Source: Candidatus Omnitrophota bacterium (GTDB taxonomy: Bacteria > Omnitrophota > Gorgyraeia > Duberdicusellales > 4484-171). Taken from it: a DNA stretch of 64,000 bases. Positions 1 to 64,000 of the stretch are shown piece by piece (the first letter of the stretch is position 1; each line of letters opens with the position of its first letter). The translations under genes and the position numbers were made by a program. Location of the stretch: the NCBI GenBank assembly GCA_021735655.1, contig JAIPGM010000003.1, positions 1 to 64,000 on the forward strand, given 5' to 3'. The notes below the pieces were generated by a model that had not been told where the DNA came from, ran no database searches, and was given only the letters and a program-made list of their open reading frames with translations.

Positions 1-141
1 GGTATTTGAAGATTTTAGTAATTTTAAATTACAATCTGATAAAAAAGTTTACCATTTATCTCCAGCCTAATGTAGGGCTTGCGATAAATGGCTTGATATT
101 TTGAGAGTAGAATATACTGGACAATTAACATAGGAGAAAGA

Positions 142-1011
142 ATGAAAGGGATAATTTTGGCCGGAGGCAAGGCTACAAGGCTTTATCCGATAACCAGGGG
201 GGTTTGCAAGCAGATGCTCCCAGTTTACGATAAGCCACTAATTTACTATCCGCTTTCGGTTTTAATGCTTACTGGCATTAAAGACATTTTAATTATTTCA
301 ACGCCTCGCGATACTGAACGCTTTAAAGAGTTATTAGGTGATGGTAGTTCCCTAGGGGTGAATTTTTCCTATAAAGTGCAGGATAAGCCTGAAGGTATAG
401 CCCAAGCCTTTATTCTGGCTGAAGAGTTTATTGGTAAAGACAGTGTTTGTTTAATCTTAGGCGATAATATTTTATATGGACATGATATCTCTGAACTTTT
501 AATTAAAGCCGCCAAAGATGTGTCTGGTGGAGTTATTTTTGGCTATTATGTGAAAGATCCTGAACGATATGGAGTAATTGAATTTGATAATGAGCATAGG
601 ATTTTATCAATTGACGAGAAGCCAAAGGATCCAAAATCAAACTGGGCAGTAACTGGTTTATACTTTTATGATAATCAGGTAGTTAAAATTGCTAAGTCCC
701 TAAAGCCCTCGGCTCGTGGTGAGCTTGAAATTACCGACGTCAATAAAGAGTACTTAAAAAAGGGCAAGTTAAAAACTAAACTTTTAAGTCGTGGTTATGC
801 CTGGCTTGATACCGGAACCCACGATGCTTTAATTGACGCTTCAATGTTTATAAAGACCATTGAAGATCGTCAAGGCTTAAAAGTGGGCTGCATTGAAGAG
901 GTGGCCTATCGTAAGGGTTATATCAATGCTAAACAATTAGAACAGTTAGCCAAGCAGTTAAATACAAGCTATGGTCAATATTTATTGAGAATTTTAACCG
1001 AGCGAGGGTAA
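142..1011 (+). CDS. rfbA: glucose-1-phosphate thymidylyltransferase
   Basis: N-terminal [18 protein letters not shown] and the overall RmlA-like sequence at 289 aa. An AGGAGA RBS sits at 132-137. Confidence 0.9.
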
Positions 1012-1012
1012 A

Positions 1013-1573
1013 ATGTCATTTGAATTTAAAAGATTAGAAATCCCCGAGGTTGTTTTAATTAAGCCTAAATTACGCAGTGACGAAAGAGGCTTTTTTCTTG
1101 AAGCCTATAAACAGAGTGATTTTGTTAAATTTGGCATAACTGATGAATTTGTTCAAGAGAATCATTCTAAATCTTTTGCTAAGGGGGTAATCAGGGGTTT
1201 ACATTTTCAAAAGAAACCTTTCGAGCAGGCAAAGTTAGTAAGAGTGATTGCTGGTAGCGCTTTAGATGTGGCGGTTGATATTCGTCGTGGTTCACCTACC
1301 TTTGGAAAGTGGGTTTCGGCATTACTTTCAACGAAGAATCAGTCGATTCTTTATATACCAACCGGTTTTGCCCACGGGTTTTGTACTTTAGAAGAAAATA
1401 CCGAAGTTATTTATGGTTGTAGTAGTGAGTATTCGCCTCAGCATGATCGAGGGGTTATTTGGTCTGATCAAAATATCGGCATACATTGGCCGATTCTTAA
1501 ACCGGTTCTTTCTGAGCGCGATAAAAAATGGCCGATGTTGAAAGAGGCTGACATTGGGTTTAACTATGTCTAA
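1013..1573 (+). CDS. rfbC: dTDP-4-dehydrorhamnose 3,5-epimerase
   Basis: 186-aa cupin with RmlC-like motifs (GLHFQ, FGKW, PTGFAHGF). Its start abuts the rfbA stop. Confidence 0.85.
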   Translation: MSFEFKRLEIPEVVLIKPKLRSDERGFFLEAYKQSDFVKFGITDEFVQENHSKSFAKGVIRGLHFQKKPFEQAKLVRVIAGSALDVAVDIRRGSPTFGKWVSALLSTKNQSILYIPTGFAHGFCTLEENTEVIYGCSSEYSPQHDRGVIWSDQNIGIHWPILKPVLSERDKKWPMLKEADIGFNYV

Positions 1574-1645
1574 AAATATTTTAAAACTGGTTTTGGACGT
1601 AGATTTTTTAAAAACAGACTAGAGAATTTTTTAAAAATAACAGAA

Positions 1646-1719
1646 CTTGCTGGCTCGCGTGGCGGGCGGGTCGGCCTCAGCACCCTCATAAGCGTACTGA
1701 GGGGATGAGTTTTAGCAAG
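1646..1719 (+). promoter_or_regulatory. GC-rich nested inverted repeat in the rfbB 5' leader; the outer stem overlaps the RBS
   Basis: Outer stem: cttgct (1646-1651) pairs with agcaag (1714-1719). Inner stem: cctcag pairs with ctgagg. The GC-rich island sits in otherwise AT-rich DNA. The SD-like caaggaag lies within the outer 3' arm. Confidence 0.3.
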
Positions 1720-1729
1720 GAAGTGCATT

Positions 1730-3697
1730 ATGAATATATTAGTTACAGGCGGAGCAGGTTTTATAGGTTCACATTTCATTAGGCATCTGCTTAAGAGTCA
1801 CAATCACCGTGTCTTTAACCTTGATAACTTGAGTTATGCCGGAGATTTAGCCAGGCTTAAAGATGTCGAGAAGAACAGCAGGTATCATTTTATAAAGGGA
1901 GATATACGGAATATTGAAAACATTGAGGGAGTTTTTTCTCATGACATCGATACAGTGGTTCATTTAGCTGCCGAAAGCATTCCCGAGGATGTTTATGTCC
2001 CAGTCCAATCTGTCCCCAAGATAGGGACAAGAACAATTACATTTGGTGAGTTGTGGAAAGAACAGTCCAAAAATAATAAGCCCATAAAGAACGAAAAGGG
2101 CGAAGCAATATTTTTAAGAGGCAAACAGACGAAAATTTTAAGTTTTCTGAATGGTGGTCAATGGATGCCAGTCAAAGCAATTACTCGACATAGGTATAAA
2201 GGTAAGATCATAAAACTAATTCAGAAACAAGGAGTTATAAAAGCAACTCCAAACCATTCTATTTATAGTTCAAGTCTTGAGTTGACCAATCCACACACTA
2301 ACCCGGAGTTATTGGTTATTAGAGAAATAAACGAGATAAAAAAAAGGAATAAGAGAAAAAGCTTGGCACTTTTGGAAATTTTAGCAGCTTATATAACAGA
2401 AGGAAATGCGACTTTCAATAAAGCTAATGGCGGATATATCATAGAAATTAATCAAACTAACAAGGGATGGATTGAACATATAGGAGAACTAATTAGAAAA
2501 GAGTTTTCGTTAAAATTCTATATCGGTAAACATAAAAATAAACAGCATAAAGATGTGTTTTATTTACAGGTGTCCAATAAGAAGTTTTTCAATTATTTAA
2601 TAAAAAATTGTGGAAAATATTGTGATGGAAAATTCTTTCCAGATTGGATTTTTGATTTAGAGAGTAATCAACGGAGTTTTTTTTGGAGTAAGTTACTTGA
2701 AGGCGATGGCACTAAAGATGGCAGGTATTCTACGACTTCTTACAAATTAACGAATCAAATCAGCCTCCTTTTGACATTACAAGGAAAAAAATTCAAAGTT
2801 TTTGAATACGATAGAAAGAACTATAAAAGAAGCTGGGAGTTCAAGACTGAATTATCTGGTCAGCATTATGGATTGGTGAAGAGAAAAAAACAGGAAATTC
2901 AATATGAAGGATGGGTTTATGATCTGGAAGTAGAAAAGAGCCACAATTTCGTTTGTGGAATAGGAAATGTAGTTTGTCATAATACCCATGTCGACAATTC
3001 GATTAAGGATCCTTTTGTTTTTGAGGCGGTAAATGTTCGAGGAACGCTCAACCTCCTAGCTTGCGCCAGAAAACACAAGGTTACAAGATTTATTCATATC
3101 TCAACTGATGAAGTTTATGGAGAGATAGAAGAGGGTAAATTTACTGAGGATTCGCATTTAGCACCAAATTCACCTTATTCAGCTTCTAAAGCTGCTGGTG
3201 ATTTTTTTGTTCGTTCTTATATCCGTACTTTTGACTTTCCGGCGATTATTATCCGACCTTCTAATAACTATGGTCCTTGGCAGTATCCTGAGAAGTTTAT
3301 ACCGGTAGCTATATCTAGTGTCTTGGCTGATAAGAAGATACCAGTTTATGCTCAAGGTTTAAATTGTCGCGAATGGCTGTATGTTACTGATTGCGTTAAG
3401 GGTATTGCTTTAATTATGGATAAGGGTAAAGTCGGCGAAGTCTATAATTTAGGTTCAAATATTGAGAGACGAAATATTGATTTAGCTAAAGAGATACTTA
3501 AGATTCTTAATAAGCCCGATGATTTTATTAATTTTGTTGCTGATCGTCCCGGACACGATTTTCGGTATTGCCTAGATTCAGCTAAAGTCAATAATTTGGG
3601 CTGGAGTCCGGAAGTAGGCTTCGAAATTGGCATAACTGCTACTGTTGAATGGTATAAGAATAAGAGAACTTGGACTGAAGGTAAGTTGAGCCGATAA
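1730..3697 (+). CDS. rfbB: dTDP-glucose 4,6-dehydratase precursor containing an intein
   Basis: The N-terminus VTGGAGFIGSH...HLAAE and the C-terminal part (THVDNSI, YSASKAAGD, PSNNYGP) match RmlB. A 336-aa insert separates them. The precursor is 655 aa; a typical RmlB is about 330-350 aa. Confidence 0.85.
   Translation: MNILVTGGAGFIGSHFIRHLLKSHNHRVFNLDNLSYAGDLARLKDVEKNSRYHFIKGDIRNIENIEGVFSHDIDTVVHLAAESIPEDVYVPVQSVPKIGTRTITFGELWKEQSKNNKPIKNEKGEAIFLRGKQTKILSFLNGGQWMPVKAITRHRYKGKIIKLIQKQGVIKATPNHSIYSSSLELTNPHTNPELLVIREINEIKKRNKRKSLALLEILAAYITEGNATFNKANGGYIIEINQTNKGWIEHIGELIRKEFSLKFYIGKHKNKQHKDVFYLQVSNKKFFNYLIKNCGKYCDGKFFPDWIFDLESNQRSFFWSKLLEGDGTKDGRYSTTSYKLTNQISLLLTLQGKKFKVFEYDRKNYKRSWEFKTELSGQHYGLVKRKKQEIQYEGWVYDLEVEKSHNFVCGIGNVVCHNTHVDNSIKDPFVFEAVNVRGTLNLLACARKHKVTRFIHISTDEVYGEIEEGKFTEDSHLAPNSPYSASKAAGDFFVRSYIRTFDFPAIIIRPSNNYGPWQYPEKFIPVAISSVLADKKIPVYAQGLNCREWLYVTDCVKGIALIMDKGKVGEVYNLGSNIERRNIDLAKEILKILNKPDDFINFVADRPGHDFRYCLDSAKVNNLGWSPEVGFEIGITATVEWYKNKRTWTEGKLSR
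1976..2983 (+). mobile_element. intein with LAGLIDADG homing endonuclease domain inserted in rfbB
   Basis: Begins with Ser after HLAAE. Block B-like ATPNHSIY. LAGLIDADG-like LLEILAAYITEGNAT and WSKLLEGDGTKDG. Block F/G WVYDLEVEKSHNFVCGIGNVVCHN, followed by the Thr(+1)HVDNSI extein. Confidence 0.8.
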
Positions 3698-3699
3698 AT

Positions 3700-4629
3700 A
3701 TGGAAAAGCAAGCCAAGATTTATATTGCCGGACACACAGGATTAGTTGGAAGAGCTCTTTTACGTGAGCTTAAAAAAGAAGGTTATGCTAATTTATTAAC
3801 CAGAACCCACCAAGAGCTAGATCTCACCCACCAGACAGAAGTTGAAAGATTTTTTAGCCAAGAGCGTCCTGACTATGTATTTTTAGCTGCGGCTCGAGTT
3901 GGCGGAATCGGCGCAAACAACAGTTACCCGGCAGAATTTATCTATGAAAACCTTATGATTCAGGCTAACGTTATTAATTCAGCATATACCTCAGGGGTTA
4001 AGAAGCTTTTATTCTTTAGCAGTGCTTGCATGTATCCTAAGTATTGCCCTCAGCCAATGAAGGAAGATAGTTTATTGACAGGGTGCCTAGAGCTAACCAG
4101 CGAACCTTATGCTATAGCTAAAATCGCTGGGGTAAAAATGTGTGAGGCTTATAATCGTCAATACAAAACAGGATTTATCTGTATTATACCTTCAAATATT
4201 TATGGTCCTGACGATCATTTTGGTTCTCAAGATTCACATGTGCTTCCGGCTTTGATTGATAAATTTCATAAAGCTAAGATTGCCAATGAACCTTCAGTGA
4301 TAGTTTGGGGGAGTGGAAATTGTAAAAGAGAATTTATCTATGTAGATGATGTTGCTTCGGCTGCAATTTTTCTTATGAATTTATTTGAAATTCATTCTTA
4401 TGTTAATTTGGGATACGGAGAAGATATAACTATAAAAGAGCTAATTGTTGCAGTGAAAGAAATTGTCGGATATAAGGGCGAGATCGTGTTTGATAAGTCT
4501 AAGCCTGATGGAATTTTACGAAAAGCTCTAGATAGTAGCAGAATATTATCTTTTGGCTGGAAGCCAAAGACGTCTTTAGCTAGCGGGTTGGACAAGACCT
4601 ATAAGAGTTTTTTAAAAAAATTTAGTTAA
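3700..4629 (+). CDS. fcl: GDP-L-fucose synthase family 3,5-epimerase/4-reductase (Fcl/WcaG homolog)
   Basis: IYIAGHTGLVG, YVFLAAARVGGIGANNSYPAEFIYENL, QPMKE, EPYAIAKIAG and YNRQY are typical of Fcl. No gmd is seen in the window. Confidence 0.7.
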   Translation: MEKQAKIYIAGHTGLVGRALLRELKKEGYANLLTRTHQELDLTHQTEVERFFSQERPDYVFLAAARVGGIGANNSYPAEFIYENLMIQANVINSAYTSGVKKLLFFSSACMYPKYCPQPMKEDSLLTGCLELTSEPYAIAKIAGVKMCEAYNRQYKTGFICIIPSNIYGPDDHFGSQDSHVLPALIDKFHKAKIANEPSVIVWGSGNCKREFIYVDDVASAAIFLMNLFEIHSYVNLGYGEDITIKELIVAVKEIVGYKGEIVFDKSKPDGILRKALDSSRILSFGWKPKTSLASGLDKTYKSFLKKFS

Positions 4630-4680
4630 GGTTGTGTTTTGCGATAGAAAGTAATATTTATTTTAATATAAGGAGGTTAT

Positions 4681-5520
4681 GTGAAGAAAACAATTAAAAG
4701 TTTAAGAAAAAAAGCTGAAAACATAAGGAAAAATGTTTTAAATATGTGTATTCAGGCCCAAACCGGGCATGTTACCTCTTCTTTGTCTTGTATTGATATT
4801 TTGGTTTCTTTATACCATGGTAATGTCATGCGTCATAGGCCTAATGATCCTGGTTGGGAACAAAGGGATCGATTTATTTTAAGCAAAGGCCAAGCATCTC
4901 CGGCTTTGTATGCAGTTTTGGCTGATTGTGGTTATTTTAATTCGAAAGAACTTAATAATTTTGCTCAAAAAGGCGGAAATTTTGGCGTACACCTACAAGA
5001 TAGTGTACCCGGCGTTGAAATAACTTCTGGCTCACTGGGGCAAGGGTTTGGTTTGGCAGCTGGATTAGCATTAGGGGCTAAAAAGAATCGCAATCTTCAC
5101 TTAGTATTCACTTTACTAGGAGATGGTGAATGTTATGAGGGGTCTATTTGGGAGACAGCTATGTTCGCGGCTCATAATCAATTGAATAATCTCGTAGCAA
5201 TAGTTGATAGAAATTATCTCTGCGTAACTGATTTTACTGAAAATTTAATTGCTTTAGAGCCGTTAGATAAGAAATGGCAAGCTTTTGGTTGGGAAGTTAA
5301 ACGTATTAATGGTCATTCGATCGAGGAAATAATTTCAACTTTATGTCCTTTGCGTTCTAGGCCTTCAAGCAAGCCTCTTGTTGTTATCGCCGATACTGTA
5401 AAGGGAGAAGGAGCTGCTTCTTTGTGCTATCAGCCGTTATGTCATGGAATAGCACCTAAAGGAGAAGAAGCTGAAATAGCTATCAGAGAATTAGAAGGGA
5501 GGTTATGCGATTATGAATAA
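4681..5520 (+). CDS. transketolase, N-terminal (ThDP pyrophosphate-binding) subunit
   Basis: GTG start after an AAGGAGG RBS. Motifs GHVTSSLSCIDIL, DRFILSKGQASPALYAVLA and GSLGQGFGLAAGLA. Confidence 0.85.
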   Translation: MKKTIKSLRKKAENIRKNVLNMCIQAQTGHVTSSLSCIDILVSLYHGNVMRHRPNDPGWEQRDRFILSKGQASPALYAVLADCGYFNSKELNNFAQKGGNFGVHLQDSVPGVEITSGSLGQGFGLAAGLALGAKKNRNLHLVFTLLGDGECYEGSIWETAMFAAHNQLNNLVAIVDRNYLCVTDFTENLIALEPLDKKWQAFGWEVKRINGHSIEEIISTLCPLRSRPSSKPLVVIADTVKGEGAASLCYQPLCHGIAPKGEEAEIAIRELEGRLCDYE

Positions 5521-6451
5521 TATTTCTCAGCGTGATGCTTTTTGGAATAAGGTGTATGACAAGGCTGTTTTAGATAAAAATATCATCGTTGTCTCAGCTG
5601 ACATGGGTGCTCCAGCCCTTGATCAATTCAGGAAAGATTTTCCCTCACAGTTTGTTAATGTCGGAATTGCTGAGCAGAATGGTATAGCTATATCAGCTGG
5701 CCTTGCTTTAAGTGGTAAAAAAGTTTTTGTTTATGCGATAGCCCCGTTTATTACTTTACGTTGCTTGGAGCAAATAAGAGTAAACAATGCGATTATGAAC
5801 ATACCGATAACTATAGTTGGGGTTGGTGCCGGATTTGGTTACGAGGATTCAGGGCCGACGCATCATATTACTGAAGATCTTGCGATTATGCGTTCTATGC
5901 CCAACATAACAATTCATAGTATATCTGATAGTATCATGTCTCGAGCCATGGCTGTTATATCGTGCCAAATGAAGAACACTAATTACGTACGTTTAGATCG
6001 TTTAGTCCTTCCGAATTTATATCAAGAAAATGAGGATTTTTCTAAAGGTCTGTCAATTTTAGAAGAGTCAAAAGAAGCTTATATCATTGCAACCGGAAGT
6101 ATGGTTCATGTTGCTTTAGAGGCAGCAAAAAATATTAAGCAGCAAGGCTTTGATATCGGCGTAATTGATGTTTATTCTTTGCCGTTTAACGAAAAATTAC
6201 TTATTGATTTTATAAAAGGAGTTAAAAGGGTCGTGACCTTGGAAGAACATTTTCTTCCCGGTGGCCTTGGCAGTGCGGTCTGTGAAGTCATGCAGGATAA
6301 GGGGGTGTTATTGCCGGTTAAACGAATTGGCTTGTCTATGGAAAAGGGCTATTGCTATAAATATGGTGGCAGAGATATCATAAGAAGTTATTATGGTGTT
6401 GATTCTGGGTCCGTGACAAATATAGTGTCTGATTTTTTACAAGGAAAGTAA
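5513..6451 (+). CDS. transketolase, C-terminal (pyrimidine-binding) subunit
   Basis: GIAEQNGIAISAGLALSGKK and GPTHHITEDLAIMRSMPN. Overlaps the upstream gene by 8 nt. Confidence 0.85.
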   Translation: MNNISQRDAFWNKVYDKAVLDKNIIVVSADMGAPALDQFRKDFPSQFVNVGIAEQNGIAISAGLALSGKKVFVYAIAPFITLRCLEQIRVNNAIMNIPITIVGVGAGFGYEDSGPTHHITEDLAIMRSMPNITIHSISDSIMSRAMAVISCQMKNTNYVRLDRLVLPNLYQENEDFSKGLSILEESKEAYIIATGSMVHVALEAAKNIKQQGFDIGVIDVYSLPFNEKLLIDFIKGVKRVVTLEEHFLPGGLGSAVCEVMQDKGVLLPVKRIGLSMEKGYCYKYGGRDIIRSYYGVDSGSVTNIVSDFLQGK

Positions 6452-6454
6452 ATT

Positions 6455-7387
6455 ATGAAAATACTAGTAACTGGTGGAGCGGGCTATTTAGGTTCAATAA
6501 TGGTTCCTCGTTTATTAAATTCCGGTCACGATGTCGTCGTTGTTGATTCTTTTGCCTATCGTCAATCATCTTTGCTTGATTGTTGCAATAATAAGAAGCT
6601 GACTATAGAAAGGGCCGATACTTTAGATGAGCGAGTAATCGCGCGGCAAATTAAAAATGTTGATGCTATTTTTCCTTTAGCTTGTCTTACCGGTGCACCG
6701 CTTTGCGATAACCAGCCTGATGAGGCCAGACGCGTAATTGTTGAAGCCATAAGATTAATTCTTAAGTTGCGTTCTAAAGGACAAGCCATTATTTATCCCA
6801 CTACTAATAGCGGCTATGGTATAGGCCAAAAAGGTATTTTTTGTAACGAGAAAACTCCTTTGCGGCCAGTTTCGCTTTATGGAAAACTGAAAGTTGAGGC
6901 TGAGAAAATTTTGCTCGATGCGGGAGATTGTATTACTTTACGATTAGCAACTGCTTTTGGTATAAGTCCACGAATGCGTTTGGATTTATTAGTTAATGAT
7001 TTTACTTATCGAGCCGTAACAGATAAGTTCATAATTCTTTTTGAATCACATTTTAAAAGAAACTATATCCATGTTCGCGATGTGGCTAAAGCTTTTATCC
7101 ATGGATTGGATAATTTCCAAACCATGAAAAACCAAGCCTACAATGTTGGATTAAGCGATGCAAATTTAAGCAAGTGGGAGTTATGTCAGGAGATTAAAAA
7201 ACAAGTTCCTGATTTTTATTTTATTGAGGCCGAAGTCGGCCAAGATCCCGATAAAAGAGACTATATTGTAAGCAATGCGAAAATCGAAAATAAAGGCTTT
7301 AAGCCCGATGTTTCGTTGGAGGATGGTATAACTGAGTTGATAAAAGGATACCAAATCATTAGAAAGAATCAATATTCTAATGTCTAA
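6455..7387 (+). CDS. NAD-dependent epimerase/dehydratase family protein (extended SDR)
   Basis: ILVTGGAGYLGS Rossmann motif and YGKLK catalytic YxxxK. Confidence 0.7.
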   Translation: MKILVTGGAGYLGSIMVPRLLNSGHDVVVVDSFAYRQSSLLDCCNNKKLTIERADTLDERVIARQIKNVDAIFPLACLTGAPLCDNQPDEARRVIVEAIRLILKLRSKGQAIIYPTTNSGYGIGQKGIFCNEKTPLRPVSLYGKLKVEAEKILLDAGDCITLRLATAFGISPRMRLDLLVNDFTYRAVTDKFIILFESHFKRNYIHVRDVAKAFIHGLDNFQTMKNQAYNVGLSDANLSKWELCQEIKKQVPDFYFIEAEVGQDPDKRDYIVSNAKIENKGFKPDVSLEDGITELIKGYQIIRKNQYSNV

Positions 7388-7390
7388 ATT

Positions 7391-8887
7391 ATGATGTCAT
7401 TGGATCTAGTATTAGTAAATCCGAGTAGTAAAAAGCAGATGTATGGCAGTTTAAGCGATAGCTTAATCGGTATTGAACCACCAATATGGACAGCTTTGAT
7501 CGCTGCCTTTGTGCGCCGGAAAGGTTTTTCGGTAGCGATAATTGATGCTGTAGCTGAAGGTTTGGGCCCAACAGAAGTTTTTAATAGAATAAGGGAGTAT
7601 AACCCAAGAGTTATCGGCCTTGCTGCGATTGGAGCTAATCCTTCGGCGGCATCAACACCAAAAATGCTTGCTGTAAGAAGTCTATTGAATTTAATTCAAG
7701 AGAATAATTTTGATTCCAAGACCGTTCTTTACGGTATTCATCCTTCGGCTTTAGCCGAAGAAACCCTCAGAGAGGAGAAGATTGATTTCGTAATTAAAGG
7801 AGAAGCTTTTTATCCAATTTTAAATATTTTAAAAGAAACAAAATCGCAAGATATAGACGATTTATCGTTTAATAAGGGCATTTGTTATCTTCGGGATAAA
7901 AAGTTTATTTCTGGCGGTTGGGCTAAAGTAGTTGAGAATTTAGATGAATTACCCTTCGCAGCTTGGGATCTTTTACCGATGGATAAGTATCGAGCTCATA
8001 ATTGGCATTGTTTTGGCCATATAAGACAACGTTCTCCTTATGCCATAATTTACACTAGTTTTGGCTGCCCTTTCGATTGTAAATATTGTAATATTCATAG
8101 TCTTTACGGTGGTTCTCCGGGCATACGTTATCGTAGCCCTGAAAAGGTGGTCGAGGAAATCGATTTTCTAGTGAAAAATTATAATATTAAGCATTTAAAA
8201 ATACTTGATGAGCTTTTTGTTTCAGAAAAATCTAGGGTCGATAGATTTTGTGATCTGCTTATTAAACGTAACTACCGAATAAATATATGGGCTTATGCCA
8301 GAGTTGATACGGTTAATGAATTATTGCTAAAAAAATTAAAACAAGCTGGAGTAAATTGGATTTGCTATGGGTTCGAGGCAGCTAGCAAAAAAGTCCGGGA
8401 CGGCGTATCTAAGGGTAGGTTTGACCAGGAAGCTATTTATGAAGCTGCTCGTATAACTCATGATGCCGGGATTCATATAATCGGTAATTTTATGTTTGGT
8501 CTTCCTGATGATGATCAACAATCTATGCAAGAAACATTAAATTTAGCTAAAAAGTTACGTTGCGAATACGTGAACTTTTATACTACCATGGCTTATCCTG
8601 GTTCAAAGCTTTATCAAGAAGCAATAAAGCAGAAAAAGCAACTTCCGAAAAGCTGGTCAGGGTACTCTCAGTTTAGTTACGAAACTTTACCTTTGCCAAC
8701 AAAATATCTTTCTAGTGCCGAAGTTCTAAGCTTTAGAGACCGAGCTTTCGTGGATTATTATAGCGATCCCGAGTATAGCGCTATGATTAAAGAAGTTTTT
8801 GGCGAGGATACAGTTGAGCATATAAAAGATATGCTTAAATATAAATTAAAAAGGAAGCTGTTGGAAACTGAAGGAGTAAAGACATGA
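7391..8887 (+). CDS. B12-binding domain radical SAM protein (class B methyltransferase-like)
   Basis: N-terminal cobalamin-binding-like region, then CPFDCKYC (CxxxCxxC) near residue 225. 498 aa. Confidence 0.75.
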   Translation: MMSLDLVLVNPSSKKQMYGSLSDSLIGIEPPIWTALIAAFVRRKGFSVAIIDAVAEGLGPTEVFNRIREYNPRVIGLAAIGANPSAASTPKMLAVRSLLNLIQENNFDSKTVLYGIHPSALAEETLREEKIDFVIKGEAFYPILNILKETKSQDIDDLSFNKGICYLRDKKFISGGWAKVVENLDELPFAAWDLLPMDKYRAHNWHCFGHIRQRSPYAIIYTSFGCPFDCKYCNIHSLYGGSPGIRYRSPEKVVEEIDFLVKNYNIKHLKILDELFVSEKSRVDRFCDLLIKRNYRINIWAYARVDTVNELLLKKLKQAGVNWICYGFEAASKKVRDGVSKGRFDQEAIYEAARITHDAGIHIIGNFMFGLPDDDQQSMQETLNLAKKLRCEYVNFYTTMAYPGSKLYQEAIKQKKQLPKSWSGYSQFSYETLPLPTKYLSSAEVLSFRDRAFVDYYSDPEYSAMIKEVFGEDTVEHIKDMLKYKLKRKLLETEGVKT

Positions 8888-9954
8888 TTATTAGCAGAAC
8901 TCCGTTTAGAATATCTTTTTTTGGTGGTGGAACAGATTACCCGGTATGGTACAGGGAAAATGGTGGAGCAGTTATCTCAGCTTCGATAAATAAATATTGT
9001 TATATAACCTGTCGTTACTTGCCGCCATTTTTTGATTATAAATATAGAATAGTTTATTCGCAACGCGAGGCTGTAAAAAGCCTTTCCGATATAAAGCATC
9101 CCTCGGTTCGGGAGTGTTTAAATTTTATGAATTTAGGTAAAGGCGTTGAAATACATCATGATGGAGATCTGCCGGCTAGAACCGGTCTTGGTTCGAGTTC
9201 AGCTTTTACGGTAGGCTTGCTAAATGCTTTGTATGCTTTAAAGGGCAAGATGGTAACTAAAAAGCAGTTGGCGCTTGAAGCTATCCATGTTGAGCAAGAA
9301 AGAATTAAAGAGCATGTTGGTTCTCAAGACCAAACTATTGCCGCTTTTGGTGGATTTAACAAGATTACTTTTGCTCGGGATAATAATATTGAGGTTCAAC
9401 CGGTGACTTTACATTTTGAGAAATTAAAACACCTACAAAGACACTTAATGTTATTTTTTACTGGATTCTCTCGTACGGCTTCTGAAATTGCCCAAGAGCA
9501 AATAAATCAAACGCCTAATAGAACAAAGGAATTAGGTAACATGCATGATATGGTTTATGCCGCTATGGATATTTTAAACAGCAATCACGAAGATTTTAGT
9601 GATTTTGGTAAATTACTTAATGAAAGCTGGAAGATAAAAAGAAGCTTAACTTCTAAAATTTCAACGCCATTGATTGACCAGATTTATGAAACTGCTATGT
9701 GGGCCGGGGCAAAGGGTGGAAAAATTCTAGGGGCCGGCGGCGGCGGATTTATTTTATTTTTTGTTAATCCAGAATTTCAGCAAAAAGTAAGGCTAGCCCT
9801 TAAGAATCTTCTTTATGTTCCTTTTCGTTTTGATACCTTGGGTAGTCAAATAGTTTATTATGCTCCGGATCATCAATCTTGGTCAGATTCGAGTAAAGAT
9901 ATTTTAGCGGCTGAAGAAATTATTAGCAATGAGTCAACAGTAATTGAGAAATGA
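8884..9954 (+). CDS. GHMP-family sugar kinase (D,D-heptose 7-phosphate kinase HddA-like)
   Basis: RTPFRISFFGGGTDYP N-terminus and PARTGLGSSSA GHMP motif. Confidence 0.7.
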   Translation: MIISRTPFRISFFGGGTDYPVWYRENGGAVISASINKYCYITCRYLPPFFDYKYRIVYSQREAVKSLSDIKHPSVRECLNFMNLGKGVEIHHDGDLPARTGLGSSSAFTVGLLNALYALKGKMVTKKQLALEAIHVEQERIKEHVGSQDQTIAAFGGFNKITFARDNNIEVQPVTLHFEKLKHLQRHLMLFFTGFSRTASEIAQEQINQTPNRTKELGNMHDMVYAAMDILNSNHEDFSDFGKLLNESWKIKRSLTSKISTPLIDQIYETAMWAGAKGGKILGAGGGGFILFFVNPEFQQKVRLALKNLLYVPFRFDTLGSQIVYYAPDHQSWSDSSKDILAAEEIISNESTVIEK

Positions 9955-10658
9955 ATATTTTAAAATCTATAGATGTGGTTGTTCTTTGTGGTGGAAAAGG
10001 TGAGAGGTTACAATCAGTTTTAGGAGAAAAACCCAAAGTTTTAGTTGAAGTTTCTGGAAGGCCTTTCTTATCTATTCTAATTGACAATTTTAGGAAATTT
10101 GGTTTTAACCGTTTCATTTTAAGTGTGGGCTATAGACGGGATAAGATTATCGATTATTTTAAAGATAGAGCGGATATCTTTTTTTCTCAAGAGGAAATTG
10201 CTTTAGGAACCGGTGGCGGCTTAAAGAAAGCCGAAAGTTTAGTCAAAAGTAGTAGTTTTTTAGTTGTCAACGGCGACTCTTTCTGTGATTTAGATTTTAA
10301 TCGATTGTTTAGTTTTCACAGGGAAAAAAGAGCTATTTTAACTATGGCTTTGGTTAGAACCACAAAAGTTAAGGATTATGGAACTGTTACTATCGACAGC
10401 ACAGGAAAGATAAAAAGCTTTCAAGAAAAAGTGGAGGGGCTTAACTTTTGTTTAGCTAATGCTGGAATATATCTAATGGATAAAGAAATATTCAAGCAGA
10501 TGCCGCAAAAAAAAGTTTTTTCTTTAGAACGCGATTTATTTCCTAAAACAGAAAATAGCTTTGGCTTTGTAACAGAAGCTAAATTATATGATATCGGAAC
10601 GCCAGAGCGGTATGTTCAGGCTAAGGAGTTTTTTAACTGTAAAGGGGCCATGTCGTGA
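9951..10658 (+). CDS. sugar-1-phosphate nucleotidyltransferase (HddC-like)
   Basis: VVLCGGKGERL G-x-G-x-R motif. 235 aa, single-domain NTP transferase. Confidence 0.7.
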   Translation: MNILKSIDVVVLCGGKGERLQSVLGEKPKVLVEVSGRPFLSILIDNFRKFGFNRFILSVGYRRDKIIDYFKDRADIFFSQEEIALGTGGGLKKAESLVKSSSFLVVNGDSFCDLDFNRLFSFHREKRAILTMALVRTTKVKDYGTVTIDSTGKIKSFQEKVEGLNFCLANAGIYLMDKEIFKQMPQKKVFSLERDLFPKTENSFGFVTEAKLYDIGTPERYVQAKEFFNCKGAMS

Positions 10659-12100
10659 AAGTAATGTTATTGTTTCCAAAGTGGACTAGTGCTTATGGTT
10701 TATTTTCATATTTTGCTAAGAAGGCATCTCGCTGGCCACCTTTAAATCTAGCTTACATTGCGGCTGTAGCTGAAAATAACGGCCATATGGTAAAAATAGT
10801 TGATGGAGAGGCCGAAGATTTACCAACGGCAAAAATTTTGGAACGTATAAATGAGTTTAAGCCAGATATAATCGGCATGACTGCTACTACACCTTTTTTC
10901 CATGTAGTGGTTAAACTCGCTGAGGCGATTAAAGGGTTTAATAAAAGCATTCCGATAGCTATAGGCGGAGCGCATATAACTATTTTACAAAAGGAAGATT
11001 TTAATCTTTGTTTTGATTATGCCTTTCTTGGTGAAGCCGAAGAATCATGGGCTCAGTTTCTAGATAGATATGGTTCTGGGAAAGATATGTCAGACATAAA
11101 AGGCCTTCTTTATCGTAAAGGTGATGAGGTTGTTTGTACTGGTCTTTCTGAACCAATTAAGAATATTGATTCAATTCCTTATCCAGCGAGGCATTTACTA
11201 AAATTAGATAAATATAATATAGGCACTTTAAAAGGTGTAAAAAATTTTACGACTATTATGACAACTAGAGGTTGCCCGTTTGAATGTATATTTTGTAGCA
11301 CAAAAGTGTTCGGTTCCAGGATTCGTCGAAGGTCTTTGGATTCGGTAATGGATGAGATTAAATCAATAATTTATAATTTTAATATTAAACATTTTACCTT
11401 TTTGGATGACACTCTAACACTTGATAGAAATTATATTTTACAATTATGTAAGCGAATACAGGCCGAAGATTTTTCAATCACTTTTGATGGCAGTACTAGA
11501 GCTAATTTAGTGGATGATGAATTAATTGCTGAAATGGCTAAAGCAGGGCTAATAAGAATTTCTTTTGGTTTAGAATCAGTAGATCCTCGCATAAGAAAGA
11601 TTATTAAAAAAGAAGTGCCGCTTGAAAGTTATCAAAAGGCAAATCAAATAACTAATAAATATGGAATAGAGACGCTTAATTCAGTTATGCTTGGCTTACC
11701 AGGCGAAACAGCCGAAACTGTAGAAAGTACTCTGGGTTACTTACGTAATGCGCGTCATATTCAGCAAGCTAATCTTAGTATAGCCACTCCTTATCCAGGT
11801 ACGGAACTTTATCGGATGGCTAAAGAGGGGCAACACGGGTTACGGTTATTGACTGAAGATTTTTCAAGGTATCGTCGTTATGGATCAGCAGTTATGGAGG
11901 TGAATGAATTGTCGGCTCAAGATCTTATTGATTTACAAAACGACGGATTTCTTAGGATATATTCAGCTCCCTGGCGGATTATTCCAATGGTAAGAAAGAG
12001 TGGTATTTTAGGAGCATTGCTTACTTTTTCCAGACTGGCCAAGAAGATTAAAAGGCAGCTAAGGGTTAAGAAGGCAACAAAAGATAATAACAGCAATTAG
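10655..12100 (+). CDS. B12-binding domain radical SAM protein (second copy)
   Basis: TRGCPFECIFC CxxxCxxC motif after an N-terminal B12-binding-like domain. 481 aa. Confidence 0.75.
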   Translation: MKVMLLFPKWTSAYGLFSYFAKKASRWPPLNLAYIAAVAENNGHMVKIVDGEAEDLPTAKILERINEFKPDIIGMTATTPFFHVVVKLAEAIKGFNKSIPIAIGGAHITILQKEDFNLCFDYAFLGEAEESWAQFLDRYGSGKDMSDIKGLLYRKGDEVVCTGLSEPIKNIDSIPYPARHLLKLDKYNIGTLKGVKNFTTIMTTRGCPFECIFCSTKVFGSRIRRRSLDSVMDEIKSIIYNFNIKHFTFLDDTLTLDRNYILQLCKRIQAEDFSITFDGSTRANLVDDELIAEMAKAGLIRISFGLESVDPRIRKIIKKEVPLESYQKANQITNKYGIETLNSVMLGLPGETAETVESTLGYLRNARHIQQANLSIATPYPGTELYRMAKEGQHGLRLLTEDFSRYRRYGSAVMEVNELSAQDLIDLQNDGFLRIYSAPWRIIPMVRKSGILGALLTFSRLAKKIKRQLRVKKATKDNNSN

Positions 12101-12127
12101 TTGTATACAGAATAAGGGCAGAAAAGT

Positions 12128-13072
12128 ATGTTTTTTATTTCATCATCTTGCACAAGAAAAAGAAAAGTTAACGAGGCAATTCAGGACTTATTAGGTTTTG
12201 GTGTTAAGAATATCGAATTATCTGGCGGTCTTGTTATTTATGATCAATGGGAGGCTGATTTTCGTCTTTTGAGGGATTCGGAAGAACTAAATATTTTGAT
12301 ACATAATTATTTTCCACCGCCAGCACTTAAAAAAGATGCTTTTGTGCTCAATCTCGCTTCAGATAATGAGCAGCTTAAGCAAAAAAGTTTTGAACTTATT
12401 AAGAAGTCATTTAAATTTATAAGTGATTTTGGTATTTCTTTATATAGCGTTCACGGAGGCCATAGTGTTGATATGCTTCCGGAGTTAAAAGATATGCATT
12501 TTATTGTAGATAAGGAGTCTAAAAGAGATAAATTTCAAGCAAGTTTTAATTTTTATGAAAGTCTAGAAAGGATAGTCGCAGAAAGTTTGCCTGATAGTAA
12601 AAAATTAGCGGTTGAGAATCTTTTTCCATTCAGTAAAGAACAGAATTATTGCTTGATGACTTTACCCGAAGAGATAGAGAAATTTTTAAAATATAGTCGA
12701 AAATACAAAAATGTTGGTTTGTTGTTAGATTTGGGCCATTTAAATGTTGCTGGAAAAGCTTTTAATTTTGACCCGGCTAAGTGTGCCGAAAGAATATTAT
12801 CTGAATATTCCGATAAAATTTTTCAATTGCATCTTTCCGACAATGATGGGACCTTTGATTTCCACAAAGTTTGTAGTAGCAATTCTTGGCAGCTCAAATT
12901 AGTCGAAAATTTCTATGAAGTTGTAAAACACGTTCCGATTGTGTTTGAGTGGCATTGCAAGACAAATTCAAACGAGCAGATTAGAGATGGAATTAGCTAT
13001 ATTAAATCTTATTTTGGCCAGACTGCTTTTACTGAGTTAGAGGACAGTAAACATTTAATTTATGAGAACTAA
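12128..13072 (+). CDS. xylose isomerase-like TIM-barrel sugar phosphate isomerase/epimerase
   Basis: VENLFPF, LLLDLGHLNV and LHLSDNDG metal-ligand motifs of the AP_endonuc_2 / xylose-isomerase-like family. Confidence 0.55.
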   Translation: MFFISSSCTRKRKVNEAIQDLLGFGVKNIELSGGLVIYDQWEADFRLLRDSEELNILIHNYFPPPALKKDAFVLNLASDNEQLKQKSFELIKKSFKFISDFGISLYSVHGGHSVDMLPELKDMHFIVDKESKRDKFQASFNFYESLERIVAESLPDSKKLAVENLFPFSKEQNYCLMTLPEEIEKFLKYSRKYKNVGLLLDLGHLNVAGKAFNFDPAKCAERILSEYSDKIFQLHLSDNDGTFDFHKVCSSNSWQLKLVENFYEVVKHVPIVFEWHCKTNSNEQIRDGISYIKSYFGQTAFTELEDSKHLIYEN

Positions 13073-14273
13073 TACAGAAAATACTAAGTTATCTTTTGGT
13101 ACGATGTCAGTAACTGCTAAGGCAAAACAGTTAGTTACCGAAGCAATGGATTCAGGAATGCTTTCTCAGGGAAAGTATGTAAGAGAATTTGAAGAAAGGT
13201 TTGCCGATTTGGTTGGCGTAAAGGAAGCGGTTGCCGTGTCAACTGGAACCGAAGCCGATACTTTAGCTTTAGCCGTACTTTATGATTTTGGAGCAAAAAG
13301 AGGCGATGAAGTAATTATTCCGGCATTGTCATTCGTTGCAACTGGAAATGCAGTGTTACATGCTGGCTTTAAGCCAGTTTTTGTAGATATTCAAAGAGAA
13401 ACTTTAAATATTAACCCTGATGAAATAGAGGCAGCAATTACCAAAAAAACAAAGGCTATTATGCCGGTACATTTAATGGGTAAACCGGCTGAAATGGATA
13501 GAATAATTGAAATAGCTAAGAAGCATAATTTGTGCGTTGTTGAAGATGCCGCTGAGGCTCATGGCGCAGTATATAAAGGTAAGAATATTGGAGCTTGGGG
13601 TGATATGGCTGCCTATAGTCTTTATGCCGCCCATATTATTTCTACAATTGAGGGCGGCATTGTTGTTACTGATCGTAAAGATTTTGCTGAGGTTTTAAGA
13701 TCTTTGCGTTCACACGGACGATTTTGTAAATGTAAGCAATGTGTATTAAATGTCGGTAAGGGCGAATGCCTAAAGCGTTTCAAAGGCAATAAAGATCAAA
13801 GATTTGATTTTGAACGCATCGGTTATTCTTCAAAGATGAATGAACTCGAAGCAGCAGTCGGATTAGGAAATCTTGATATTTATCAAGATATCTTTAAGAA
13901 ACGCAGAGAAAACCTTATCTATTTAATTGGGCAATTTTCTAGATTCGCACCTTATCTTTTTACGATAAACGAAGAAGATCATGAAACTGTTGGCCCGCAC
14001 GCATTTCCAGTTATTGTTGGGGAAGATACAGGCTTTAGCCGCGATGAATTAGTTTTTTACTTAAAATCAAAGGGTATTGATTCGAGAAATCTTTTTTTAT
14101 CAATGCCAACTCAATGCCGAGGGTTTGAATTTTTAGGTTATAAACTTGGGGAATTTCCTAATGCTGAATATATAGCCGATAATGGTTTTCATATCGGCGT
14201 GCATCAAGGCTTGGGAAGAAGAGAGCTTGAGTATTTCGTAGAAGGGACTAAGCAATTCTTGGATAGACGGTGA
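13062..14273 (+). CDS. DegT/DnrJ/EryC1-fold PMP-dependent sugar 3-dehydrase (E1/DdhC-like), not an aminotransferase
   Basis: DegT fold, but His replaces the Schiff-base Lys (SLYAAHIISTIEGG). A Cys cluster, RSHGRFCKCKQCVLNVGKGECLKRF, parallels the E1 [2Fe-2S] region. Confidence 0.6.
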   Translation: MRTNTENTKLSFGTMSVTAKAKQLVTEAMDSGMLSQGKYVREFEERFADLVGVKEAVAVSTGTEADTLALAVLYDFGAKRGDEVIIPALSFVATGNAVLHAGFKPVFVDIQRETLNINPDEIEAAITKKTKAIMPVHLMGKPAEMDRIIEIAKKHNLCVVEDAAEAHGAVYKGKNIGAWGDMAAYSLYAAHIISTIEGGIVVTDRKDFAEVLRSLRSHGRFCKCKQCVLNVGKGECLKRFKGNKDQRFDFERIGYSSKMNELEAAVGLGNLDIYQDIFKKRRENLIYLIGQFSRFAPYLFTINEEDHETVGPHAFPVIVGEDTGFSRDELVFYLKSKGIDSRNLFLSMPTQCRGFEFLGYKLGEFPNAEYIADNGFHIGVHQGLGRRELEYFVEGTKQFLDRR

Positions 14274-14297
14274 ATGTCGTTAGGGAAATAGATTAGT

Positions 14298-15368
14298 ATG
14301 GTAACACTTGTAATTCCTACAAAAAACCGTTCTGATTTTTTAATCAGAATTTTACGATATTACGCAGACACAAACTATCAGTACACTATTTGTATAGGTG
14401 ATTCTAGTGAACAGTTTCATTTAGATACTACGAAGAAATTTATTGATAGTTTAAATGGTAAATTAAAAATTATGTATTTCGAGTATCCTGGATTAGGTAT
14501 TTCTTTATGCTTTAAAAAATTAATTAATCAAGTTAAAACACCCTACGCAGCTATAGTGTTGGACGATGATTTTATCATTGAGCAATCCCTCAGGAAGTGT
14601 GTTGATTTTTTGGAAAATAATCTTGATTATAGTTCTGCTGGTGGCAGGGCTATAGTTTTTTCTCTTAAAGAACCTGGCGCTCATGGTGAAATTAAAAATG
14701 TAGGCGTTTATTCGCAGAGAAATATTGAGGGAAAAACTGCCAGCCAGAGGCTGGCTGACCATTTAAAAAACTATACAGTTACTCTTTTTTCTGTGCATAG
14801 GATAGAAACATGGCGTCATCTTTGGCAAAATGTAGTTAAGTCTTCCGAGAGAGCATTTATGGAAGAGCTAATACCTTGTTGTCTTTCGGTAATACACGGC
14901 AAGAAAAAAGTTTTTGATGATTTATATTTAGTTCGTCAAGATCATGAGCAGCGTGCTTTCCATATGGATACATATGATTGGGTAACTCATCAGGATTGGT
15001 TTAATTCCTATAATATATTTCATGATTCCTTAGAAGAAGCTTTGGCGTATAAAGATGGCATTAGTAGGGATGAAGCGCATGGGGTTATAAAAGAAGGTTT
15101 TTGGAAATATTTAAATAAGAGTTTTGTCTCGAAATATGATATACGCTATAAAACTAAGATTGAAGGCATTAATCTAAAAAAAATTATAAAACGTAGCCCC
15201 ACAGTTTTTAATATAGCTAATTATATACAATTATTGTTTCGAAGGCACTTAAAAGTTTCAACTTTACTCAATAAAAAATCGCCATATTGTAGTAATTTTG
15301 CAGCAGTGTATCGTGCGGTTACAGAAAAGCCTCTTTTTGGAAATAAGGTTTATTGCAATATTGATTAG
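14298..15368 (+). CDS. putative glycosyltransferase (GT-A/GT2-like)
   Basis: VTLVIPTKNRSDFL N-terminus and a DDD-like acidic motif (IVLDDDF). Confidence 0.4.
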   Translation: MVTLVIPTKNRSDFLIRILRYYADTNYQYTICIGDSSEQFHLDTTKKFIDSLNGKLKIMYFEYPGLGISLCFKKLINQVKTPYAAIVLDDDFIIEQSLRKCVDFLENNLDYSSAGGRAIVFSLKEPGAHGEIKNVGVYSQRNIEGKTASQRLADHLKNYTVTLFSVHRIETWRHLWQNVVKSSERAFMEELIPCCLSVIHGKKKVFDDLYLVRQDHEQRAFHMDTYDWVTHQDWFNSYNIFHDSLEEALAYKDGISRDEAHGVIKEGFWKYLNKSFVSKYDIRYKTKIEGINLKKIIKRSPTVFNIANYIQLLFRRHLKVSTLLNKKSPYCSNFAAVYRAVTEKPLFGNKVYCNID

Positions 15369-15388
15369 AATAGCACTATTACCCAAAG

Positions 15389-17194
15389 ATGAAACACTTT
15401 AAGAATATTTTATTAAAAAATAAGGCTCTTGTAGTTGTTATTTTTATTTCTGGAATAATTGCTTCTTTCATGGAGGGATTAGGCTTAGGTTTAATTTTGC
15501 CTCTTTTAGAGGGGGTTAAGGGTAAGATGGCTTCGGGGGTTCCTTTTCCTTTCAGTATTATTTCAAATTTTTTTAGCACAATGGCTCTTGGAGAGAGAAT
15601 AAGATTAGTCGCATTTTTTTTAGTTATTATCACCCTCTTCAAGGGGGCAGCTTTTTACCTTAATACTTTATCAGTAACTCGTCTTCAGGTAGCGGCAATT
15701 AAGTATTATCGAATGAAGTGTTACGATCAGTTAATGAAGTTGGGCATGAGTTATCTTAATGGACAAAAAATGGGTCATTTGCAAACTATTGTTATTACTC
15801 ATACTGAGAGATTAGGTTCGTTAGTCAACATAGTTGCTAGTCTTGTTTTTAGAAGCTGTACTTTAATAATGCTTATGGTGATGTTGTTTATTTTATCTTG
15901 GAAGATGACCATGATTTCTCTTTTTATTGTTGTTTTTGCTTCAGTATTATTGCGCAAGATTGCCCAGCGGGCTGAAAAATCCGGTAAAAGGCTTACGGAG
16001 TCTATTAAAGAACTTAACCGAACAATTTTAGATACTCTTCTAGGGATGAAAATAATCCGTTTCTTTTGCCGTCAAAAAGACATGACTAGAGAGTTTCAGG
16101 CTAAAGTTGAAGATGTGAATAGGAACATGTATGCGCTTGCTAGGGCTCGACGGTCGCTTCAGCCTCTTTTTGAAACTTTAGGAGTAACAAGCTTTGCTTT
16201 AATTCTTTTAATCGGATCGTTTTTATTAATGTCAGAGAACAAGGGATTAGGCCTAGAGGTTGTTTTAACTTTTATTTTAATATTTTTTAGAATTCTTCCT
16301 CCGGCAATGGCTCTTAATGATGCTCGGGTAGGCATTAGAGGAGACTTACCCTATTATCGTCAAGCCCATCAGTTTATAGATAGTCAGGATAAGTCTTATT
16401 TATCCGGCGGGAGCAAAACAATCGAAAGATTATCTAAAAAAATTGAATTTCAAAATTTGGAATTTAGCTATAATCTTAAAGAGCTTATTGTTTTGAAAAA
16501 TTTATCATTTAGTATTCCTAAAGGTGCTAAAGTCGGAATCGTTGGCCATTCAGGATGCGGAAAATCTACAATTGTTGAGTTAATTTTACGTTTTTATGAT
16601 CCGCAAAAGGGAAATATTTTTATTGATGGTTTTGATTTAAAAGATTTGAATTTGAATTCTTGGCGTAGACTCGTGGGTGTTGTTTCTCAGGATACGTTTC
16701 TTTTTCATGACACTATCAGGGCTAATATTATCTTTGCTAAACCGGATTCTACTCAGCAAGAAATAGAATACGCAGCAAGAAAAGCGCATGCTTACGATTT
16801 CATTCAAAATTTACCTAAACGCTACGATACTCTAGTTGGTGAAAGAGGGGTGCTGCTGTCGGGTGGTCAAAGGCAAAGAATTGCTATTGCCCGGGCTATC
16901 ATCATGGATCCTGATATACTTATTTTTGACGAAGCAACTTCTAGCTTGGATACAGAGTCGGAAGGGATAGTCCAAAAGGCGCTTGATGAGGTTGGAGAGG
17001 GTAAGACAGTGATTACCATTGCTCATCGTCTTTCTACTATTTATGATTCGGATATAATTTTAGTTTTTGATTCTGGAGAAATAGTCCAACAAGGAACACA
17101 CCGAGAGCTAATTAAGCAGGGAGGCCTTTATGGCAAGTTAGTTAAGATGCAAACTATGGATGATTTAGAGCCTAAAAATATTTTTATAAGATGA
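15389..17194 (+). CDS. ABC transporter permease/ATPase, MsbA/PglK-like exporter
   Basis: N-terminal TM domain. Walker A GHSGCGKST, signature LSGGQRQRIAIARA, Walker B ILIFDEATSSLD. Confidence 0.85.
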   Translation: MKHFKNILLKNKALVVVIFISGIIASFMEGLGLGLILPLLEGVKGKMASGVPFPFSIISNFFSTMALGERIRLVAFFLVIITLFKGAAFYLNTLSVTRLQVAAIKYYRMKCYDQLMKLGMSYLNGQKMGHLQTIVITHTERLGSLVNIVASLVFRSCTLIMLMVMLFILSWKMTMISLFIVVFASVLLRKIAQRAEKSGKRLTESIKELNRTILDTLLGMKIIRFFCRQKDMTREFQAKVEDVNRNMYALARARRSLQPLFETLGVTSFALILLIGSFLLMSENKGLGLEVVLTFILIFFRILPPAMALNDARVGIRGDLPYYRQAHQFIDSQDKSYLSGGSKTIERLSKKIEFQNLEFSYNLKELIVLKNLSFSIPKGAKVGIVGHSGCGKSTIVELILRFYDPQKGNIFIDGFDLKDLNLNSWRRLVGVVSQDTFLFHDTIRANIIFAKPDSTQQEIEYAARKAHAYDFIQNLPKRYDTLVGERGVLLSGGQRQRIAIARAIIMDPDILIFDEATSSLDTESEGIVQKALDEVGEGKTVITIAHRLSTIYDSDIILVFDSGEIVQQGTHRELIKQGGLYGKLVKMQTMDDLEPKNIFIR

Positions 17195-19578
17195 GTGAAA
17201 AGAGAGCAATTATTCTTGGAGCCGGTGGAGTTGGCCTAATTTCAGCCTGGAAACTTCTCGAAGAGGGCTGGAGGGTTGATGTCTATGAAGCTACAGACCA
17301 GGTTGGTGGGATGTGTAAGACTTGGAAATGGGGAGAGTACTTATTAGATACGGGTCCACACATTTATCATACTCCTGATGAAAATTTATCTAAATTTTGG
17401 GAATCTGAATTTGGAGATTTATTTATTCAGCGTGAGTTTTGGTGTAAGAATGTTAAAGGCGATGATTTTAAGCAGTATTGGGACTATCCTTTATCTTGGG
17501 AGAGTATTTCTCGGTATCCTAAAGAGTTAAAAGATAAGGTTTTAGGAGAACTGCATAATATAAGCTTGCAAGGAAGAGCTAGAGCTACAAATTATACCGA
17601 ATATATGGATGCTCAAGTAGGGCCGACCTTGCGTGAGATGTTTTTTAAAAAGTTTCCGGAAAAGATTTGGGGTATTTCAACTAACCATATGGCTACTGAT
17701 TGGGCACCAAAAAGGATTGAGGTTCGTCAGAAGGTTACTCCTTTTTACCATAAACAGTGGAATGCTGTAGGTAAGTATGGGGCCGGTTGTATCTTTGAGC
17801 GAATAAAGGAGAAAGTTTTAACTCTTGGTGGAAATATTCATTTTAATCATATTGTAAGCGCTTTCGAATCGCAAGGAAATGCTATTTCGGCCATTGAGTT
17901 TTCAATAAAAAAGAGCAGGACAGTTTTCCCGGACGAAGTTATTATTTCTAGTTTAGCAATTACTGATTTGGCTAGATTTTTAGGTTATGAGAGTAAATTA
18001 GATTTTCGTGCTTTGCGTACCGTTTACCTAGCTTATGATAAAGAGATGATTCTGCCTAAAGGTATAGATTGGCTTTATTATGATTCGGAAAAAACTTACT
18101 TTAGCCGGATTACTGAACCCAAAAAACTTTCTCCTTACGTGTCTGCTAAAGATAAAACTTATCTTACTTTAGAGATAACTTGTTCTAAAGACGATGAAAT
18201 CTATAAGATGGAAGGAGAGAAGCTGGTAAAGAAAGTAGCTGAGCAAGTTGAGCTAGTAGGGTTAGCTAAGATTAGTGAGGTAGCTGCTTCAACCATTCAT
18301 AGCGAAGACCATGTGTATCCTATACAGCATCATGGCTACCAGGAAGAACTCTCTAAAACTCGCTCAGTGATTACCAGCTTTCAACAAATCTACTCTTTGG
18401 GAACTGGAGGAGAGTTTCACTATTCGGATATTCAAATTCTTTTTCATAAGGCTTTTGATTTGGTAGCGACACTTTGTAATAAGGGGTCAAACTTTACCCA
18501 AACTATTAGAAAAACTAAAGCTTGTCAGTTAAACTCGGTAGTTTCGATTAGAAATCGAGAGGTTGGTTTTGGCAGGCCAGCCTATATAATTGCTGAAGCT
18601 GGATTAAATCATAATGGCAGCATAGAAGTGGCTAAACAACTTATTGATCGGGCTAAAGAATCTGGAGCAGACGCGATTAAATTTCAAACTTTTAAGCCGG
18701 GAAGCCGAATATCTAAAAAGGTAAAGGCTGCTCGTTATGCCGAAACTATAATTGGCTTAGAAGAGACCCTTTACGACATGTTTGATCGTCTGGCTATGGG
18801 GCATGATGATCAAAAAGATCTTTTTAACTATGCTCGAAAGAGTGGTATTGAAATTTTCTCAACTCCTTTTGACCTTGAAAGTGCTGAGTTTTTAAATAGT
18901 TTGGGAGTAGGTGTTTTTAAAATAGCTTCGATGGATCTAGTAAGCTTACCTTTTATTAAGCAGGTGGCTAGAATGGGTAAGCCAATGATTCTTTCAACTG
19001 GCATGTCGACTTTGGGTCAGGTTGAAGAGGCTTTAGAGGTGATTCGTCAGCAAGACAATCCTAACGTGATGCTACTTCATTGTAACTCTTCTTACCCTGC
19101 AGCCCAGGAAGAAATGAATTTGCAGGTTATTGAGACTCTCAAGAAATGTTTTAAGGTTCCGGTGGGACTGTCTGATCATACTTTTGGTTTATTTGTATCA
19201 CACACAGCTCTTGTGTTGGGTGCGGATTTAATTGAAAGGCATTTTACTTTAGATCGAGCCATGGAAGGACCAGACCATATTTTATCTTCAGCGCCAGCAG
19301 AGCTAGCTGAGCTAGTTTCAATGTCAAAGAAAATACCCGAAGTTTTAGGCGATGGTATTAAAAGGATTCAGCCTAATGAATATGATACTTTAAACACGCA
19401 AAGAAAAAGTCTTTATGCAGCTTGCGATATTAAAAAAGGAACGGTGATTACACAAGGGATGGTTGCGATTAAAGGTCCTGGTGGAGGGCTTTTACCGAAA
19501 TATTTTGATTTGGTTGCTGGGCGCATCGCCAAAGTTGACATTGAAGAAGATCATCCAATCACTTGGGAGGCTATTTGA
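17191..19578 (+). CDS. fusion protein: N-terminal FAD-dependent oxidoreductase (UDP-galactopyranose mutase-like) + C-terminal NeuB-type ulosonic acid synthase
   Basis: N-term: IILGAGGVGL...YEATDQVGGMC...GPHIYHT...KKFPEKIWG. C-term: AYIIAEAGLNHNGS...DAIKFQTFK plus SAF-like AIKGPGGGL. 795 aa. Confidence 0.7.
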   Translation: MSEKRAIILGAGGVGLISAWKLLEEGWRVDVYEATDQVGGMCKTWKWGEYLLDTGPHIYHTPDENLSKFWESEFGDLFIQREFWCKNVKGDDFKQYWDYPLSWESISRYPKELKDKVLGELHNISLQGRARATNYTEYMDAQVGPTLREMFFKKFPEKIWGISTNHMATDWAPKRIEVRQKVTPFYHKQWNAVGKYGAGCIFERIKEKVLTLGGNIHFNHIVSAFESQGNAISAIEFSIKKSRTVFPDEVIISSLAITDLARFLGYESKLDFRALRTVYLAYDKEMILPKGIDWLYYDSEKTYFSRITEPKKLSPYVSAKDKTYLTLEITCSKDDEIYKMEGEKLVKKVAEQVELVGLAKISEVAASTIHSEDHVYPIQHHGYQEELSKTRSVITSFQQIYSLGTGGEFHYSDIQILFHKAFDLVATLCNKGSNFTQTIRKTKACQLNSVVSIRNREVGFGRPAYIIAEAGLNHNGSIEVAKQLIDRAKESGADAIKFQTFKPGSRISKKVKAARYAETIIGLEETLYDMFDRLAMGHDDQKDLFNYARKSGIEIFSTPFDLESAEFLNSLGVGVFKIASMDLVSLPFIKQVARMGKPMILSTGMSTLGQVEEALEVIRQQDNPNVMLLHCNSSYPAAQEEMNLQVIETLKKCFKVPVGLSDHTFGLFVSHTALVLGADLIERHFTLDRAMEGPDHILSSAPAELAELVSMSKKIPEVLGDGIKRIQPNEYDTLNTQRKSLYAACDIKKGTVITQGMVAIKGPGGGLLPKYFDLVAGRIAKVDIEEDHPITWEAI

Positions 19579-19579
19579 T

Positions 19580-20656
19580 ATGAGCTATACAAGGCAAGCC
19601 AGAGACTTATTGAAGGTAATATTGAATTTAGCTAAAGCCGAAAACAAACTTTCTGGATTTTGCATTAGTAATACTGCCAAGATAGACAAGCAAGGCCTTT
19701 ATTTCACGCCAGTGAGGAATACGCCTAGAATGGTAATTGCTGGAGTCGTTGTCTATAGTGAAAAACAAGCCATAGAGATAGCTGAGATAGTTGATGGGAA
19801 GGTTGACTACATTTTAGTCGATGCTGAAAAGAAAGTTTCTGGAGAAATGTCTGTAAGTGGTGTAGCGGCTAATGTTGAGCGTTCAGTGCGTGAAATTTTA
19901 ACCAAATCTAAATTATGGGTTTATAAGGGTAATGACTTAGCAGTGGAGGCTTTAGATAGTTTACTTTCTTATTTGACTAAGGATTCTTTAAGAGGTGTTG
20001 GCGCGAAAAAGATAGCGATTATCGGGGCGGGCAATTTAGGCTGTAAATTAGCACTTAAATTAGTGGAAAGGGGTGCTCATGTTTTCATAACACGAAGGGA
20101 TAGAGATAAGGTTGCTAGCATAGCCAGAGTTCTTAATTACATTAAACCTAGATATACTAACGCTGAGGTAGTGGGTACTGTTGACAATGAGGCCGCAGCC
20201 AAAAATGCTGACATTTTAATTGGGATGACTCAAGGGATACCGGTTATTACCGAAAAGATCATAGCCAACCTTTCGACTCAGGCCTTGATTATCGATGGAG
20301 GCAAAGGAACTTTTTATCCTGCGGCTATCAAGATGGCTCGGGAGCGCGGCATTGAAATCTATAGACTGGATGTAAGTTCAGCCTTTGAGGGCGCAATAGC
20401 TACTCTTTTTTCTCTGGAAGATGCTATGAAAAATCGAATTGGCCGGCGCTTACTCTATGGTGAACCAATAGTTGCCGGAGGCTTAATGGGAAGGGAGGGC
20501 GATGTGGTGGTGGACAGCATTTTTGAACCTAAAATAATCTATGGTATCGCCAACGGTAAGGGAGATTTCATTCGTAATCCCTCAAGCGAGCAATTGGTCA
20601 GAATAGAAAAAGTTAAGAAGGCGATATCTTTAGAGTTATCTGCAAAGGTAAGTTAA
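19580..20656 (+). CDS. NAD(P)-binding oxidoreductase (shikimate dehydrogenase / glutamyl-tRNA reductase-like fold)
   Basis: KKIAIIGAGNLGCKLALKLVERGAHVFITRRD Rossmann motif and downstream ADILIGMTQG. The start is taken at ATG 19580 (GGAGG RBS at 19567-19571) rather than the overlapping upstream ATG at 19463. Confidence 0.45.
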   Translation: MSYTRQARDLLKVILNLAKAENKLSGFCISNTAKIDKQGLYFTPVRNTPRMVIAGVVVYSEKQAIEIAEIVDGKVDYILVDAEKKVSGEMSVSGVAANVERSVREILTKSKLWVYKGNDLAVEALDSLLSYLTKDSLRGVGAKKIAIIGAGNLGCKLALKLVERGAHVFITRRDRDKVASIARVLNYIKPRYTNAEVVGTVDNEAAAKNADILIGMTQGIPVITEKIIANLSTQALIIDGGKGTFYPAAIKMARERGIEIYRLDVSSAFEGAIATLFSLEDAMKNRIGRRLLYGEPIVAGGLMGREGDVVVDSIFEPKIIYGIANGKGDFIRNPSSEQLVRIEKVKKAISLELSAKVS

Positions 20657-20659
20657 ATA

Positions 20660-22423
20660 ATGAATAAATTATATGAAAATTTGCTACCTAAAAATGGATA
20701 TGTAATTGGCGAGCTTGCTTGTGGCCACGAAGGTGATTTTAAGAAGTTAAAGCAACTCATCGAGGCCGTAGCTGTAAGTGGAGCAGATGGCGTCAAATTT
20801 CAAATTTTTATTCCTCAAGAAAGAGCGAACAAAGATCATCATGAGTGGGATATTTTTAATAAGCTGGCGATTTCAGAAGAGGATTGGAAGGCAGCTGCAA
20901 ATTATGCCCGCCAAAAGAAGTTAGCAGTATTTGCCGATATTTTTGGCGAGGCTAGTTTTCAAATAGCAAAAAGAATTGGTGTCGATGGATTTAAAATACA
21001 TTCAGAAGATTTGCTCAATACTTTTTTTATCAGCCGAGTTGCTCAGGAAAATAAAATTCTTATGATCGGAGTAGGCGGGGCACATCGTATCGAGATCTAT
21101 CAATTACTTAATTATTTGAAAACCCAAGGATTAGTTGAAAATCTATTATTAACTACTGGAGTACAGACCTTTCCTACTCCGCTAGAAGTACATTTTTTAC
21201 AAGAGGTCAGCGATCTTCTTTCTTGTTATAGTTCTTTCGGTGTTAAGCTGGCCTTCGCCGATCATATTTCTGGTGATTTAGAAGAGGCCAAAATCGTACC
21301 CTTGATGGCTTTGGCTAAGGGGGCTGCAGTTATTGAGAAGCATGTTACCATTAACAGAGATGATGAGTGGGAGGATTATCAGTCGGCTTTAAGCAAAGAG
21401 GTCTTTGGCGATTTTGTTAAACAACTAAAAAAACTTTCACCGCTTCTAAAAGAACTAGGGCCACAAACCCCATTTGAGATCCAATACCGGAAAATATTTA
21501 AGAAGACTCCGGTAGCGGCAATAGATTTAGAATCTGGTCAGCTGATTAAGCCGGAGCATATCAAATATGTTAAGCATGCAAAGCATGCAGTCCCTCTTTC
21601 GGCTTTAAATCTTGTAGGTAGGCAATGCAAAAATAATCTAAGCAAGGGGCAGGTTTTACGCCTTAAGGATATTAAGGTTAAAGTTGGCGGGATTATCGTA
21701 GCCCGGTGTAGCTCTAATCGTCTTCCTAGCAAAGCCACAAGAAAAATTTTGGAGCGCGAGACAATAGCTTTACTTATTGAGCGAATCAAGCGCTGTCGCA
21801 ACCTTGATTGTGTGGTTTTAGCTACTTCGACTGATCCTTCTGATGATGTATTGGAGGAAATCGCCAAACGAGAAGGCGTCCTTCCTTTTAGAGGATCTTT
21901 AGAGAACCTTTCTTTGCGTTTTTATCAGGCAGCTAAACATTACAATATCGATCATATCGTTAGAGTTACCGGAGATGACATTATTCGTGACGAAGTGATG
22001 ATTGATAAAATCGTAGAAAGCCATTTATTTAACTCTTCGGAAGTCACTTTTGCCGATAATATGCCTTACGGGACAGTGAGTGATGTTTTTAGCTTAAATG
22101 CTATAGAAACGATATTAAATACAGCCCAGGTCCCTGAGAACACCGAATATTTAGAATGGTATTTAGGTAACAGCCGTTATTTTAGCATTAATTATGTTAA
22201 ATCTGACTATGAATTTAACCCGAGGTGGAGGCTTACTTTAGATTACGAAGAAGACTTTCTTTTTTTTAAGGAAATCTTCGAGTGTTTTTATGGCCATAAG
22301 CCTGATTTTACTTTAGCTGATGTTTTAAAATTGTTAGCCGACCAGCCACAAATAGCCGAGATTAATATGGCTAAGACCGCTAAATATACTAAAAACGATA
22401 TTAACGTTAAATTAACTATATAG
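20660..22423 (+). CDS. fusion protein: SpsE/NeuB-like TIM-barrel domain + SpsF-like cytidylyltransferase domain
   Basis: N-term: YVIGELACGHEGD...GADGVKFQIF (a divergent NeuB motif). C-term: GGIIVARCSSNRLPSKAT and DCVVLATSTDPSDD, typical of the SpsF/CTP-transferase family. Confidence 0.65.
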   Translation: MNKLYENLLPKNGYVIGELACGHEGDFKKLKQLIEAVAVSGADGVKFQIFIPQERANKDHHEWDIFNKLAISEEDWKAAANYARQKKLAVFADIFGEASFQIAKRIGVDGFKIHSEDLLNTFFISRVAQENKILMIGVGGAHRIEIYQLLNYLKTQGLVENLLLTTGVQTFPTPLEVHFLQEVSDLLSCYSSFGVKLAFADHISGDLEEAKIVPLMALAKGAAVIEKHVTINRDDEWEDYQSALSKEVFGDFVKQLKKLSPLLKELGPQTPFEIQYRKIFKKTPVAAIDLESGQLIKPEHIKYVKHAKHAVPLSALNLVGRQCKNNLSKGQVLRLKDIKVKVGGIIVARCSSNRLPSKATRKILERETIALLIERIKRCRNLDCVVLATSTDPSDDVLEEIAKREGVLPFRGSLENLSLRFYQAAKHYNIDHIVRVTGDDIIRDEVMIDKIVESHLFNSSEVTFADNMPYGTVSDVFSLNAIETILNTAQVPENTEYLEWYLGNSRYFSINYVKSDYEFNPRWRLTLDYEEDFLFFKEIFECFYGHKPDFTLADVLKLLADQPQIAEINMAKTAKYTKNDINVKLTI

Positions 22424-22432
22424 GGTTTAACT

Positions 22433-23605
22433 ATGACAAAATTATGGCGAATTGATCAGAAAGAAGTAGATTTAATAAAAGAGGTCGTGGATAAAGGTTT
22501 TTCTGGAGAGTCTATTGAGTTGTTTGAGAAGCAATTTGCTAAAAAATTCGGGATTAACTATGCGATTGCTGTTAATTCCGGAACTTCAGCTCTTCATGTG
22601 GCAGTTTCTGCCATAGGTGTTTCAGCTGGAGATGAAGTTATTGTTCCGCCATTAACTTTTGCTGCTACTGGTTTTGCGCCTATGTACTTAGGGGCCAAAC
22701 CGGTATTCGCCGATGTTGATCATTCTACCTTTAATATTGATCCAGACTCGATCGTAAAAAAGATAACCGATAAGACAAAGGCTATTATTACTGTTTCTTT
22801 ATATGGGTTACCGCCGGATATGGATAGAATCATGGCTATAGCTAAAGAGCATAATTTGAAAGTTATCGAAGATAACGCTCAGTGTGTATTTGGTAAATAT
22901 AAAGGGAAAATTGCCGGAACAATCGGCGATATTTCTATATTTAGTTTTCAACGTAGCAAGCACTTAACTACCGGTGACGGAGGAATGATTATTACTAACG
23001 ATGAAAATCTAGCCGAAACAGCCAGAAAATTCAGCGATTTAGGTTATGTTACTCTCAAGGCTTCTTCTGGTACTCATTTGGTGTCTAAAGAGTCTTTGCA
23101 ACAGCCAAATTTTAAGCGTCATGAGTCTTTTGGCTATAATTTTCGTCTGCCGGAAGTTTGTGCAGCCATGGGTCTTGCTCAATTGGAGAAGCTGGATTAT
23201 TTGGTGGCTAAAAGAGTTGCTATCGCTCAGCTATATGAGAAGGCGATTGGGGATTGTGATTGGCTTATTCCTCAGAAGGTTCCTGAAGGGGTAATTAGTT
23301 CTTACTGGACTTATGTTTTAAGGTTGGATTCGGCCAAAAAGAATGTTACATGGAAGCAGTTTAGGGAAGTTTTCTTAAAAGAGGGCGGTGAGCCATTTTA
23401 CGGGGCTTGGAGACTTACTTATCTTGAACCAGTTTTTGGAAAGATAAAGCTTTCGGATAATAGTATGCAGTATTCATCCGGATTATGTCCAGTTGCAGAA
23501 TCAATACAGCCTTATTTGATTCAGCTTAAAACAAATTTTGAAAATTTAGATTACGCTAAAAAACAGGCCGATGTTCTAGCTAGGACAGTTAAGTTGTTAG
23601 ATTAA
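22433..23605 (+). CDS. DegT/DnrJ/EryC1/StrS family PLP-dependent sugar aminotransferase
   Basis: AVNSGTSALHVA and FSFQRSKHLTTGDGG, with the catalytic Lys present. Confidence 0.8.
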   Translation: MTKLWRIDQKEVDLIKEVVDKGFSGESIELFEKQFAKKFGINYAIAVNSGTSALHVAVSAIGVSAGDEVIVPPLTFAATGFAPMYLGAKPVFADVDHSTFNIDPDSIVKKITDKTKAIITVSLYGLPPDMDRIMAIAKEHNLKVIEDNAQCVFGKYKGKIAGTIGDISIFSFQRSKHLTTGDGGMIITNDENLAETARKFSDLGYVTLKASSGTHLVSKESLQQPNFKRHESFGYNFRLPEVCAAMGLAQLEKLDYLVAKRVAIAQLYEKAIGDCDWLIPQKVPEGVISSYWTYVLRLDSAKKNVTWKQFREVFLKEGGEPFYGAWRLTYLEPVFGKIKLSDNSMQYSSGLCPVAESIQPYLIQLKTNFENLDYAKKQADVLARTVKLLD

Positions 23606-23607
23606 GT

Positions 23608-24894
23608 ATGAATATGAATAAAAGAATACTGATGTTTTGCGGTAATGGCTATACATTTGATGAAGCTTTTGGGCCAATCATAGAGGAGATAGGCAAAAGC
23701 TTCAAGGTGGATCTTTTGATGGGTAGTTATTATTTTACTGATCGCGTTTTAAATTCTGTCAAGCGCCTACATTCAAAGGGCAGAATAGATACTTATAAAA
23801 TTATACATGCTCATAGAAGAAAACAGTCGAACTTTGGGTATCATAAAGAAATAAAGTTAATTATGGAGTCAATTAAAGATAAGGATTTCAGTCTTTTACT
23901 TTCAGGGGGTGATTTCGATATATTTAATAGATATCTTATTAGTGTGGCAAGGGCAAAAGGAGCGAATATAGCCATTATACAAGGATGTCAGCTGGTTCAT
24001 TTGCTTGCTAAATATCGAAAAATGAACAGATTAAATTTGTCTCGTAACGATTATTGCAAACAAAAGAAAAATGATATAAATGGCAGAAAGTATAGAGGTT
24101 TGAGATATCAGCTCGGTATGATTAAGCATGGTGCTCTGCGTTCCTTAAAGGTTATTAATAGTCATTACATTACTCCTTTTTTAGTTAGTGGTAAGTTTTT
24201 TGTTCCTAGTAGGTACGACAAGTTTAATTTTACTTCAGGGCGGGCTGATATAGTGATGTGTTATGATTCTTTAGAGATAACAGCTCTAAAAAGTATGATT
24301 CCAAAGGTAAAAAACATCCACCTTGTTAAACATCCTGTCCATGGCCAGTGTAAGTGCAAGGGGAGTTTAAATATAGAATTAGGAAGAAAATTATTGGTGG
24401 TTTTTTCTGGTAATATTGGAAGTGAGCTGGAAAAATATAAGTTTGAACGTTGGGTCGGCGTGATCAAGAAAGCAATAGACTTAGAAAACATAGCCGAAAT
24501 TCATTTAAGATTCCATCCTCGAACTTCATCAGCGCTCCATTGGCCAAGAAAAATGGCTAAGTCTATTAAAGATCTGGGGTGTGAAGTTAAAATTATTGAT
24601 GCTTTGAAAACTTCACTTGTTGAAACGGTGTGTAATTATGTAGGAATACTAGGAGCTCCTTCGGGGGCATTACGTGCAGCAAGGGCTGTGTGTCCAAGAG
24701 TTTTTGTAACTGCCTTGCCTGACTGTGGTGATCCTGAACCATTTGAGCAAGAGTGGTGTTTGGGTAAGGCAGAGGGAATTAATTGGATTAAAAAAGATGA
24801 AGAACTAGAGCCAAAGAATTTAGAGATTTCGGAATTTAATATGGACAACAGACTTTCGGTTGCAGATATTTTGTGTAAAACATTAGAAAAATAG
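23608..24894 (+). CDS. hypothetical protein (possibly a GT-B-like glycosyltransferase)
   Basis: 428 aa with no motif I recognise. The C-terminal half has GT-B-like character (VVFSGNIG...ILGAPSGAL). Confidence 0.3.
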   Translation: MNMNKRILMFCGNGYTFDEAFGPIIEEIGKSFKVDLLMGSYYFTDRVLNSVKRLHSKGRIDTYKIIHAHRRKQSNFGYHKEIKLIMESIKDKDFSLLLSGGDFDIFNRYLISVARAKGANIAIIQGCQLVHLLAKYRKMNRLNLSRNDYCKQKKNDINGRKYRGLRYQLGMIKHGALRSLKVINSHYITPFLVSGKFFVPSRYDKFNFTSGRADIVMCYDSLEITALKSMIPKVKNIHLVKHPVHGQCKCKGSLNIELGRKLLVVFSGNIGSELEKYKFERWVGVIKKAIDLENIAEIHLRFHPRTSSALHWPRKMAKSIKDLGCEVKIIDALKTSLVETVCNYVGILGAPSGALRAARAVCPRVFVTALPDCGDPEPFEQEWCLGKAEGINWIKKDEELEPKNLEISEFNMDNRLSVADILCKTLEK

Positions 24895-24904
24895 GTAGTT
24901 AAGA

Positions 24905-25891
24905 GTGGGATTCAAGATACTTTTAGTTGGTTGTGGGCAATTAGGCAGTAGGCATCTTCAGGCTATAGCTTCCTTGAAAAATGTGACTGAGATCTGTGTT
25001 GTTGATTCTAGCCAGGAATCTCTTGATAGAAGCAAAGCCCGTTTGGGCCAGATAGATGATCTTAATCCTGAGATAGACTTTCAATGGTTTAAGGAGATTG
25101 ATTATTCCTGGACTGCTGGAGATCTTTGCATTATCGCTACTCAAGCCAAGGGCCGTTGTCAATTACTTAAGCAAGTTGTCCAGGGTTTGGGATATGAGAG
25201 ATTCCTGATAGAGAAAATAGTATCTCAGTCAGTAGAGGAGTATGAAGACTTACTTTCCTTTTGCAAAGAAAAAAATGTCTCGGTATGGGTTAATTGTAAG
25301 ACTCGCACCTATGAGATTCATAAATATATAAAATCAAAACTTAAATCTAGTGAGCCGATAATTTTCAGCGCCATAGGTGGCAATTATGGTTTGGCTAATA
25401 ATGGAGTTCATGTAGTTGATCTATTTGTTTTTTATGATCAGGCTACTAAATTATACAGTTGTGGCTCTAAGGTAGATGAAGTTTTGCACCCTTCAAAGCG
25501 CGGTCAGGACATTCTTGATCTCAGTGGTTCTCTTTTTGGGTATTCTGATAAGGCAAGCAAATTTATGCTTACCTTTGCCGCAGATCATATGAGTCCGGAT
25601 CACATTACTATTAATACTCCCCGTTGTCGTTTTATCGTTGATCATTTTCAGAAGTTTGCCTATGAGAGCTATTCAGATCAAGATTGGACTTGGAATAAAA
25701 TTCCAATCGAGGAAGAATGGAGAGTCAGTCATATGAGCAAGAAATTTGTATCGGATATATTAACTAAGGATACTTGTCAATTGCCTACAATCTTTGAATG
25801 TTTCTTAGCTCATGAATTTATTCTTAGAGGATTACTTTTGCATTTTAACCGTTTGCTAAAGGAAGAAAACTGGAGTTGTCCGGTTACTTAG
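24905..25891 (+). CDS. Gfo/Idh/MocA family oxidoreductase
   Basis: GTG start. ILLVGCGQLGSRHLQAI Rossmann N-terminus. Confidence 0.6.
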   Translation: MGFKILLVGCGQLGSRHLQAIASLKNVTEICVVDSSQESLDRSKARLGQIDDLNPEIDFQWFKEIDYSWTAGDLCIIATQAKGRCQLLKQVVQGLGYERFLIEKIVSQSVEEYEDLLSFCKEKNVSVWVNCKTRTYEIHKYIKSKLKSSEPIIFSAIGGNYGLANNGVHVVDLFVFYDQATKLYSCGSKVDEVLHPSKRGQDILDLSGSLFGYSDKASKFMLTFAADHMSPDHITINTPRCRFIVDHFQKFAYESYSDQDWTWNKIPIEEEWRVSHMSKKFVSDILTKDTCQLPTIFECFLAHEFILRGLLLHFNRLLKEENWSCPVT

Positions 25892-25897
25892 ATAATT

Positions 25898-26875
25898 ATG
25901 GCTAAAAAAATAAAAATAGGATTAATTGGCGCAGGAGCCGTTGCCTCTAAACATCTGGATGTGATTAAAGCTATTGATTGGATAGAAGCAGTAGGCATTA
26001 CCTCTCGGACTATAAGTAAGGCTGAAAAATTAGCCCAAGAATACGGAATCTCTTTTTGTACAGAAGATATAGATTATCTTATTGAGCAGTCAAAGCCGGA
26101 TGCTTTGATGGTGCTTGTTTCTGCTGACCAGATATATCCGGTAGCTTTAAATCTTATTTCTTATGGTTTACCTTTGTTTATTGAAAAACCAGCAGGCTTA
26201 ACTCCTGATGAGGCTAAAAACTTAGCTGAATTGGCAAAGAAACACTCTCTAGCAACTATGGTTGGTTACAATAGGCGTTATTATTCTGTTTTTCATAAAG
26301 GTCTTGAAATAATACGTAAACATGGGCCGCTTTTTGGTGTATTCATCGAAGGTCATGAGCGTATGTGGTTAAGGGCCGATAAATTATCAGAAAATATGCG
26401 TTCTCAATGGATTTTTTCTAATGGTACACATACCATTGATTTGCTTCGCTTTTTTGGAGGAGAAGTAACTAATTTACAGTCAATGGCTCATCGCTATATA
26501 GAGAGCCGGGGTGATCAATTTGCTGCGGTTATGGAATTAGCAAGTGGGGCAATTGGCCAGTATTGTGCCCACTGGTATTCACCGGGAGGCTGGAGAGTTG
26601 TTTTGTATGGTCAAGGAGCTACCGTTGAATTTAAACCTCTAGAAAGCGGCCAGTGGACAGATAAAGAATTTAAAACTTATTCAATTGAACCGGATAAAGT
26701 TGACACCGAATATAAACCGGGATTTTTCAGGCAGATGGAAGCCTTTGGAGGCTTAGTCGCTGAGGGTAAGTTTCAATGGCCTATGCTTGATTTAGAAGGA
26801 GCCTATAAAACTATGACTTTAGCAGAAGGTTTGTCATCTAATGTTTCTGATAAAAATTTAGTTTTGGAGAAATGA
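25898..26875 (+). CDS. Gfo/Idh/MocA family oxidoreductase
   Basis: IKIGLIGAGAVASKHL and EKP motif (LFIEKPAG). Confidence 0.7.
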   Translation: MAKKIKIGLIGAGAVASKHLDVIKAIDWIEAVGITSRTISKAEKLAQEYGISFCTEDIDYLIEQSKPDALMVLVSADQIYPVALNLISYGLPLFIEKPAGLTPDEAKNLAELAKKHSLATMVGYNRRYYSVFHKGLEIIRKHGPLFGVFIEGHERMWLRADKLSENMRSQWIFSNGTHTIDLLRFFGGEVTNLQSMAHRYIESRGDQFAAVMELASGAIGQYCAHWYSPGGWRVVLYGQGATVEFKPLESGQWTDKEFKTYSIEPDKVDTEYKPGFFRQMEAFGGLVAEGKFQWPMLDLEGAYKTMTLAEGLSSNVSDKNLVLEK

Positions 26876-26888
26876 AAAGGATAAGGAT

Positions 26889-27887
26889 ATGAAAGTTTTG
26901 TTTGTAGGTTTGGGCAGCATAGCTGGCCGCCATATTAAAAACATAAAAATTATTGATCAGGATATTCAGATTGCCCTTTGGCGTCAGTTATCCAAAGAGA
27001 CCGATTTAGGTGAAGTTGCCTCTTTAGTGAGCGAGGTGTTTTTTTCTGAAGCTGATGCTGTGGGATGGAAGCCAGATGTTGTTTTTGTGACTAATCCAGC
27101 ACCGAGACATTGTCAAACAGCATTAACTTTTGCCAGAAATAATTGTCATCTATTTATTGAGAAGCCTTTAGCGGTAAGCGAAGATGGTTTAGATGAATTG
27201 GCTAAAGAAGTAGCTAAGAGGAAATTAGTTGCAATGGTTGGTTATGTTTTGCGGTTTTCTGAGCCGATGAAAATAATGAAGGAGACAATTGGTAAAGGTT
27301 TAATTGGAAAGCCACTCTCAATAAGGGCTTCGGTTGGGCAAAACTTATTGGATTGGCGTCCTGGGAAAGATTATCAGGAAACTGTAAGCTCACGGAGTGA
27401 TTTAGGCGGCGGTGTATGTTTTGAATTGAGTCATGAAATTGATTATGTTCGCTGGCTCTTTGGTGAAGTTAAAGAATTGCGCGCTTTATTTGGAAAAGTA
27501 GGAGATCTTAATATAGATGTTGAGGACTTAGCTGATATTTTGCTTAAGTTTGATTCCGGAGCTTATGGCAATATTCATCTTGATATGGTAGATCAAGCTA
27601 AAGAGCGTTCTTGTCGGATTGTTGGCAGTAAAGGTACTTTGACGTGGGATAGCTGCGATGAAAATCGGGTTCGAGTATTTAAAGCTGATGAGGGCATTTG
27701 GCAGGATCTCTATTGTTCTCCTTCTGAGGATAGGAATGAAATGTATATAGCTCAGATTAAACATTTTTTTGATTGCATTGCTAATAATAAACAAGCTTTA
27801 GTTTCATTGGCTCAGGCAAGAAAGGTATTACAGATAGTGATAAATATAAAAAATTTAGAGAAAGACAAGAAGGCTATTCCAGTATGA
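26889..27887 (+). CDS. Gfo/Idh/MocA family oxidoreductase
   Basis: VLFVGLGSIAGRHI and LFIEKPLA. Confidence 0.7.
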   Translation: MKVLFVGLGSIAGRHIKNIKIIDQDIQIALWRQLSKETDLGEVASLVSEVFFSEADAVGWKPDVVFVTNPAPRHCQTALTFARNNCHLFIEKPLAVSEDGLDELAKEVAKRKLVAMVGYVLRFSEPMKIMKETIGKGLIGKPLSIRASVGQNLLDWRPGKDYQETVSSRSDLGGGVCFELSHEIDYVRWLFGEVKELRALFGKVGDLNIDVEDLADILLKFDSGAYGNIHLDMVDQAKERSCRIVGSKGTLTWDSCDENRVRVFKADEGIWQDLYCSPSEDRNEMYIAQIKHFFDCIANNKQALVSLAQARKVLQIVINIKNLEKDKKAIPV

Positions 27888-28594
27888 AACCGTATATACT
27901 CGGGGCTATCTTTGCTCGTGGTGGCTCAAAAGGTTTGCCTAAGAAAAATATAAGAGACTTAGCTGGTAAGCCTCTCATTGCTTATGCTATTGAAACAGGC
28001 AAAGAAATTTTATCTATTGACAGGCTTATAGTCTCAACTGATGACGAAGAAATAGCTAAAGTAGCAAAGGAGTACGGGGCCCAAGTACCTTTTATGCGGC
28101 CAAAGGAATTGGCAACTGATGATTCTCCGGAGTTGTTGTCATGGCAGCAAGCAATTAAGGCCATTGAAGCAGAGTCTAAGGACAAAGTGGATGTTTTGGT
28201 GGTTATACCTACAACTTCACCTTTGAGGGAAGCTGAAGATTTGCAGAATTGTCTTGATGCTTTATTGAATAGTGATGCTGATATTGTGGTAGCTGTAAAA
28301 GAAGCAGAAAGAAACCCTTACTTTAATATGTTAACGCTTGATAAAGATGGTTATGCCAATTTACCTATTGCAGATAAAGGAGCTTTTACTCATCGTCAGC
28401 TTGCACCTAAAGTTTACGATATGACAACTATTGCTTATGTTGCTAGAGCCGCATATATACTTGAGACTCCATCTGTTTTAGCTGGCAAGGTTAAGACGGT
28501 GATAGTACCTAGAGAACGGGCAATAGATATTGACGATATGATGGATTTTGAGATAGCAGAATTTCTTATGAAGAAGAGGAGAAATAGTAAATGA
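27884..28594 (+). CDS. CMP-nonulosonic acid synthetase (acylneuraminate cytidylyltransferase family)
   Basis: AIFARGGSKGLPKKN N-terminal motif. 236 aa. Confidence 0.8.
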   Translation: MKPYILGAIFARGGSKGLPKKNIRDLAGKPLIAYAIETGKEILSIDRLIVSTDDEEIAKVAKEYGAQVPFMRPKELATDDSPELLSWQQAIKAIEAESKDKVDVLVVIPTTSPLREAEDLQNCLDALLNSDADIVVAVKEAERNPYFNMLTLDKDGYANLPIADKGAFTHRQLAPKVYDMTTIAYVARAAYILETPSVLAGKVKTVIVPRERAIDIDDMMDFEIAEFLMKKRRNSK

Positions 28595-29397
28595 GAAGTT
28601 TAAAAGAGCTAATGGATTTAAAAAAGAGAACGGCTATAATCACTGGCGCGGCCGGTAACGTTGGATTTGCTTTGGCTGAAAGCTTAGCTGAATTAGGGGC
28701 TAATATTGTTTTGTTGGATATTAATAAGGAACAGGGACAAGCTAAGGCAGAAGATATAAAAAATACACACAAGGTAGAGACTTTATTCTTGCCTGTTGAT
28801 TTAGAAAATGAAAAAGAAATAACAGAGGTTCCTGAAATAGTAATTAATAAGTTTGGCTCAATTGATATTTTGATTAATTGTGCAGCTTTATTAGCAACTT
28901 CTGGCCTAGAGGGCTGGGCTGTTCCTTTTGAGAAGCAGAAAGTCGATTCTTGGCGCAGAGCTTTAGAGGTTAATTTGACTTCAGTTTTTCTTTTAACTCA
29001 AGGCTGCAGGCAGTATCTTATTGATAGTGGACATGGTTCAATTGTAAATATTGGCTCTATTTATGGAGTAGGTGGGCCAGACCTAAGGTTGTATGAGGGT
29101 GTAGAGAACTTAGGAAATCCGGCTGCTTATGCAGCTAGTAAGGGAGGACTTCTCCAGTTCACTCGTTGGTTGGCAACAGTACTTGCACCTTCGGTGCGGG
29201 TGAATTCAATCAGTCCGGGAGGCGTATTCAGGAAGCATGAGGACCCTTTTCTTTCTCGCTATATTGAACGTACTCCCTTGAAACGCATGGCTAAGGAAGA
29301 GGATTTAAAAGGGGCAGTTGCTTTTTTGGCAAGTGACCTTTCTTTATATGTAACTGGTCAAAATTTAATGGTCGATGGAGGCTGGAGCGCATGGTAG
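28591..29397 (+). CDS. short-chain dehydrogenase/reductase (classical SDR)
   Basis: TGAAGNVGFALA, NCAAL, YAASKGGLL. Ends DGGWSAW. Confidence 0.75.
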   Translation: MRSLKELMDLKKRTAIITGAAGNVGFALAESLAELGANIVLLDINKEQGQAKAEDIKNTHKVETLFLPVDLENEKEITEVPEIVINKFGSIDILINCAALLATSGLEGWAVPFEKQKVDSWRRALEVNLTSVFLLTQGCRQYLIDSGHGSIVNIGSIYGVGGPDLRLYEGVENLGNPAAYAASKGGLLQFTRWLATVLAPSVRVNSISPGGVFRKHEDPFLSRYIERTPLKRMAKEEDLKGAVAFLASDLSLYVTGQNLMVDGGWSAW

Positions 29398-30434
29398 ATA
29401 GACTTTGGGATAGGATTGTTAATCCTAATTCTGTTTTTGTAATTGCTGAAGCGGGTGTTAACCATAATGGAGACATTAACCTGGCAAAGCAATTAGTAGA
29501 CATGGCTATTGTTTCAGGAGCTGATGCAGTAAAGTTTCAGACTTTTTCTGCAGAGCGTTTAGTTATACCTTCAGCACCAAAAGCAGATTATCAAACTCAG
29601 ACAGACCCTAATTCTAAATCGCAGCTAGAAATGTTAGAGAAACTTCAGCTTTCCGAAGATGATTATCGTATTTTATACCAGTATTGCAAGGATAAAGGAA
29701 TCATTTTTTTATCAACGCCGTTTGACAAAGAGAGTGCAAACTTTTTAGAAGGCTTGGGTCTTGAAGTATTTAAAATACCTTCAGGTGAGATTACTAACAT
29801 TCCTTTACTTACCCATATAGCCACAAAGCAAAAACCAATGATTATTTCTACAGGAATGTCGACTTTAGATGAAGTGGAAGAAGCAGTTAGAGCTGTTAAT
29901 GATACCGGTAATAACAATATTGTGCTTTTGCATTGTGTAAGTAGCTATCCTGCAAAGTCAGAAGATGTTAATCTTAAAGCTATGCAAACCATGAGTCAGA
30001 AGCTAAATGTTCCTATTGGTTATTCTGACCACACCTTGGGATCTGATGTGGCTCTGGCTGCAGTTGCAATGAGTGCGGTAGTTATAGAGAAACATTTTAC
30101 TTTAGATAGGAATTTATCCGGTCCGGATCAGAAAAGTTCTCTTGAGCCGGCGGAATTTAAAGATTTAGTAGAAAGAATACATAAGATAAAGCTTGCCTTA
30201 GGAGATGGTGATAAAAAACCTGCCTCCAGCGAAGCCAATGTTGCTTCAGTAGCACGCAAAAGTCTTGTTGCTGGTTGCCACATAAAGGCTGGAACAATGC
30301 TAAGCGAAGGTTTGATTACTATAAAGCGGCCAGGTACAGGGCTTGCGCCTTCGATGGCTTCTTCTTTGGTTGGGCGAAAAGCAAAGGTTGATATACCTAA
30401 AGACGAACTTTTATCATTGGATATGTTGGTATGA
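29391..30434 (+). CDS. N-acetylneuraminate/legionaminate synthase family (NeuB/LegI-like)
   Basis: VIAEAGVNHNGD, DAVKFQTF and C-terminal SAF domain IKRPGTGL. Confidence 0.85.
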   Translation: MVDRLWDRIVNPNSVFVIAEAGVNHNGDINLAKQLVDMAIVSGADAVKFQTFSAERLVIPSAPKADYQTQTDPNSKSQLEMLEKLQLSEDDYRILYQYCKDKGIIFLSTPFDKESANFLEGLGLEVFKIPSGEITNIPLLTHIATKQKPMIISTGMSTLDEVEEAVRAVNDTGNNNIVLLHCVSSYPAKSEDVNLKAMQTMSQKLNVPIGYSDHTLGSDVALAAVAMSAVVIEKHFTLDRNLSGPDQKSSLEPAEFKDLVERIHKIKLALGDGDKKPASSEANVASVARKSLVAGCHIKAGTMLSEGLITIKRPGTGLAPSMASSLVGRKAKVDIPKDELLSLDMLV

Positions 30435-31597
30435 GAAAGATCGGTATTGTAACAAGCGGTAGGTGTGATTATGGAATCTACTTACCTATATTAAAGCAGA
30501 TCGTCGAGCATCCCGATCTAGAGCTGTTGCTTTATGTTACCGGTATGCATCTTGAGCCGGAGTTTGGTTTAACCTACAAAGATATAGAACAGGACGGCTT
30601 TAGCATAGATGAAAAAATAGAAATTTCCTTAAATTCCGATACCCCGATTGCTATATCAAAATCTGTTGGCCTTGGGGTTTCAGGATTTTCTAAAGCTTAC
30701 GATAAATTGAGACCTGATATTGTTGTTATCTTGGGGGATAGATTTGAGATTTTGAGTGCAGCCATAGCTTCTCACATAGCTCGAATTCCTATTGCTCATA
30801 TTCATGGAGGGGAAGTTACTCAGGGAGCGTTTGATGATGCTTTTAGGCATTCAATGACTAAAATGAGTCATTTGCATTTTACTTCCACCGAGGATTACCG
30901 AAGAAGAGTCATTCAACTAGGAGAATCTCCAGAAAGAGTGTTCAACGTAGGCGCCTTAGGGGTAGATAACATAAAAGGGTTAAAACTTCTCTCTAAAGAG
31001 GAGTTGGAAAAAGAGTTAGATTTTAAGTTTCAAAAACATAATTTACTAGTTACTTTCCATCCGGTTACTTTGGAATCCAATACATCGGAAAGTCAGTTTA
31101 AGAATTTACTTGATGCTTTAGATGAATTAGATCAGACCGGCATTATTCTTACTAAAGCCAATGCTGATGTTGGCGGTCGAGTAATCAATAAGATGATTGA
31201 TCAATATGTGAGCAAGAATTTTCAGAAAGCCAAAGTTTTTACCTCACTGGGAAATTTAAAGTATCTGTCAGTAATGCAGTTGGTTGATGCGGTTGTTGGA
31301 AATTCATCAAGTGGGATTATTGAAGCTTCAAGTTTTAAAATTGGAACCATAAATATCGGCGATCGACAAAAGGGAAGGGTTCGAACAGAAAGTATAATTG
31401 ATTGTGAACCGACGAAAGAGGCGATCGAAGTTTCTTTTAAGAAGCTTTATTCAAAAGAGTTTCAGCAGAGCCTTGCTTTGGTTGGTAGCCCTTATGGCGA
31501 TGGCGGCACGGCGAAAAGAATTATTGATATTTTAAAGAGCTTTGATAAGGAAGGTAGCTTAAAAAAGGCTTTTTATGATTTGGATTTTAAATATTGA
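30431..31597 (+). CDS. hydrolysing UDP/GDP-N-acetylhexosamine 2-epimerase (NeuC/LegG-like)
   Basis: KIGIVTSGRCDYGIYLPILKQI...VTGMHL pattern of the NeuC family. Confidence 0.8.
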   Translation: MRKIGIVTSGRCDYGIYLPILKQIVEHPDLELLLYVTGMHLEPEFGLTYKDIEQDGFSIDEKIEISLNSDTPIAISKSVGLGVSGFSKAYDKLRPDIVVILGDRFEILSAAIASHIARIPIAHIHGGEVTQGAFDDAFRHSMTKMSHLHFTSTEDYRRRVIQLGESPERVFNVGALGVDNIKGLKLLSKEELEKELDFKFQKHNLLVTFHPVTLESNTSESQFKNLLDALDELDQTGIILTKANADVGGRVINKMIDQYVSKNFQKAKVFTSLGNLKYLSVMQLVDAVVGNSSSGIIEASSFKIGTINIGDRQKGRVRTESIIDCEPTKEAIEVSFKKLYSKEFQQSLALVGSPYGDGGTAKRIIDILKSFDKEGSLKKAFYDLDFKY

Positions 31598-31612
31598 AAT
31601 AAAAGCAGGGTA

Positions 31613-32266
31613 ATGATGGAAAAGATTATACTTATTGGCGGTGGCGGACATTGTAAGGTCATTATTGATGCTATTTTAAAAGGCAAGCAATATGAAATAG
31701 AAGGTATCATTGATCCAAATATAAGTATAGGTAAAAAGGTTTTAAATATTCCGGTAATCGGTAAGGATGATAATTTATTAGATATCTATAATCGGGGTAT
31801 TAAAAATGCTTTTATTGCTGTTGGTTCAATAGGTGACTTTTCAACAATAAGAAAAAGAGAAGAAATTTATCAGAAGCTTAAAATGATAGGATTTAGTTTG
31901 CCGATAATTGTTCATCCGGCGGCTGTTATTGCAGATGAGTGTTCGCTCGACGAAGGCATATTCGTCGCCGCTGGCGCAGTTATTAATTCAGGAACAAGAG
32001 TCGGAAAGAACACAATATTAAATACATTATCTTCTATTGACCATGATTGTCAGATTGCAGATTTTGTCCATATTGCTCCCGGTACCAATTTAAGCGGCGG
32101 GGTAACTATTGGCAAATTTACTCATATTGGAGTTGGTACAGTTGTTAACCAGGGAATTAATATAGGTTGTAATTGTTTAATCGGTTCAGGCAGCGTAGTG
32201 GTTAAAGATATCATTGATAATTTAAAAGCCTTTGGGAATCCTTGTAAAGCTATGGAGAAGAGATGA
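31613..32266 (+). CDS. NeuD/PglD-family sugar N-acetyltransferase (hexapeptide repeat)
   Basis: N-terminal IILIGGGGHCKVIID Rossmann-like part plus hexapeptide repeats (IGKFTHIGVGTVV). Confidence 0.7.
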   Translation: MMEKIILIGGGGHCKVIIDAILKGKQYEIEGIIDPNISIGKKVLNIPVIGKDDNLLDIYNRGIKNAFIAVGSIGDFSTIRKREEIYQKLKMIGFSLPIIVHPAAVIADECSLDEGIFVAAGAVINSGTRVGKNTILNTLSSIDHDCQIADFVHIAPGTNLSGGVTIGKFTHIGVGTVVNQGINIGCNCLIGSGSVVVKDIIDNLKAFGNPCKAMEKR

Positions 32267-33159
32267 TAAGAATTATACCGCGTCTTGATATTAAAGGTCC
32301 TAATCTAGTTAAAGGAGTTCACCTTGAGGGCCTTAGGGTTTTAGGCAAGGCTGAAGATTTTGCTTCAAAATATTATACTGATGGAGCCGACGAGCTTATT
32401 TATATTGATGTTGTTGCCAGTCTCTATGGTAGAGAAAATCTTTTAGAGATTGTAAGGAGAACAGCACAAAATATATTTATCCCTTTGACTGCCGGCGGTG
32501 GGATAAGGACAATTGACGATATAAAAGAATTATTACGAGCCGGCGCAGATAAGGTAGCAATAAATACTGCTGCCATACGAAATCCAGCCTTTATTAGTGA
32601 AGCTGCGAAAGTTTTTGGTTCGCAATGTATTGTTATTTCAATCGAGGCTAAATTTAGAAGTGAAGGTAAGTATGAGGCTTTAACTGATAATGGCAGGGAA
32701 AAAACTGATCGTGATGTGTTTGATTGGGTACAGGAGGCGGTTGGCCTTGGTGCCGGAGAACTGCTTATTACTAGTATTGATAAGGAAGGTACTGGTAGAG
32801 GATATGATTTGAAGCTAATTAAGAGAATTTCAGAGTCAGTGCCAGTCCCGGTTATTGCCTGTGGCGGTGCTGGAAAGACTAAGCATTTTCTTGAAGTCAT
32901 TGAAGACGGTTGCGCCGACGCTATAAGTGCTGCTTCTATTTTTCATTATCATTGTCTAGAAAAGTTGCGCTCCGTTGAAAATTTTAAAGAAGAAGGTAAT
33001 GTTGAGTTCATTAGCCAGAATAGAGAATCATTAGATTTCATGAAAAAGCGGCTTGAACCAGTGGATATTTTAGCTGTTAAAAGATATTTATCTGATTTTG
33101 GTATTGCCTGTAGAGCCATAGAGGCGTTTAGAGAAGTTACAAAAGCAGAAAAGATATGA
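32263..33159 (+). CDS. imidazole glycerol phosphate synthase cyclase-subunit paralog (HisF-like, WbuZ-type)
   Basis: IIPRLDIKGPNLVKGV...GADELIYIDV...TAGGGIR. Confidence 0.8.
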   Translation: MIRIIPRLDIKGPNLVKGVHLEGLRVLGKAEDFASKYYTDGADELIYIDVVASLYGRENLLEIVRRTAQNIFIPLTAGGGIRTIDDIKELLRAGADKVAINTAAIRNPAFISEAAKVFGSQCIVISIEAKFRSEGKYEALTDNGREKTDRDVFDWVQEAVGLGAGELLITSIDKEGTGRGYDLKLIKRISESVPVPVIACGGAGKTKHFLEVIEDGCADAISAASIFHYHCLEKLRSVENFKEEGNVEFISQNRESLDFMKKRLEPVDILAVKRYLSDFGIACRAIEAFREVTKAEKI

Positions 33160-33848
33160 AAGGATCAAAGCCGATTACTGTGATAGTTGATTATGGAATG
33201 GGCAATCTTTTCAGTCTAGAGAGAGTGATAAGACATCTTGGCGGGACTGCAGTTATATCTTCCGACCCGGAAACTATAGCTTCTGCTGAGCGGGTTATTT
33301 TACCTGGGGTAGGTGCTTTTGGTGATGGTATGGATAAGATAAAAAATCGGGAGTTGGTTGCGCCGATACAAAGAGCTATTGATTCGGGTAAGCCGTTTCT
33401 AGGGATATGTTTAGGCATGCAGCTTCTTATGACCGAGAGTGAAGAGTTTGGTGTTCATGGAGGATTAGATGTTATTTCTGGGTCTGTGCGTAGGTTTTTT
33501 GATTCCAAGGGTGATAAGGCGTCCTATAAGATACCACACGTTGGATGGAACCGCTTGCTTGCTCCTAAGATAGTTGAATTCGGCCAGCCAGTTTCTTGCG
33601 AGGGAAGTAATAAATTTTGGGAGGATACTATTTTAAATACAACTCAAGAGGGTGAATTTGTGTATTTTGTGCATTCGTATACCGTTACCCCTCAGAACCC
33701 TGAGCATATTCTTGCTGAGACTGAATATGGTCAGTCTCGTTTTTGCTCGGCAATACGTTCCAACAATGTGTTTGGCTGCCAGTTTCATCCTGAGGTAAGT
33801 GCGAATGTAGGTTTACGAATCTTAAAAGAGTTTTTATATACTGTTTAA
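33156..33848 (+). CDS. glutamine amidotransferase HisH-like (WbuY-type)
   Basis: VDYGMGNLFS, LPGVGAFG, GICLGMQLL. A class I GATase. Confidence 0.8.
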   Translation: MKGSKPITVIVDYGMGNLFSLERVIRHLGGTAVISSDPETIASAERVILPGVGAFGDGMDKIKNRELVAPIQRAIDSGKPFLGICLGMQLLMTESEEFGVHGGLDVISGSVRRFFDSKGDKASYKIPHVGWNRLLAPKIVEFGQPVSCEGSNKFWEDTILNTTQEGEFVYFVHSYTVTPQNPEHILAETEYGQSRFCSAIRSNNVFGCQFHPEVSANVGLRILKEFLYTV

Positions 33849-33887
33849 GTTTACAAATAGGATTTTTGGCTAGAGAAAGGAGTAATA

Positions 33888-35087
33888 ATGTTATTTCCAG
33901 GAAAAACCTTAGATCGACAGTTGGCAAAAAGCCCCAAAGAGGTTAAATATTGTACAAAGTGCGTGGTTTCAAATCAAAGACCAAGAATTACCTTTGATGA
34001 AAATGGAGTCTGCAGTGCATGTAATTATGCTTATCTTAAGCATAATAAGATTGATTGGGCTAAAAGAGAGAAAATGCTGTTGGAGTTGCTTGATAAGCAT
34101 AGGTCCAGTGATGGAAGTTATGATTGCGTTGTTCCTGGTTCCGGCGGAAAGGATAGTAGTTATGTTGCGCATCAATTGAAATATAAATATCAGATGCACC
34201 CACTTACTGTAACTTGGGCACCTTTTATTTACACAGACGTTGGCTGGCAGAATTATATCGCCTTTAAAGATCATGGGTTTAATAATCTTTTGTGTTTTCC
34301 TGACGGAATAATCCATCGTAAATTAGCTCGTCTTAGTTTTGAATTGTTAGGTGATGCCTGGGAGCCTTTTGCTTATGGGCAAAAGGCATATGCTTTCCAT
34401 ATTGCTACTAAGTTCAAGATTCCTTTAATTTTTTATGGCGAAAGCGGTGAAGTAGAATATGGGGGCTCAACTACTTATATAGATAGTCCGGTAGAGCCAA
34501 CCGATAACTATAGCGAAGTTTATTATAAGGGCTCCGGGGTTGATGAAATTATAAAACATGGTCAAGATGTGGGACTGTTTAGCGAAGAAGAAGTAAAGAG
34601 TAATCCTTTTCAATTTTATCGGATGCCTCCACTTGAGGATGTAGAGAAACTTAAACCACAGATGCACTGGTTTTCTTTTTATAAAAAATGGGTGCCACAG
34701 GAGAATTATTACTACTCTGTTGATCATACTGGTTTTCAAGCAAATTTCGATGGGCGCTCAGAAGGTACCTATTCCAAATATGCTAGCTTAGATGATAAAA
34801 CTGACGGATTCCATTTTTATTTGGCATATATCAAGTTTGGTATTGCCCGAGCTACATCAGATGCTGCGCATGAAATCAGAGACGGGCATCTAACCAGAGA
34901 AGAAGGGGTAGCCTTGGTTCATCGTTACGATGGTGAACTTCCTAAAAAATATTTTAAGGAATTTCTTGAGTATTTAGATATTAAAGAAGAGCAATTCTGG
35001 GAAGTTATTGATTTTTATCGTTCACTTTCTCCCCATCTTTGGGAAAAAATAAATGGTGAATGGAAACTCAAACATAAAGTATTTTGA
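33888..35087 (+). CDS. N-acetyl sugar amidotransferase (PP-loop; WbuX/PseA/LfnA family)
   Basis: CxxC N-terminal Zn-ribbon-like motif (CTKC...CSAC). PP-loop VVPGSGGKDSSYVA. Confidence 0.75.
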   Translation: MLFPGKTLDRQLAKSPKEVKYCTKCVVSNQRPRITFDENGVCSACNYAYLKHNKIDWAKREKMLLELLDKHRSSDGSYDCVVPGSGGKDSSYVAHQLKYKYQMHPLTVTWAPFIYTDVGWQNYIAFKDHGFNNLLCFPDGIIHRKLARLSFELLGDAWEPFAYGQKAYAFHIATKFKIPLIFYGESGEVEYGGSTTYIDSPVEPTDNYSEVYYKGSGVDEIIKHGQDVGLFSEEEVKSNPFQFYRMPPLEDVEKLKPQMHWFSFYKKWVPQENYYYSVDHTGFQANFDGRSEGTYSKYASLDDKTDGFHFYLAYIKFGIARATSDAAHEIRDGHLTREEGVALVHRYDGELPKKYFKEFLEYLDIKEEQFWEVIDFYRSLSPHLWEKINGEWKLKHKVF

Positions 35088-35115
35088 AGGTTGAGGATAG
35101 TAAGAAGGATTTAAA

Positions 35116-36195
35116 ATGAAAGACATAAAAAAAATATTTGTAACTAGTAACAATACGATTGAAGAAACTTTAGCTGTTATCCAGCGTGGAGGTGTGGGCA
35201 TAGCTTTGGTTGTAGATAACCAGCAGCATCTAGTTGGCACAATAACTGATGGAGATATCCGTAGGGCTATTTTGAACAAAATCCCTTTAAGTAAAAAAAT
35301 CACTGTCTTGTTTGATTATCGTCCTGAAGACTACCCAGTCCCGGTTTCAATGCCTCATGACATAACTCGTGAAGAGCTCATTGAGATTATGAGTGAGAAA
35401 AAACTAAATCAAATACCGCTCCTCGATAGCGATTCCCACATCGTAGAACTAGCTTTACTTTCGGAGCTTGTCGAAGAAGAGCTTAACTTGCCGGTTAGAG
35501 CAGTAGTTATGGCTGGCGGAAAGGGGCAGCGGTTGCACCCGCTTACTAAAGATACACCAAAACCGATGCTTCTTTTAGAAGATCGTCCCTTGGTGGAACG
35601 TACCATAGCCCAGCTGCGTAGATCAGGAATTACAAAAGTAAATATTTCTACTCATTACAAATCTGATGTGATTATAAAACATTTTGGTAAAGGAGATGCT
35701 TTTGGTGTAGATATTGATTATATTAATGAAGATCAACCATTGGGTACTGCTGGAGCTTTGGGATTAATGAAACCCATTGATGAACCGACTTTAGTTATCA
35801 ATGGAGATGTGTTAACTAAATTAGATTTTCGTAGGTTGCTTGATTTCCATCGCCATCATGATGCGATAATGACTGTAGGGGTGCGCAAGTGCGAGATAGA
35901 GATACCTTACGGAGTTATTGATATTGATGATGTAGTCGTAAAAAAGATTATTGAAAAACCAGTAAAGAATTTTATTGTTAATGCCGGAATTTATTTGTTA
36001 GGACCAATAGCCTATAAGTATATTCCCAAAAATATAAATTTTGATATGACCGATTTAGTTGATGAGTTACTAAAAGCTAAGCATAAAGTAGTCTGCTTTC
36101 CGATACAGGAGTATTGGCTTGACATAGGACATCCTGAAAATTATGAACAAGCAAAGGAGGACATTAAGAATGGCGCACTTCAGCTGGAAAAATAA
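35116..36195 (+). CDS. CBS-domain-containing sugar-1-phosphate nucleotidyltransferase
   Basis: N-terminal CBS pair (GIALVVDNQQHLVGTITDGDIRR), then AVVMAGGKGQRL. Confidence 0.7.
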   Translation: MKDIKKIFVTSNNTIEETLAVIQRGGVGIALVVDNQQHLVGTITDGDIRRAILNKIPLSKKITVLFDYRPEDYPVPVSMPHDITREELIEIMSEKKLNQIPLLDSDSHIVELALLSELVEEELNLPVRAVVMAGGKGQRLHPLTKDTPKPMLLLEDRPLVERTIAQLRRSGITKVNISTHYKSDVIIKHFGKGDAFGVDIDYINEDQPLGTAGALGLMKPIDEPTLVINGDVLTKLDFRRLLDFHRHHDAIMTVGVRKCEIEIPYGVIDIDDVVVKKIIEKPVKNFIVNAGIYLLGPIAYKYIPKNINFDMTDLVDELLKAKHKVVCFPIQEYWLDIGHPENYEQAKEDIKNGALQLEK

Positions 36196-37171
36196 AAAAG
36201 TTTTTGTTACCGGTGCCGGAGGATTTATCGGAAGTCACTTGTGTGAATGTTTAGTTAAGCTAGGCGCAAAGGTAAAGGCAATGGCAGAGTATAACTCCTT
36301 GGGAAGATGGGGTTGGCTTGATTATTCTAGTTTACATGATGAAATGGATATTTTTTTAGGCGATATCAGAGATAGAGACAGCACCAGAGAAGCTGTTAAG
36401 GGCCAGGATATGGTTTTTCACCTAGCGGCTCTTATAGGTATACCTTATTCTTATATAGCTCCAGCTTCATATATTGAAACTAATATAGCTGGCACTCTTA
36501 ATTTATTGCAAGCAGCAAGAGAGTATGATATCGAATGTTTTTTACAGACCTCAACTAGTGAGACTTATGGAACCGCTCAATATACCCCTATTGATGAAAA
36601 GCATCAACTTCAGGGTCAATCTCCTTATTCAGCTTCGAAAATAGGTGCAGACAAAATGGCAGAGAGTTTTTATCGTTCTTTCAAAGTTCCGGTAGTAACG
36701 GTTAGGCCTTTTAATACCTATGGCCCCAGACAGTCTGCCCGGGCAGTTATACCTACAATTATTACACAAATTTTAGAAAAAGATAAAGTCTGCATTGGTT
36801 CGCTTGCTCCCAGGCGTGATTTGACCTATGTCCAGGATATTGCCTTAGCCTTCATTGGTGCAGCCCAGGCAGGCAAATCTGCCTTTGGTGAAGTGTTTAA
36901 TGTTGGCTCGGGAAAGTCAATATCTATAGGTGAATTAGCCCAAGTGATTGCTAAGCTTATTGGAAAAGAGGTACCCGTAGAAAGCAGTTGCCAGCGTATA
37001 AGGCCAGAGGCTAGTGAAGTAATGTTGTTGATGGCAGATAGTAGTAAAGCTAAAAAAATATTTGGGTGGGAACCAAGCCTTTCTCTAGAAGAAGGACTCA
37101 AGAAAACAATTGAATGGTTTAAGGATAAGGATAATTTAAAGTTATATAAAAATGACCGTTATGTAGTATAA
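36170..37171 (+). CDS. NAD-dependent nucleotide-sugar 4,6-dehydratase (LegB-like extended SDR)
   Basis: VFVTGAGGFIGSH, YSASK. Start chosen at ATG 36170 (AAGGAGG RBS at 36154-36160). The ORF-track ATG at 36143 would overlap the upstream gene further. Confidence 0.6.
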   Translation: MAHFSWKNKKVFVTGAGGFIGSHLCECLVKLGAKVKAMAEYNSLGRWGWLDYSSLHDEMDIFLGDIRDRDSTREAVKGQDMVFHLAALIGIPYSYIAPASYIETNIAGTLNLLQAAREYDIECFLQTSTSETYGTAQYTPIDEKHQLQGQSPYSASKIGADKMAESFYRSFKVPVVTVRPFNTYGPRQSARAVIPTIITQILEKDKVCIGSLAPRRDLTYVQDIALAFIGAAQAGKSAFGEVFNVGSGKSISIGELAQVIAKLIGKEVPVESSCQRIRPEASEVMLLMADSSKAKKIFGWEPSLSLEEGLKKTIEWFKDKDNLKLYKNDRYVV

Positions 37172-37181
37172 GGTTAAAACA

Positions 37182-38381
37182 ATGAGCTCTATGAATAAAA
37201 AAATTACTGTCAGTACATCAATTAATGACTTAATTCCTTTAAGCGTTCCTGAAATTAAGGGTAATGAATGGAAATATATAAAGGAGTGCCTAGATACCAA
37301 TTGGGTTTCATCAGTAGGAAGTTATGTTGATCAATTTGAAAATGCTGTAGCTGATTATGTTGGGCGCGGTTATGGTGTAGCTTGTGTTAATGGTACATCA
37401 GCCTTGCATGTAGCTCTTTTACTTTCGGGTATAAAATCTCAAGAGGAAGTTTTACTTCCGGCGCTTACCTTTGTCGCACCGGCCAATGCTATTTGCTATA
37501 CTGGGGCAAAGCCAGTTTTTATTGACGTTGATCTTGATAATTGGCAAATAGATACAGGAAAGATTTTAGGGTTTTTGAAAAAAGAGTGTAAATATCAAAA
37601 AGGAAAGTTAATTAATAAGAATACCGGTAGAGTAATTAAAGCAATAATGCCTGTGCATATACTAGGACACCCGGCTGATATGGACGCTATCATGAGCATT
37701 GCCCGAAAATATAAACTAAAAGTTATTGAAGATGCTGCTGAAGGATTAGGGTCAGCCTATAAAAATCGACCTCTGGGAATTTCAGGAGATATTGCTTGTT
37801 TTAGCTTTAATGGAAACAAGATATTAACTACTGGCGGCGGAGGTATGGTTGTTGTTGATAAAAAATCCTGGTCTGATCGGGCCCGTTATCTTATAACTCA
37901 AGCCCGGAATAATGTCTTAGAGAATATTCACAATGAAATTGGCTACAATTACCGCCTGACCAATATTCAAGCTGCTATGGGTTTTGCCCAGATGGAGCAA
38001 CTCGATAAATTTGTTGAGAAAAAGAGAGATATTGCTCGTCGATATAATGAGCAATTAAAAGATGTACCGGGAATCGGCTTACCAAAAGAAGCTTCCTGGG
38101 CTAAATCCAATTACTGGCTATATACAATCTTTGTTGACAGAGCTAAATATAGAATTGATAGCAGAGCTTTATTAGAAAAACTAAAAAGATCTAATATCCA
38201 GACTCGGCCTCTGTGGCACCCTTTACATTCCCTAAAGCCGTTTAAAAAGTGTTTTTCTTACAAGATAAAAGTAGCCAATAAATTGTATAAAAATTGTTTG
38301 AGCTTGCCTTCATCAGTAGGGCTTACCAAGAGCGATCAAAAGAAAGTCATCGACATTATAAAACGCAGTAGGAGCTTGTAA
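37182..38381 (+). CDS. DegT/DnrJ/EryC1 family PLP-dependent sugar aminotransferase (LegC-like)
   Basis: NGTSALHVAL and FSFNGNKILTTGGGG, with Lys present. Confidence 0.8.
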   Translation: MSSMNKKITVSTSINDLIPLSVPEIKGNEWKYIKECLDTNWVSSVGSYVDQFENAVADYVGRGYGVACVNGTSALHVALLLSGIKSQEEVLLPALTFVAPANAICYTGAKPVFIDVDLDNWQIDTGKILGFLKKECKYQKGKLINKNTGRVIKAIMPVHILGHPADMDAIMSIARKYKLKVIEDAAEGLGSAYKNRPLGISGDIACFSFNGNKILTTGGGGMVVVDKKSWSDRARYLITQARNNVLENIHNEIGYNYRLTNIQAAMGFAQMEQLDKFVEKKRDIARRYNEQLKDVPGIGLPKEASWAKSNYWLYTIFVDRAKYRIDSRALLEKLKRSNIQTRPLWHPLHSLKPFKKCFSYKIKVANKLYKNCLSLPSSVGLTKSDQKKVIDIIKRSRSL

Positions 38382-38393
38382 AAGGAGTAGTCT

Positions 38394-39434
38394 ATGAGCC
38401 CAGACATGAATATAGTGCGTTCCCAGAAACTTGCCGATAAAATTGTTATTGTAGACGGACAACCCGGTTGCGGTAAAACTATGCTTTCACCGATTGTTGC
38501 TGCTTTGGATAGGGTGGAGTTACTTATGTTTGTTTATGAGATAGAATATTTTTGCGCTTTAAGATATTTACAAAAAATGGATAAAGATACAGCCGAAACT
38601 TTAATTAAATTGATTACTGATTTAAGAATTTATAATGCAATGATGTCGCGGGAAGTAAATTTTCGCTTCAGCGATGCTTCAAGCGCCTTTAAAGATATAA
38701 ATCCCCTGAAATACATTAGGAGGCTTTTTCAAAAGGGTGATGACTTGGTCCCTGAAAGAATAAAGAACCAGAGACCAATTTTGCATTTGGCTACCCATGA
38801 TCTCTTAAGCAGGGCCGATTCAGTTTTTGCTGCTTTAGGTGAAAATCTTGTTTTTATAGAGGTGGTGAGGCATCCTTTATACATGCTTAAACAAGAAGCA
38901 GTTAATATGCAGCGGCTATTCTTATCCGATCCTAAGCATTTTGAAGTATATTTTTCTTATAAGGATAAAGAGTTGCCTTATTTTGTTTATGGGTGGGAGG
39001 ATTTATTTTTTTCTTCTAATCATATTGAAAAAGCTATCTATTTAATCAATAGCATGACTGAGAGAACAGAGGCTTTTAAGAATAATGTAGAGGAAAAGTT
39101 GAACGGAGCTAAGTTGATAACAATTCCTTTTGAAGGTTTTGTGATAAGTCCTGAACCTTATTTGAAAGAAATAGAATTAGCTTTAGACACAAAAGTAACT
39201 AAGGCTACGCGTAAAATGATGAAACGTCAGAATGTGCCACGTAAGATGTATGCTCAAGGTGTTAAACTCGATGTTTACGAAAAGTATGGATGGGAGGCAC
39301 CTAAATCAACAGATGAGTATAGTGAATTAAACCTGCGTCGGAAATTTGCCCAAGATAATGCTTCTGAGGATGCAATGGTTGTGCTTGATAGGCTTTCTAA
39401 AAAGTATGAAGATGAATATTTAAATAAAAAGTAA
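38394..39434 (+). CDS. P-loop protein, sulfotransferase-like (tentative)
   Basis: GQPGCGKT P-loop at residues 22-29. The later VVRHPLY resembles the 3'-PAPS-binding RxP motif of sulfotransferases. Confidence 0.3.
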   Translation: MSPDMNIVRSQKLADKIVIVDGQPGCGKTMLSPIVAALDRVELLMFVYEIEYFCALRYLQKMDKDTAETLIKLITDLRIYNAMMSREVNFRFSDASSAFKDINPLKYIRRLFQKGDDLVPERIKNQRPILHLATHDLLSRADSVFAALGENLVFIEVVRHPLYMLKQEAVNMQRLFLSDPKHFEVYFSYKDKELPYFVYGWEDLFFSSNHIEKAIYLINSMTERTEAFKNNVEEKLNGAKLITIPFEGFVISPEPYLKEIELALDTKVTKATRKMMKRQNVPRKMYAQGVKLDVYEKYGWEAPKSTDEYSELNLRRKFAQDNASEDAMVVLDRLSKKYEDEYLNKK

Positions 39435-39448
39435 AAGAGAGGTTTATT

Positions 39449-40111
39449 GTGAAAACAATTGTATTAGTTCCGGCAAAACTTAAAAGTGACAGAGTTCCTT
39501 TTAAAAATATAAAACAGTTAGGTGGAGTTCCTTTAGTCAATTATACCATGCGTACTTTAAATAAACTTTCAGACATTAATGATATTGTTGTTTTTGCCTC
39601 AGAGCCTTCCATATGCGAGTATATACAGCGCGGATTAAAATATACATTCCTGGAGCGTCCGACAGAGCTGGATACTCAAGATACAAAAATACAGGATATT
39701 ATAAGAGAGTTTTTAAACAGAAGTGATGCCGATATAGTTGTCCTAGTGCATATTACTTCACCATTTTTGCAGGCTGAAACAATCTCTGACTGCATAAAAA
39801 AGGTTCATTCTGGTCAGTATCATACAGCTTTCACTGCATATGAAGTTAGAAAATTCTGTTGGTTTCGCGATAAACCGCTTAACTATTCTTTAGATAAACC
39901 TACACCACGCACTCAGGATATAAACCCGGTAGTTGTAGAGCAGGCTAGTTTATATGTATTTAGGAGAGAGGTTTTTGAAAAAACAGGCCAGCGGATTTGC
40001 TCTAAGCCTTATATTAAATATATTGATCATTTCGAGGGCCATGATATTGATACTCCGGAAGACTTTAGGGTTGCAGAATTGATTGTTAATACAGGTCTCT
40101 TTGCAATATAG
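39449..40111 (+). CDS. cytidylyltransferase (CMP-sugar synthetase / SpsF-like family)
   Basis: GTG start. IVLVPAKLKSDRVPFKN motif. Confidence 0.65.
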   Translation: MKTIVLVPAKLKSDRVPFKNIKQLGGVPLVNYTMRTLNKLSDINDIVVFASEPSICEYIQRGLKYTFLERPTELDTQDTKIQDIIREFLNRSDADIVVLVHITSPFLQAETISDCIKKVHSGQYHTAFTAYEVRKFCWFRDKPLNYSLDKPTPRTQDINPVVVEQASLYVFRREVFEKTGQRICSKPYIKYIDHFEGHDIDTPEDFRVAELIVNTGLFAI

Positions 40112-40122
40112 GATGTAATTAA

Positions 40123-41262
40123 ATGGATCAAGAAACAATTTTTAAGAAAATTTACAATGTCGAACTTAACCAGGATAAGTATGACATTGTAATTGGTAAA
40201 GGTTTACTTGAAACTGCTGTTTTAGAAGCCTTAGAGAAACGGACTAAAAATAAGAATGTTGTTTTTGTCTTTGATGTATTTTTTCAAGATAGAAGCAATG
40301 CTTTTATAGATTTTTTATCTAAGGCTGGCTACAAAGTTTACCCATATTATATGGTAGCTGGCAAGCATAATAAAACTATAAGTGAGGCAATAAAAATATA
40401 CGAAATTCTTGAGGCTAACAGTCTATCTAGAGACTCAACTATAGTAGCTTTAGGAGGTGGTGTTCTTGGCGATTTAGCTGGATTCGTAGCAAGCACATAT
40501 CATCGCGGGATGAAGCTTATAAATATACCGACCACCCTTACGGCCATGATTGACAGTAGCATTGGAGGCAAGGTCGCTATAAATTTCAGAAAGACTATTA
40601 ATGCCATAGGAAATTACTATCATCCTATAGCAAATGTTATTGATTTTAAATTTATTAGTACATTACCTCAACGTGACTTTAAGGCTGGACTGGCTGAGAT
40701 AATAAAATGTGCAATTATTAACGATAAAGAACTGTTTGATTATCTTAAATCTAATAGCCAGAAGATTCTTGACCGGGATGAAGATTCTTTATTCAATATC
40801 ATGTGTCGAGCCATAGAGATTAAACTTGTTCATGTATCAGGGGATGTGAAGGAGAAGAATGAGAGACTCAAGCTCAATTACGGCCACACCTTAGGACATT
40901 CCATAGAGATTTCGACCGATGTCTTAGAGGAGATTTATCGCCATGGAGAGGGGGTGTCTCTTGGCATGGTTGCTGCAGCATTTTTGGCAAGAAAATATTT
41001 TGGACAAGGTCAAGATATCTTAGATGCTCATGAGGAGATTCTTAACCAGTATGGCCTTCCAACCCGAGTTCATGCAAAAGATATTGGTTTTGAATATAAG
41101 AGTTTGATTGAAGAATGTATGCGAAATGTTCATAAAGATAAAAAGAAAAAGGATAACAAACTCAGATTTATTCTTCCTGATGAAATTGGTAAATGCCAGG
41201 TCTACGATCGTGTGGCAGATGATGCTATCAGGGAGGCATTTGTTTATCTTATAAAGGAGTGA
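40123..41262 (+). CDS. 3-dehydroquinate synthase-like sugar phosphate cyclase / Fe-ADH superfamily protein
   Basis: LGGGVLGDLAGFVASTYHRGMKLINIPTTL and HSIE/HG metal-ligand motifs. Confidence 0.65.
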   Translation: MDQETIFKKIYNVELNQDKYDIVIGKGLLETAVLEALEKRTKNKNVVFVFDVFFQDRSNAFIDFLSKAGYKVYPYYMVAGKHNKTISEAIKIYEILEANSLSRDSTIVALGGGVLGDLAGFVASTYHRGMKLINIPTTLTAMIDSSIGGKVAINFRKTINAIGNYYHPIANVIDFKFISTLPQRDFKAGLAEIIKCAIINDKELFDYLKSNSQKILDRDEDSLFNIMCRAIEIKLVHVSGDVKEKNERLKLNYGHTLGHSIEISTDVLEEIYRHGEGVSLGMVAAAFLARKYFGQGQDILDAHEEILNQYGLPTRVHAKDIGFEYKSLIEECMRNVHKDKKKKDNKLRFILPDEIGKCQVYDRVADDAIREAFVYLIKE

Positions 41263-41263
41263 T

Positions 41264-42025
41264 ATGAAAGAAAAAAAATCTTTAGAAAGAAAAACTTGTA
41301 TTATAACTGGATCTGGTAAGGGAATTGGAAGAGCAGCCGCAGAGCTTTTTTATAATCATGGGGCTAACTTGGCATTGATTACCAGAGATAAACAAGACTT
41401 GATATCCTTAAGGGACGATGTCGGATTTGACGATGAACGAATTTTTCTAAGCCAGGGAGACGTCTCTGATGAGGAAACGGTTAAAAGATTCATACAAGAA
41501 ACTATAGGAAAATTTAAAAAAATAGATGTTCTTATTAATAATGCCGGTATACGTTTCAGGAAAGATTTTTTAGACACCACGACAGAGGAGTGGGATCAAG
41601 TAATTAATAATAACCTCAATAGCACATATCTTTTTTCTAGGGAAGCAGGGCGAAATATGGTTTCAAGAAAAGAGGGCAAAATTGTTAATATTGTATCGAT
41701 TGTAGGTACGCTTGGATTGCCTCAGCTTTCCGCATACGGAGCATCAAAAGGAGGAGTAATCACGCTTACGAAATGCTTAGCTTTAGAGTGGGCCAAATGC
41801 AATATTAATGTTAACGCTATTGCCCCAGGATTTTGCGAAACATCGTATGTAGAAAAGTTTAGAAAAAAAGAAGAACTATATAAATTTACTATAGAAAGGA
41901 CGCCGCAGAAAAAATGGGGAACTTCTCTTGACATAGCAGAAGCCTGTCTTTTCTTATCCACAGAAGCATCTAAGTATATTACTGGTGAAGTGTTAAATGT
42001 TGATGGTGGTTGGAGTGCTTGGTAA
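41264..42025 (+). CDS. short-chain dehydrogenase/reductase (FabG-like SDR)
   Basis: ITGSGKGIGRAAA, NNAG, YGASKGGV. Ends DGGWSAW. Confidence 0.8.
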   Translation: MKEKKSLERKTCIITGSGKGIGRAAAELFYNHGANLALITRDKQDLISLRDDVGFDDERIFLSQGDVSDEETVKRFIQETIGKFKKIDVLINNAGIRFRKDFLDTTTEEWDQVINNNLNSTYLFSREAGRNMVSRKEGKIVNIVSIVGTLGLPQLSAYGASKGGVITLTKCLALEWAKCNINVNAIAPGFCETSYVEKFRKKEELYKFTIERTPQKKWGTSLDIAEACLFLSTEASKYITGEVLNVDGGWSAW

Positions 42026-42091
42026 AAATAATAAATTAAGAATAAAAAATGTTTTAAGATAGTAGAAAATTATTGTATTTTGTAATTAATA
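42026..42091 (+). promoter_or_regulatory. AT-rich intergenic spacer; candidate internal promoter
   Basis: One of the few non-coding gaps above 60 nt in the locus. Very AT-rich. No terminator hairpin is visible. Confidence 0.2.
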
Positions 42092-44260
42092 TTGAGACAA
42101 ATATTTAAAATGGGAATGAGGGGTGAGGAGAAAAATAATCAGAGAAGTTATTATATACAAAATCTTACAGTCGCTCCTTGGCTAGTATCGATAGCTCCTT
42201 ATCTAATGCGTAATTTTTTCAAGGGGAATAGAAATATCAAAGTTTATTTTATCGATGCTTCAATATGTGGTTTATGGCTGGCGCGCTTCATGTTATTATT
42301 TTTTGGTCTCAAGCTTAATGAGTTGAAATTTCGTTTGGTTGATGTCCATGATGACGATGGTGTTCTTCTGCATCTACGAGTAGATTATTTTGATTCTACG
42401 GTTGTGCAAAAATATATATTGGAAAGGCCTATTTTCTCGGAGCTGTTTTTAAACAAGCCTGCTAAAAGTAGAATAGCTATGTTTTTGGCAAAACGCATTT
42501 TTGCCTCTGCTAGTAAGCCTGAATCGACATTAGATAGAGCAGTTTATCTCATTCAAGTAGTTAAGCAAAAGTCAAAAGAGTATGTAGCTGAATGCTTGCA
42601 GCCTGTTTTGTTTTTGGACAGAAGGTTGTGGATGAATGAAATTAAAAGATATGCGTGCAAGCATAATATATCTGTTATTGGCGCTAAAAGTTTTAATATC
42701 AATTTTAAATATTTTTTATTAGGGTTTTTGGGACCAAAAATAAATATTTTAAAAAATATCTATTTTTGGTTTTTAAGAATAAAAAGAAGTTTTTGCAGTA
42801 AGTATGGCTGGATTGTTAAAAATAAGAAATCAATTTCAATCGTTATCAGACATAAAAAAAATAATGCAGATAATAGCATTATTGGTAGCCAGGTAAAGCT
42901 TGGGGTTAACTATTATGGTCATCTTAATCTTAATAATCCAGAACTGTATTCGGATTTATTTTTTTTACAGCAGTCAGATTTATCAGGAAAAGATATTTTA
43001 ATCGTATCTAATATGCTGTTTGATCCCATTGATGATAAAAAATTAATGGAGATTGCCAAGCATGATATGAATGTAGTTGCGCTTTCAGCAAAGGCAACTA
43101 ATAGTTTTTCCGTGCCGTTTTTTTACCATTGGCCGAGTCGTAGCTCAAATTCATCGTTTAAGTTTATCTCAAAAAATGCTTATAATGGCGATGAGCGCAG
43201 ATGGTTTCTGCGGCAGATGAGAGACTACTATAAGGATTGTAATTATTGGCAGGATTTTTTTGCAAAGCATAATGTTAAGGCATTTATGACTTGGTATAAG
43301 TATGATGCTTCTCACTGTGTTGTTGCCGATGCCATGCGGAATGTTGGAGGAATAATGGCTGTTTATCAACGCGCCTTTGAGGAATTTCCTTCTTGCAAGA
43401 CAACGATTGCGTCTGATGTTGTGTTTGGTTTTTCGCCTGCAAATGCTGAGATTGAACGTCTTTCCGGTTCACAGATTTCCTACCATATTTCTACAGGTTA
43501 TTATGCTGACTACAGGCTACCTTTGCTAAAGGCGCATGCACAGAGGGTGCGCACATCTCTACAGCAAAGAGGAGCTAAACAAATTATTGCTTATTTTGAT
43601 GAAAATTCCGGAGCTGATTCTCGTTGGCATAATGGGCATGAATCTACAATAGCTAATTATGATTTTTTACTTAAAAAAGTTTTATCTCAAAAATGGTTTG
43701 GTCTTATTTTAAAACCTAAGGTTCCCTCAACGTTAAGATTGAGGCTGGGGCTAACGGCAGACTTACTTAAGGAAGCAGAAGCAACTGGAAGGTGTTTTGT
43801 CTTTGAGGCAGGGGCCTTGCATAGTGCCTACCCTCCCGCTATAGCTGCTCTAGCTTCTGATATCGCCATCCACGGTCATCTGTATGCTGCAACAGCTGGG
43901 CTTGAATCAGCGCTTGCAGGAGTCCCTACTCTTTTACTTGATCGTGAAGGCTGGTCGATTAGTAAATTATACCATTTGGGTTTAGGACGGGTAGTTTTTA
44001 CTGATTGGCAAAGTCTTTGGAAAACATATATTGAATATTGGCAGGATTCCAGGAAGGTGCCAGGCTTCGGCGATTGGTCTTCGATGATAAATGATTTAGA
44101 TCCTTTCAGAGATGGCCGAGCAGCAGAAAGAATAGGTACATACTTGAAGTGGTTGCTTGACGGCTTTAAGCAAGGGCTTAAACGAGAAGATATTATGGCT
44201 TCTGCCGCAGAGCGTTATGCTAGGATTTGGGGAAGTGATAAAATAGCTACACTGGGGTAG
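42092..44260 (+). CDS. large hypothetical protein (722 aa), GT-B-like C-terminal region; candidate glycosyltransferase
   Basis: The C-terminal AIAALASDIAIHGHLYAATAGLESALAGVPTLLLD resembles the GT-B nucleotide-binding half. Confidence 0.3.
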   Translation: MRQIFKMGMRGEEKNNQRSYYIQNLTVAPWLVSIAPYLMRNFFKGNRNIKVYFIDASICGLWLARFMLLFFGLKLNELKFRLVDVHDDDGVLLHLRVDYFDSTVVQKYILERPIFSELFLNKPAKSRIAMFLAKRIFASASKPESTLDRAVYLIQVVKQKSKEYVAECLQPVLFLDRRLWMNEIKRYACKHNISVIGAKSFNINFKYFLLGFLGPKINILKNIYFWFLRIKRSFCSKYGWIVKNKKSISIVIRHKKNNADNSIIGSQVKLGVNYYGHLNLNNPELYSDLFFLQQSDLSGKDILIVSNMLFDPIDDKKLMEIAKHDMNVVALSAKATNSFSVPFFYHWPSRSSNSSFKFISKNAYNGDERRWFLRQMRDYYKDCNYWQDFFAKHNVKAFMTWYKYDASHCVVADAMRNVGGIMAVYQRAFEEFPSCKTTIASDVVFGFSPANAEIERLSGSQISYHISTGYYADYRLPLLKAHAQRVRTSLQQRGAKQIIAYFDENSGADSRWHNGHESTIANYDFLLKKVLSQKWFGLILKPKVPSTLRLRLGLTADLLKEAEATGRCFVFEAGALHSAYPPAIAALASDIAIHGHLYAATAGLESALAGVPTLLLDREGWSISKLYHLGLGRVVFTDWQSLWKTYIEYWQDSRKVPGFGDWSSMINDLDPFRDGRAAERIGTYLKWLLDGFKQGLKREDIMASAAERYARIWGSDKIATLG

Positions 44261-44298
44261 TTATCCAAATGTAACAATAGGTTAGAGAAGATATAACT

Positions 44299-45051
44299 GT
44301 GAATATACAAATTTTTATAAAAAAAGTTAAAAATAAACTGAAAACATTTTGGTTGCAAATAGCTACCTTAAGGAGTGCTAATTTGCGTTGGTTGTTTCGG
44401 AATCGTTATTTGCGTATGGATGCTAATGTAACAACAAATCCGGTTGAGAGAAGGATTTTTCATATTGATCGATATAAATTCGCCGTGAATAAACTTAGAA
44501 AAGTTTATAGCGATACAAGGAATTTACTTATTGTTGATGTTGCTTGTGGTACAGGGTATGGCTCGGATATTTTAAAAAAAGTTAATCCGAAAAAAATAAT
44601 AGGTATTGATATTTGTCCTGAGACAGTTAAATATGCTCAAAAAAAATATGGAACGCATCATTGTATTTTTAATACTAGCGATGCTGTCGAAATGAATATT
44701 ATTAAATCAGGAACTGTCGATGTGGTCGTTTCATTTGAAACCATTGAGCATTTAGAGCAGCCGATAATTTTTTTGAAGAACGTAAAAAGGGTATTGAAGA
44801 ATAAAGGATGCTTAATTATTTCCACACCTAATAGTTGGGGAGAAACAAGAGACCATAGGTTTGATTATGATTATCAATTGCTGAAGACTCACCTTGAACA
44901 ATTCTTCACGATAGACTCTATGTATGTTCAAAATAGCGGAAGTATGAATTTATGGATGAATAGAGGTTTTCAGCGGCGGTTAATTCCAGTGAGTCCCGAT
45001 AACGTTAATGAGGCCGAATGTTTTATAGCCATAGCCAGAAATTATTTTTAA
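44299..45051 (+). CDS. class I SAM-dependent methyltransferase
   Basis: GTG start. LIVDVACGTGYGS motif I and DVVVSFETIEHL. Confidence 0.65.
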   Translation: MNIQIFIKKVKNKLKTFWLQIATLRSANLRWLFRNRYLRMDANVTTNPVERRIFHIDRYKFAVNKLRKVYSDTRNLLIVDVACGTGYGSDILKKVNPKKIIGIDICPETVKYAQKKYGTHHCIFNTSDAVEMNIIKSGTVDVVVSFETIEHLEQPIIFLKNVKRVLKNKGCLIISTPNSWGETRDHRFDYDYQLLKTHLEQFFTIDSMYVQNSGSMNLWMNRGFQRRLIPVSPDNVNEAECFIAIARNYF

Positions 45052-45082
45052 TAGTGTTGTTTTGTGCAGAGCGAATAAATTT

Positions 45083-46018
45083 ATGAGAAATAAAATTAAT
45101 TTTTTAAAGGGATATGTCAAAAGGTATGTAGTTGCTGCATATAAACGACAGAAGTTACAGGCAGGTGAGTTTCCCCCCCAGCTATGGATAGAGAATACCA
45201 ATCATTGTAATGCAGCGTGTGTCATGTGTCCTCGTGATAAGCATAATCGGTCGCTTGGTTTTATGGAGTTTTCCCTTTTTGAACGTCTGATTAAGGAAAT
45301 AGCTGTACATAAAAATAATGTTTCAGCTGTTCATATGCATAATTATGGCGAACCGCTTATGGATAAAGAATTAATCAAAAAAGTAAAACTAGCTAAGGAT
45401 TATGGGATAAAACATGTTTATTTTGTTACCAACGCAGCATTGTTGACTAGTGATTTATCAGAAAAGCTAATAGCCTCAGGGCTTGATCAATTTAAAATAA
45501 GTTTTTATGGAACCGATAGACAAACATATAACGCTACAATGAGAGGGCTTGATTTTGATCAAACAATGTCTAATGTTAAGCAATTTTTCCAAATACGAAA
45601 GAAGATGAAGTCCCTTCAACCTAAAGTTATAATTCAATACCTTCCTCAGTCTCACAACAAGGCAGAAATTAGCAAATTTAAAAGTATTTTTGATTCCATG
45701 ATTGATTCTAAATTAGGCGATAGGTTGAATATTTATTCTTTGTTGAATTTCGGGGAAGGGAGAAGTTATAATAACTTTGCCAGAAGAATAGTTAGTTCAA
45801 TATGCAATTATCCGTGGAGGACTATGGTGGTATTGCATGATGGCCGGGTTACGGCTTGCTGTATGGATTATAATGGGGTTTTATCTATGGGAAATGTTAC
45901 TCAGAGCACTATAAAGCAAATATGGAATAACCAAACTTATAAAAAAATCAGAGAGGATTTTAAAAAGCTTGATTACAAAGAATACCAGGTTTGTAGAAAT
46001 TGTGATCTTATTTTTTAG
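45083..46018 (+). CDS. radical SAM protein
   Basis: HCNAACVMCP CxxxCxxC motif. Starts at ATG 45083 or at the upstream in-frame TTG 45062. Contains a C7 tract at 45173-45179. Confidence 0.6.
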   Translation: MRNKINFLKGYVKRYVVAAYKRQKLQAGEFPPQLWIENTNHCNAACVMCPRDKHNRSLGFMEFSLFERLIKEIAVHKNNVSAVHMHNYGEPLMDKELIKKVKLAKDYGIKHVYFVTNAALLTSDLSEKLIASGLDQFKISFYGTDRQTYNATMRGLDFDQTMSNVKQFFQIRKKMKSLQPKVIIQYLPQSHNKAEISKFKSIFDSMIDSKLGDRLNIYSLLNFGEGRSYNNFARRIVSSICNYPWRTMVVLHDGRVTACCMDYNGVLSMGNVTQSTIKQIWNNQTYKKIREDFKKLDYKEYQVCRNCDLIF

Positions 46019-46028
46019 GTAAATTTTT

Positions 46029-47828
46029 ATGAGAATAATTTGTTTTTTAAATCCAAAATTAATTAGCAGTCACAAAATTCCCGTTTTTAATAAAAATCGT
46101 TATATTATTTCCTATGATGAGTTTAAACCGCGGGAAGCTATTACTAGAGATAGCAACCTTAAACAAATTATAATTTTTCCAATAACAAATCAAGAGCGGG
46201 CCACTTGCGAAAGAGAGTATATCGCTAATGTTTCAAAATTATCCGAGATTTTTGATTCATTGGAGTGGTGGGCGAATCCAATTTCTGAGAAAAATGAACA
46301 TTCTTCTATACAGTATAAAGATTTGTGTTTATTTTTTTCTTTAATAAAAACTATAGATAAACATAGGGATGAACGATGCGACATTTTGGTTTATGGGGAC
46401 GGTAGTATTTATAATATTCTGAGAAAGCATTATTCGAACAAGGGGATACAGGTAGTATTCATAGGTAGCAAACTCTTTAGAAACATCCAAAGTTTTATAT
46501 ACCAGATACTAAAAATCGTATTATTATTTTTTAAAATTATTTCACGCAAGTTATTTTTGAGGAAAATAGCCAGTAAACTAAGGAAACAATTAAGTAACAA
46601 AAGCTGTTATTATGTAATAAGGACATGGCTTTATAATCAACCAGATGCTAATTTCAGAAATGATGCTTTTTTTGGAAGATTGCCTGAATACGCAGCGAAT
46701 CGAGGCAATAAAGTATTACTGCTAGGTGGAATTATTGATAATTATCGAAAGATTTTGCAAAAAATATTAAAGTCTGATGGTAAAACTATTGTTATTCCGG
46801 AAGAGTATTTTTTAAAATATTCAGATATTTTTAAGTTATTCGTTTATTTTAAATTTAAAATCAGGAAGCTTGATAGCAAAATTATTTTTAAGGGAATTGA
46901 TGTAACAGATTACTATTCTCAAGAGATTTTTAAAGGATTTTGGCAAGACTCATATATTTATAATATTATTCGTTATATGATTGCAAAGCGTTTTGGCGAA
47001 ACTGTTAATTTTAATGTTTTCCTGCAGACTTTTGAAAATTATGCTTGGGAAAAAGTGACCATTAAAGGGATTAAGGCGGCAAGGAGCAATTGTAGGGTAT
47101 TAGGATTTCAGCATGCCTTCGTGTCAAGGAATTCATTTAAGTATTTTCCTGGACAACAGGAATTAGACAGGATTCCTTTACCAGATAAAATTATTACTAT
47201 GGGTGAGAGGACAAAAGAGATTTTGCAAAATTACGGAGCTTATCGCAAAGAACAAATCGTAGTTGGTTGTGCTTTACGCCAACAGTATCTCGATGATTTG
47301 TCTTTTATAGAGAGGCGGCGTTGCAATAAAATACTAGTACCATTGACAATGGTTACTCAGGAGTCAATCAGAATTATTAAGTTTCTTTGCGACTCTAATA
47401 TTTCTAAGACAAATAAAAATATTGTTATTAGGCCTCATCCAGCACGGGATTTTAAATCAGTAAAAGAAAAGATTCCATTTGAAATACCCAGTAATTTTAT
47501 AATTAATAATTGTAAGACGATGAAGGAAGAGTTATCTGATGCAGGTATGGTTTTGTATACTTGGTCAACGATTTCTGCCGAAGCATTAAGATTGGGGTTG
47601 CCGGTAATTTATCTGGATATATTAAGGCCACTTTATGTTGATCCTTTATTTGAATGTGATGCTCTTAAAAGAAAGGTTAGTGAGGCTGATGAGCTTGTGC
47701 CGGCAGTTGACAGCCTTTATGGGATAAGTAATGATGATTTTGAAATTGAACGGAAGATGGCCAGTGAGTATAGTAAAAGTTATTTTTATCCAGTAACAGA
47801 AAGTAATTTAGCACATTTTTTTTCGTAA
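46029..47828 (+). CDS. large hypothetical protein (599 aa), GT-B-like; candidate glycosyltransferase/polymerase
   Basis: C-terminal IVIRPHPARD...DAGMVLYTWSTISAEALRLGLPVIYLD resembles a GT-B donor-binding domain. Confidence 0.3.
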   Translation: MRIICFLNPKLISSHKIPVFNKNRYIISYDEFKPREAITRDSNLKQIIIFPITNQERATCEREYIANVSKLSEIFDSLEWWANPISEKNEHSSIQYKDLCLFFSLIKTIDKHRDERCDILVYGDGSIYNILRKHYSNKGIQVVFIGSKLFRNIQSFIYQILKIVLLFFKIISRKLFLRKIASKLRKQLSNKSCYYVIRTWLYNQPDANFRNDAFFGRLPEYAANRGNKVLLLGGIIDNYRKILQKILKSDGKTIVIPEEYFLKYSDIFKLFVYFKFKIRKLDSKIIFKGIDVTDYYSQEIFKGFWQDSYIYNIIRYMIAKRFGETVNFNVFLQTFENYAWEKVTIKGIKAARSNCRVLGFQHAFVSRNSFKYFPGQQELDRIPLPDKIITMGERTKEILQNYGAYRKEQIVVGCALRQQYLDDLSFIERRRCNKILVPLTMVTQESIRIIKFLCDSNISKTNKNIVIRPHPARDFKSVKEKIPFEIPSNFIINNCKTMKEELSDAGMVLYTWSTISAEALRLGLPVIYLDILRPLYVDPLFECDALKRKVSEADELVPAVDSLYGISNDDFEIERKMASEYSKSYFYPVTESNLAHFFS

Positions 47829-47852
47829 GTATAAAAAGGAAATTAAGGTTAG

Positions 47853-48737
47853 ATGAAAATACTAATTACAGGGGCAGCGGGCATGCTTGCTGAGGAAGTG
47901 GTATCTAATTTATTAAAGCATGGGCACAAGGTTGTTCAAGCAGACATAAACCAACGTCTTCCAGATATATTAAAAATTAATATTCAAGATCGTGATGGTG
48001 TCATGAGGTTGGTAGAAAAAGAGAGCCCGGATTATATTTTCCATCTTGCTGCTGAGACTGATGTCGATTTATGTGAAGAAGATCCCGATCATGCTTTTAG
48101 AGTGAATAGCCAGGGAACCGAGAATATTGCTCTAGTTTGTTTGGAGCATAAGATACCTTGTCTATATATTAGCACAGGGGCAGTTTTTTCTGGAGTTAAG
48201 CAAGAGCCTTACACAGAGTTCGATACACCTTTACCAGTAAGTGTTTACGGTAGGAGTAAGCTAAAGGGCGAAGAGATAGTTAAAAATACTTTAAATAAAT
48301 ATTTTATAATTCGTGCTGGATGGATGGTTGGTGGTTGGGAACTTGACAAAAAGTTTGTTTATAAGATAGTTCAACAGCTAAAAAAAGGCCAAAAGCAATT
48401 ACGTGTAGTTGCTGATAAATTTGGTTCACCTACCTTTACAAAAGATTTTGCAAATAATCTTATGAGTGTTATTAATAGTAAGCGCTATGGATTGTATCAT
48501 ATGGCAAATACAGGTACATGTTCACGTTATGATATGGCAGTAAAGATAGTTGAATATATGGGGTTGAATGGTCAAGTAACAATTGAGCCTGTTAGCTCTG
48601 AACAATTTCCTTTATCTGCCCCCCGTGCTCGTTCAGAAATGATGCAAAATCACAAGTTGCAATTGTTAGGACTCAACAATATGCCACGTTGGGAAGATTC
48701 TCTCAAAAACTACATTAAAGAGAATAAATGCAGATAA
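47853..48737 (+). CDS. rfbD: dTDP-4-dehydrorhamnose reductase
   Basis: ILITGAAGMLA, YGRSKLKGE. Sized and ordered like RmlD. Confidence 0.8.
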   Translation: MKILITGAAGMLAEEVVSNLLKHGHKVVQADINQRLPDILKINIQDRDGVMRLVEKESPDYIFHLAAETDVDLCEEDPDHAFRVNSQGTENIALVCLEHKIPCLYISTGAVFSGVKQEPYTEFDTPLPVSVYGRSKLKGEEIVKNTLNKYFIIRAGWMVGGWELDKKFVYKIVQQLKKGQKQLRVVADKFGSPTFTKDFANNLMSVINSKRYGLYHMANTGTCSRYDMAVKIVEYMGLNGQVTIEPVSSEQFPLSAPRARSEMMQNHKLQLLGLNNMPRWEDSLKNYIKENKCR

Positions 48738-48738
48738 A

Positions 48739-49683
48739 ATGACAGAGTCAAAAAAAATAGATATTATTATTCCTGCTTACAATAAAGCAGATTTAACAGT
48801 TAAGGCCATTGATAGCGTATTGCAGCAAACTTACAATAATATAGAAATAATAGTAGTCGATGATGGTTCAACGGATGAAACTAAAAAGTTAATTTCATCC
48901 GTTAAAGATAAAAGCAAGGTAAAGTATATCTATAAAGATAATGGTGGTGCTTGTAGCGCTAGAAATTTAGGTATAAAAGTTTCTCAAGCTCAGTACATCG
49001 GATTTCTCGATTGCGATGATATGTACTTACCTCAAAAGGTGGAATTAAGTCTTGCTTATCTAGAGGATAACCCCGATATTGGGTTTGTTCATACGGCAGC
49101 TTATTTTATAGACGAGAACGACACTATTTTGCGTCAATTTTCTCCTAAGATAAGCACTAAAGTGGGCAAAATTAAAGATAATCTTGTTTTACGTAATTTT
49201 ATTTGTCCATCAACTACGATTATTAGAAAATCGTGCATCGATGAAGTTGGTTACTTTGATGAGTCAATTTTTACTCCGGCAGATTGGGATATGTGGCTAA
49301 GGTTGACAGAAAAATTTAAAGCTAGCTATATTGATATCCCTTTAACTATGTATAGAGTTTCAGATAGCTACATTTTAAGCAATCTAATTCAATCAGAGAA
49401 AGAAGAGCAGATAGTGCTAGATAAGCTATTTGTGAGAAATCTTCAAATTAATGATTTCACTAAAAGCAAAGCAATCTCTAATATGTATCTACGCTCGGCT
49501 ATAAATTACCTAATGACTGGAGATTTGCCTTCATCTAGGAGTAAGTTCCTTGCATCGTTAAGAGAAAACAGATTGAATTTCAAGGCTTTAGCGATGTTCA
49601 TATACTTTACTTTGGCTAAGCAAAACCTAAGAGCAAAAGTGACGAAAAAAATATTCGCTAAAGATTATTTCTCTGACGCATGA
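48739..49683 (+). CDS. glycosyltransferase family 2
   Basis: IDIIIPAYNKADL...VVDDGSTDET and DCDD motif. Confidence 0.8.
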   Translation: MTESKKIDIIIPAYNKADLTVKAIDSVLQQTYNNIEIIVVDDGSTDETKKLISSVKDKSKVKYIYKDNGGACSARNLGIKVSQAQYIGFLDCDDMYLPQKVELSLAYLEDNPDIGFVHTAAYFIDENDTILRQFSPKISTKVGKIKDNLVLRNFICPSTTIIRKSCIDEVGYFDESIFTPADWDMWLRLTEKFKASYIDIPLTMYRVSDSYILSNLIQSEKEEQIVLDKLFVRNLQINDFTKSKAISNMYLRSAINYLMTGDLPSSRSKFLASLRENRLNFKALAMFIYFTLAKQNLRAKVTKKIFAKDYFSDA

Positions 49684-49709
49684 TCAGGAGGATAATTTAA
49701 TTTAACGGT

Positions 49710-51431
49710 ATGGTTTTTACTAATTTTAAAAATAAAAATACCCTTGAAACTTTAATAAACACAACAGGGTTATTGGCTCTTGGTTTAGCCTCTTTTTTAT
49801 ACTGCATTCTTCATAGAAACTTTGCTGAATTAAACCTAAAATTATCCTTTTTGGATTTTCCCATCTTTATTGGGGAAGTACTATTAATTTTTTGTTTACT
49901 TTTTTTAGCAATAAAGCTGACTCTTAATTTTCCCAGATTTAACCGAGGGCATTGTTTAGTATTAATTTATTTTTTATTTATATTAATAAAAGCCTTTTGG
50001 GGATACTCTAAATGGGGACCGCTTGCCTTTCGGCACGCAGCTTTATTTTACTACCCCCTATTTTTTATCTTTGGCTATAAATTTTACCAGAAAAGTTTTT
50101 TTAACAAGTACACAATCCCGATTATATTTTTATTTTTGGTGTACAACACCCGTCAGACTACTTTAGTTTCACTTCTGCTTGCAGTTGTCCTTTTGATTGC
50201 TTATTGGAGGAAAAGTAAGCTATCCTACGTTCTCCTTTTAGGTCTTTTATCCTTTACACCCTTTCACTTGCTCTATAAAAGCTCACGAACAGCAATGATT
50301 AGCAGTTTCCTTACCATACTTTTCATTCTGGCTGCTTTGCTTTTTATATCTAAGCTAAAAATAAGGTATAAAATTTACCTCTTGATAGCTTCTTTTGTTT
50401 TCTCCCTGTTAGTTTTATTTAAGGTTTCACCGACCAATGAATTAAAATCTTTAGTGTCGTTTAAGCATTTACTTAATGGATATAAACTAGAACGCCAAAG
50501 AATAGCTGAAAGAGAGATTAATTTTGGAATTCAGGATATAAAAGTAGCCCTATACAATCCAGAGGTTAAGCAAAATGGCTTAAAACAGACTATTCAAGTA
50601 AAGCCAGATGAACCTCAGGTAGACTTAGAAAGAGTTAAGCCGGCCTTAGAAGAAATAGTAGTTGTTAGCAGCAGTCTTAAAGATCCAGAGGCCGAGGTAA
50701 TACAAGCAAGAATAAGAGAGCTTAAGGATAAGGTGGGAAAAAATGAAGCCACATTATCTAAAAACCAATTGAACACTCAAGAGGGCCTCAATAGCCTATA
50801 TAGAAATGCTAAGGGTGTAGTTCGTATTTTAGAAGATAAATCGAGCATACTTTCTTTGGAGGATATAAGGAAGATTGAGCGAGCTAAGACTTTGCTTGGT
50901 GAACTTTCAGTTATAATCGATAAATCCCAAGCAAAGAGTAAGGCTAAACCAATTACCCGCAATCTAGACGGAGCCAATACTAGTTCTTTGTTTAGGATTT
51001 TTATTTGGGAAGATATGATAAAGCAACTCATAGAAGAAAAACCGCTTTTGGGATTTGACTTTGGCAAACCCCTGCGCTCAAAGAATATTGAAATATTATA
51101 TTTGGCTGAAGCCGATTGGAAAGCCTGCGGTTGGATAACTCCACACAACTCTTATCTTCATGCTGTCTACAGGGCTGGGGTTGTAGGACTATTGTACGTA
51201 ATTATAATTTATATTTTTCTGCTGATAATGATAAAAAACTTTATTTCTTTACGTTCAGTTAAAGGCATACTACTGTCGGGGAGCGTAATGGTTTGGTTGA
51301 TAGCAGCTAATTTTTTTGTTATTTTTGAATTGCCTTATAGTGCTATTCCTTTTTGGAGTCTATTCGGTATGAGCTGGGCTTATCTAAGCGGTCTCAATAG
51401 AAAACTTAACAGTCAGAGGAGGAAGATGTAG
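49710..51431 (+). CDS. O-antigen ligase/polymerase family membrane protein (Wzy_C domain)
   Basis: Multiple TM segments flank a roughly 170-aa hydrophilic loop. C-terminal HNSYLHAVYRAGVVGLL motif. Confidence 0.6.
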   Translation: MVFTNFKNKNTLETLINTTGLLALGLASFLYCILHRNFAELNLKLSFLDFPIFIGEVLLIFCLLFLAIKLTLNFPRFNRGHCLVLIYFLFILIKAFWGYSKWGPLAFRHAALFYYPLFFIFGYKFYQKSFFNKYTIPIIFLFLVYNTRQTTLVSLLLAVVLLIAYWRKSKLSYVLLLGLLSFTPFHLLYKSSRTAMISSFLTILFILAALLFISKLKIRYKIYLLIASFVFSLLVLFKVSPTNELKSLVSFKHLLNGYKLERQRIAEREINFGIQDIKVALYNPEVKQNGLKQTIQVKPDEPQVDLERVKPALEEIVVVSSSLKDPEAEVIQARIRELKDKVGKNEATLSKNQLNTQEGLNSLYRNAKGVVRILEDKSSILSLEDIRKIERAKTLLGELSVIIDKSQAKSKAKPITRNLDGANTSSLFRIFIWEDMIKQLIEEKPLLGFDFGKPLRSKNIEILYLAEADWKACGWITPHNSYLHAVYRAGVVGLLYVIIIYIFLLIMIKNFISLRSVKGILLSGSVMVWLIAANFFVIFELPYSAIPFWSLFGMSWAYLSGLNRKLNSQRRKM

Positions 51432-52160
51432 ATGCAAGAGAAAGCTTCAGTAGTTGGAATGGATAAATTTTGCAAGAATTCTTTTGATGCTTTCTTTCAA
51501 AAGATACCTTTTTTGTGGCTTAAAAAGTTACTAGATAGAAATAACATTGATTTAAATGAAAAGTCGGTCTTAATCGCTGGATGTGGGATAGGCCGTGACA
51601 TTTACCACTTGCAAGATTTTTATAAATTTGACAGATTGTACGCCTCCGACATTAGTATCGATTCGCTTAAATCAACTATTTCTTCTTTTCCTTTGGCCAA
51701 AGGAGTAATTGTCGATAATCAACGGTTAGGATTGGAAACTGATTCTGTTGATTATGTTTTTGTGGGAACCTCTTTGCATCATTTGAAGGAACCATTGAGA
51801 GGGCTATATGAGCTATTGAGAGTTGCTAAAAAAGGACTGATAGTTATGGAGCCTAACGATACTTGGCTTACCAGACTTTTTGAGAAATTAGGCTTGGCTC
51901 AGGAATACGAAATTGAACATAAAAATTATGTTTATCGATTTAGGAAAAGAGAGGTAGCCAAGATAAGCAATGCCTTATTTTTCAAATACGATCTTTGCCG
52001 TTTTTTTGCTACCCATAGGGCACCAACAACAAAGATAGAGTTTTGTGCCCTAAAAATTATACACAGATTATCTAATTTATTTTTTCCTAGTTTTGGAAAT
52101 CATATTGTGTTTATAATCAAAAAAGAAAAGTTACTTCCTAGATGCTTGCAAGCTAAGTAA
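51432..52160 (+). CDS. class I SAM-dependent methyltransferase (putative)
   Basis: VLIAGCGIGRD motif I-like. 242 aa. Confidence 0.5.
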   Translation: MQEKASVVGMDKFCKNSFDAFFQKIPFLWLKKLLDRNNIDLNEKSVLIAGCGIGRDIYHLQDFYKFDRLYASDISIDSLKSTISSFPLAKGVIVDNQRLGLETDSVDYVFVGTSLHHLKEPLRGLYELLRVAKKGLIVMEPNDTWLTRLFEKLGLAQEYEIEHKNYVYRFRKREVAKISNALFFKYDLCRFFATHRAPTTKIEFCALKIIHRLSNLFFPSFGNHIVFIIKKEKLLPRCLQAK

Positions 52161-52167
52161 TGTTTGA

Positions 52168-53343
52168 ATGAAGATTCTTCAGGTTCATAATTATTATAAA
52201 CAGTCCGGAGGTGAGGATGAGGTTTTTGCTGCTGAAACAGAAATCTTACGTCAGAATGGGAACGAAGTTTTAACCCAGACAACTTGCAATAGCTCAATCG
52301 ATGAAATGTCGCGGCCAAGACTGGCTTTGCACACTATATGGTCAGAGAGCTCTAGGAATAATTTCTTTCAATTATTAAAGAATAATCGGCCAGACATAGT
52401 CCACTTTCATAATATTTTTCCTCTTATTTCTCCCTCGGTCTATTACGTTTGCAAGCAGCTTAAAATTCCAACAGTCCAGACTCTCCATAATTATCGGCTG
52501 ATATGCCCGGCGGCTATTCTTTTTAGAGATTCAGCGATATGTGAGGATTGTTTTAATTCTTGTTGTTTTTGTCCCGGGATTCGACATGGCTGTTATCATG
52601 ATTCACATTTACAGACAGCGGTTATTTCTAGTATGTTAATTTCCCATCGTTTATTTGGAACTTGGAAAAACAAGGTTAATTTTTACATAGCTCTTACTGA
52701 ATTTTCACGGAAAAAATTTATCCAAGGGGGCTTGCCAAAAGATAAGGTGGTAGTCAAACCTAATTTTATTTATCCTGAGATAGAATCGGGTAAAAGCAAA
52801 AACAGATATATTCTTTTCGTCGGTCGCCTTTCTCCGGAAAAAGGAATAATGACACTTCTTGGGGCTTGGAAGCTTCTAAAAAATGTTCCTTTAAAGATTG
52901 TTGGGGGAGGACCTCTGGAGAAAACAGCCTTAGAAAACTTAGAAGCAGAAGGTTTAAAAGATATAGAGTTTTTAGGACGGAAGTCTCACCAAGAGACAGT
53001 TGAATTAATAAAGAAGGCTTATTGCTTAATATTTCCTTCAAATTGGTACGAATGTTTTCCGATGGTAATAATTGAGTCTTTTGCTAGTTCAACTCCAGTG
53101 ATTGCTTCTAGACTGGGAGCAATGGAAGATATTATCGATGAGGGCAGAAATGGAATTTTCTTTGAGCCGCAAAATCCTAAAGATCTTGCCCAGAAAGTAA
53201 ACTATGTTTGGAATAATAGTGACAAAATTGCTATAATGGGACAAGAAGCCAGGAAAGACTACCAGGATAAATATTCTGCCAATAGGAACTATAAGCTACT
53301 TATGGATATTTATTATAGAGCTATTGATCAAGCTAATGCTTAA
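52168..53343 (+). CDS. glycosyltransferase family 4 (GT-B)
   Basis: KILQVHNYYKQSGGED, FVGRLSPEKG, E-x7-E region (ESFASSTPVIAS). Confidence 0.8.
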   Translation: MKILQVHNYYKQSGGEDEVFAAETEILRQNGNEVLTQTTCNSSIDEMSRPRLALHTIWSESSRNNFFQLLKNNRPDIVHFHNIFPLISPSVYYVCKQLKIPTVQTLHNYRLICPAAILFRDSAICEDCFNSCCFCPGIRHGCYHDSHLQTAVISSMLISHRLFGTWKNKVNFYIALTEFSRKKFIQGGLPKDKVVVKPNFIYPEIESGKSKNRYILFVGRLSPEKGIMTLLGAWKLLKNVPLKIVGGGPLEKTALENLEAEGLKDIEFLGRKSHQETVELIKKAYCLIFPSNWYECFPMVIIESFASSTPVIASRLGAMEDIIDEGRNGIFFEPQNPKDLAQKVNYVWNNSDKIAIMGQEARKDYQDKYSANRNYKLLMDIYYRAIDQANA

Positions 53344-53480
53344 CTTATGACAAGAAACAATTATAGGAGTTATATATTTTTATTTGATGTTTATTGTTTT
53401 ATTGTTGCCGCTATATATGTAGGGTGGAGAATATTTATTTTTCTAAAAAGATATTTTTAGGATACTGTTTAATCAATAAA

Positions 53481-55127
53481 ATGTTATCGAAAAAGACAAA
53501 TTCCTTTAGTAGCTTTTCAAACCTGCTTCATTTACCTAGTTTTGCATTGATCATAGGCTATATAATTTATTGGTTTGAGATATATTTTTTTAAAAAAGGC
53601 CAAGGTTTAAGCTCACCATTAGCTACCTGTTTGCTTGCCGTTCTTGCTATATATTTATTTTTCGGACAAAGAAAGCTATTTTTCTCAGCAGTTGATTGGT
53701 GCATTAAGGAATATAAACAAGAGAGTAAAATAAGAAAAGCCGTAATATTGCTGGCTTGTTGTATTGTCTTTTTAATACTGTTGACTACATTTTTTGCACT
53801 TTTACTACCGCCGCATCTAGCTCAGGAGTTTGATGCCTTGAATTATCATTTGACGCTTCCTCGGCAGCATTTGATTTTAGGTTCCTTTTCGCATATTCAC
53901 TGGTCTGCGGCCGATTTATTTCCTTTGCCGATACAGTTTGCGCTGGCTCCCTATTGGCTAATTAAGGAGATTCCTAGTAAGTTTATCCATATATTGTTTG
54001 TTTTTGGGTTATTAGCGATTTCTTTAAATCTTATAAGGTGTTTTAGCAACAACAATTTTTTGTCTTTATTTATCGGATTAATGGCTATCTTGGGTTCTCA
54101 TAATGTGGGCATACAAATTCCGATTCTGATGCTTGATATTGTTATATGTTATCTATTTTTAGCTAGTATTGATAGTTTTTTAGAGGGAAAAATTATCCTC
54201 GGGTCTATAGAGTTATCTTTCTTTATATGGTCAAAGTCTTTTGTCCCATTTCAAATGTTGGCAATTTTAACTATAATTTTTCTGATCGGATTACTTTTGA
54301 AAAAGCTTGGGGCCAATAATAGAAGTTGGGTTTTTGAAAAAACTTCTTACGATAAGTTACTCTCCAGAAAATATCTTAAGAAGAGTGTATTGTATCTATT
54401 TCTATCTAGTATGCTTGTCGGCGGACCTTTTATGGCTAAGTCGCTACTTAAGTCAGGAACGCCCTTGTTTCCTTTTTCTCCCGGTCTTCTAAAGACATCT
54501 TCAGTTGACCAAAAAACACCGCATTGGCGATCAATCGTAGCTTCTTCAGAAAGGCATTTTTCCACCAAAGATGCTTATGGATCAGGAAGGTCAATATTAG
54601 AATTCTTACGGCATCTATGGCTTATAGCTGTGCCCGAAGATCAGACTACAAATCGTTACGACTACCCCCTCGGTTTGCCTTATTTACTTTTTCTTGCCCC
54701 TTTTATTTACTTTGTTTTTATATCTTTTAAAAAGAAACAGCTTGTTTTGTTACCTTTATTTGCAGTTAGTTTTTGGATGCTTTGGTGGTTTGGTTCCCAG
54801 CAAGCCAGGTTTCTTTATATTCCTTTATTGATTATTTTTATCAGTGTGGCGGCTAAAATAAAACAACCAAGAAATTCATTTATTTACGCCTTAGTTATCG
54901 CATTACTCTTTAATTTTATATCTATTTTTAGAGCTCACTCAGGTGATCTCTTCAAGCCTTCAGTAAAGGTGTTGCGAACCAAAGACAAACAGCTGATAGA
55001 AATGAATAAAAAGTATCGTGATAGATCTAGTTTGAGTCCAGTAGTTTTAGATTATTATGATGTTGCTTATGCCAATTTTCCTTTAAAGATTGTTGGCAAA
55101 AACCGTTTTTGGGTTTTAGAGGAGTAG
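53481..55127 (+). CDS. polytopic membrane protein, GT-C-like glycosyltransferase candidate
   Basis: At least 12 hydrophobic segments. Start uncertain: the ORF is open from 53394. Confidence 0.35.
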   Translation: MLSKKTNSFSSFSNLLHLPSFALIIGYIIYWFEIYFFKKGQGLSSPLATCLLAVLAIYLFFGQRKLFFSAVDWCIKEYKQESKIRKAVILLACCIVFLILLTTFFALLLPPHLAQEFDALNYHLTLPRQHLILGSFSHIHWSAADLFPLPIQFALAPYWLIKEIPSKFIHILFVFGLLAISLNLIRCFSNNNFLSLFIGLMAILGSHNVGIQIPILMLDIVICYLFLASIDSFLEGKIILGSIELSFFIWSKSFVPFQMLAILTIIFLIGLLLKKLGANNRSWVFEKTSYDKLLSRKYLKKSVLYLFLSSMLVGGPFMAKSLLKSGTPLFPFSPGLLKTSSVDQKTPHWRSIVASSERHFSTKDAYGSGRSILEFLRHLWLIAVPEDQTTNRYDYPLGLPYLLFLAPFIYFVFISFKKKQLVLLPLFAVSFWMLWWFGSQQARFLYIPLLIIFISVAAKIKQPRNSFIYALVIALLFNFISIFRAHSGDLFKPSVKVLRTKDKQLIEMNKKYRDRSSLSPVVLDYYDVAYANFPLKIVGKNRFWVLEE

Positions 55128-55128
55128 G

Positions 55129-55920
55129 ATGGAGAAAGATATTGAGGCTATTAGCATCTTAGGCACTAAGCTTAACATTATCCAAATCCCAGGAGTTATT
55201 GATATCATGGAGCGTTGGATTAAGGAGGTTGAAACCGGCAATTATATTGTTATAGCCAATGCTAATGATGTAATGATGGGTAGAAAGTATCAAGCTGTTA
55301 ATCAGTCCATTAATGAAAGTAGCCTTTCGGTTGCCGATGGAATTTCTTTAGTTTGGGCAGCCAGAGTTCAAGGTCGGCATCTAGAACGACGGGTCTACGG
55401 CCCGGACCTAATGCTTGAATTTTTAAAAACTAGTTGCCATAAAGAATATTCGCATTTTTTCTATGGTTCCGATCCAGACACTTTAAAAACAATGGTAGAT
55501 AAAATAAAGACAAAATTTCCACAAATAAAAATAAGCGGGTTTTATTCTCCGCCTTTTAGGAAACTGACCGATAGCGAAGATGAGGCTGTAGCTAAGATGA
55601 TTAATCAGTCTTGTCCTGACGTGTTATGGGTGGGGTTGGGTTGTCCCAGACAGCAACTTTGGATGCATGAGCATAGAGATAAACTAAAAGTTCCGGTCAT
55701 GGCAGGGGTGGGGGCGGCTTTTGACTTTATAGCTGGGACTAAGTTACAAGCTCCCCAATGGATGCGTAACAATGGATTTGAATGGTTATTTCGTTTAGTC
55801 ACCGAGCCCAAGAGGTTGTGGAAGCGATATTTGGTTGGTAATTTTATATTTTTATGGTTATACTTAAAAGAGTTAGTTAAAATAAAGTTTTTAAAGTTTT
55901 CGCAGCAATTTAAACCTTAG
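55129..55920 (+). CDS. WecB/TagA/CpsF family glycosyltransferase (GT26)
   Basis: ILGTKLNIIQIPGVIDIM...NANDVMM...FFYGSDPDTL pattern of the TagA/WecG family. Confidence 0.8.
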   Translation: MEKDIEAISILGTKLNIIQIPGVIDIMERWIKEVETGNYIVIANANDVMMGRKYQAVNQSINESSLSVADGISLVWAARVQGRHLERRVYGPDLMLEFLKTSCHKEYSHFFYGSDPDTLKTMVDKIKTKFPQIKISGFYSPPFRKLTDSEDEAVAKMINQSCPDVLWVGLGCPRQQLWMHEHRDKLKVPVMAGVGAAFDFIAGTKLQAPQWMRNNGFEWLFRLVTEPKRLWKRYLVGNFIFLWLYLKELVKIKFLKFSQQFKP

Positions 55921-55990
55921 GGGTAAATTAAAACTAGGAAGGGTTAAACATGAAGAAAGCTTTAAAGGCTAAAGTTTAGGAGGTTAGTAA

Positions 55991-56776
55991 ATGAAAGCAG
56001 TAATATTATGTGGAGGAAGAGGGACAAGAATTAGAGATGCCTCAGAAGTTTTACCTAAGTCAATGCTTCCGGTGGGCAATATGCCCTTGCTTTGGCATAT
56101 AATGAAAATTTACGCTCATTATGGGATAAAAGATTTCGTTTTATGCCTTGGTTATAAAGGGTGGGCGATAAAAGAGTTTTTTTTAAATTATCAAGCTAAG
56201 GTTTTTGATGTAGTGTTGAAGTTAGATAAAGAAAATTCAATAATTTATGGCCAAAACCATCATGAAAAGTTAGATTGGAAAATCTCGCTTGTAGAAACAG
56301 GCGAAGAATCACAAACCGGAGCAAGAATTTGGAATGCACGCAAATATTTAGAAGATTGTGATATGTTTTGTGTAACTTATGGTGACGGTGTTGGCAATAT
56401 CGACATCAAATCTTTAATAGAAGTTCATAAAAAATCGGGTTTACTTGGCACAATAACTGGAGTTCATCCTTCAGGCCGTTTTGGCGAAATAGAGACAAAA
56501 GGTAAGATTATTTCTTCTTTCGCAGAGAAGCCAAATGTAAGCTTTGGTTCTTATAATGGCGGGTTTATGGTTTTTGATAGAAAAGTTTTAGGAAAATATT
56601 TTAGATCTGGAAAAGATTTGATATTGGAGGCAGAAACTTTGCCTAATATGGTGAATGACAAGCAGTTAGGAATATATGAGCATAATGGTTTTTGGCAATG
56701 TGTTGACACTAATCGGGAATTAGAAATATTGGAGGGTTTATGGAATTCTTCTAATCCTCCTTGGAAAGTATGGTGA
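55991..56776 (+). CDS. rfbF: glucose-1-phosphate cytidylyltransferase
   Basis: MKAVILCGGRGTRI...LWHIMKIYAHYGIKDF...LWNSSNPPWKVW, near-colinear with RfbF/DdhA. Confidence 0.9.
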   Translation: MKAVILCGGRGTRIRDASEVLPKSMLPVGNMPLLWHIMKIYAHYGIKDFVLCLGYKGWAIKEFFLNYQAKVFDVVLKLDKENSIIYGQNHHEKLDWKISLVETGEESQTGARIWNARKYLEDCDMFCVTYGDGVGNIDIKSLIEVHKKSGLLGTITGVHPSGRFGEIETKGKIISSFAEKPNVSFGSYNGGFMVFDRKVLGKYFRSGKDLILEAETLPNMVNDKQLGIYEHNGFWQCVDTNRELEILEGLWNSSNPPWKVW

Positions 56777-57753
56777 ATACGCAAGTAAAATTTTGGAAAG
56801 GCAAAAGAGTCTTGATTACGGGCTATGAAGGATTCTTAGGATCTAATCTTGCTAAAGTTCTGCTAAACTTTGGTGCAAAGATATCGGGTTTGGATATTTT
56901 GACTAGAAGAAAAGATACAATCCTTACTCAAAAAGAATTAGCCAAGATAAAGATAATTAAAGGAAATGTTGATAATTTATCTTTAGTAAAGAGGATTTTA
57001 AGGAATGATAAAATAGAGGTTATTTTTCATCTCGCTGCAGAGGCTTTAGTTGGCGAGTGTCTAAAAAGACCAGTCAAAGGATTTTCGACCAATATTAAGG
57101 GAACTTGGAATATTTTAGAAGCTTGGCGGCAAACAAAAATAGCCAAAGCAATAGTTGTAGCTTCAAGCGATAAAGCCTACGGAAGTCATTCTAAGCTTCC
57201 TTATAAAGAAGATAGTGCGCTTTGCGGTTTGCATCCCTATGATGTTTCGAAGTCATGTGCTGACTTAATTGCTCATGCTTATCATAATACCTATGGAGCG
57301 CCGGTAGTGATAACTCGCTGTGGTAACATTTTTGGTCCGGGAGACTTCAATTTTTCCAGAATTGTTCCTGAAACCTTACGTTCGGTAATTAGAAATAAAA
57401 CTTTGGTTATTCGTAGTGATGGAAAGTTCACTCGTGATTATGTATATGTTGATGATATTGTAGCCGGATATATAAACTTAGCTCAAAAATCTAAAAAGTT
57501 AAAACTATTTGGCCAGGCTTTTAATTTTAGCGCCGAGCAGCCGCTTTCAGTTTTAGCTTTGGTAAAGTTGATTTATAAATTAGCTGACAGAAGATCTAAC
57601 TATAAAATCTTAAAACAGGCGAAATATGAAATTAAGCATCAATATCTTTCATCTAGGAAGGCTGCTAGAGTTCTTGGCTGGAAACCAAAGCTGAAGCTAG
57701 ATAAGGCTTTGGAGAAAACTTACCAGTGGTATAAAGATAATCTAAGCAAATGA
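56770..57753 (+). CDS. rfbG: CDP-glucose 4,6-dehydratase
   Basis: FWKGKRVLITGYEGFLGS, YDVSKSCAD. ATG 56770 overlaps the rfbF stop; an alternative in-frame TTG lies at 56761. Confidence 0.85.
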   Translation: MVNTQVKFWKGKRVLITGYEGFLGSNLAKVLLNFGAKISGLDILTRRKDTILTQKELAKIKIIKGNVDNLSLVKRILRNDKIEVIFHLAAEALVGECLKRPVKGFSTNIKGTWNILEAWRQTKIAKAIVVASSDKAYGSHSKLPYKEDSALCGLHPYDVSKSCADLIAHAYHNTYGAPVVITRCGNIFGPGDFNFSRIVPETLRSVIRNKTLVIRSDGKFTRDYVYVDDIVAGYINLAQKSKKLKLFGQAFNFSAEQPLSVLALVKLIYKLADRRSNYKILKQAKYEIKHQYLSSRKAARVLGWKPKLKLDKALEKTYQWYKDNLSK

Positions 57754-58490
57754 AGATAAATTTTTTAGGAACAAATGGATGGTACGATACTGATACCGGA
57801 AATACTCTTTGTATTCTTATTGAAACTAAAAAAGAATATATTATTCTCGATGCCGGAGGCGGTTTTTACAAAATTGGTCAATATATAAAGAAAAAGAAGC
57901 CAATTTATCTTTTCTTAAGCCATTTTCATCTCGACCACATTATTGGACTTCATACCTTATTGCTAGGTAACTTTTCTCAGGGGATTAAGCTTTACGGACC
58001 ACCGGGAGTAAAGAAATACTTATCACAAATAGTAAATTATCCTTATACAGCGCCAATTTCTAAGTTAAAAACAAAGGTTATCGTTAATCAAATTAAAAAA
58101 GAAGTACGTTTTCCTTTTAAGGTTGAGTTTGGCAAGCTGCTTCATCCTTCATTATGTTACGGCTATCGGTTTAATTTGGAAGGCAAAACAATTGTTTATT
58201 GCACCGATACCGGAATTTGCAGTAATTTATATAAGTTAGCTAGGGATTCTGATTTATTTATTACTGAATGCTCGGCGACTGCCGGAAAAAAGGAAAAGGA
58301 TTGGCCTCATTTAACGGCTCAGGATGCAGCTAAGGTTGCTAAGAAATCCCAAGTAAAAAAATTATTTTTAGTTCATTTTAATGCTTCCTTATTTAAAACT
58401 GAAAAGCAACGCAATATGGCTAAGGCACAAGCAAAAGAGATATTTGGGAATACTTTTGCGGCCAGTGACGGACAAGTAGTTAATTTATAA
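57750..58490 (+). CDS. MBL-fold metallo-hydrolase
   Basis: HFHLDHIIGL (HxHxDH) motif. 246 aa. Confidence 0.6.
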   Translation: MKINFLGTNGWYDTDTGNTLCILIETKKEYIILDAGGGFYKIGQYIKKKKPIYLFLSHFHLDHIIGLHTLLLGNFSQGIKLYGPPGVKKYLSQIVNYPYTAPISKLKTKVIVNQIKKEVRFPFKVEFGKLLHPSLCYGYRFNLEGKTIVYCTDTGICSNLYKLARDSDLFITECSATAGKKEKDWPHLTAQDAAKVAKKSQVKKLFLVHFNASLFKTEKQRNMAKAQAKEIFGNTFAASDGQVVNL

Positions 58491-58501
58491 AGCTTTAAAT
58501 A

Positions 58502-59386
58502 ATGAAGAAAACACCCGTAGCTATAATTGGTACTGGAAATATTGGTACTGATCTTTTAATTAAGATCCAGCGTTCGTCAATTTTAGAATGTGTTCTTTTT
58601 ACTGGCCGGCGTCTAGATTCACGGGGCATGCAAAGAGCAAGGTTGCTTGGCGTACCCATTTCCGATCAATCAATAAAAGCCATTCAGAGAAATCATAATA
58701 TTTGCGATATAGTCTTTGACGCAACCTCAGCTAAAGCTCATCAATATCACGCACCAATTTTAAAGAAATTAGGTAAGATCGCTATAGACTTAACGCCTTC
58801 AAAAGTTGGCAAGATGTGTATACCGGTTATTAACATGAACCAATGTTTAGATGAAAATAATGTGAATTTGGTTACTTGCGGCGGTCAAGCAGCTATTCCA
58901 ATAGCTCATGCAATTATGAGGGTGCATCCGGAGACCGAATATATAGAAGTTGTAGCAAGTATTGCTTCTAAATCCGCGGGCCTTGGGACTAGAGATAATA
59001 TTGATGAGTTTACTCAGACTACCGGTGATGCTATTTTAAATTTTACCGGAGTTCCTCGGGCAAAGGCAATTATTATTTTAAATCCGGCTGAACCACCAGT
59101 TTTAATGCACAATACCATTTATGCCCAGATTACTAAGCCAAAGATCAAAAAAATGACTGCGGCAATAAATGATATTGTTAACAAGGTTCAAAAATATGTT
59201 CCTGGTTATAAAGTAACTGTGGGTCCAGTGGCCGAGGGCAATCGGGTAACGGTTATGATTGAGGTGGTGGGTTTGGGCGATTTTCTTCCTAAATATTCCG
59301 GCAACTTAGATATTATTACCTGCGCTGCTGTGAATATTGCGGAAAGTTTTGCTCAAAAAAAGATAAGAGGCAAAGTGCCTTTATGA
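58502..59386 (+). CDS. acetaldehyde dehydrogenase (acetylating), DmpF/MhpF family
   Basis: VAIIGTGNIGTDLLIKI, VTCGGQAAIP, ASIASKSAGLGTRDNIDEFT, near-colinear with MhpF. Confidence 0.8.
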   Translation: MKKTPVAIIGTGNIGTDLLIKIQRSSILECVLFTGRRLDSRGMQRARLLGVPISDQSIKAIQRNHNICDIVFDATSAKAHQYHAPILKKLGKIAIDLTPSKVGKMCIPVINMNQCLDENNVNLVTCGGQAAIPIAHAIMRVHPETEYIEVVASIASKSAGLGTRDNIDEFTQTTGDAILNFTGVPRAKAIIILNPAEPPVLMHNTIYAQITKPKIKKMTAAINDIVNKVQKYVPGYKVTVGPVAEGNRVTVMIEVVGLGDFLPKYSGNLDIITCAAVNIAESFAQKKIRGKVPL

Positions 59387-60435
59387 AAAAAAGGAAAAAG
59401 ATTTTATTCTTTGATTCTACTTTGCGCGATGGGTCTCATGCAATTAGCCATCAGCTGAAAGCTTCCCAGATTAAGCAATATTGTAAGTATGCAGATGACT
59501 CAGGGTTACATACAATTATTGTCGGCCATGGAAATGGTCTAAGTGCCTCATCTTTGCAGGTAGGGTTGTCGGCTCTTTCTGATACAGAGATGATTGTAAC
59601 TGCTCGCAAGAATCTTAAAGCTACGAAATTGGGAGTTTTTTTGATTCCTGGTTTTGGTACAATTAAGGATGATCTTGCTCCGGCAATTGATCAAGGGGTT
59701 GATTTAGTTTGTGTTGCTTCTCATTGTACCGAGGCTAATGTTACTCGTCAACATATCGAATACGTAAGAAAACGAGGCAAAGCCGCTTATGGGGTTTTAA
59801 TGATGCAGCATATGGCTTCAGCCGAACGTTTATCCGAAGAAGCTCACAAAATGCAAGATTATGGCGCATTGGGTGTTATTTTAATGGATTCTGCCGGAGC
59901 TTCTCATCCGGAGATGGTTTCAGAGCGGGTTGGCCTACTAGTTAAGAATCTTGATTGTCAAGTTGGATTCCATGCTCATAATAATTTAGGTTTAGCGATT
60001 GCTAATTCATACAGTGCAATTAAAGCTGGGGCTACAATTATTGATGGAACAGTTAGGGGTTTTGGGGCTGGGGCCGGGAATTGTCAAATTGAAGTTTTAG
60101 CAGGATTGCTCTATAAAATTGGCGTAAAGACAGGTCTAGATTTATATAAATTGATGGATGTTGGTGATGAAGTAGTAACTAAATTGAGTGAGAAATCTCA
60201 AGGTGTGAGCTCAATTAGCCTAATTAGCGGAATAACTGGGGTTTTTTCGGGTTTTTCTAAACATGTTGAGAAAGCAGCTAAGCGATTTGGCGTTGATCCG
60301 CGAGATATTTTTATGGAGTTAGGAAAAAGAAAAATGGTAGCCGGGCAGGAAGATTATATTGTTGACGTGGCAATGTATTTAGCTCAGAAGAAAACTGGCC
60401 AGAAAGACAGCTATCAGATAGAATCACTTTCTTAA
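59383..60435 (+). CDS. 4-hydroxy-2-oxovalerate aldolase-like (DmpG/MhpE family, DRE-TIM)
   Basis: DSTLRDGSHAI, GFHAHNNLGLAIANS, MVAGQEDYIVDVA, matching the HOA aldolase family. Confidence 0.8.
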   Translation: MKKRKKILFFDSTLRDGSHAISHQLKASQIKQYCKYADDSGLHTIIVGHGNGLSASSLQVGLSALSDTEMIVTARKNLKATKLGVFLIPGFGTIKDDLAPAIDQGVDLVCVASHCTEANVTRQHIEYVRKRGKAAYGVLMMQHMASAERLSEEAHKMQDYGALGVILMDSAGASHPEMVSERVGLLVKNLDCQVGFHAHNNLGLAIANSYSAIKAGATIIDGTVRGFGAGAGNCQIEVLAGLLYKIGVKTGLDLYKLMDVGDEVVTKLSEKSQGVSSISLISGITGVFSGFSKHVEKAAKRFGVDPRDIFMELGKRKMVAGQEDYIVDVAMYLAQKKTGQKDSYQIESLS

Positions 60436-60448
60436 TAAGGAGTAGACA

Positions 60449-62230
60449 ATGAGAGTGGCCGATTACATTTTTAATTTTTTAGTCGATAAAGGCGTAAGAA
60501 ATGTTTTTATGGTTTCCGGCGGCCAAGCTATGTTTTTGGTTGATGCTGTTGGACGTCAAAAAGAAATAGAAGTTGTTTGTACACATCATGAACAGGCAGC
60601 TGGGATGGCAGCTGAAGCTTATGGGCGAGTAACTCAAAAATTAGGAGTAGCTTTAGTTACTGCCGGGCCGGGCAGTATGAATATTGTAAATGCGGTAGCC
60701 GGAGGCTGGACAGATTCATCACCAATGATGGTTATTTCCGGCCAATCATCTTTATCATATGTACAGTATCAAGAAGAAACTAATATTCGACAGTATGGAA
60801 TTCAAGGAATTTACATTAAGCCAATAGTTCAGAATATTACTAAGTATTTTGTTACTGTTGATGATCCAGCAAAAATTTTATTTTATCTTCAAAAAGCTTA
60901 TTATTATGCAACTACTGGGCGTCCTGGCCCGGTTTGGATCGATGTTCCGATTGATGTGCAAAAGATGGAGGTTCCCGATCGCTTATTAGAAGAGTTTGAA
61001 CCACCGCTTGAGGCTTATCTTCCCGATGAGCTAACAGATAGTGTTGAGCTGTTATTGACGACAATTTCCAAAGCTAAGCGGCCAATATTTTTAGTTGGCC
61101 AGGGTGTTCGCTTGGGCGGTGCGGTTGATCAGTTTTATCAAGTTCTTGAAAGATTAGCGATTCCGGTATTAACCTCGCGTCTGGGAATAGATTTAATTAA
61201 TAGTGATCATCGTCTTTATGTCGGTCGTCCAGGAATTTATGGTGAGCGAGCAGCTAACTTTGCAATTCAGAATGCTGATGTTATAGTGGCTGTTGGCTCG
61301 CGCTTAGCAACAGCATTAGTTGGCTATGATTCTAAAAACTTTGGTAAACAGGCTTATAAAATAGCTGTTGATATTGATAAAAAAGAGCTAAATAAGATCG
61401 GCGTTGAAATAAATTTGCGAATTCATGCTGATGTAAAAGATTTTTTTAAAGAAATCCAGCGGCAGCTAGTTTCGGTTTCAGTTGGCGATTTTAGTCAATG
61501 GATTAAACAATGTAATGATTGGAAAAAGAACTATCCGGTAGTTTTGCCGTCTTATGAGAAGGAGAAACCAGTCAATTCTTATTATTTTACTGAAAAGCTA
61601 TCTCAGGTTACACCTTCTGAGGTAATGGTTTTGGTTGATACTGGTTCTTGTTTTCATGTGGCTTGTCAGGCTTGGAAGATTAAAACCGGGCAACGTTTTC
61701 TTACTACTGGGGGTCTTTCTTCGATGGGTTATTGGGCTGCAGTTTTGGGGGTTTGCGAGGCCAACAATCGAAAGAATACGATTGTTATTACCGGTGATGG
61801 TAGCTTACAGATGAATTTACAGGAATTAGCAACAATTAAACATTACAATTTTCCGATTAAAGTTATTATTTTCAATAACAACGGTTATCTTTTAATAAGG
61901 CATACACAGAAGAACTACATGAATAGTCGTTTTTGCGGTGAAGGGCCGGATAGCGGTGTTTGGTGTCCGGATTCTTTAAGGATAGCCGAGGCCTATGGGA
62001 TTAAAGGTGTCCGCATAGATTCAGTTAAAGGGCTTAGTGAAAAAATTAAAGAAGTAATTGAATATCCCGGCCCGGTGGTTTGCGATGTAATGACTCCTGA
62101 GTGGCAATTACTTATTCCTCGAGTTTCTTCAGAAAAAAAGCCCGATGGAACATTGGTTTCAAAACCCTATGAAGATATGTACCCGTTTTTGAGTAAAAAA
62201 GAATTAAAACAAAACATGCTTTTTGAATAA
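60449..62230 (+). CDS. thiamine-diphosphate-dependent enzyme, acetolactate-synthase-like (YerE-like carboligase candidate)
   Basis: N-terminal Pyr domain (VFMVSGGQAMFLVDA), central domain, C-terminal PP domain GDGSLQMNLQEL. 593 aa. Confidence 0.75.
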   Translation: MRVADYIFNFLVDKGVRNVFMVSGGQAMFLVDAVGRQKEIEVVCTHHEQAAGMAAEAYGRVTQKLGVALVTAGPGSMNIVNAVAGGWTDSSPMMVISGQSSLSYVQYQEETNIRQYGIQGIYIKPIVQNITKYFVTVDDPAKILFYLQKAYYYATTGRPGPVWIDVPIDVQKMEVPDRLLEEFEPPLEAYLPDELTDSVELLLTTISKAKRPIFLVGQGVRLGGAVDQFYQVLERLAIPVLTSRLGIDLINSDHRLYVGRPGIYGERAANFAIQNADVIVAVGSRLATALVGYDSKNFGKQAYKIAVDIDKKELNKIGVEINLRIHADVKDFFKEIQRQLVSVSVGDFSQWIKQCNDWKKNYPVVLPSYEKEKPVNSYYFTEKLSQVTPSEVMVLVDTGSCFHVACQAWKIKTGQRFLTTGGLSSMGYWAAVLGVCEANNRKNTIVITGDGSLQMNLQELATIKHYNFPIKVIIFNNNGYLLIRHTQKNYMNSRFCGEGPDSGVWCPDSLRIAEAYGIKGVRIDSVKGLSEKIKEVIEYPGPVVCDVMTPEWQLLIPRVSSEKKPDGTLVSKPYEDMYPFLSKKELKQNMLFE

Positions 62231-63188
62231 TAAAGGACAAATTTTGATTAAGAAAAAAAACGTACTAGTTACTGGTGCTCGTGGATTCATTGGAAAAAAT
62301 ATTGTTGAACATTTCAAAGCTAACCTTTCAAACAATTATACTGTTTTTTCTCCCTATCATAATGAGTTAGAACTGCTTGATTCTCAAGTGGTTATTTCGT
62401 TTATTAAGAGTAAATCAATAGATCTTATTATTCATTGTGCTAATATTGGGGGATCACGTAAAACTGCCTACGATCAAGATCGTACTGATGTGGTATATAA
62501 AAATTTAGCGATGTTTTTTAATCTAGTCGGTGCAATGAATAAAGACACTCGAATGGTATTTTTTGGTAGCGGCGCAGAGTATGCCAGAGCCTATTATAAG
62601 CCCAAGATGAAAGAAGATTATTTCGATGAACACATACCGGAAGATAGCTACGGTTTTTCAAAATACGTATGTTCTAAGTATATAGAAAGTTCTGAGAAAA
62701 TAGTAAATTTGCGTCTTTTCGGAGTTTTTGGAAAGCACGAAGATTATGAGTTTAAATTTATATCTAATGCTATTGTTAAAAATTTATTAGGTTTACCAAT
62801 CACCATAAATCAAAATATTTATTTTGATTATTTGTATATAAACGATTTTTTAAAGATAGTTGAGTATTTTATAGATAAAATGCCTAAACAAAAGTTTTAT
62901 AACGCTGCTAGAGGCCAAACAATTGACTTGGTAACGATAGCTAAAGAAATTAATAAAGTTTCCGAAAAGCAGTCGGAGATAATTGTTAAACATGAAGGTT
63001 TGAATACCGAGTATAGTGCCGATAATTCAAGACTTTTAAAAGAAATCGGTAATTTTGACTTTACTCCTTTTGACCAAGCAATAAAGGAGTTGTATCTTTG
63101 GTATAAATCTAATTTGAATAAAATTAATAAAGCCAAAATTACCAAAGATGAATATATTAAGTATTGTCACATAGATAGCCAACAGTAA
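62223..63188 (+). CDS. NAD-dependent epimerase/reductase (extended SDR)
   Basis: VLVTGARGFIGKN and YGFSKYVCSK (YxxxK). Confidence 0.65.
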   Translation: MNNKGQILIKKKNVLVTGARGFIGKNIVEHFKANLSNNYTVFSPYHNELELLDSQVVISFIKSKSIDLIIHCANIGGSRKTAYDQDRTDVVYKNLAMFFNLVGAMNKDTRMVFFGSGAEYARAYYKPKMKEDYFDEHIPEDSYGFSKYVCSKYIESSEKIVNLRLFGVFGKHEDYEFKFISNAIVKNLLGLPITINQNIYFDYLYINDFLKIVEYFIDKMPKQKFYNAARGQTIDLVTIAKEINKVSEKQSEIIVKHEGLNTEYSADNSRLLKEIGNFDFTPFDQAIKELYLWYKSNLNKINKAKITKDEYIKYCHIDSQQ

Positions 63189-64000
63189 TGAATAACCAGA
63201 AGTTATTGCGAAAACAAATCCTTAAAAAGGTGAAGGACTTTCAAGTCAAAAGTCCAAAGTCTAAATTTGTTCCCGGCGAAACTTATATTAACTATGCTGG
63301 GCGTATTTTTGACCATGAAGAACTCATCAATTCAGTTGATGCTTCTTTAGATTTTTGGTTAACTTCTGGACGATTCGCTTGTGAGTTTGAGAAGGAGTTA
63401 GCAAGATTTTTAGGAATTAAACATTGCATGTTAACAAATTCCGGTTCTTCGGCCAATCTTTTAGCTATTTCAGCGTTAAAGTCACCGTTATTAAAGAAAC
63501 GAAGTTTGAAGGCAGGCGATGAAGTTATTACCACTGCTTGCGGATTCCCGACAACTTTAAATCCAATTTTACAAAATAATCTTGTTCCGGTTTTTGTTGA
63601 TTTGGAGTTGGGTACCTATAATATTGATGTTACTAAAATAGAGCGAGCAATTTCTAAGAAAACAAAGGCTATTTTTGTTGCTCATACCTTAGGTAACCCG
63701 GTTGAACTAGATGCAATTATGAAAATAGTTAAAAAGCATAATTTATTTTTTATCGAAGATAATTGCGACAGTCTAGGTTCTAAATATAATGATAAATATA
63801 CCGGCAGTTTTGGTCAAATTTCAACTTGTAGTTTTTATGCCAGCCATCATATCACTATGGGAGAGGGCGGAGCGGTTTTAACCAATGACCCTTTACTTCG
63901 CAAGATAATTCTTTCTTTACGCGATTGGGGCCGTGATTGTTTTTGTGAACCAGGCCGGGATAATAGTTGTGGTAAGCGGTTTTCTAAAAAGCAGGGTAAG
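63188..64000 (+). CDS. ddhC: CDP-6-deoxy-D-xylo-4-hexulose 3-dehydrase (E1, DdhC/RfbH/AscC), 3'-truncated by the window end
   Basis: SFYASHHITMGEGGAV (His replaces Lys) and RDWGRDCFCEPGRDNSCGKRF iron-sulfur Cys motif. No stop codon before the window end. Confidence 0.8.
   Translation, partial: MNNQKLLRKQILKKVKDFQVKSPKSKFVPGETYINYAGRIFDHEELINSVDASLDFWLTSGRFACEFEKELARFLGIKHCMLTNSGSSANLLAISALKSPLLKKRSLKAGDEVITTACGFPTTLNPILQNNLVPVFVDLELGTYNIDVTKIERAISKKTKAIFVAHTLGNPVELDAIMKIVKKHNLFFIEDNCDSLGSKYNDKYTGSFGQISTCSFYASHHITMGEGGAVLTNDPLLRKIILSLRDWGRDCFCEPGRDNSCGKRFSKKQGK

Follow-up and report, generated by a model that had tools for sequence, protein, structure and literature searches.

Organization of the locus

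The window analysed here (a stretch of 64,000 bp from an uncultivated, low-GC Candidatus Omnitrophota metagenome-assembled genome, or MAG, much as an earlier note on this DNA had guessed) carries 56 complete open reading frames (186-795 aa) that tile positions 142-63188 on the + strand. A 57th + strand gene, encoding RfbH, starts at 63188 and is truncated by the window end at 64000. Coding density reaches 98.9% across 142-64000, GC skew is positive in all 2-kb bins, and no credible antisense gene is found: the four minus-strand ORFs of at least 100 aa are each nested within a + strand gene. The proposal of more than 55 co-directional genes therefore stands. The accompanying statement that most junctions are overlaps of 4-8 nt was an overstatement, as this applies to only 14 of 55 (4 nt in 11 cases, 7 nt in one and 8 nt in two); yet spacing is at most 15 nt at 42 of 55 junctions, and an overlap of any length occurs at 18. 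The four non-coding gaps listed in that note are real (1574-1729, 156 nt; 42026-42091, 66 nt; 53344-53480; and 55921-55990, 70 nt), with the size of the third depending on the start chosen for g48 (137 nt by the gene caller's start, 50 nt by the longest ORF), and an additional gap of 51 nt lies at 4630-4680.

The NCBI annotation of the same MAG, on a contig of 278,835 bp, agrees in both the number and the order of genes, with identical proteins under consecutive accessions (g1, MCF7907769, to g55, MCF7907823), and an independent Logan assembly shows zero mismatches over the 25 kb compared (132-13697 and 52223-64000). The left edge (1-131, no strand) is absent from the Logan assembly of this population: 100 of its 131 bases mismatch the Logan contig and exact identity begins at base 132, such that the sequence immediately upstream of rmlA differs between the two assemblies. 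A scan of the JGI metagenome contig collection, the sole outside collection used for this purpose, yielded no counterpart of bases 1-131; a further + strand ORF may terminate here, with bases 2-70 as its 3' end.

The co-directional run extends to at least 90 kb and some 82 genes, occupying an entire 90-kb contig on which all genes called over positions 2-89,313 lie on the + strand; if both strands were used equally (50:50), such an arrangement would have a probability of 2^-81, and an 80% strand bias would still leave it at about 1e-8. Beyond the window's complete genes, the same contig encodes Gmd, sulfate activation, a carbamoyltransferase, a MarR-family regulator, RfbH, an initiating sugar-phosphate transferase, a Wzy_C ligase-type protein and a GT9 glycosyltransferase.

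Nucleotide-activated sugars

All genes described below are on the + strand; those for sugar supply form cassettes of cytoplasmic enzymes whose functions rest on family assignment. The dTDP carrier proposed in the earlier note is borne out by RmlA (g1, glucose-1-phosphate thymidylyltransferase, 142-1011; Pfam NTP_transferase, 260 bits; named RfbA at NCBI, MCF7907769.1), RmlC (g2, dTDP-4-dehydrorhamnose 3,5-epimerase, 1013-1573; Pfam dTDP_sugar_isom, 237 bits), RmlB (g3, dTDP-glucose 4,6-dehydratase, 1730-3697; TIGR01181, two matching stretches, 393 bits, cutoff 365) and RmlD (g43, dTDP-4-dehydrorhamnose reductase, 47853-48737; RmlD_sub_bind, 259 bits). The intein that had been placed in this first dehydratase is also real: it spans S83-N418 of RmlB (1976-2983; 336 aa), contains a LAGLIDADG homing-endonuclease domain, and scores 26 with an intein C-terminal model (cutoff 15.6). 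Its sequence displays Ser1, TPNH, two LAGLIDADG-like motifs, VVCHN and a Thr immediately after, and the intein-less RmlB of a relative reads HLGAE-THVDNSI exactly at the insertion site. The four enzymes would together generate dTDP-L-rhamnose, for which the intein would first have to be spliced from RmlB.

The largest intergenic gap of the window (1574-1729) separates rmlC from rmlB. Within it, at about 1649-1709, lies a double hairpin rich in GC, with a folding energy of -31.2 kcal/mol (z = -2.35). This hairpin is the sole intergenic GC-rich stretch in the window (one other such stretch is intragenic) and is not present in the relative, in which rmlC and rmlB overlap.

The next gene, g4 (3700-4629), encodes a GDP-L-fucose synthase of the Fcl type that matches the E. 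coli GDP-fucose synthetase (1bsv) over its full length at 346 bits, and scores 452 with NF047922, under the cutoff of 500. Together with Gmd, encoded upstream of the window, it would produce a GDP-6-deoxyhexose; the GDP carrier is thus represented by Fcl inside the window and Gmd outside it on the same contig, plus PtmE-like and HddC-like transferases.

There follows a cassette (g5-g13) comprising the N- and C-terminal subunits of a split transketolase (g5, 4681-5520; g6, 5513-6451), an NAD-dependent sugar epimerase/reductase of the short-chain dehydrogenase family (g7, 6455-7387), two B12-binding radical SAM enzymes (g8, 7391-8887; g11, 10655-12100, or from 10664 by the gene caller's start), a GHMP sugar kinase that is distantly HddA-like (g9, 8884-9954; 146 bits, far under the equivalog cutoff), an HddC/ManC-like sugar-1-phosphate nucleotidylyltransferase (g10, 9951-10658), a xylose-isomerase-like TIM-barrel protein (g12, 12128-13072) and a DegT-family sugar aminotransferase/dehydrase (g13, 13062-14273). 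The product would be an as yet unassigned sugar, probably aminated and either C-methylated or chain-extended.

A further series of sugar genes (g16-g38) encodes three CTP_transf_3 domains, in keeping with the three CMP-activated compounds suggested previously, and three NeuB-type synthase domains (the C-terminal part of g16, the N-terminal part of g18, and g26), so that the two ulosonic acids suggested alongside them were an undercount. A second NeuB-dependent ulosonate would be made by g16-g23: a fusion of a GLF/amine-oxidase-like FAD oxidoreductase to a NeuB-type synthase (g16, 17191-19578), an NAD(P)-binding oxidoreductase (g17, 19463-20656, its start probably downstream of 19463), a fusion of a divergent NeuB-type synthase to a CMP-sugar synthetase (g18, 20660-22423), a PseC/LegC-like DegT-family aminotransferase (g19, 22433-23605), a soluble protein of 428 aa (g20, 23608-24894) with no match in Pfam, NCBIfam or PDB sequences, and three GFO/IDH/MocA oxidoreductases (g21-g23; 24905-25891, 25898-26875 and 26889-27887).

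Genes g24-g34 are predicted to yield a CMP-legionaminic-acid-type nonulosonate with an acetamidino group. They encode a LegF/PseF-like CMP-nonulosonate synthetase (g24, 27884-28594), a PtmA-like short-chain dehydrogenase (g25, 28591-29397), a NeuB/LegI nonulosonate synthase (g26, 29391-30434; TIGR03569, 466 against a cutoff of 400), a NeuC/LegG hydrolysing 2-epimerase (g27, 30431-31597; TIGR03568, 483 against 236), a NeuD/PglD/LegH N-acetyltransferase (g28, 31613-32266), an acetamidino-forming amidotransferase set of WbuZ/HisF-like, HisH-like and WbuX proteins (g29-g31, 32263-35087; 281, 196 and 342 bits), a PtmE-like CBS-domain sugar-1-phosphate nucleotidylyltransferase (g32, 35116-36195), a LegB-type 4,6-dehydratase (g33, 36143-37171; TIGR04180, 443 against 475) and a LegC aminotransferase (g34, 37182-38381; TIGR04181, 489 against 420). 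The third CMP-activated product would derive from a P-loop protein with no family assigned, kept beside g36-g38 in relatives (g35, 38394-39434), the third CMP-sugar synthetase (g36, CTP_transf_3, 39449-40111), an AroB-type 3-dehydroquinate-synthase-like enzyme (g37, 40123-41262; TIGR01357, 318 against 305) and a short-chain dehydrogenase (g38, 41264-42025).

At the right end of the window, the presence of RfbF, RfbG and RfbH upholds the earlier claim of a CDP-linked dideoxyhexose. RfbF (g50, glucose-1-phosphate cytidylyltransferase; 293 against a cutoff of 300) and RfbG (g51, CDP-glucose 4,6-dehydratase; 220 against 278) occupy 55991-57753, and are followed by a metallo-beta-lactamase-fold hydrolase (g52, 57750-58490), an acetaldehyde dehydrogenase and a 4-hydroxy-2-oxovalerate aldolase (g53 and g54, ErwJ/ErwI-like, 58502-60435; 400 and 384 bits, each exceeding its cutoff), a ThDP-dependent carboligase and an NAD(P)H reductase (g55, YerE/ErwE-like, and g56, YerF/ErwF-like, 60449-63188), and the 5' part of the RfbH/DdhC gene (CDP-4-keto-6-deoxyglucose 3-dehydrase, 63188-64000; the full protein, encoded on L002, scores 694 against 423). 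The erwiniose pathway combines ErwE, ErwF, ErwI and ErwJ with genes for CDP-4-keto-3,6-dideoxyglucose (PMC9306805); by analogy with that system, g55, g56, g54 and g53 would be the respective counterparts, and g50-g56 with RfbH would form an erwiniose-type, C-branched CDP-3,6-dideoxyhexose. Since the equivalog scores of Fcl, LegB, RfbF, RfbG, and the HddA/C-like and PseF-like proteins fall under their NCBIfam cutoffs, the exact sugar identities are predictions.

Assembly, export and acceptor

The synthesis of the glycan would be initiated on undecaprenyl phosphate by a WbaP/WcaJ-type phosphoglycosyl transferase encoded just downstream of the window, and extended by the GT9 enzyme and by transferases of the WecG/TagA (g49, 55129-55920; 212 bits), GT2 (g44, 48739-49683), GT4 (g47, 52168-53343) and TIGR04440 types (g14, GT2-like, 14298-15368; 177 bits, cutoff 70). 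To these may be added g39 (42092-44260), a transferase of an unannotated family whose GT-B fold most resembles those of the TagF/TarL polymerases and of the CMP-Kdo domain in WaaA. Among 84 loci with a g39 homologue, the neighbours within 10 kb include LegC (51 loci), PtmE (46), LegB (42), NeuB (25) and NeuC (25); this new GT-B enzyme probably transfers the legionaminic-acid-type sugar from its CMP donor. The otherwise unassigned protein g42 (46029-47828; 599 aa), which resembles the TIGR04326 family ('surface carbohydrate biosynthesis') weakly, at 33 bits, recurs within 10 kb of the g39 homologue in 35 of the 84 loci.

Decoration would involve methyltransferases (g40, SAM-dependent, 44299-45051; g46, 51432-52160) and radical SAM enzymes (including g41, a radical SAM/SPASM enzyme, 45062-46018), with carbamoylation and sulfation from PAPS (the activated-sulfate donor) by way of the upstream genes. 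Neither Wzx nor Wzz is found; in the absence of Wzx, flipping would fall to the candidate flippase g15 (15389-17194), a fused MsbA/HepA/PglK-type ABC exporter. At the periplasmic face, the glycan would be acted upon by g45 (49710-51431), a Wzy-like polytopic membrane protein with about nine transmembrane segments and a long hydrophilic insert (Wzy_C, 28 against a cutoff of 32; 'O-antigen ligase family' at NCBI), and by g48 (53481-55127, or from 53394 in the longest ORF), a new membrane glycosyltransferase with a GT-C fold closest to ArnT, PMT and OST enzymes. Transfer to the acceptor, for which lipid A-core is the likeliest candidate, would then fall to the Wzy_C (WaaL/PglL-type) enzyme.

Surface-glycan biosynthesis, the function originally proposed, is supported; the list of candidate products that accompanied it fared less evenly, since it omitted an LPS O-antigen-type polymer. 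That polymer is the leading candidate, if a tentative one, in view of the MarR-headed rfb-like layout, the WbaP/WcaJ-type initiating transferase, the Wzy-like and Wzy_C proteins, the GT9 glycosyltransferase and the erwiniose-type sugar module, known otherwise from LPS. The choice of acceptor is made less certain by the missing Wzx and Wzz, the sub-cutoff Wzy_C score of g45, and the resemblance of g48 to protein glycosyltransferases as much as to ArnT. This GT-C enzyme, and the fact that WaaL and PglL are indistinguishable by sequence, make a pilin or S-layer protein glycan (both on the original list) possible, albeit less probable. A capsule or exopolysaccharide is a still less probable product; its Kps- and Wza-type forms receive no support, as KpsMT, KpsCS, Wza and Wzc were not found, nor does a flagellin glycan, as Maf, FlmG and flagellar genes were not found. 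Alternatively, the locus could make at least two different glycans instead of one, in line with its three ulosonate synthases, roughly ten transferases and two Wzy_C-type proteins.

Expression

Shine-Dalgarno-like motifs lie 5' of 31 of the 56 starts, against a background of 22%. Two 20-kb stretches (1-20000 and 40001-60000) were scanned for regulatory signals: promoter and terminator counts are at chance level in both, and no gap within them contains a + strand terminator-like site. The motifs, the lack of terminator-like sites in these gaps and the tight gene spacing point to a small number of very long transcripts. Of these, the principal one would probably begin at a consensus promoter (TTGACA-16 nt-TATAAT) in the 224-nt gap ahead of the gene for the MarR-family regulator, 1.3 kb upstream of rmlA; internal promoters could also reside inside the five gaps of 50-156 nt.

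Modularity and relatives

There is good reason to regard the window as the middle part (64 kb) of a single, very large supercluster for a surface glycan in Candidatus Omnitrophota, modular and rfb-like in layout and recognisably related to LPS O-antigen loci, the Leptospira rfb locus among them; it is unusually large for so small a genome. The term 'island', in the sense of horizontal acquisition, is not appropriate: the 56 genes do not differ noticeably in GC, GC3 or codon usage, their composition being uniform, and neither a tRNA nor an integrase is encoded on the 90-kb contig. The comparison of composition suggested as a check for horizontal assembly accordingly gave a negative answer.

The corresponding comparison of synteny did reveal modules swapped between relatives. 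About 22 kb (g30/g31 to g47/48) shares its gene order with a distant Omnitrophota genome, at identities of 35-80%, from which it follows that a conserved backbone coexists with variable cassettes, and in two other Omnitrophota the g48, WecG, PGT and VanZ/Wzy_C genes are adjacent without the CDP cassette. A closer relative (ENA NODE_2), whose locus spans at least 110 kb, is without Gmd, the block from CysQ to the B12-radical-SAM genes and the intein, and has additional E1 dehydrogenase subunits. Protein identities are mosaic, at 30-95% overall (for L010, 91, 75, 95 and 90%, then 68, 61, ... 49 and 30%; for L092, 52-94%). The comparisons show that recombination among relatives inserts sugar cassettes into, removes them from and exchanges them within an assembly backbone conserved across Omnitrophota; the shortest such locus measures about 14 kb and the longest at least 110 kb.

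Gene organization and integrity of the locus

Fifty-six complete open reading frames (ORFs; g1–g56 in order), encoding proteins of 186–795 aa, tile positions 142–63188 of the window on the + strand, and a 57th gene, encoding RfbH, starts at 63188 and is truncated by the window end. The same ORF listing contains four minus-strand ORFs of at least 100 aa, each of which is nested within a + strand gene, and thus bears out the co-directional gene run that an earlier note on this DNA had described. The coding density of the window is 98.9%. Overlaps occur at 18 of the 55 junctions (eleven of 4 nt, one of 7 nt, two of 8 nt and single examples of 11, 16, 53 and 116 nt), with the two longest probably representing start-codon artefacts of the choice of the longest ORF, while the other junctions comprise 24 gaps of 0–15 nt, eight of 16–40 nt and five of more than 40 nt. 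The earlier claim that most junctions are overlaps of 4–8 nt was therefore overstated (14 of 55), although the tight spacing that it implied is real (42 of 55 at 15 nt or less); the substantial non-coding gaps that it listed (1574–1729, 42026–42091, 53344–53480 and 55921–55990) are correct, and a further gap of 51 nt lies at 4630–4680. Shine-Dalgarno-like motifs precede 31 of the 56 starts, as compared to 22% of random positions. GC content across the window is 0.32–0.41, in keeping with the suggested uncultivated low-GC lineage (the assembly being a metagenome-assembled genome (MAG) of Omnitrophota), with a positive GC skew in each 2-kb bin. All of the Pfam and NCBIfam assignments made in the window correspond to sugar-nucleotide, glycosyltransferase, modification or export functions. 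On the Logan contig (SRR12088349_3401; 90,288 bp), a second assembly of the same population, approximately 82 called genes extend from position 2 to 89,313 on a single strand.

Signals that might divide this array are scarce. A scan of positions 1–20000 and 40001–60000 found no + strand terminator-like site in the gaps, and counts of sigma-70 promoters and terminators in those two stretches were at chance level. The ops/JUMPstart motif is absent from the + strand, and searches of the window returned neither RNA elements (Rfam, at gathering thresholds) nor a tRNA. A perfect TTGACA-16 nt-TATAAT site is found at L090:14390–14417 (a stretch of the Logan contig), approximately 1.5 kb upstream of rmlA, where it lies within the contig’s largest gap (224 nt) and precedes the MarR-family ‘EPS-associated’ regulator gene that heads the array. 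Taken together, the gap scans and this promoter-like site would be consistent with very long transcripts.

The interior of the window is well corroborated. Its proteins are present in GenBank, in a Candidatus Omnitrophica MAG, under consecutive accessions running from MCF7907769 (g1) to MCF7907823 (g55), and the same series continues with RfbH (ending in 825), the initiating transferase (827), a Wzy_C protein (830) and a GT9 protein (832), on a contig of 278,835 bp; the gene model therefore matches the NCBI count and order. A base-by-base comparison of positions 132–13697 and 52223–64000 with the Logan contig revealed zero mismatches. Positions 1–131, in contrast, are unrelated to the Logan sequence, with the break located 10 nt before the start codon (ATG) of rmlA. 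The gene that precedes rmlA in the Logan contig, and whose end overlaps it through ATGA, encodes an epimerase of the Fcl family; in the NCBI MAG this gene, like all those upstream of it, resides on a separate 70-kb contig. A closer relative from another sample (ENA ERZ24794656, contig NODE_2) retains the Logan order of MarR, epimerase, RmlA and RmlC, and its identity falls from 87.5% in RmlA to 57% in the adjoining epimerase. Two metagenome scans returned no match to positions 1–131 or to their junction, which may represent a structural variant between strains or, alternatively, an artefact of a contig end, located exactly at a recombination boundary.

The disagreement at positions 1–131, and the assignment of the upstream genes to a separate contig, could be taken to mean that the whole architecture is an assembly artefact in which unrelated loci have been united in a chimeric contig. 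This explanation is extremely improbable: both assemblies are identical wherever compared from base 132 on, the same 56 proteins appear in the same order in NCBI, the internal junctions g31–g47, g45–PGT, MarR–g6 and g49–GT9 are spanned in relatives from other samples, and composition is uniform throughout.

Sugar-supply cassettes

The nucleotide carriers originally proposed from the sequence (dTDP, GDP, CMP three times and CDP) stand after assignment of the genes to Pfam and NCBIfam families. The dTDP-L-rhamnose set is complete, with RmlA, RmlC and RmlB encoded at 142–3697 and RmlD at 47853, 44 kb away. The GDP-L-fucose pathway pair is likewise present: g4 encodes Fcl, which matches E. coli GDP-fucose synthetase (1bsv) over its full length with 346 bits, and Gmd (429 bits to 1n7g) is encoded outside the window at contig position 1491–2534, approximately 17 kb upstream of Fcl. 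These genes are followed by g5–g13, which encode a split transketolase, a short-chain dehydrogenase (SDR), two B12-radical-SAM enzymes, a GHMP kinase, a nucleotidyltransferase, a TIM-barrel protein and an aminotransferase.

The original count of two ulosonic acids proved to be too low, as NeuB-type synthases number three. One set of ulosonate genes corresponds to g16–g23 and includes two gene fusions (within 17191–22423), the first joining an FAD oxidoreductase (GLF/amine-oxidase-like) to NeuB, and the second joining a divergent NeuB to a CMP-synthetase; the third synthase is g26. The latter belongs to a complete legionaminic-acid set, g24–g34, that comprises a CMP-synthetase, a PtmA-like SDR, NeuB, NeuC, NeuD/PglD, a PtmE-like transferase, LegB and LegC, together with a WbuX, HisH and HisF amidotransferase trio (acetamidino group). 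When scored against the CMP-legionaminic acid pathway families, LegC, NeuB, NeuC and NeuD exceed their cutoffs, while LegB (443 vs 475) and the CMP-synthetase (153 vs 205) fall just below them.

The legionaminic-acid pathway of C. jejuni (PtmE, LegB, LegC, LegH, LegG, LegI and LegF, with a PtmG-type amidotransferase) is matched step for step by g32, g33, g34, g28, g27, g26 and g24, according to a family-to-step correspondence that we take from established knowledge of that pathway, and the WbuX, HisH and HisF set required for an acetamidino group is present as well. The product of g24–g34 is predicted to be a sugar of the legionaminic-acid type. Unlike in C. jejuni, the genes lie within a polysaccharide-assembly locus, without flagellin or Maf genes, and the transferase is probably an unannotated GT-B protein, g39.

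A third CMP-synthetase is found in the g35–g38 cassette (38394–42025), along with a P-loop protein, an SDR and an AroB-type enzyme whose score exceeds the aroB equivalog cutoff; the product of the cassette could conceivably be an ulosonate that is carbocyclic or rearranged. The same cassette also adjoins g39 in other Omnitrophota and in one Margulisiibacteriota MAG.

At the 3′ end of the window, the CDP module (g50–g56 plus RfbH) encodes RfbF (glucose-1-phosphate cytidylyltransferase), RfbG (CDP-glucose 4,6-dehydratase), a metallo-beta-lactamase-fold (MBL) hydrolase, an acetaldehyde dehydrogenase of the BphJ/DmpF type, an aldolase of the BphI/DmpG type, a ThDP carboligase, a reductase and RfbH, the full gene for the last being present at L002:10966–12276 of the Logan contig. 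In Pectobacterium, the erwiniose set consists of ErwJ, ErwI, ErwE and ErwF, together with genes that provide CDP-4-keto-3,6-dideoxyglucose, as proposed and partly verified (PMC9306805). Judged by gene content, all members of this set for an acyl-branched 3,6-dideoxyhexose are present here, and the erwiniose and yersiniose clusters (ErwE/F/I/J of Pectobacterium atrosepticum and YerE/F of Yersinia pseudotuberculosis) carry the same genes as g50–g56 plus RfbH, so that a C4-acyl-branched 3,6-dideoxy sugar is the likely predicted product. The module differs from those clusters by its additional MBL-fold gene, and no gene for an E3 (DdhD) reductase was seen in it. Overall, the Rml, Gmd/Fcl, Campylobacter-type legionaminic-acid and erwiniose modules match known pathways.

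Uncharacterised proteins

Five proteins of the locus (g20, g35, g39, g42 and g48) have no Pfam match even at E = 10; three of them (g20, g35 and g42) have no sequence relatives in the PDB, and neither g42 nor g20 shows a profile relation to g39. Two of these proteins stand out, the first being g39 (722 aa; 42092–44260). A word-indexed search returned approximately 76 homologues, mostly from Omnitrophota and Margulisiibacteriota MAGs, and an exhaustive profile search returned a family of 1009 clusters (50% identity; E of 1e-30 or better). Among the best ~80 species-representative genomes, the carriers belong to Omnitrophota, Terriglobia, Nitrospiraceae, Elusimicrobia, Dehalococcoidia and others, and 80 of the 80 listed are MAGs. 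The linkage of g39 to legionaminic-acid genes is tight and extends over many phyla. Genes lying within 10 kb of g39 homologues (84 loci) are frequently those of legionaminic-acid synthesis: LegC-like at 51 loci, PtmE-like at 46 and LegB-like at 42, with g42-like genes at 35, WbuX at 27 and NeuB and NeuC at 25 each. On the basis of this linkage g39, a member of an unannotated GT-B family, is read as the transferase or polymerase of a legionaminic-acid-type sugar. Where the GC content of a g39-homologue locus is low, the locus is nearly always wholly co-directional over 22 kb.

The second such protein, g48 (548 aa; 53481–55127), belongs to a family that is common among Omnitrophota and that carries an invariant acidic motif, Q115-E116-x-D118. 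Its gene adjoins those of WecG and the initiating transferase, in an arrangement conserved in Omnitrophota. The motif indicates that g48 probably uses a polyprenyl-phosphate-linked donor at the periplasmic face. A membrane glycosyltransferase with a GT-C fold, g48 has its nearest counterparts among ArnT, PMT and OST enzymes, and its fold matches Pmt4, Pmt2, AglB, STT3 and PglB as well as ArnT.

Assembly, export and the nature of the glycan

The genes for glycan assembly are distributed along the entire array. A TIGR04440 glycosyltransferase (g14) is followed by an MsbA/HepA/PglK-type ABC exporter (g15), and the g39–g49 section includes, in addition to g39 itself, two methyltransferases, a radical SAM/SPASM protein, RmlD, a GT2 enzyme, a Wzy-like membrane protein (g45), a GT4 enzyme, g48 and WecG/TagA. 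Upstream of the window, the contig encodes four SDRs (Gmd among them), an aminotransferase, ATP sulfurylase, two APS kinases, a CysQ-like phosphatase, a carbamoyltransferase, a third B12-radical-SAM enzyme and the MarR-family ‘EPS-associated’ regulator. Downstream, it encodes a GT2 enzyme, a WbaP/WcaJ-type initiating transferase (471 aa; TIGR03025, 434 bits; approximately 2 kb past the window end), VanZ, an MBL protein, a Wzy_C protein (419 aa; 79.8 bits), two phosphodiesterase-family proteins and, near the Wzy_C gene, a GT9 protein. The sequence tools used do not separate WaaL from PglL for this Wzy_C protein. The g45 product has approximately nine transmembrane segments and a Wzy_C score of 28.3, below the cutoff of 31.7. 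Between its membrane blocks g45 (49710–51431) bears a hydrophilic, charged-rich insert of approximately 230 aa (roughly residues 245–480); the corresponding NCBI product is shorter (378 aa).

These parts suggest a pathway in which cytoplasmic cassettes would supply dTDP-, GDP-, CMP- and CDP-activated sugars, the WbaP/WcaJ-type enzyme would prime undecaprenyl phosphate, and approximately ten transferases, g39 included, would build the glycan unit, with decoration by methyl, carbamoyl and sulfate groups and by radical-SAM modifications. The completed unit may then be flipped by the ABC exporter, acted upon at the periplasmic face by g45 and g48, and transferred by the Wzy_C enzyme to lipid A-core or, alternatively, to protein. 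The ABC exporter is the candidate flippase because no Wzx (Polysacc_synt/MATE-type) was found, either by a Pfam search of the window or in the precomputed Pfam listings of the flanking genes; those same sources also contain no Wzz chain-length regulator. The arrangement recalls the C. jejuni PglK and H. pylori Wzk-WaaL routes, where a fused MsbA/PglK-type ABC half-transporter is likewise found among glycosyltransferases, without Wzx and with Wzy_C downstream. It differs in that the exporter scores 241 against a PglK equivalog cutoff of 1000, and that a Wzy-like polymerase candidate is also present; its role as a flippase is a putative one.

An rfb-type cluster is indicated by the presence of nucleotide-sugar genes together with glycosyltransferases, and of an initiating polyprenyl-phosphate transferase. 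The features of a Wzy-dependent O-antigen cluster give a mixed picture (neither Wzx nor Wzz), and the locus is therefore described as one that works like an rfb locus, rather than being filed as a proven O-antigen cluster. Of the surface glycans initially put forward as candidates, a flagellin glycan found no support (Maf/FlmG-type transferases and flagellar genes were not found by the window Pfam search or in the flanking listings), nor did a classical capsule (KpsM/T, KpsC/S, Wza and Wzc were not found in the same two sources). An LPS-type polymer is the leading candidate.

The closest known architecture is the Leptospira rfb locus, which in that genus has a median size of 60.7 kb in saprophytes and approximately 99.5 kb in pathogens (PMC4758666), and in which a MarR-family regulator is followed by fcl and a variable 5′ region that encodes sugar-modifying enzymes; processing and dTDP-rhamnose genes occupy the 3′ part, which is more conserved, and an ABC transporter and methyltransferases are also encoded (PMC10958091). 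Both loci are very large and share the MarR-type head, fcl, variable sugar genes, an ABC transporter and methyltransferases, and two window proteins show weak matches to families named for Leptospira (LIC13510 and LIC_10190). A Leptospira origin of the DNA, which its GC content, the rfb-like size and these weak matches had at first suggested, was rejected in view of exact matches to an Omnitrophota MAG. The two loci belong to different phyla, the Omnitrophota genomes being of only 0.86–3.2 Mb; moreover, the rml genes are here divided between the 5′ end and the middle, Wzx is not detected, and three NeuB paralogues, an erwiniose-type module, a GT-C enzyme and the g39 GT-B family are present. 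The architecture follows a known rfb-type pattern, and what is notable is its size for a genome of 1–3 Mb and its several uncharacterised enzymes.

Two other destinations for the glycan must be weighed against the LPS-type reading. In one, the product is not an O-antigen at all, and is instead a protein-linked oligosaccharide (on pilins, S-layer or periplasmic glycoproteins) attached by a PglL-type Wzy_C enzyme or by g48. PglL-type O-oligosaccharyltransferases carry Wzy_C domains, the g48 fold matches protein glycosyltransferases as readily as ArnT, the combination of an ABC flippase with a phosphoglycosyl transferase resembles the logic of the Campylobacter Pgl system, Wzz and Wzx were not found, and type IV or Tad pili are encoded by nearly all Omnitrophota (PMC10066038). 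This reading is possible but unlikely, given an rfb-like layout with a MarR-family gene at its head, a GT9 (heptosyltransferase-family) protein and an ‘O-antigen ligase family’ protein at the 3′ end, the occurrence of erwiniose-type sugars in LPS (PMC9306805), a Wzy-like polymerase candidate that suggests a polymer, and the absence of pilin and S-layer genes from the 90 kb.

In the other, the locus would direct synthesis of a capsule or exopolysaccharide, with the polymer exported rather than ligated to lipid A-core or protein. Several names and scores lean in that direction: NCBI calls the leading regulator a ‘MarR family EPS-associated transcriptional regulator’, the best scores of the initiating transferase and the ABC exporter are to the EPS/WcaJ families and to HepA (a heterocyst polysaccharide exporter), respectively, and g39 resembles TagF-like capsule polymerases. 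The absence of Wza, Wzc, KpsMT, KpsC/S and other outer-membrane export genes from the 90 kb, and the presence of Wzy_C ligase-type and GT9 genes, make such a function improbable.

Conserved backbone and exchanged cassettes

Comparison with syntenic regions of relatives, which the earlier note had recommended, showed that cassettes of sugar-making genes are inserted, missing or swapped upon a conserved backbone of assembly genes. In a distant member of the Omnitrophota (JBAZJY010000001.1), 17 genes are collinear with g31–g47 at 35–80% identity (46% for g39), with one B12-radical-SAM gene inserted and a methyltransferase/SPASM pair swapped. Two other Omnitrophota place genes for g45/g47-like proteins, GT2, g48, WecG, the initiating transferase, and VanZ or Wzy_C directly side by side, whereas an eight-gene CDP-sugar cassette separates WecG from the initiating transferase in the present genome; one of the two has an entire locus of approximately 14 kb, flanked by HSP70 and kinase genes.

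At both of its ends, the locus of the closer relative (NODE_2; 428,992 bp) corresponds to that of this genome, at 52–94% identity. The relative lacks Gmd and the neighbouring epimerase, the 6-kb block from CysQ to B12-radical-SAM, the intein described below, and the 156-nt spacer between rmlC and rmlB (because these two genes overlap there), and it encodes additional subunits of an E1 dehydrogenase. Two genes in antisense orientation, one for an aldo-keto reductase and one for a B12-radical-SAM enzyme, separate WecG from RfbF there. As the distance from ATP sulfurylase to the ThDP enzyme is 98 kb in that relative and 70 kb here, its locus must extend over at least 110 kb (about 244–364 kb of NODE_2). 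A further comparison, with an Omnitrophota MAG contig (JAHKAJ010000015.1), yields identities of 91, 75, 95 and 90% for g29–g32 and of 30–69% for the genes that follow, g33–g42 (68, 61, ... 49, 30%), a mosaic that indicates an exchange of recent date, its breakpoint lying close to the g32/g33 junction.

Signs of horizontal assembly were also sought gene by gene, and composition proved to be homogeneous: per-gene GC is 0.30–0.42, GC3 is 0.25–0.39, and no gene is an outlier in codon usage. Since none of these three measures has an outlier, and since the window lacks a tRNA and the genes of the contig include no integrase, a foreign (horizontally acquired) island was rejected. The conserved frame and the homogeneous composition together point instead to variability through recombination among related genomes. 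The initial description of a ‘hypervariable surface-glycan island’ accordingly survives in part: the locus is modular, appears to be devoted to a surface glycan and exchanges its cassettes, but it is not foreign, and conservation throughout the phylum extends to a large part of it.

The same comparisons bear on whether the array is a single system, or several independent glycan loci (for an O-antigen, for nonulosonate synthesis and protein glycosylation, and for an LPS core, for example) arranged head to tail. The redundancy of its parts could be read in the latter way (three NeuB-type synthases, three CMP-synthetases, two Wzy_C-type proteins and approximately ten transferases), the gaps of 50–156 nt could hold promoters, g39 and the legionaminic-acid block occur in other phyla without the remaining locus, and the backbone alone accounts for the 14-kb locus of one relative. 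Against this, rmlD (g43) is 44 kb from rmlA, rmlC and rmlB, Gmd precedes Fcl by some 17 kb, and the gene for the initiating transferase comes after everything else, and the pathways are therefore interleaved over the whole run; in addition, the gaps of the two scanned stretches contain no terminator-like site, and gene order is retained in relatives. A head-to-tail series of separate loci is thus rather unlikely, and the array is treated here as one modular system.

Significance for Omnitrophota

The Omnitrophota are uncultivated and mostly ultra-small, with reduced genomes of 0.86–3.2 Mb and suspected host-dependent lifestyles (PMC10066038); glycan loci are not discussed in that main genomics paper. 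A locus of at least 90 kb would occupy roughly 3–10% of such a genome, a share that indicates a major investment in the diversity of surface glycans, and the diversity of the coat may determine attachment, evasion of predators and phage, or partner specificity. The locus offers a clear natural example of cassette exchange upon a conserved assembly backbone, it includes a branching module of the erwiniose type, here encountered beyond the Proteobacteria and Actinobacteria, and it provides candidate enzymes in the form of a new GT-B family linked to legionaminic acid, a conserved GT-C protein and an AroB-like enzyme in a CMP-sugar cassette.

A bolder and still doubtful proposal is that ultra-small Omnitrophota and some other uncultivated phyla have in common a conserved ‘super-operon’ for a glycan, 90 kb to over 110 kb in length, with an undescribed core chemistry that comprises the g39 family of roughly 1000 clusters as a legionaminic-acid transferase or polymerase, the CMP-linked product of the AroB-type enzyme and a sugar made by B12-radical-SAM and transketolase enzymes. 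If that were true, a coat varied by cassette swapping could govern the host or partner specificity of host-dependent nanobacteria.

The RmlB intein

The intein that the earlier note had placed in the first dehydratase was confirmed, both by its splicing motifs and by an intein-less allele in the closer relative. It comprises 336 aa of RmlB (S83–N418; nt 1976–2983) and displays Ser1, a TPNH motif, two LAGLIDADG motifs, and VVCHN followed by Thr; its Pfam scores are slightly under the cutoffs (Intein_splicing, 31.9 vs 35.8; LAGLIDADG_3, 20 vs 22.5). These features, together with an empty allele at a conserved host site, identify a class 1 intein with a homing endonuclease. The corresponding RmlB of the closer relative is a protein of 326 aa that reads HLGAE-THVDNSI at the exact insertion site. 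The activity of RmlB in this genome would be expected to require splicing of the intein.

A GC-rich double hairpin (approximately 1649–1709; −31 kcal/mol, z = −2.35) is found within the 156-nt spacer (1574–1729) that precedes rmlB; it is the sole intergenic GC-rich stretch of the window and is without an Rfam match. In NCBI the intein-bearing gene, g3, is called as a 510-aa ‘GDP-mannose 4,6-dehydratase’, a product that is both truncated and misnamed. A 658-aa version of RmlB is present in another MAG at 90% identity or higher, and presence of the intein thus differs among close relatives. Between this genome and the closer relative, the N-extein is less conserved (69% identity) than the C-extein (83%).

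Follow-up and report, generated by a model that had tools for sequence, protein, structure and literature searches.

According to one survey (PMC4760082), the great majority of inteins are found in ATPases and in proteins of replication, recombination and repair. Table 2 of that survey lists the intein of Mja UDP-glucose dehydrogenase (UDP-GlcDH, COG1004) with 10 archaeal inteins and, as far as the survey's table goes, it is confined to the Euryarchaeota (PMC4760082). The Mja intein provides a precedent for insertion into an enzyme that acts on nucleotide sugars and has a dinucleotide-binding fold of the Rossmann type. Among inteins of solved structure, the PI-PkoII/PI-PspI type (2cw7) interrupts an archaeal replication protein, the Thermococcales DNA polymerase B, and PI-PspI starts with Ser1 in a block A that reads SILPEEWVPL. 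The VMA inteins (TliVMA, 7qsu/7qss; PhoVMA, 7qst; PI-SceI, 1vde) have a P-loop ATPase host and Cys1/Cys+1 nucleophiles, and carry a two-motif LAGLIDADG endonuclease nested within a HINT horseshoe. Here we analyse a 64-kb stretch of Omnitrophota DNA (the window), in which the gene for the sugar-nucleotide enzyme dTDP-glucose 4,6-dehydratase (RmlB) is interrupted by an insert. Sequence comparison and structure prediction indicate that the insert is very probably a class-1 intein that is competent to splice and has an intact and probably active LAGLIDADG endonuclease, seated in the β4–α4 loop of RmlB. The host family and the insertion site both differ from those of the Mja UDP-GlcDH intein. The element type is well known, and we found no published description of this host and site: a literature search returned no paper on an RmlB or short-chain dehydrogenase (SDR) intein, a result that does not by itself prove absence from the literature. 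Two apparent literature matches proved to be an entry in a reference list and a table row for a UDP-glucose/GDP-mannose dehydrogenase.

The window is a single-strand surface-glycan cluster with the intein-bearing gene at its head. The host gene, its two exteins and its upstream neighbours are as follows.

142–1011, + strand: rmlA, upstream context (Pfam NTP_transferase).
1013–1573, + strand: rmlC, directly upstream of rmlB (Pfam dTDP_sugar_isom).
1730–3697, + strand: rmlB (rfbB) precursor open reading frame, 655 residues plus stop; intein-interrupted dTDP-glucose 4,6-dehydratase (open reading frame listing, TIGR01181).
1730–1975, + strand: N-extein, 82 residues; Rossmann-fold strands β1–β4, with HLAAE at its C-terminal end.
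2984–3697, + strand: C-extein, 237 residues plus stop; opens with the Thr+1 nucleophile (ACC, 2984–2986), followed by HVDNS.

The 1,965-nt frame of the precursor is uninterrupted. The split host scores 393.1 bits with TIGR01181 (dTDP-glucose 4,6-dehydratase; cutoff 365.1), in a match that the insert divides into two segments. The precursor retains the GxxGxxG motif (residues 6 to 14), STDEVYG (residues 458 to 464, with S/T-D-E at 458 to 461) and YSASK (YxxxK; residues 483 to 487), and GxxGxxG, STDE and YxxxK are invariant or nearly invariant in alignment A4. The profile score, the motifs and the rml gene context together identify the host as RmlB. The order rmlA–rmlC–rmlB recurs in the intein-containing loci L003 and L052 and in the intein-free locus L050. 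HLAAE occupies residues 78 to 82 (nucleotides 1961–1975) and THVDNS begins at residue 419 (nucleotide 2984), so that removal of the insert leaves a 319-residue RmlB, which aligns end to end and without a gap at the junction with the solved RmlB structures 6bi4 (E = 1.8e-98) and 2hun (E = 2.4e-94). In a model of the precursor, β4 spans residues 75 to 78 and the insertion lies four residues downstream, in the β4–α4 loop. Rfam and tRNA scans of the 64-kb window gave no matches, the predicted RNA fold of the spacer at 1574–1732 was not significant (z = −1.58), and a search of the other long open reading frames in the window found no further inteins.

The insert belongs to the class-1 inteins. It encloses a two-motif LAGLIDADG homing endonuclease, has a complete set of splicing residues and is organized as follows.

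1976–2983, + strand: intein, 336 residues, 39.2 kDa, pI 9.7; HINT splicing domain with nested LAGLIDADG homing endonuclease.
1976–2005, + strand: block A, SIPEDVYVPV, with the Ser1 nucleophile (codon AGC, 1976–1978).
2243–2266, + strand: block B, ATPNHSIY, intein residues 90 to 97; Thr91 and His94 form the TxxH motif.
2351–2875 (approximate), + strand: LAGLIDADG endonuclease domain, about intein residues 126 to 300; two α-β-β-α-β-β-α halves in the model.
2369–2413, + strand: LAGLIDADG motif 1, LLEILAAYITEGNAT, intein residues 132 to 146, with catalytic Glu142-Gly143.
2684–2722, + strand: LAGLIDADG motif 2, WSKLLEGDGTKDG, intein residues 237 to 249, with catalytic Asp244-Gly245.
2912–2983, + strand: blocks F and G, WVYDLEVEKSHNFVCGIGNVVCHN, intein residues 313 to 336, with Asp316, His323, His335 and Asn336.

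An earlier note, made from the letters of the window, had proposed a canonical LAGLIDADG intein in the AAE-[S/T]-HVD block. Its reading frame of 655 residues, its HLAAE and THVDNS flanks and its 336-residue insert at 1976–2983 all agree exactly with our analysis, and the hallmarks that it named (Ser1, ATPNHSIY, two LAGLIDADG motifs, the terminal block and Thr+1) are all present at the sequence level. Profile matches, the fold, invariant residues and the clean reconstitution of the exteins bear out the proposal as a whole. Ser1, Thr91, His94, Glu142, Gly143, Asp244, Gly245, Asp316, His335 and Asn336 do not vary across 14 full-length inteins at 50–74% identity (Thr91 and His94 in alignments A2 and A3 alike), His323 is nearly invariant (at least 90% of relatives) and position +1 is Thr or Ser in every relative. 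Intein residues 313 to 336 match TIGR01443 above its cutoff (25.7 bits against 15.6). The matches to Pfam Intein_splicing (PF14890; 31.9 bits, E = 1.4e-7, curated cutoff 35.8), TIGR01445 (21.9 bits, E = 2.7e-4, curated cutoff 24.5) and Pfam LAGLIDADG_3 (20.0 bits, E = 8.6e-4, gathering cutoff 22.5) fall just below the respective thresholds, and several relatives carry a precomputed PF14528 match. We rejected an alternative boundary shifted downstream by one codon (extein ...AAES, intein IPED...HNT), because an intein must end in Asn with the nucleophile next. In the DNA, however, the intein opens with AGC, which is also the Ser codon of the empty sites, and the insertion point is therefore ambiguous by 3 nt.

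An AlphaFold model of the intein (pLDDT 92.2, pTM 0.91) has VMA inteins as its top Foldseek matches (TliVMA 7qsu, E = 1.6e-20, TM 0.76) and also matches PI-PkoII (2cw7, TM 0.76), PhoVMA, PI-PfuI (1dq3) and PI-SceI; matches that include the TFIIB and RadA mini-inteins support the HINT fold. The VMA inteins share the overall architecture of the window intein at 15–16% identity, whereas the latter uses Ser1/Thr+1 and sits in a Rossmann-fold SDR. The closest solved structure by sequence is PI-PkoII (E = 8.6e-12), and the match covers the N-lobe, the endonuclease and the C-terminal block. Block A is nearly identical to that of PI-PspI. Both 2cw7 and the window intein have a ...YxxEG-type first LAGLIDADG motif (LLGYYVSEGYA and LAAYITEGNA, respectively), and the ending ...GYVYDL...NF...HN is common to both. 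However, PI-PkoII has 537 residues as against 336, its chain residues ~140–278 are without a counterpart in the window intein, structural alignment gives only ~16% identity, and the host here is a bacterial sugar-nucleotide enzyme.

The endonuclease domain retains its expected features. Glu142-Gly143 (...AAYITE-G) lies at the C-terminal end of model helix 130–142, Asp244-Gly245 (...LLEGD-G) directly follows model helix 230–243, and the duplicated α-β-β-α-β-β-α order fits the secondary structure of the model. Foldseek aligns this middle domain with I-DmoI (1b24; r.m.s.d. 3.3, 178 alignment columns), I-SceI (3oor/1r7m) and the endonuclease domains of PI-PkoII and PI-PfuI. The dN/dS ratio is 0.06–0.09 for the whole intein, and in the endonuclease domain, at 0.063–0.068 against three relatives, it equals that of the splicing domain. 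Purifying selection thus acts on both domains of the intein, although a low dN/dS records past selection and is no proof that the present copy is active.

One further element of the intein bears on whether homing is being lost.

2338–2345, + strand: A8 homopolymer, in frame, encoding the Lys-Lys of the linker IKKRNK (intein residues 121 to 126) between the HINT N-lobe and the endonuclease.

The earlier note had set this run at 2336–2346 inside the endonuclease domain and read it as a possible sign of decaying homing. The position holds approximately, but the run lies in the linker, ahead of the first LAGLIDADG helix and outside the endonuclease core. It is one of nine runs of at least A8 in the AT-rich window. 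Two further A-rich homopolymers lie within the intein, at 2785–2791 and 2884–2890.

It could be argued that the intein is fixed and vertically inherited, with an endonuclease that is dead or dying, so that splicing is kept and homing lost. The three A-rich homopolymers would fit such a history, as would erosion in relatives: P0148 has a 292-residue intein that lacks ~45 residues of the domain, and motif 2 has become LFERDG in P0135 and LLFGDG in P0145. We consider this history improbable, because the frame is intact, the A8 run is kept identically in L004 and L005, both catalytic acids are invariant and the endonuclease domain is as constrained as the splicing domain. The inference of decay from the A8 run fails on the same observations.

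Vertical inheritance is also at odds with the divergence of intein and exteins. The intein is the more similar part in 23 of 23 comparisons: amino-acid identity for intein and exteins is 97.6% versus 76.8% with L004, 84.5% versus 53.2% with L006 and 72.9% versus 48.4% with the patescibacterial L001. Compared with other Omnitrophota, DNA identity is 95–96% in the intein and 70–76% in the exteins, and along the gene the identity to L004 rises from ~70% to 96% and falls again to ~72%, with steps close to both junctions. pS between the window and L004/L005 is 0.16–0.19 in the intein, as against 0.71–0.80 in the exteins, where synonymous sites are saturated. Base composition shifts in the same interval: G+C is 32.9% in the intein and 38.2% in both exteins, dipping to 28–33% inside a gene of 38–41%. 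Furthermore, the closest extein overall, that of L050 (81.7% nucleotide identity), is intein-free. L050 has an intact empty site, GCTGAA|AGCCATGTTGAT (in context, GTTCATTTAGCTGCTGAA|AGCCATGTTGATAATTC; the bar marks the insertion point), at which BLASTN alignment with the window breaks cleanly, window positions 1978 and 2986 both mapping to subject position 2569. The empty site is present in the syntenic loci L050 and L051, and intein-free homologues at 76–84% identity read AAESHVD. The +1 site is Ser in the 11 closest intein-free homologues, and AAETHVD is about as common as AAESHVD among the 120 best homologues.

Vertical inheritance cannot yield this pattern, given the discordance between intein and exteins and the intein-free nearest extein. 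The intein arrived in rmlB far more recently than rmlB split from its relatives, and it looks recently mobile. Its copies share a common ancestry far more recent than that of the host genes, which indicates horizontal spread. No co-conversion tract longer than ~11–20 nt is visible at the junctions, where conserved coding flanks limit detection. Viral contigs contain no close relative of the intein, their matches being restricted to the C-terminal block or distant (21–26% identity), and a phage vector is therefore unsupported. With its DNA identity switching between 96% and ~70% near the junctions, the locus offers an unusually clean natural case of intein–extein discordance.

The canonical chemistry of the intein family suggests how the RmlB intein would work. 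Ser1, aided by Thr91 and His94, would undergo an N–O acyl shift; Thr+1, aided by Asp316, would then attack the resulting ester (trans-esterification); cyclization of Asn336, assisted by His335, would free the 39-kDa intein; and an O–N shift would restore a normal peptide bond, giving a 36-kDa RmlB that reads HLAAE-THVDNS. The predicted masses are 75.3 kDa for the precursor, 36.2 kDa for RmlB and 39.2 kDa for the intein. The freed intein would act as a site-specific endonuclease against intein-free alleles, with the conserved coding sequence ...GCTGC(C/T)GAA|A(G/C)(C/T)CATGT(C/T)GA(C/T)... as its likely target, and a cut empty allele would be converted by repair from the intein-carrying copy. 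We infer splicing itself, DNA cleavage and target specificity from the sequence and the structural model. The Ser1/Thr+1 nucleophile pair is less reactive than Cys/Cys, so that splicing could be slow or conditional.

Conditional splicing raises the question of a domesticated regulatory intein, in which redox, temperature or substrate would gate the supply of dTDP-rhamnose for the surface-glycan cluster. The insertion adjoins the cofactor-binding strand, so the unspliced precursor should be inactive; the intein stands at the head of the 64-kb single-strand cluster; and conditional protein splicing has been documented for at least some other inteins, such as those of RadA and DnaB. However, a selfish element accounts better than a host-selected switch for the patchy occurrence of the RmlB intein and for its recent horizontal transfer, and the closest relatives lack it, making regulation highly unlikely. 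Such a role would nonetheless be compatible with, rather than exclusive of, a splicing and homing intein.

RmlB is an uncommon intein host, as the earlier note had supposed. The full intein occurs in 7 of 185,579 species-representative genomes, and 32 clusters match it in a collection of 5.8 billion protein clusters. Its occurrence is sporadic: Omnitrophota, a Planctomycetia-labelled metagenome-assembled genome, Patescibacteria, Kuenenbacteria, WWE3 and Methanotorris igneus. Same-site relatives occupy RmlB in Methanotorris igneus (P0147, RefSeq/UniRef; annotated protein of 598 residues), in Patescibacteria/CPR and in Omnitrophota, and also interrupt the paralogues RmlD (P0145) and GDP-mannose 4,6-dehydratase (P0154, P0157 and P0158). 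They share block sequences, are 35–98% identical to the window intein, and have a common insertion point, AA[EKQF]|S...HN|[ST]xV, directly after β4 (profile positions ~82/83 in TIGR01181, 85/86 in TIGR01472 and ~61 in TIGR01214). The GDP-mannose 4,6-dehydratase and archaeal versions differ from the window intein in having an extra ~40–60 residues between the N-lobe and the endonuclease. None of these is a described intein, the database entries being either unannotated or wrongly annotated. The recurrent error that they expose is that several NCBI gene calls, named 'GDP-mannose 4,6-dehydratase', are truncated and start inside the intein; in L001 and L002 the reading frame stays open farther upstream, across the N-extein, which identifies the truncated entries as mis-called starts.

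That the gene is non-functional, through chimeric assembly or as an rmlB pseudogene broken by foreign DNA, is scarcely credible. The sequence does come from a metagenome assembly (Logan SRR12088349), the G+C of the insert is deviant and several relatives appear in the databases as truncated proteins. But the exteins of the unbroken frame retain all RmlB catalytic motifs, the truncations are mis-called starts, and the same junction architecture recurs in many metagenome contigs and in at least seven independent assemblies of genomes, whose identical junctions also argue against a population-level chimera.

The splicing and homing intein favoured here may belong to a wider set. A tentative reading, to which we lean slightly less than we lean against it, is that a single intein lineage occupies the same post-β4 site in paralogous extended-SDR enzymes, has made both ectopic and allelic moves, and is currently mobile across bacteria and archaea. 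The paralogues concerned may comprise RmlB, RmlD, GDP-mannose 4,6-dehydratase and LegB-like enzymes, with the site AAx|[S/T]xVD, and current movement may involve ultra-small uncultured bacteria (Omnitrophota and Patescibacteria/CPR) and archaea. If true, this would rank among the rare, well-documented instances of an intein transposing to a new site, and the intein would mark recent gene flow between these bacteria and archaea.

The RmlB case leaves the understanding of intein function unchanged. It adds extended-SDR enzymes to the host range, since the intein, intact and recently mobile, lies in an enzyme of a cell-surface sugar pathway. The intein may help to trace DNA exchange among Omnitrophota, Patescibacteria and archaea, lineages that cannot be cultured. 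A compact 336-residue Ser1/Thr+1 intein with a new predicted LAGLIDADG specificity could also find modest use in protein or genome engineering. The hosts of its distant relatives include family-B polymerases, in P0011 (junction HN|TDS) and P0149 (Pfam DNA_pol_B_2).

The rmlB gene of the window, encoding dTDP-glucose 4,6-dehydratase (RmlB; rfbB), carries a 336-residue insert between HLAAE and THVDNS, in exact agreement with the coordinates proposed in the earlier note, and all motifs quoted there were found in the insert at their positions. Translation of the open reading frame (ORF) gives the following layout, in which the exteins are the flanking host halves:

1730-3697, + strand: rmlB precursor ORF (655 aa)
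1961-1975, + strand: HLAAE, the C-terminal end of the N-extein (82 aa)
1976-2983, + strand: intein (336 aa)
2984 onward (aa 419 onward), + strand: C-extein, from THVDNS

The NCBIfam equivalog model TIGR01181 (dTDP-glucose 4,6-dehydratase) matched the ORF with 393.1 bits (cutoff 365.1) in two stretches broken at the insert, and the Pfam Epimerase and GDP_Man_Dehyd matches are likewise split there. The insert-free 319-aa product aligned over its whole length to the solved structures 6bi4 (E = 1.8e-98) and 2hun (E = 2.4e-94) of RmlB, with a gapless junction, and rmlA and rmlC lie directly upstream. The host gene is identified by its sequence as RmlB.

The intein profile TIGR01443 (C-terminal region) scored 25.7 bits on the insert, above its cutoff of 15.6, whereas TIGR01445 (intein N-terminal region; 21.9 versus 24.5 bits), Pfam Intein_splicing (31.9 versus 35.8) and LAGLIDADG_3 (20.0 versus 22.5) gave significant E-values just under their curated cutoffs. 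The top solved relative by sequence was PI-PkoII (2cw7; E = 8.6e-12), in an alignment spanning the N-lobe, endonuclease and C-terminal block. An AlphaFold2 model of the intein, based on an alignment of 19 related inteins, was confident (mean pLDDT 92.2, pTM 0.91), and its leading Foldseek matches in the PDB were endonuclease-carrying inteins: TliVMA (7qsu; E = 1.6e-20, TM 0.76), PI-PkoII (TM 0.76), PhoVMA, PI-PfuI and PI-SceI. These were followed by mini-inteins, which cover the splicing lobes, and by the free-standing LAGLIDADG enzymes I-DmoI and I-SceI, which cover the middle domain. Ser1, Thr91, His94, Asp316, His335 and Asn336 are invariant in 14/14 full-length relatives (50-74% identity), as are the endonuclease residues Glu142-Gly143 and Asp244-Gly245; the +1 residue is Thr in every allele but one, which has Ser. 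Sequence and predicted fold identify the insert as a class-1 intein with a nested LAGLIDADG endonuclease, ordinary in mechanism, and its nearest known kinds are PI-PkoII and the VMA-type archaeal inteins.

An A8 run had been taken in the earlier note as a hint of decaying homing function. The run exists, at 2338-2345, but it is placed ahead of the first LAGLIDADG helix, where it encodes the Lys-Lys of the linker IKKRNK (intein aa 121-126). It is in frame and identical in two other genomes (L004 and L005), and the window holds nine runs of A8 or longer, this one included. The endonuclease-domain dN/dS (Nei-Gojobori) is 0.068 against L004, 0.063 against L005 and 0.065 against L006 (a Planctomycetia-labelled MAG), with the same values in the splicing lobes, which argues against decay. 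Signs of erosion occur among related alleles: the intein of P0148 (292 aa) is short of about 45 aa in the endonuclease domain, P0135 has LFERDG instead of LLEGDG and Ser at +1, and P0146 has the block-F His replaced by Asn (SNNF). The erosion in P0148 and P0135 indicates that endonuclease decay does occur among distant alleles of the family, not in the window copy.

In the precursor model, β4 of the Rossmann fold comprises aa 75-78 and the intein is inserted after Glu82, within the loop preceding the next helix. The hhHxAA segment at this site would correspond to the NNAG motif of classical SDRs and lie beside the NAD cofactor, so that a precursor that has not spliced is very probably inactive. 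Because AAESHVD (48) and AAETHVD (51) are similarly frequent among the best 120 intein-free homologues, the spliced HLAAE-T-HVD reads as a normal RmlB sequence. The 11 closest intein-free homologues (76-84% identity) all have Ser at the +1-equivalent site. The first intein codon, AGC, is identical to the Ser codon of empty sites, which leaves a one-codon ambiguity in where the insertion lies; the codon for Thr+1 may move together with the intein.

The intein was more similar than the exteins to its window counterpart in 23/23 pairwise comparisons, including the following.

Amino acid identity to the window copy (intein; exteins)
L004, Omnitrophota: 97.6%; 76.8%
L006, Planctomycetia-labelled MAG: 84.5%; 53.2%
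L001, Patescibacteria: 72.9%; 48.4%
P0145, RmlD host: 54.7%; 25.1%

DNA identity to L004 (63-nt bins) is 92-98% in the intein, against 67-75% in the N-extein and 59-81% in the C-extein, with a step near each junction, about 11 nt past the C-terminal one. Between the window and L004 or L005, pS at synonymous sites is 0.16-0.19 for the intein, well short of saturation, and 0.71-0.80 for the exteins, where it is saturated. An intein-free allele of the kind envisaged in the earlier note was found at L050, which has the closest extein to the window (81.7% nt identity), an intact site (GCTGAA↓AGCCATGTTGAT) and the same rmlA-rmlC-rmlB order. Another intein-free locus in synteny, L051, has the downstream epimerase and the two transketolase-subunit genes in common with the window. 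The G+C content is 28-33% in the intein versus 38-41% in the surrounding gene. At the level of sequence, the intein-extein discordance, the pS contrast, the intein-free L050 and L051 and the low G+C content together show horizontal acquisition of the intein by rmlB, in which it is much younger than rmlB itself. The expected route would be homing, driven by the endonuclease, into the conserved sequence that encodes AAE[S/T]HVD.

Searches of 5.8 billion protein clusters returned 14 clusters with the intein alone and 32 with an intein profile, nearly all in rmlB, and HMMER, run exhaustively over 1.84 billion representatives, gave 594 matches at E<=1e-3, 30 of them at E<=1e-30. The nearest named relatives (best hits), for intein and extein alike, are Candidatus Omnitrophota MAGs, which makes an uncultured Omnitrophota bacterium the most likely source. 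An identical protein occurs on a 90-kb contig in the Logan assembly of SRR12088349. In Methanotorris igneus, a cultured archaeon, an intein of 40% identity interrupts RmlB (P0147; RefSeq/UniRef) at the same site. A second tier (35-42% identity) occupies the matching position in GDP-mannose 4,6-dehydratase (TIGR01472), RmlD (TIGR01214; P0145, at 55%), LegB-like enzymes and other extended SDRs. In P0145, P0154, P0157, P0158, P0162, P0176 and P0153, the inteins are 35-55% identical and the site, after β4, reads AAx↓S...HN↓[S/T]xV. Related inteins at a structurally equivalent site in several SDRs suggest that a single lineage may have spread among extended-SDR paralogues. The split drops these hosts under their NCBIfam cutoffs (for example, gmd, 392.6 versus 415). 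The hosts of remoter relatives are PrkA kinases, family-B DNA polymerases and uncharacterised proteins without an NCBIfam name (P0165 and three sequences like it). The viral contigs searched contained no close relative.

The unusual feature is the host, not the intein mechanism. A full copy occurs in 7 of 185,579 species-representative genomes, a lower bound, as the genomes were scanned with two narrow peptide patterns: three Omnitrophota, one Planctomycetia-labelled MAG, a Patescibacteria-group bacterium, Kuenenbacteria and WWE3. Hosts named in a large intein-host survey are replication, repair and ATPase proteins, the sole sugar enzyme there being UDP-glucose dehydrogenase (PMC4760082). In the literature searched, we found no paper linking an intein with RmlB, rfbB or dTDP-glucose, although a supplementary table of that survey may include such an entry; this scarcity bears out the suspicion that RmlB is an uncommon intein host. 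Public-database copies exist, unannotated or mis-annotated. At L001:3566-5596 (GCA_018824845.1 JAHJFQ010000018.1) and L002:3368-5377 (GCA_016198305.1 JACQIU010000054.1), the deposited calls (531 and 458 aa) start inside the intein and are named 'GDP-mannose 4,6-dehydratase', and the frame upstream is open via Ser1 and the complete N-extein (676 and 669 aa, respectively). Such internal starts are an artefact of annotation that recurs because of the intein, and P0006 (408 aa, on a 7,320-bp contig) looks like another case. The annotated P0147 protein (598 aa) starts with MNLVTFGELF, at about intein residue 19, without the N-extein.

The window has 55 ORFs of 200 aa or more, tightly packed and all on the + strand, and it reads as a single very large glycan-biosynthesis cluster; tRNA and Rfam scans of the 64 kb gave no match. 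Its + strand genes and other features include:

+ strand: rmlACB, Fcl-like epimerase, split transketolase, two B12-radical SAM enzymes
+ strand: ABC exporter, two NeuB-family proteins, TPP enzyme
+ strand: Wzy_C-like protein (28.3 bits, under the Pfam cutoff of 31.7)
42092-44260, 46029-47828 and 53394-55127, + strand: three long ORFs (722, 599 and 577 aa), with no Pfam match at E<=1e-5
1584-1729: rmlC-rmlB spacer (~150 nt), one half A/T-rich, the other G+C-rich
17191-19578, + strand: 795-aa ORF, an apparent fusion

The spacer holds CTGGCTCGCGTGGCGGGCGGGTCGGCC...CCCTCA...TGAGGG, two hairpins; its sequence occurs once in the window, has a fold z-score of only -1.58 and no Rfam match, and is missing from L004 and L050, whose rmlC and rmlB genes adjoin or overlap. 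The 795-aa ORF appears to join an N-terminal flavin/UDP-galactopyranose-mutase-like region (NAD_binding_8, GLF), a complete NeuB domain and a SAF domain, an unusual combination.

Follow-up and report, generated by a model that had tools for sequence, protein, structure and literature searches.

The six genes at positions 7391-14273 of the window (the whole 64,000-nucleotide stretch that was analysed, from an Omnitrophota bacterium) are the middle part of a longer operon, predicted to build and remodel a GDP-heptose, and are not a self-contained unit. The functional unit begins at ~3700 and thereby also takes in a reductase resembling GDP-fucose synthase and a ThDP enzyme of split, transketolase-like type. 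An earlier note, made from the sequence alone, had treated the six genes as the unit; the upstream ThDP enzyme and two SDRs belong to it too. That the span of ~3700-15400 is a GDP-heptose tailoring operon is a reading that we regard as evenly balanced. It would make the gene set a GDP-heptose/3-deoxysugar tailoring system with no described counterpart, and our literature searches, in agreement with the note, returned no described pathway having this gene set. The features are as follows.

3700..4629, + strand: GDP-L-fucose-synthase-like SDR, probable epimerase/C4-reductase on GDP-keto-heptose (NCBIfam, PDB, co-occurrence)
4681..5520, + strand: N-terminal subunit of a split, divergent transketolase-like ThDP enzyme (Pfam Transketolase_N)
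5513..6451, + strand: C-terminal subunit of the divergent transketolase-like ThDP enzyme (Pfam Transket_pyr and Transketolase_C)
6455..7387, + strand: Cj1427-like GDP-heptose C4-dehydrogenase, an SDR (PDB 6VO6/6VO8)
7391..8887, + strand: rSAM1, class B radical SAM protein and anchor of the conserved cassette (PF02310 and PF04055)
8884..9954, + strand: HddA-like GHMP anomeric sugar kinase of the heptose-7-phosphate 1-kinase type (GHMP_kinases_N and GHMP_kinases_C)
9951..10658, + strand: HddC-like sugar-1-phosphate (probably guanylyl) transferase (NTP_transferase)
10655..12100, + strand: rSAM2, second class B radical SAM protein, accessory to the rSAM1 cassette (PF02310 and PF04055)
12128..13072, + strand: metal-dependent TIM barrel, probably a keto-sugar epimerase, lineage-specific accessory (AP_endonuc_2)
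13062..14273, + strand: E1-type PMP-dependent sugar 3-dehydratase with a variant four-Cys loop (DegT_DnrJ_EryC1, 320 bits)
14298..15368, + strand: glycosyltransferase with a TIGR04440 domain, probable user of the product (NCBIfam TIGR04440)
15389..17194, + strand: MsbA/HepA/PglK-like ABC exporter or flippase, probably linked (Pfam ABC_membrane and ABC_tran)

All six ORFs of 7391-14273 lie on the + strand, at the positions and with the domains (Pfam) that the note had described. The junctions among them measure -4, -4, -4, +27 and -11 nt, the third (9951-10658/10655) becoming +5 instead of -4 if the ATG at 10664 of the source record is used. The note's statement that all six are translationally coupled is nearly correct. 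Upstream, the SDR at 6455-7387 ends 3 nt from rSAM1 and the ThDP pair ends 3 nt from that SDR, while downstream the gaps are +24 to the glycosyltransferase and +20 to the ABC gene. Since these flanking junctions are equally tight, the six genes form no closed unit. The glycosyltransferase scored 177 bits against TIGR04440 (cutoff 70) and is syntenic in loci L006 (58%) and L169 (43%), as is the ABC gene, whose product scored 466 bits for the HepA family and 412 bits for MsbA, both below cutoff.

Farther downstream lie NeuB-domain fusion proteins (17191-19578 and 20660-22423). These would be put to use if the modified heptose, instead of being transferred unchanged, were set free and joined to PEP by the NeuB-domain fusions, and the resulting ten-carbon ulosonic acid were CMP-activated. 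Such a route is suggested by the order kinase, transferase, (TIM barrel), E1-like enzyme, glycosyltransferase, ABC protein, FAD/NeuB fusion, NAD-binding protein and NeuB/CMP-transferase fusion, which the window shares with L006 and L169, and by TIM-barrel homologues located within nonulosonate clusters (L170). We consider it improbable, however, as the NeuB fusion (at least 50% identity) is missing from 40 of 40 loci seeded on rSAM1, no NeuC/LegG-type hydrolase is adjacent (the sole one, at 30431-31597, is in a canonical legionaminic-acid-like set), and the juxtaposition may just reflect a 64-kb glycan mega-cluster.

Co-occurrence was assessed in 40 independent metagenomic loci, each 8 kb or longer and seeded on rSAM1 homologues. 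The gene arrangement is not due to chance, because the same neighbours recur near rSAM1 homologues in these loci. The conserved core is composed of rSAM1, the Cj1427-like SDR (25 of the 40 loci), the kinase (HddA-like, 27/40), the transferase, the His-type 3-dehydratase and a ThDP pair (30/40; PDH-E1 alpha/beta-like in 23 and transketolase-like in 7). Dozens of metagenomic loci, from bacteria and archaea that are uncultured anaerobes, contain this set, which spans Omnitrophota, Nitrospirota, Elusimicrobia and Methanoperedens. Homologues of the GDP-fucose-synthase-like SDR with 40% identity or more are found close to rSAM1 in 18/40. rSAM1 homologues with 57-66% identity come from Omnitrophota, Desulfobacterales and other MAGs, and rSAM2 homologues with 58-74% identity from Omnitrophota, Methanoperedens, Elusimicrobia, Nitrospirae and Kiritimatiellaeota. 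The second protein, rSAM2, is added only in some cases and was found only beside rSAM1: it is present in 2 of the 40 rSAM1-seeded loci, and wherever an rSAM2 homologue (53% identity or more) had sufficient sequence on its flanks, an rSAM1 homologue was there too. The "doubly" C-methylated product predicted by the note would thus be a minority variant at best. Gene order near rSAM1 varies among loci and gives no clue to the reaction sequence, a point against the pathway proposed below.

Based on the HddA/HddC-like kinase and transferase, the Cj1427 homologue upstream and GmhA/GmhB in related loci, the base sugar is almost certainly a GDP-heptose and not a generic 6-deoxyhexose. The top PDB matches of the kinase (8884-9954) are the heptose kinases 3K85, 4USK/4USM and 4N3O, and those of the transferase (9951-10658) are 5XHW/6JQ8, annotated as "6-deoxy-D-mannoheptose pathway protein" (136 bits, full length), in keeping with the anomeric sugar-activation pair recognised in the note. 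The SDR at 6455-7387 aligns without gaps to PDB 6VO6/6VO8 over 308 residues with 56% identity (408 bits, E 1.6e-121); we linked 6VO6 to Campylobacter jejuni Cj1427 via the primer-encoded peptide RAFKMMKV. The second SDR (3700-4629) scored 451.8 bits for NCBIfam GDP-L-fucose synthase (cutoff 500) and 346 bits for PDB 1BSV. In the archaeal Methanoperedens locus L007 a GmhA-like protein (196 bits, cutoff 276) and GmhB (187 bits, cutoff 178) are encoded inside the cassette, and GmhA/GmhB are also present in further related loci. Counting against a heptose are the NCBIfam HddA (145.7 bits, cutoff 600) and HddC (138.9 bits, cutoff 300) scores, both far under the NCBI equivalog cutoffs, and a search for GmhA/GmhB in the 64-kb window that found none.

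If the six genes instead acted alone, their product would be a 3,6-dideoxyhexose nucleotide with two added C-methyl groups (or one both methylated and epimerised), and the TIM barrel would serve the core route as an isomerase. Their domain content fits this product, and GenK and Fom3 are precedents for C-methylation by class B radical SAM enzymes. Yet the six genes include no 4,6-dehydratase, the adjacent Cj1427-type C4-dehydrogenase would keep the 6-OH, the kinase and transferase are of heptose type, and the related loci lack the TIM barrel (40/40) and mostly rSAM2 (38/40). We regard a dideoxyhexose as a poor prospect.

Both rSAM proteins, by their domain content, are uncharacterised enzymes with class B architecture, which upholds the note's assignment. 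B12-binding PF02310 scored 58.8 bits in rSAM1 (cutoff 32.1) and 76.4 bits in rSAM2, Radical_SAM PF04055 scored 62.7 and 95.1 bits, respectively, and the CxxxCxxC motif is invariant among homologues (C226/C230/C233 in rSAM1, C207/C211/C214 in rSAM2). The two proteins are 27% identical. The AF2 model of rSAM1 (pLDDT 88) has AprD4, TsrM, MgmA, OxsB, CysS and TokK as its best folds. Among NCBIfam models, BchE and HpnJ score best, which would place the rSAM genes in an unrelated cofactor or lipid pathway embedded here by chance. This we judge to be extremely improbable: the scores are 3-4 fold under the cutoffs, sugar-nucleotide neighbours are conserved across phyla, and no tetrapyrrole or hopanoid genes occur within 64 kb. 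The conserved synteny effectively refutes it, and the glycan setting proposed in the note stands.

Characterised class B radical SAM enzymes are mostly methylases, and C-methylation is the activity that we would predict for rSAM1 and rSAM2. Against this, no NCBIfam radical SAM family model reached its cutoff for either protein, and the best sequence match of both (51 and 91 bits), as well as the best fold match of rSAM1 (TM 0.73-0.79), is AprD4 (6FD2), a sugar diol-dehydratase that does not methylate and is not known to use cobalamin. One or both rSAMs might thus be radical lyases, mutases or cyclases, giving a chain-extended or carbocyclic higher sugar and no C-methyl sugar. Options include AprD4-like 1,2-diol dehydration, in the side chain or the ring of the heptose, and C-C rearrangement like that of OxsB, HpnJ or BchE; an rSAM could, for instance, generate a keto or aldehyde group for extension by the transketolase-like or PDH-E1-like ThDP enzyme. 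The BchE and HpnJ models, neither of them a methylase, and the ThDP pairs in 30/40 rSAM1 loci are consistent with this, and aldehydes are the usual acceptors of transketolase, DXS and E1-type ThDP enzymes. However, the AprD4 sequence alignment extends over the radical SAM core alone (residues 201-413 of rSAM1 and 172-423 of rSAM2), the N-terminal domains align with cobalamin-binding OxsB and TokK and pass the Pfam B12-binding cutoff, and BchE and HpnJ score far under their cutoffs. With methylases prevailing among the class B enzymes characterised so far, we hold a non-methylating role to be fairly unlikely.

The DegT-fold protein (13062-14273) carries His191 at the position of the catalytic Lys (SLYAAH(191)IISTIEGG), and its Cys-rich loop, C222/C224/C227/C236 (CxCxxCx9C), is kept in 17 homologues. 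Its best solved relative is the E1 dehydrase 3BCX (E 3e-60, 207 bits), followed by ColD at 177 bits, while NCBIfam RfbH scored 257.6 bits (cutoff 423). These features agree with the E1-kind PMP 3-dehydratase that the note had read from the His-for-Lys exchange. Nearly all of ~45 aligned DegT-family neighbours of rSAM1 have His for Lys; those with the four-Cys loop are of E1 type, and those that lack it are of ColD type. Counting against the assignment, no E3-type reductase was found in the window or the rest of the contig examined. The gene for the TIM barrel (12128-13072) is outside the conserved core (0/40 rSAM1 loci); in the window as in L169 and L170, it lies directly 5' of a DegT gene. 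Its AF2 model (pLDDT 93.9) retrieved with Foldseek the D-tagatose-3-epimerase-like MJ1311 (3WQO), ketose 3-epimerases, UlaE and YcjR, and invariant residues include E163, D201, H235 and E274. The modelled fold resembles ketose/keto-sugar epimerases and not an aldose-ketose isomerase belonging to the core route; the note had called the protein an isomerase.

The N-terminal ThDP subunit (4681-5520) and the C-terminal one (5513-6451) have the split transketolase entries 6YAK (215 bits) and 6YAJ (150 bits) as PDB matches. The pair might be an ordinary pentose-phosphate enzyme that supplies sedoheptulose 7-phosphate and branches no sugar. This would fit the genuine split transketolase as top match, the use of sedoheptulose 7-phosphate as GDP-heptose precursor (PMC10680097) and a transaldolase nearby in L007. 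We nevertheless find it quite unlikely. In the N-terminal subunit the GDGE..N ThDP/Mg motif is kept but the SKGH His is replaced by Gln; the sugar-phosphate-binding Ser and His are substituted (G-AP, VGAG) in 5513-6451 and 15 cassette homologues, and the substrate-phosphate Arg is often missing too, whereas the housekeeping transketolase pair in L007 retains all three ligands. In 23/40 loci a PDH-E1-like pair takes its place, and we know of no dedicated transketolase in C. jejuni heptose clusters. The C. jejuni pathway paper leaves transketolase unmentioned (PMC10680097). Precedents for E1, ThDP enzyme and reductase acting together are the yersiniose/erwiniose route (PMC9306805) and AviB1/B2 and Pau11/12 (PMC4753412). 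Reduction of C4 by the GDP-fucose-synthase-like SDR, if it occurs, would make a branch there impossible, which counts against ThDP branching at that carbon.

We propose the following pathway. Judging from homology, GmhA isomerase and GmhB phosphatase would be supplied from other genome regions, the Cj1427-like SDR would oxidise C4, and the E1-type PMP/[2Fe-2S] dehydratase would remove the 3-OH to give GDP-3-deoxy-4-keto-heptose, a compound obtained in vitro with Cj1427 and the C3-dehydratase of C. jejuni (PMC10680097). The TIM barrel may epimerise a centre beside the keto group, the phosphate-blind transketolase-like enzyme may put a two-carbon unit on the keto-sugar as in YerE and AviB1/B2, and the GDP-fucose-synthase-like SDR may reduce a keto group. 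The two cobalamin-type rSAMs would modify unactivated carbons, most likely by C-methylation, with rSAM1 responsible for the conserved modification and rSAM2 for an extra one, and the adjacent glycosyltransferase would put the product into a surface glycan. This explanation, predicted from genes, has in our estimate equal chances of being right or wrong as a whole.

The class B sugar C-methyltransferases GenK, GenD1 and Fom3 act on activated or glycosidic sugar-like substrates. Together with TokK, CysS, TsrM, MgmA and OxsB they share with the rSAMs an N-terminal cobalamin-type domain and a CxxxCxxC core, and fold matches to solved class B enzymes reach TM 0.60-0.69. The rSAMs are nonetheless distant in sequence (PDB matches to methylases of ~50 bits or less), and the known sugar methylases belong to antibiotic pathways, whereas rSAM1 and rSAM2, methylases by prediction, come from a cell-surface glycan operon. 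AprD4, the radical SAM 1,2-diol dehydratase of apramycin biosynthesis, converts a sugar ring diol to a deoxy-keto sugar; the similarity is in the radical SAM core, unlike the B12-binding-like N-terminal domains, and C3 deoxygenation in the operon is already assigned to the PMP enzyme.

AviB1/AviB2 and Pau11/Pau12 are PDH-E1 alpha/beta-like pairs proposed to attach C-4 acetyl branches to deoxysugars (PMC4753412). Both, like the window pair, are two-subunit ThDP enzymes beside keto-sugar-forming genes, and they are of the PDH-E1 type seen in 23/40 related loci, but the window pair is transketolase-like and the actinomycete pairs have their proposed function on dTDP-deoxyhexoses. The ascarylose/yersiniose/erwiniose route employs E1 (DdhC) with E3, the ThDP carboligase YerE/ErwE and the reductase YerF/ErwF on CDP-3,6-dideoxy-4-keto-glucose (PMC9306805, PMC8987622). 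The common logic is that a PMP/[2Fe-2S] 3-dehydratase supplies the 3-deoxy-4-keto sugar nucleotide on which a ThDP enzyme and an SDR act afterwards. Here the base is GDP-heptose instead of CDP-glucose, the ThDP enzyme is split and transketolase-like (or PDH-E1-like) instead of an ALS-type flavoprotein, the operon has no detected E3 reductase and has added radical SAM enzymes, and the E1 Cys pattern CxCxxCx9C is without the distal Cys. A canonical erwiniose-type set is found separately in the window, from 55991 to past 64000.

We know of no ThDP enzyme in C. jejuni heptose clusters. The C. jejuni capsular GDP-heptose pathway comprises GmhA, HddA, GmhB, HddC, Cj1427, the HS:5 C3-dehydratase and GFS-like C4-reductases (PMC10680097, PMC10440746); radical SAM and ThDP enzymes are both unmentioned in PMC10680097, and the pathway, unlike the operon, has no radical SAM enzyme. 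Its gmhA and gmhB have no counterparts in this window. Its 3-dehydratase uses PLP and glutamate like ColD, has no Fe-S cluster and is naturally paired with a 4,6-dehydratase and not with Cj1427, in contrast to the E1-type window enzyme with its four-Cys loop. Both systems include a kinase and a transferase of the HddA and HddC types, Cj1427 or its homologue (56% identity), a 3-dehydratase of the His type and an SDR resembling GDP-fucose synthase, and they share the predicted intermediate GDP-3-deoxy-4-keto-heptose.

The six open reading frames that the earlier note had described between 7391 and 14273 all exist, and their Pfam domains match that description gene by gene.

The six genes and their Pfam domains
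7391-8887, + strand, rSAM1: B12-binding and Radical_SAM
8884-9954, + strand, kinase: GHMP kinase N and C domains
9951-10658, + strand, transferase: NTP_transferase
10655-12100, + strand, rSAM2: B12-binding and Radical_SAM
12128-13072, + strand, TIM barrel: xylose-isomerase-like TIM barrel
13062-14273, + strand, DegT-fold E1-like protein: DegT_DnrJ_EryC1

The junctions between these genes measure, in order, -4, -4, -4 (or +5), +27 and -11 nt. Similarly tight junctions extend upstream to 4681 and downstream beyond 17194, and a strand survey of the window placed all called ORFs over the 64 kb on the + strand, with GC skew above 0 in every 2-kb bin. Tight junctions on both sides and the single orientation indicate that the six genes are a slice of a longer array, and the entire window forms a single, very long glycan mega-cluster whose genes share one direction. 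Scans for promoters and terminators yielded signals no stronger than those of shuffled sequence. Identical or near-identical proteins have been deposited from a Candidatus Omnitrophota MAG (MCF7907776.1 for rSAM1, MCF7907779.1 for rSAM2 and MCF7907780.1 for the TIM barrel), and these records carry generic names only. Large ORFs of the window without a Pfam match include 23608-24894, 33888-35087, 38394-39434, 42092-44260, 46029-47828 and 53394-55127.

A PF02310 profile check bore out a B12-binding domain in both radical SAM proteins, with 58.8 bits for rSAM1 and 76.4 bits for rSAM2 (cutoff 32.1); PF04055 was also above its cutoff in both. The CxxxCxxC cysteines (C226/C230/C233 in rSAM1, C207/C211/C214 in rSAM2) show no variation in either protein's alignment of 20 sequences, and the N-terminal domain is included in the sequence alignments to OxsB (34-385) and TokK (37-400). 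An AF2 model of rSAM1 (pLDDT 88) matched, in order, the folds of AprD4, TsrM, MgmA (the MCR glutamine methylase), OxsB, CysS and TokK. None of the curated NCBIfam models was above cutoff for either protein, the best being BchE and HpnJ. A class B architecture is thus well supported for both enzymes, unlike the reaction that they would catalyze. AprD4 is the top solved sequence match of both, limited to the radical SAM core, and this similarity means that the fold alone is no guarantee of cobalamin binding or methyl transfer. The main rival to a methylating role is that one or both enzymes would act as lyases or catalyze rearrangements, making the compound on which the ThDP enzyme encoded upstream of rSAM1 then works.

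Relatives of rSAM1 and rSAM2 are widespread. A full HMMER scan returned 3,770 representatives at E <= 1e-30, and rSAM1 shares 34-60% identity with over 150 clusters formed at 50% identity. Each protein has many homologues at 57-74% identity in MAGs, with hosts among the Omnitrophota, Desulfobacterales, Elusimicrobia, Nitrospirae, Kiritimatiellaeota, Chloroflexota and Methanoperedens. In loci with enough flanking sequence, an rSAM1 homologue always adjoins those rSAM2 homologues that share at least 53% identity. In a contig scan with the rSAM2 profile, the matches listed were mostly distant paralogues (30-40% identity), the only close relatives among them being those of L009, L010, L011, L018 and L024. 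A third B12-binding radical SAM gene lies on the source contig ∼2.6 kb upstream of the window start (L001 1-1132); its product, 525 aa as called, is 33% identical to rSAM2, and the gene, which lies close upstream of the rml genes, has an HTH protein and an SDR encoded after it. Another radical SAM protein with a SPASM/twitch domain (45062-46018, 318 aa) is encoded amid glycosyltransferase and methyltransferase genes.

The rSAM1 profile served as the seed for a survey of 40 metagenomic loci, each 8 kb or longer, and we compared every fetched ORF with the window proteins. A DegT-family gene was present in 34/40 loci and a two-subunit ThDP enzyme in 30/40, where 7 pairs are transketolase-like and PDH-E1-like pairs stand in for them in the other 23. 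The kinase was found in 27/40 loci, the Cj1427-like SDR in 25/40, and the transferase and the GDP-fucose-synthase-like SDR in 18/40 each, followed by GmhB (5/40), GmhA (4/40) and rSAM2 (2/40). Gene-adjacency statistics around rSAM1 revealed no preferred neighbor. The cassette is common to Methanoperedens archaea and to uncultured anaerobic bacteria of the Omnitrophota, Nitrospirota, Elusimicrobia and Desulfobacterota.

Several members of the cassette resemble enzymes of GDP-heptose metabolism. The Cj1427-like SDR (6455-7387), which stops 3 nt 5' of rSAM1, aligned with 6VO6/6VO8 along its full extent (408 bits, 56% identity, gapless, 308 residues), and the alignment with 6VO6 located its GxxGxxG and YxxxK motifs as GGAGYLG and YGKLK. 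The 6VO6 chain is tied to C. jejuni Cj1427 by the sequence RAFKMMKV, which a published Cj1427 primer encodes. Cj1427 is a GDP-heptose C4-dehydrogenase, with an enzymology set out in PMC10680097. The top solved relatives of the kinase are HddA-type heptose kinases and those of the transferase are HddC proteins, with both falling below the corresponding NCBIfam equivalog cutoffs (146 versus 600 and 139 versus 300, respectively). The GDP-fucose-synthase-like SDR (3700-4629) scored 452 bits against a cutoff of 500. A tblastn search with the GmhA and GmhB proteins of L007, a Methanoperedens locus, found neither gene in the window. GmhA and GmhB are present in related loci (L007, L102, L108, L111 and others) and could be encoded elsewhere in the window's genome. 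Locus L007 carries the whole cassette together with GmhA-like and GmhB proteins, which fits an archaeon that is unable to borrow both from LPS core synthesis. We also considered that a related locus, L005, combines a colitose pathway with rSAM1; this was dropped, as NCBIfam does not class the first SDR of that locus as a GDP-mannose dehydratase.

The DegT-fold protein had been noted for a His in place of Lys, and we found that His191 in SLYAAHIISTIEGG indeed aligns with the E1 His, at the site of the Schiff-base Lys of aminotransferases. This Lys to His change in the DegT/aspartate-aminotransferase fold is a feature defined for E1/SpnQ-type PMP-dependent sugar 3-dehydratases (PMC8987622), and the closest structure is the E1 dehydrase 3BCX. 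Cys222, 224, 227 and 236 sit in the loop that bears three of the E1 cysteines and are kept in 17 homologues, while the distal Cys of E1 (IEDCC) is replaced by Ala (VEDAAEAHG). Because of this Ala, we regard the predicted pattern as a variant of the four-cysteine [2Fe-2S] motif; the canonical E1 pattern is present in the window's second E1 gene at 63188. The ORFs of the window, and those of the contig downstream of it as far as it was read, showed no protein of the ferredoxin-NAD(P) reductase type that could be the E3 partner. SpnQ runs on general ferredoxin/flavodoxin systems (PMC8987622), so the missing E3 does not preclude 3-dehydratase function. Nearly all aligned DegT neighbors of rSAM1 have His for Lys, and they fall into two types, an E1-type with a conserved CxCxxCx8-9C loop and a ColD-type lacking the cysteines. 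A role of the E1-like protein as an rSAM2-specific partner was rejected, since many rSAM1 loci without rSAM2 carry E1-like genes.

The AF2 model of the TIM barrel (pLDDT 93.9) matched MJ1311, a D-tagatose-3-epimerase-like protein (3WQO; E 2e-14, TM 0.71-0.82), followed by DAE/DTE, UlaE and the 3-keto-glucoside 4-epimerase YcjR. By sequence position, the invariant residues E163, D201, H235 and E274 fit the E-D-H-E metal set of the ketose 3-epimerase-like family. The TIM barrel was found in 0/40 of the rSAM1-seeded loci. A DegT-fold gene immediately follows the TIM barrel in the window and its homologues in L170 (a nonulosonate cluster) and L169. Locus L169 has the kinase, transferase and E1-like genes in the window's order; the 12 kb that were read contain no radical SAM gene, but its contig starts just upstream. 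We read the TIM barrel as an accessory epimerase acting beside a keto group.

The genes at 4681-6451 encode a split transketolase-like ThDP enzyme that keeps the ThDP/Mg motif in its N-terminal subunit (LLGDGECY...VDRNY) and the activating Glu in its C-terminal subunit (IAEQ). The phosphate of sugar-phosphate substrates is bound in E. coli transketolase by Ser385, His461 and Arg520. We aligned the window protein and 15 cassette homologues with the Carboxydothermus split transketolase, human transketolase and a housekeeping pair from L007. Neither the window protein nor any of the 15 cassette homologues has the phosphate-binding Ser and His (G-AP and VGAG stand at these sites), and the Arg is missing in many, although they keep the ThDP/Mg motif and the activating Glu; the phosphate-binding residues are retained in the L007 housekeeping pair and in 6YAJ. 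One role for this enzyme would be to supply sedoheptulose 7-phosphate, as a transketolase might. The loss of the phosphate ligands and the PDH-E1-like replacement in sister loci speak against such a supply, making this role unlikely. Both observations, together with analogy to YerE/ErwE (PMC9306805) and to the ThDP enzymes AviB1/B2 and Pau11/12 (PMC4753412), instead argue for a putative carboligase acting on a non-phosphorylated acceptor. Within L007, a canonical split transketolase and a transaldolase (399-2794) are directly upstream of the divergent pair, so that both transketolase types exist side by side in one genome. The N-terminal subunits of the cassette enzymes (L102, L091, L007 (2795), L097, L009, L006 and other loci) form two subtypes; that of the window keeps two active-site His (TGH.., GVH.) and the other has ETR.. 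and GGIP.

From these homologies we propose that GDP-heptose would be formed first, and that C4 oxidation followed by PMP-dependent 3-deoxygenation would yield GDP-3-deoxy-4-keto-heptose, a compound already obtained in vitro with C. jejuni enzymes. In later steps the TIM barrel may epimerize this sugar, the ThDP enzyme may transfer a two-carbon unit and the GDP-fucose-synthase-like SDR may reduce a keto group. The radical SAM enzymes, rSAM1 being conserved and rSAM2 optional, would modify unactivated carbons, most likely by methylation, and the product would be used by a TIGR04440 glycosyltransferase and an ABC exporter. We tentatively suggest, as a possibility that is still open to considerable doubt, that the radical SAM and phosphate-blind ThDP enzymes make new C-C bonds on a nucleotide-activated 3-deoxy-4-keto-heptose, giving a C-methylated, branched or chain-extended (C8-C10) surface-glycan sugar.

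A second branched-deoxysugar set in the window fits the published erwiniose scheme, in which ErwE carboligates 4-hydroxy-2-oxopentanoate onto a 3,6-dideoxy-4-ketohexose (PMC9306805). Formation of the erwiniose skeleton through C7 methylation of a 6-deoxyheptose by rSAM1 was dropped in view of this ErwE route and of the separate set.

Erwiniose-type set (55991-64000, last gene running to position 12276 of L171)
within 55991-64000, + strand: glucose-1-P cytidylyltransferase, CDP-glucose 4,6-dehydratase-like SDR, MBL-fold protein
within 55991-64000, + strand: acetylating acetaldehyde dehydrogenase (ErwJ-like), 4-hydroxy-2-oxovalerate aldolase (ErwI-like)
60449-62230, + strand: YerE/ErwE-type ALS-type ThDP enzyme
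within 55991-64000, + strand: SDR (YerF/ErwF-like)
63188 to L171 12276, + strand: canonical E1/RfbH dehydrase, 436 aa, classical Cys pattern

The canonical E1/RfbH is just 34% identical to the cassette E1-like protein, and no E3 reductase was seen with this set. Further sugar genes include a trio at 17191-22423 with unusual NeuB fusions that is collinear, at 55-86% identity, in L169 and in another locus, L006, and a legionaminic-acid-like set.

NeuB fusion trio and legionaminic-acid-like set
17191-19578, + strand: fusion of an FAD/NAD-binding amine-oxidase/UDP-galactopyranose-mutase-like domain, NeuB synthase and SAF, 795 aa
19463-20656, + strand: NAD-binding protein without an NCBIfam match, 397 aa
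20660-22423, + strand: NeuB and CMP-transferase fusion, linked to the preceding two
24905-38381, + strand: legionaminic-acid-like set, part 1, three GFO/IDH/MocA oxidoreductases, CMP-transferase, SDR, NeuB, NeuC-like hydrolysing 2-epimerase
24905-38381, + strand: legionaminic-acid-like set, part 2, PglD-like acetyltransferase, HisF/HisH-like pair, CBS-nucleotidyltransferase (PtmE-like), LegB- and LegC-like enzymes

At 1730-3697 a dTDP-glucose 4,6-dehydratase (RmlB) is split by an intein with a LAGLIDADG homing-endonuclease domain (residues ∼130-418), its host being a bacterial (Omnitrophota) genome. The 3-dehydroquinate-synthase-like product of 40123-41262 scored above the aroB cutoff (318 versus 305) and also matches the AroB-related sugar phosphate cyclase family; its gene adjoins an SDR inside the glycan cluster, and it may be a sugar phosphate cyclase.

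To our knowledge, class B radical SAM enzymes act on sugars only in antibiotic pathways, and we know of no earlier B12-radical SAM chemistry in primary glycan biosynthesis. If our proposal is true, such chemistry operates in primary glycan rather than antibiotic biosynthesis. Heptose tailoring has been detailed only from Campylobacter, with its dehydrogenases, epimerases and reductases; the cassette brings heptose tailoring together with enzymes of the class B radical SAM kind and with a ThDP enzyme whose substrate site is altered. Dozens of loci from anoxic habitats carry the cassette, across several bacterial phyla and methane-oxidizing archaea, and this wide recurrence suggests a common, so far undescribed surface sugar in uncultured organisms. 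The cassette offers a defined set of enzymes whose likely substrate is already accessible enzymatically, and its study might reveal an unfamiliar regiochemistry of radical SAM enzymes on sugar nucleotides as well as acceptors of a new class for transketolase-like enzymes.

The earlier note knew of no described pathway with this gene set, and our literature search likewise found no paper on the combination. The YerE/YerF pathway employs an ALS-type ThDP flavoenzyme with a 3-deoxy-4-keto sugar nucleotide as its substrate, whereas the cassette enzyme is transketolase-like and not of the TPP_enzyme_N/M/C type. The backbone of the proposed pathway follows the GDP-heptose/3-deoxysugar logic already familiar from C. 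jejuni, colitose and ascarylose/yersiniose. What is new are the class B radical SAM enzymes, a transketolase-like enzyme that is phosphate-blind and the variant Cys pattern in the E1-like dehydratase.
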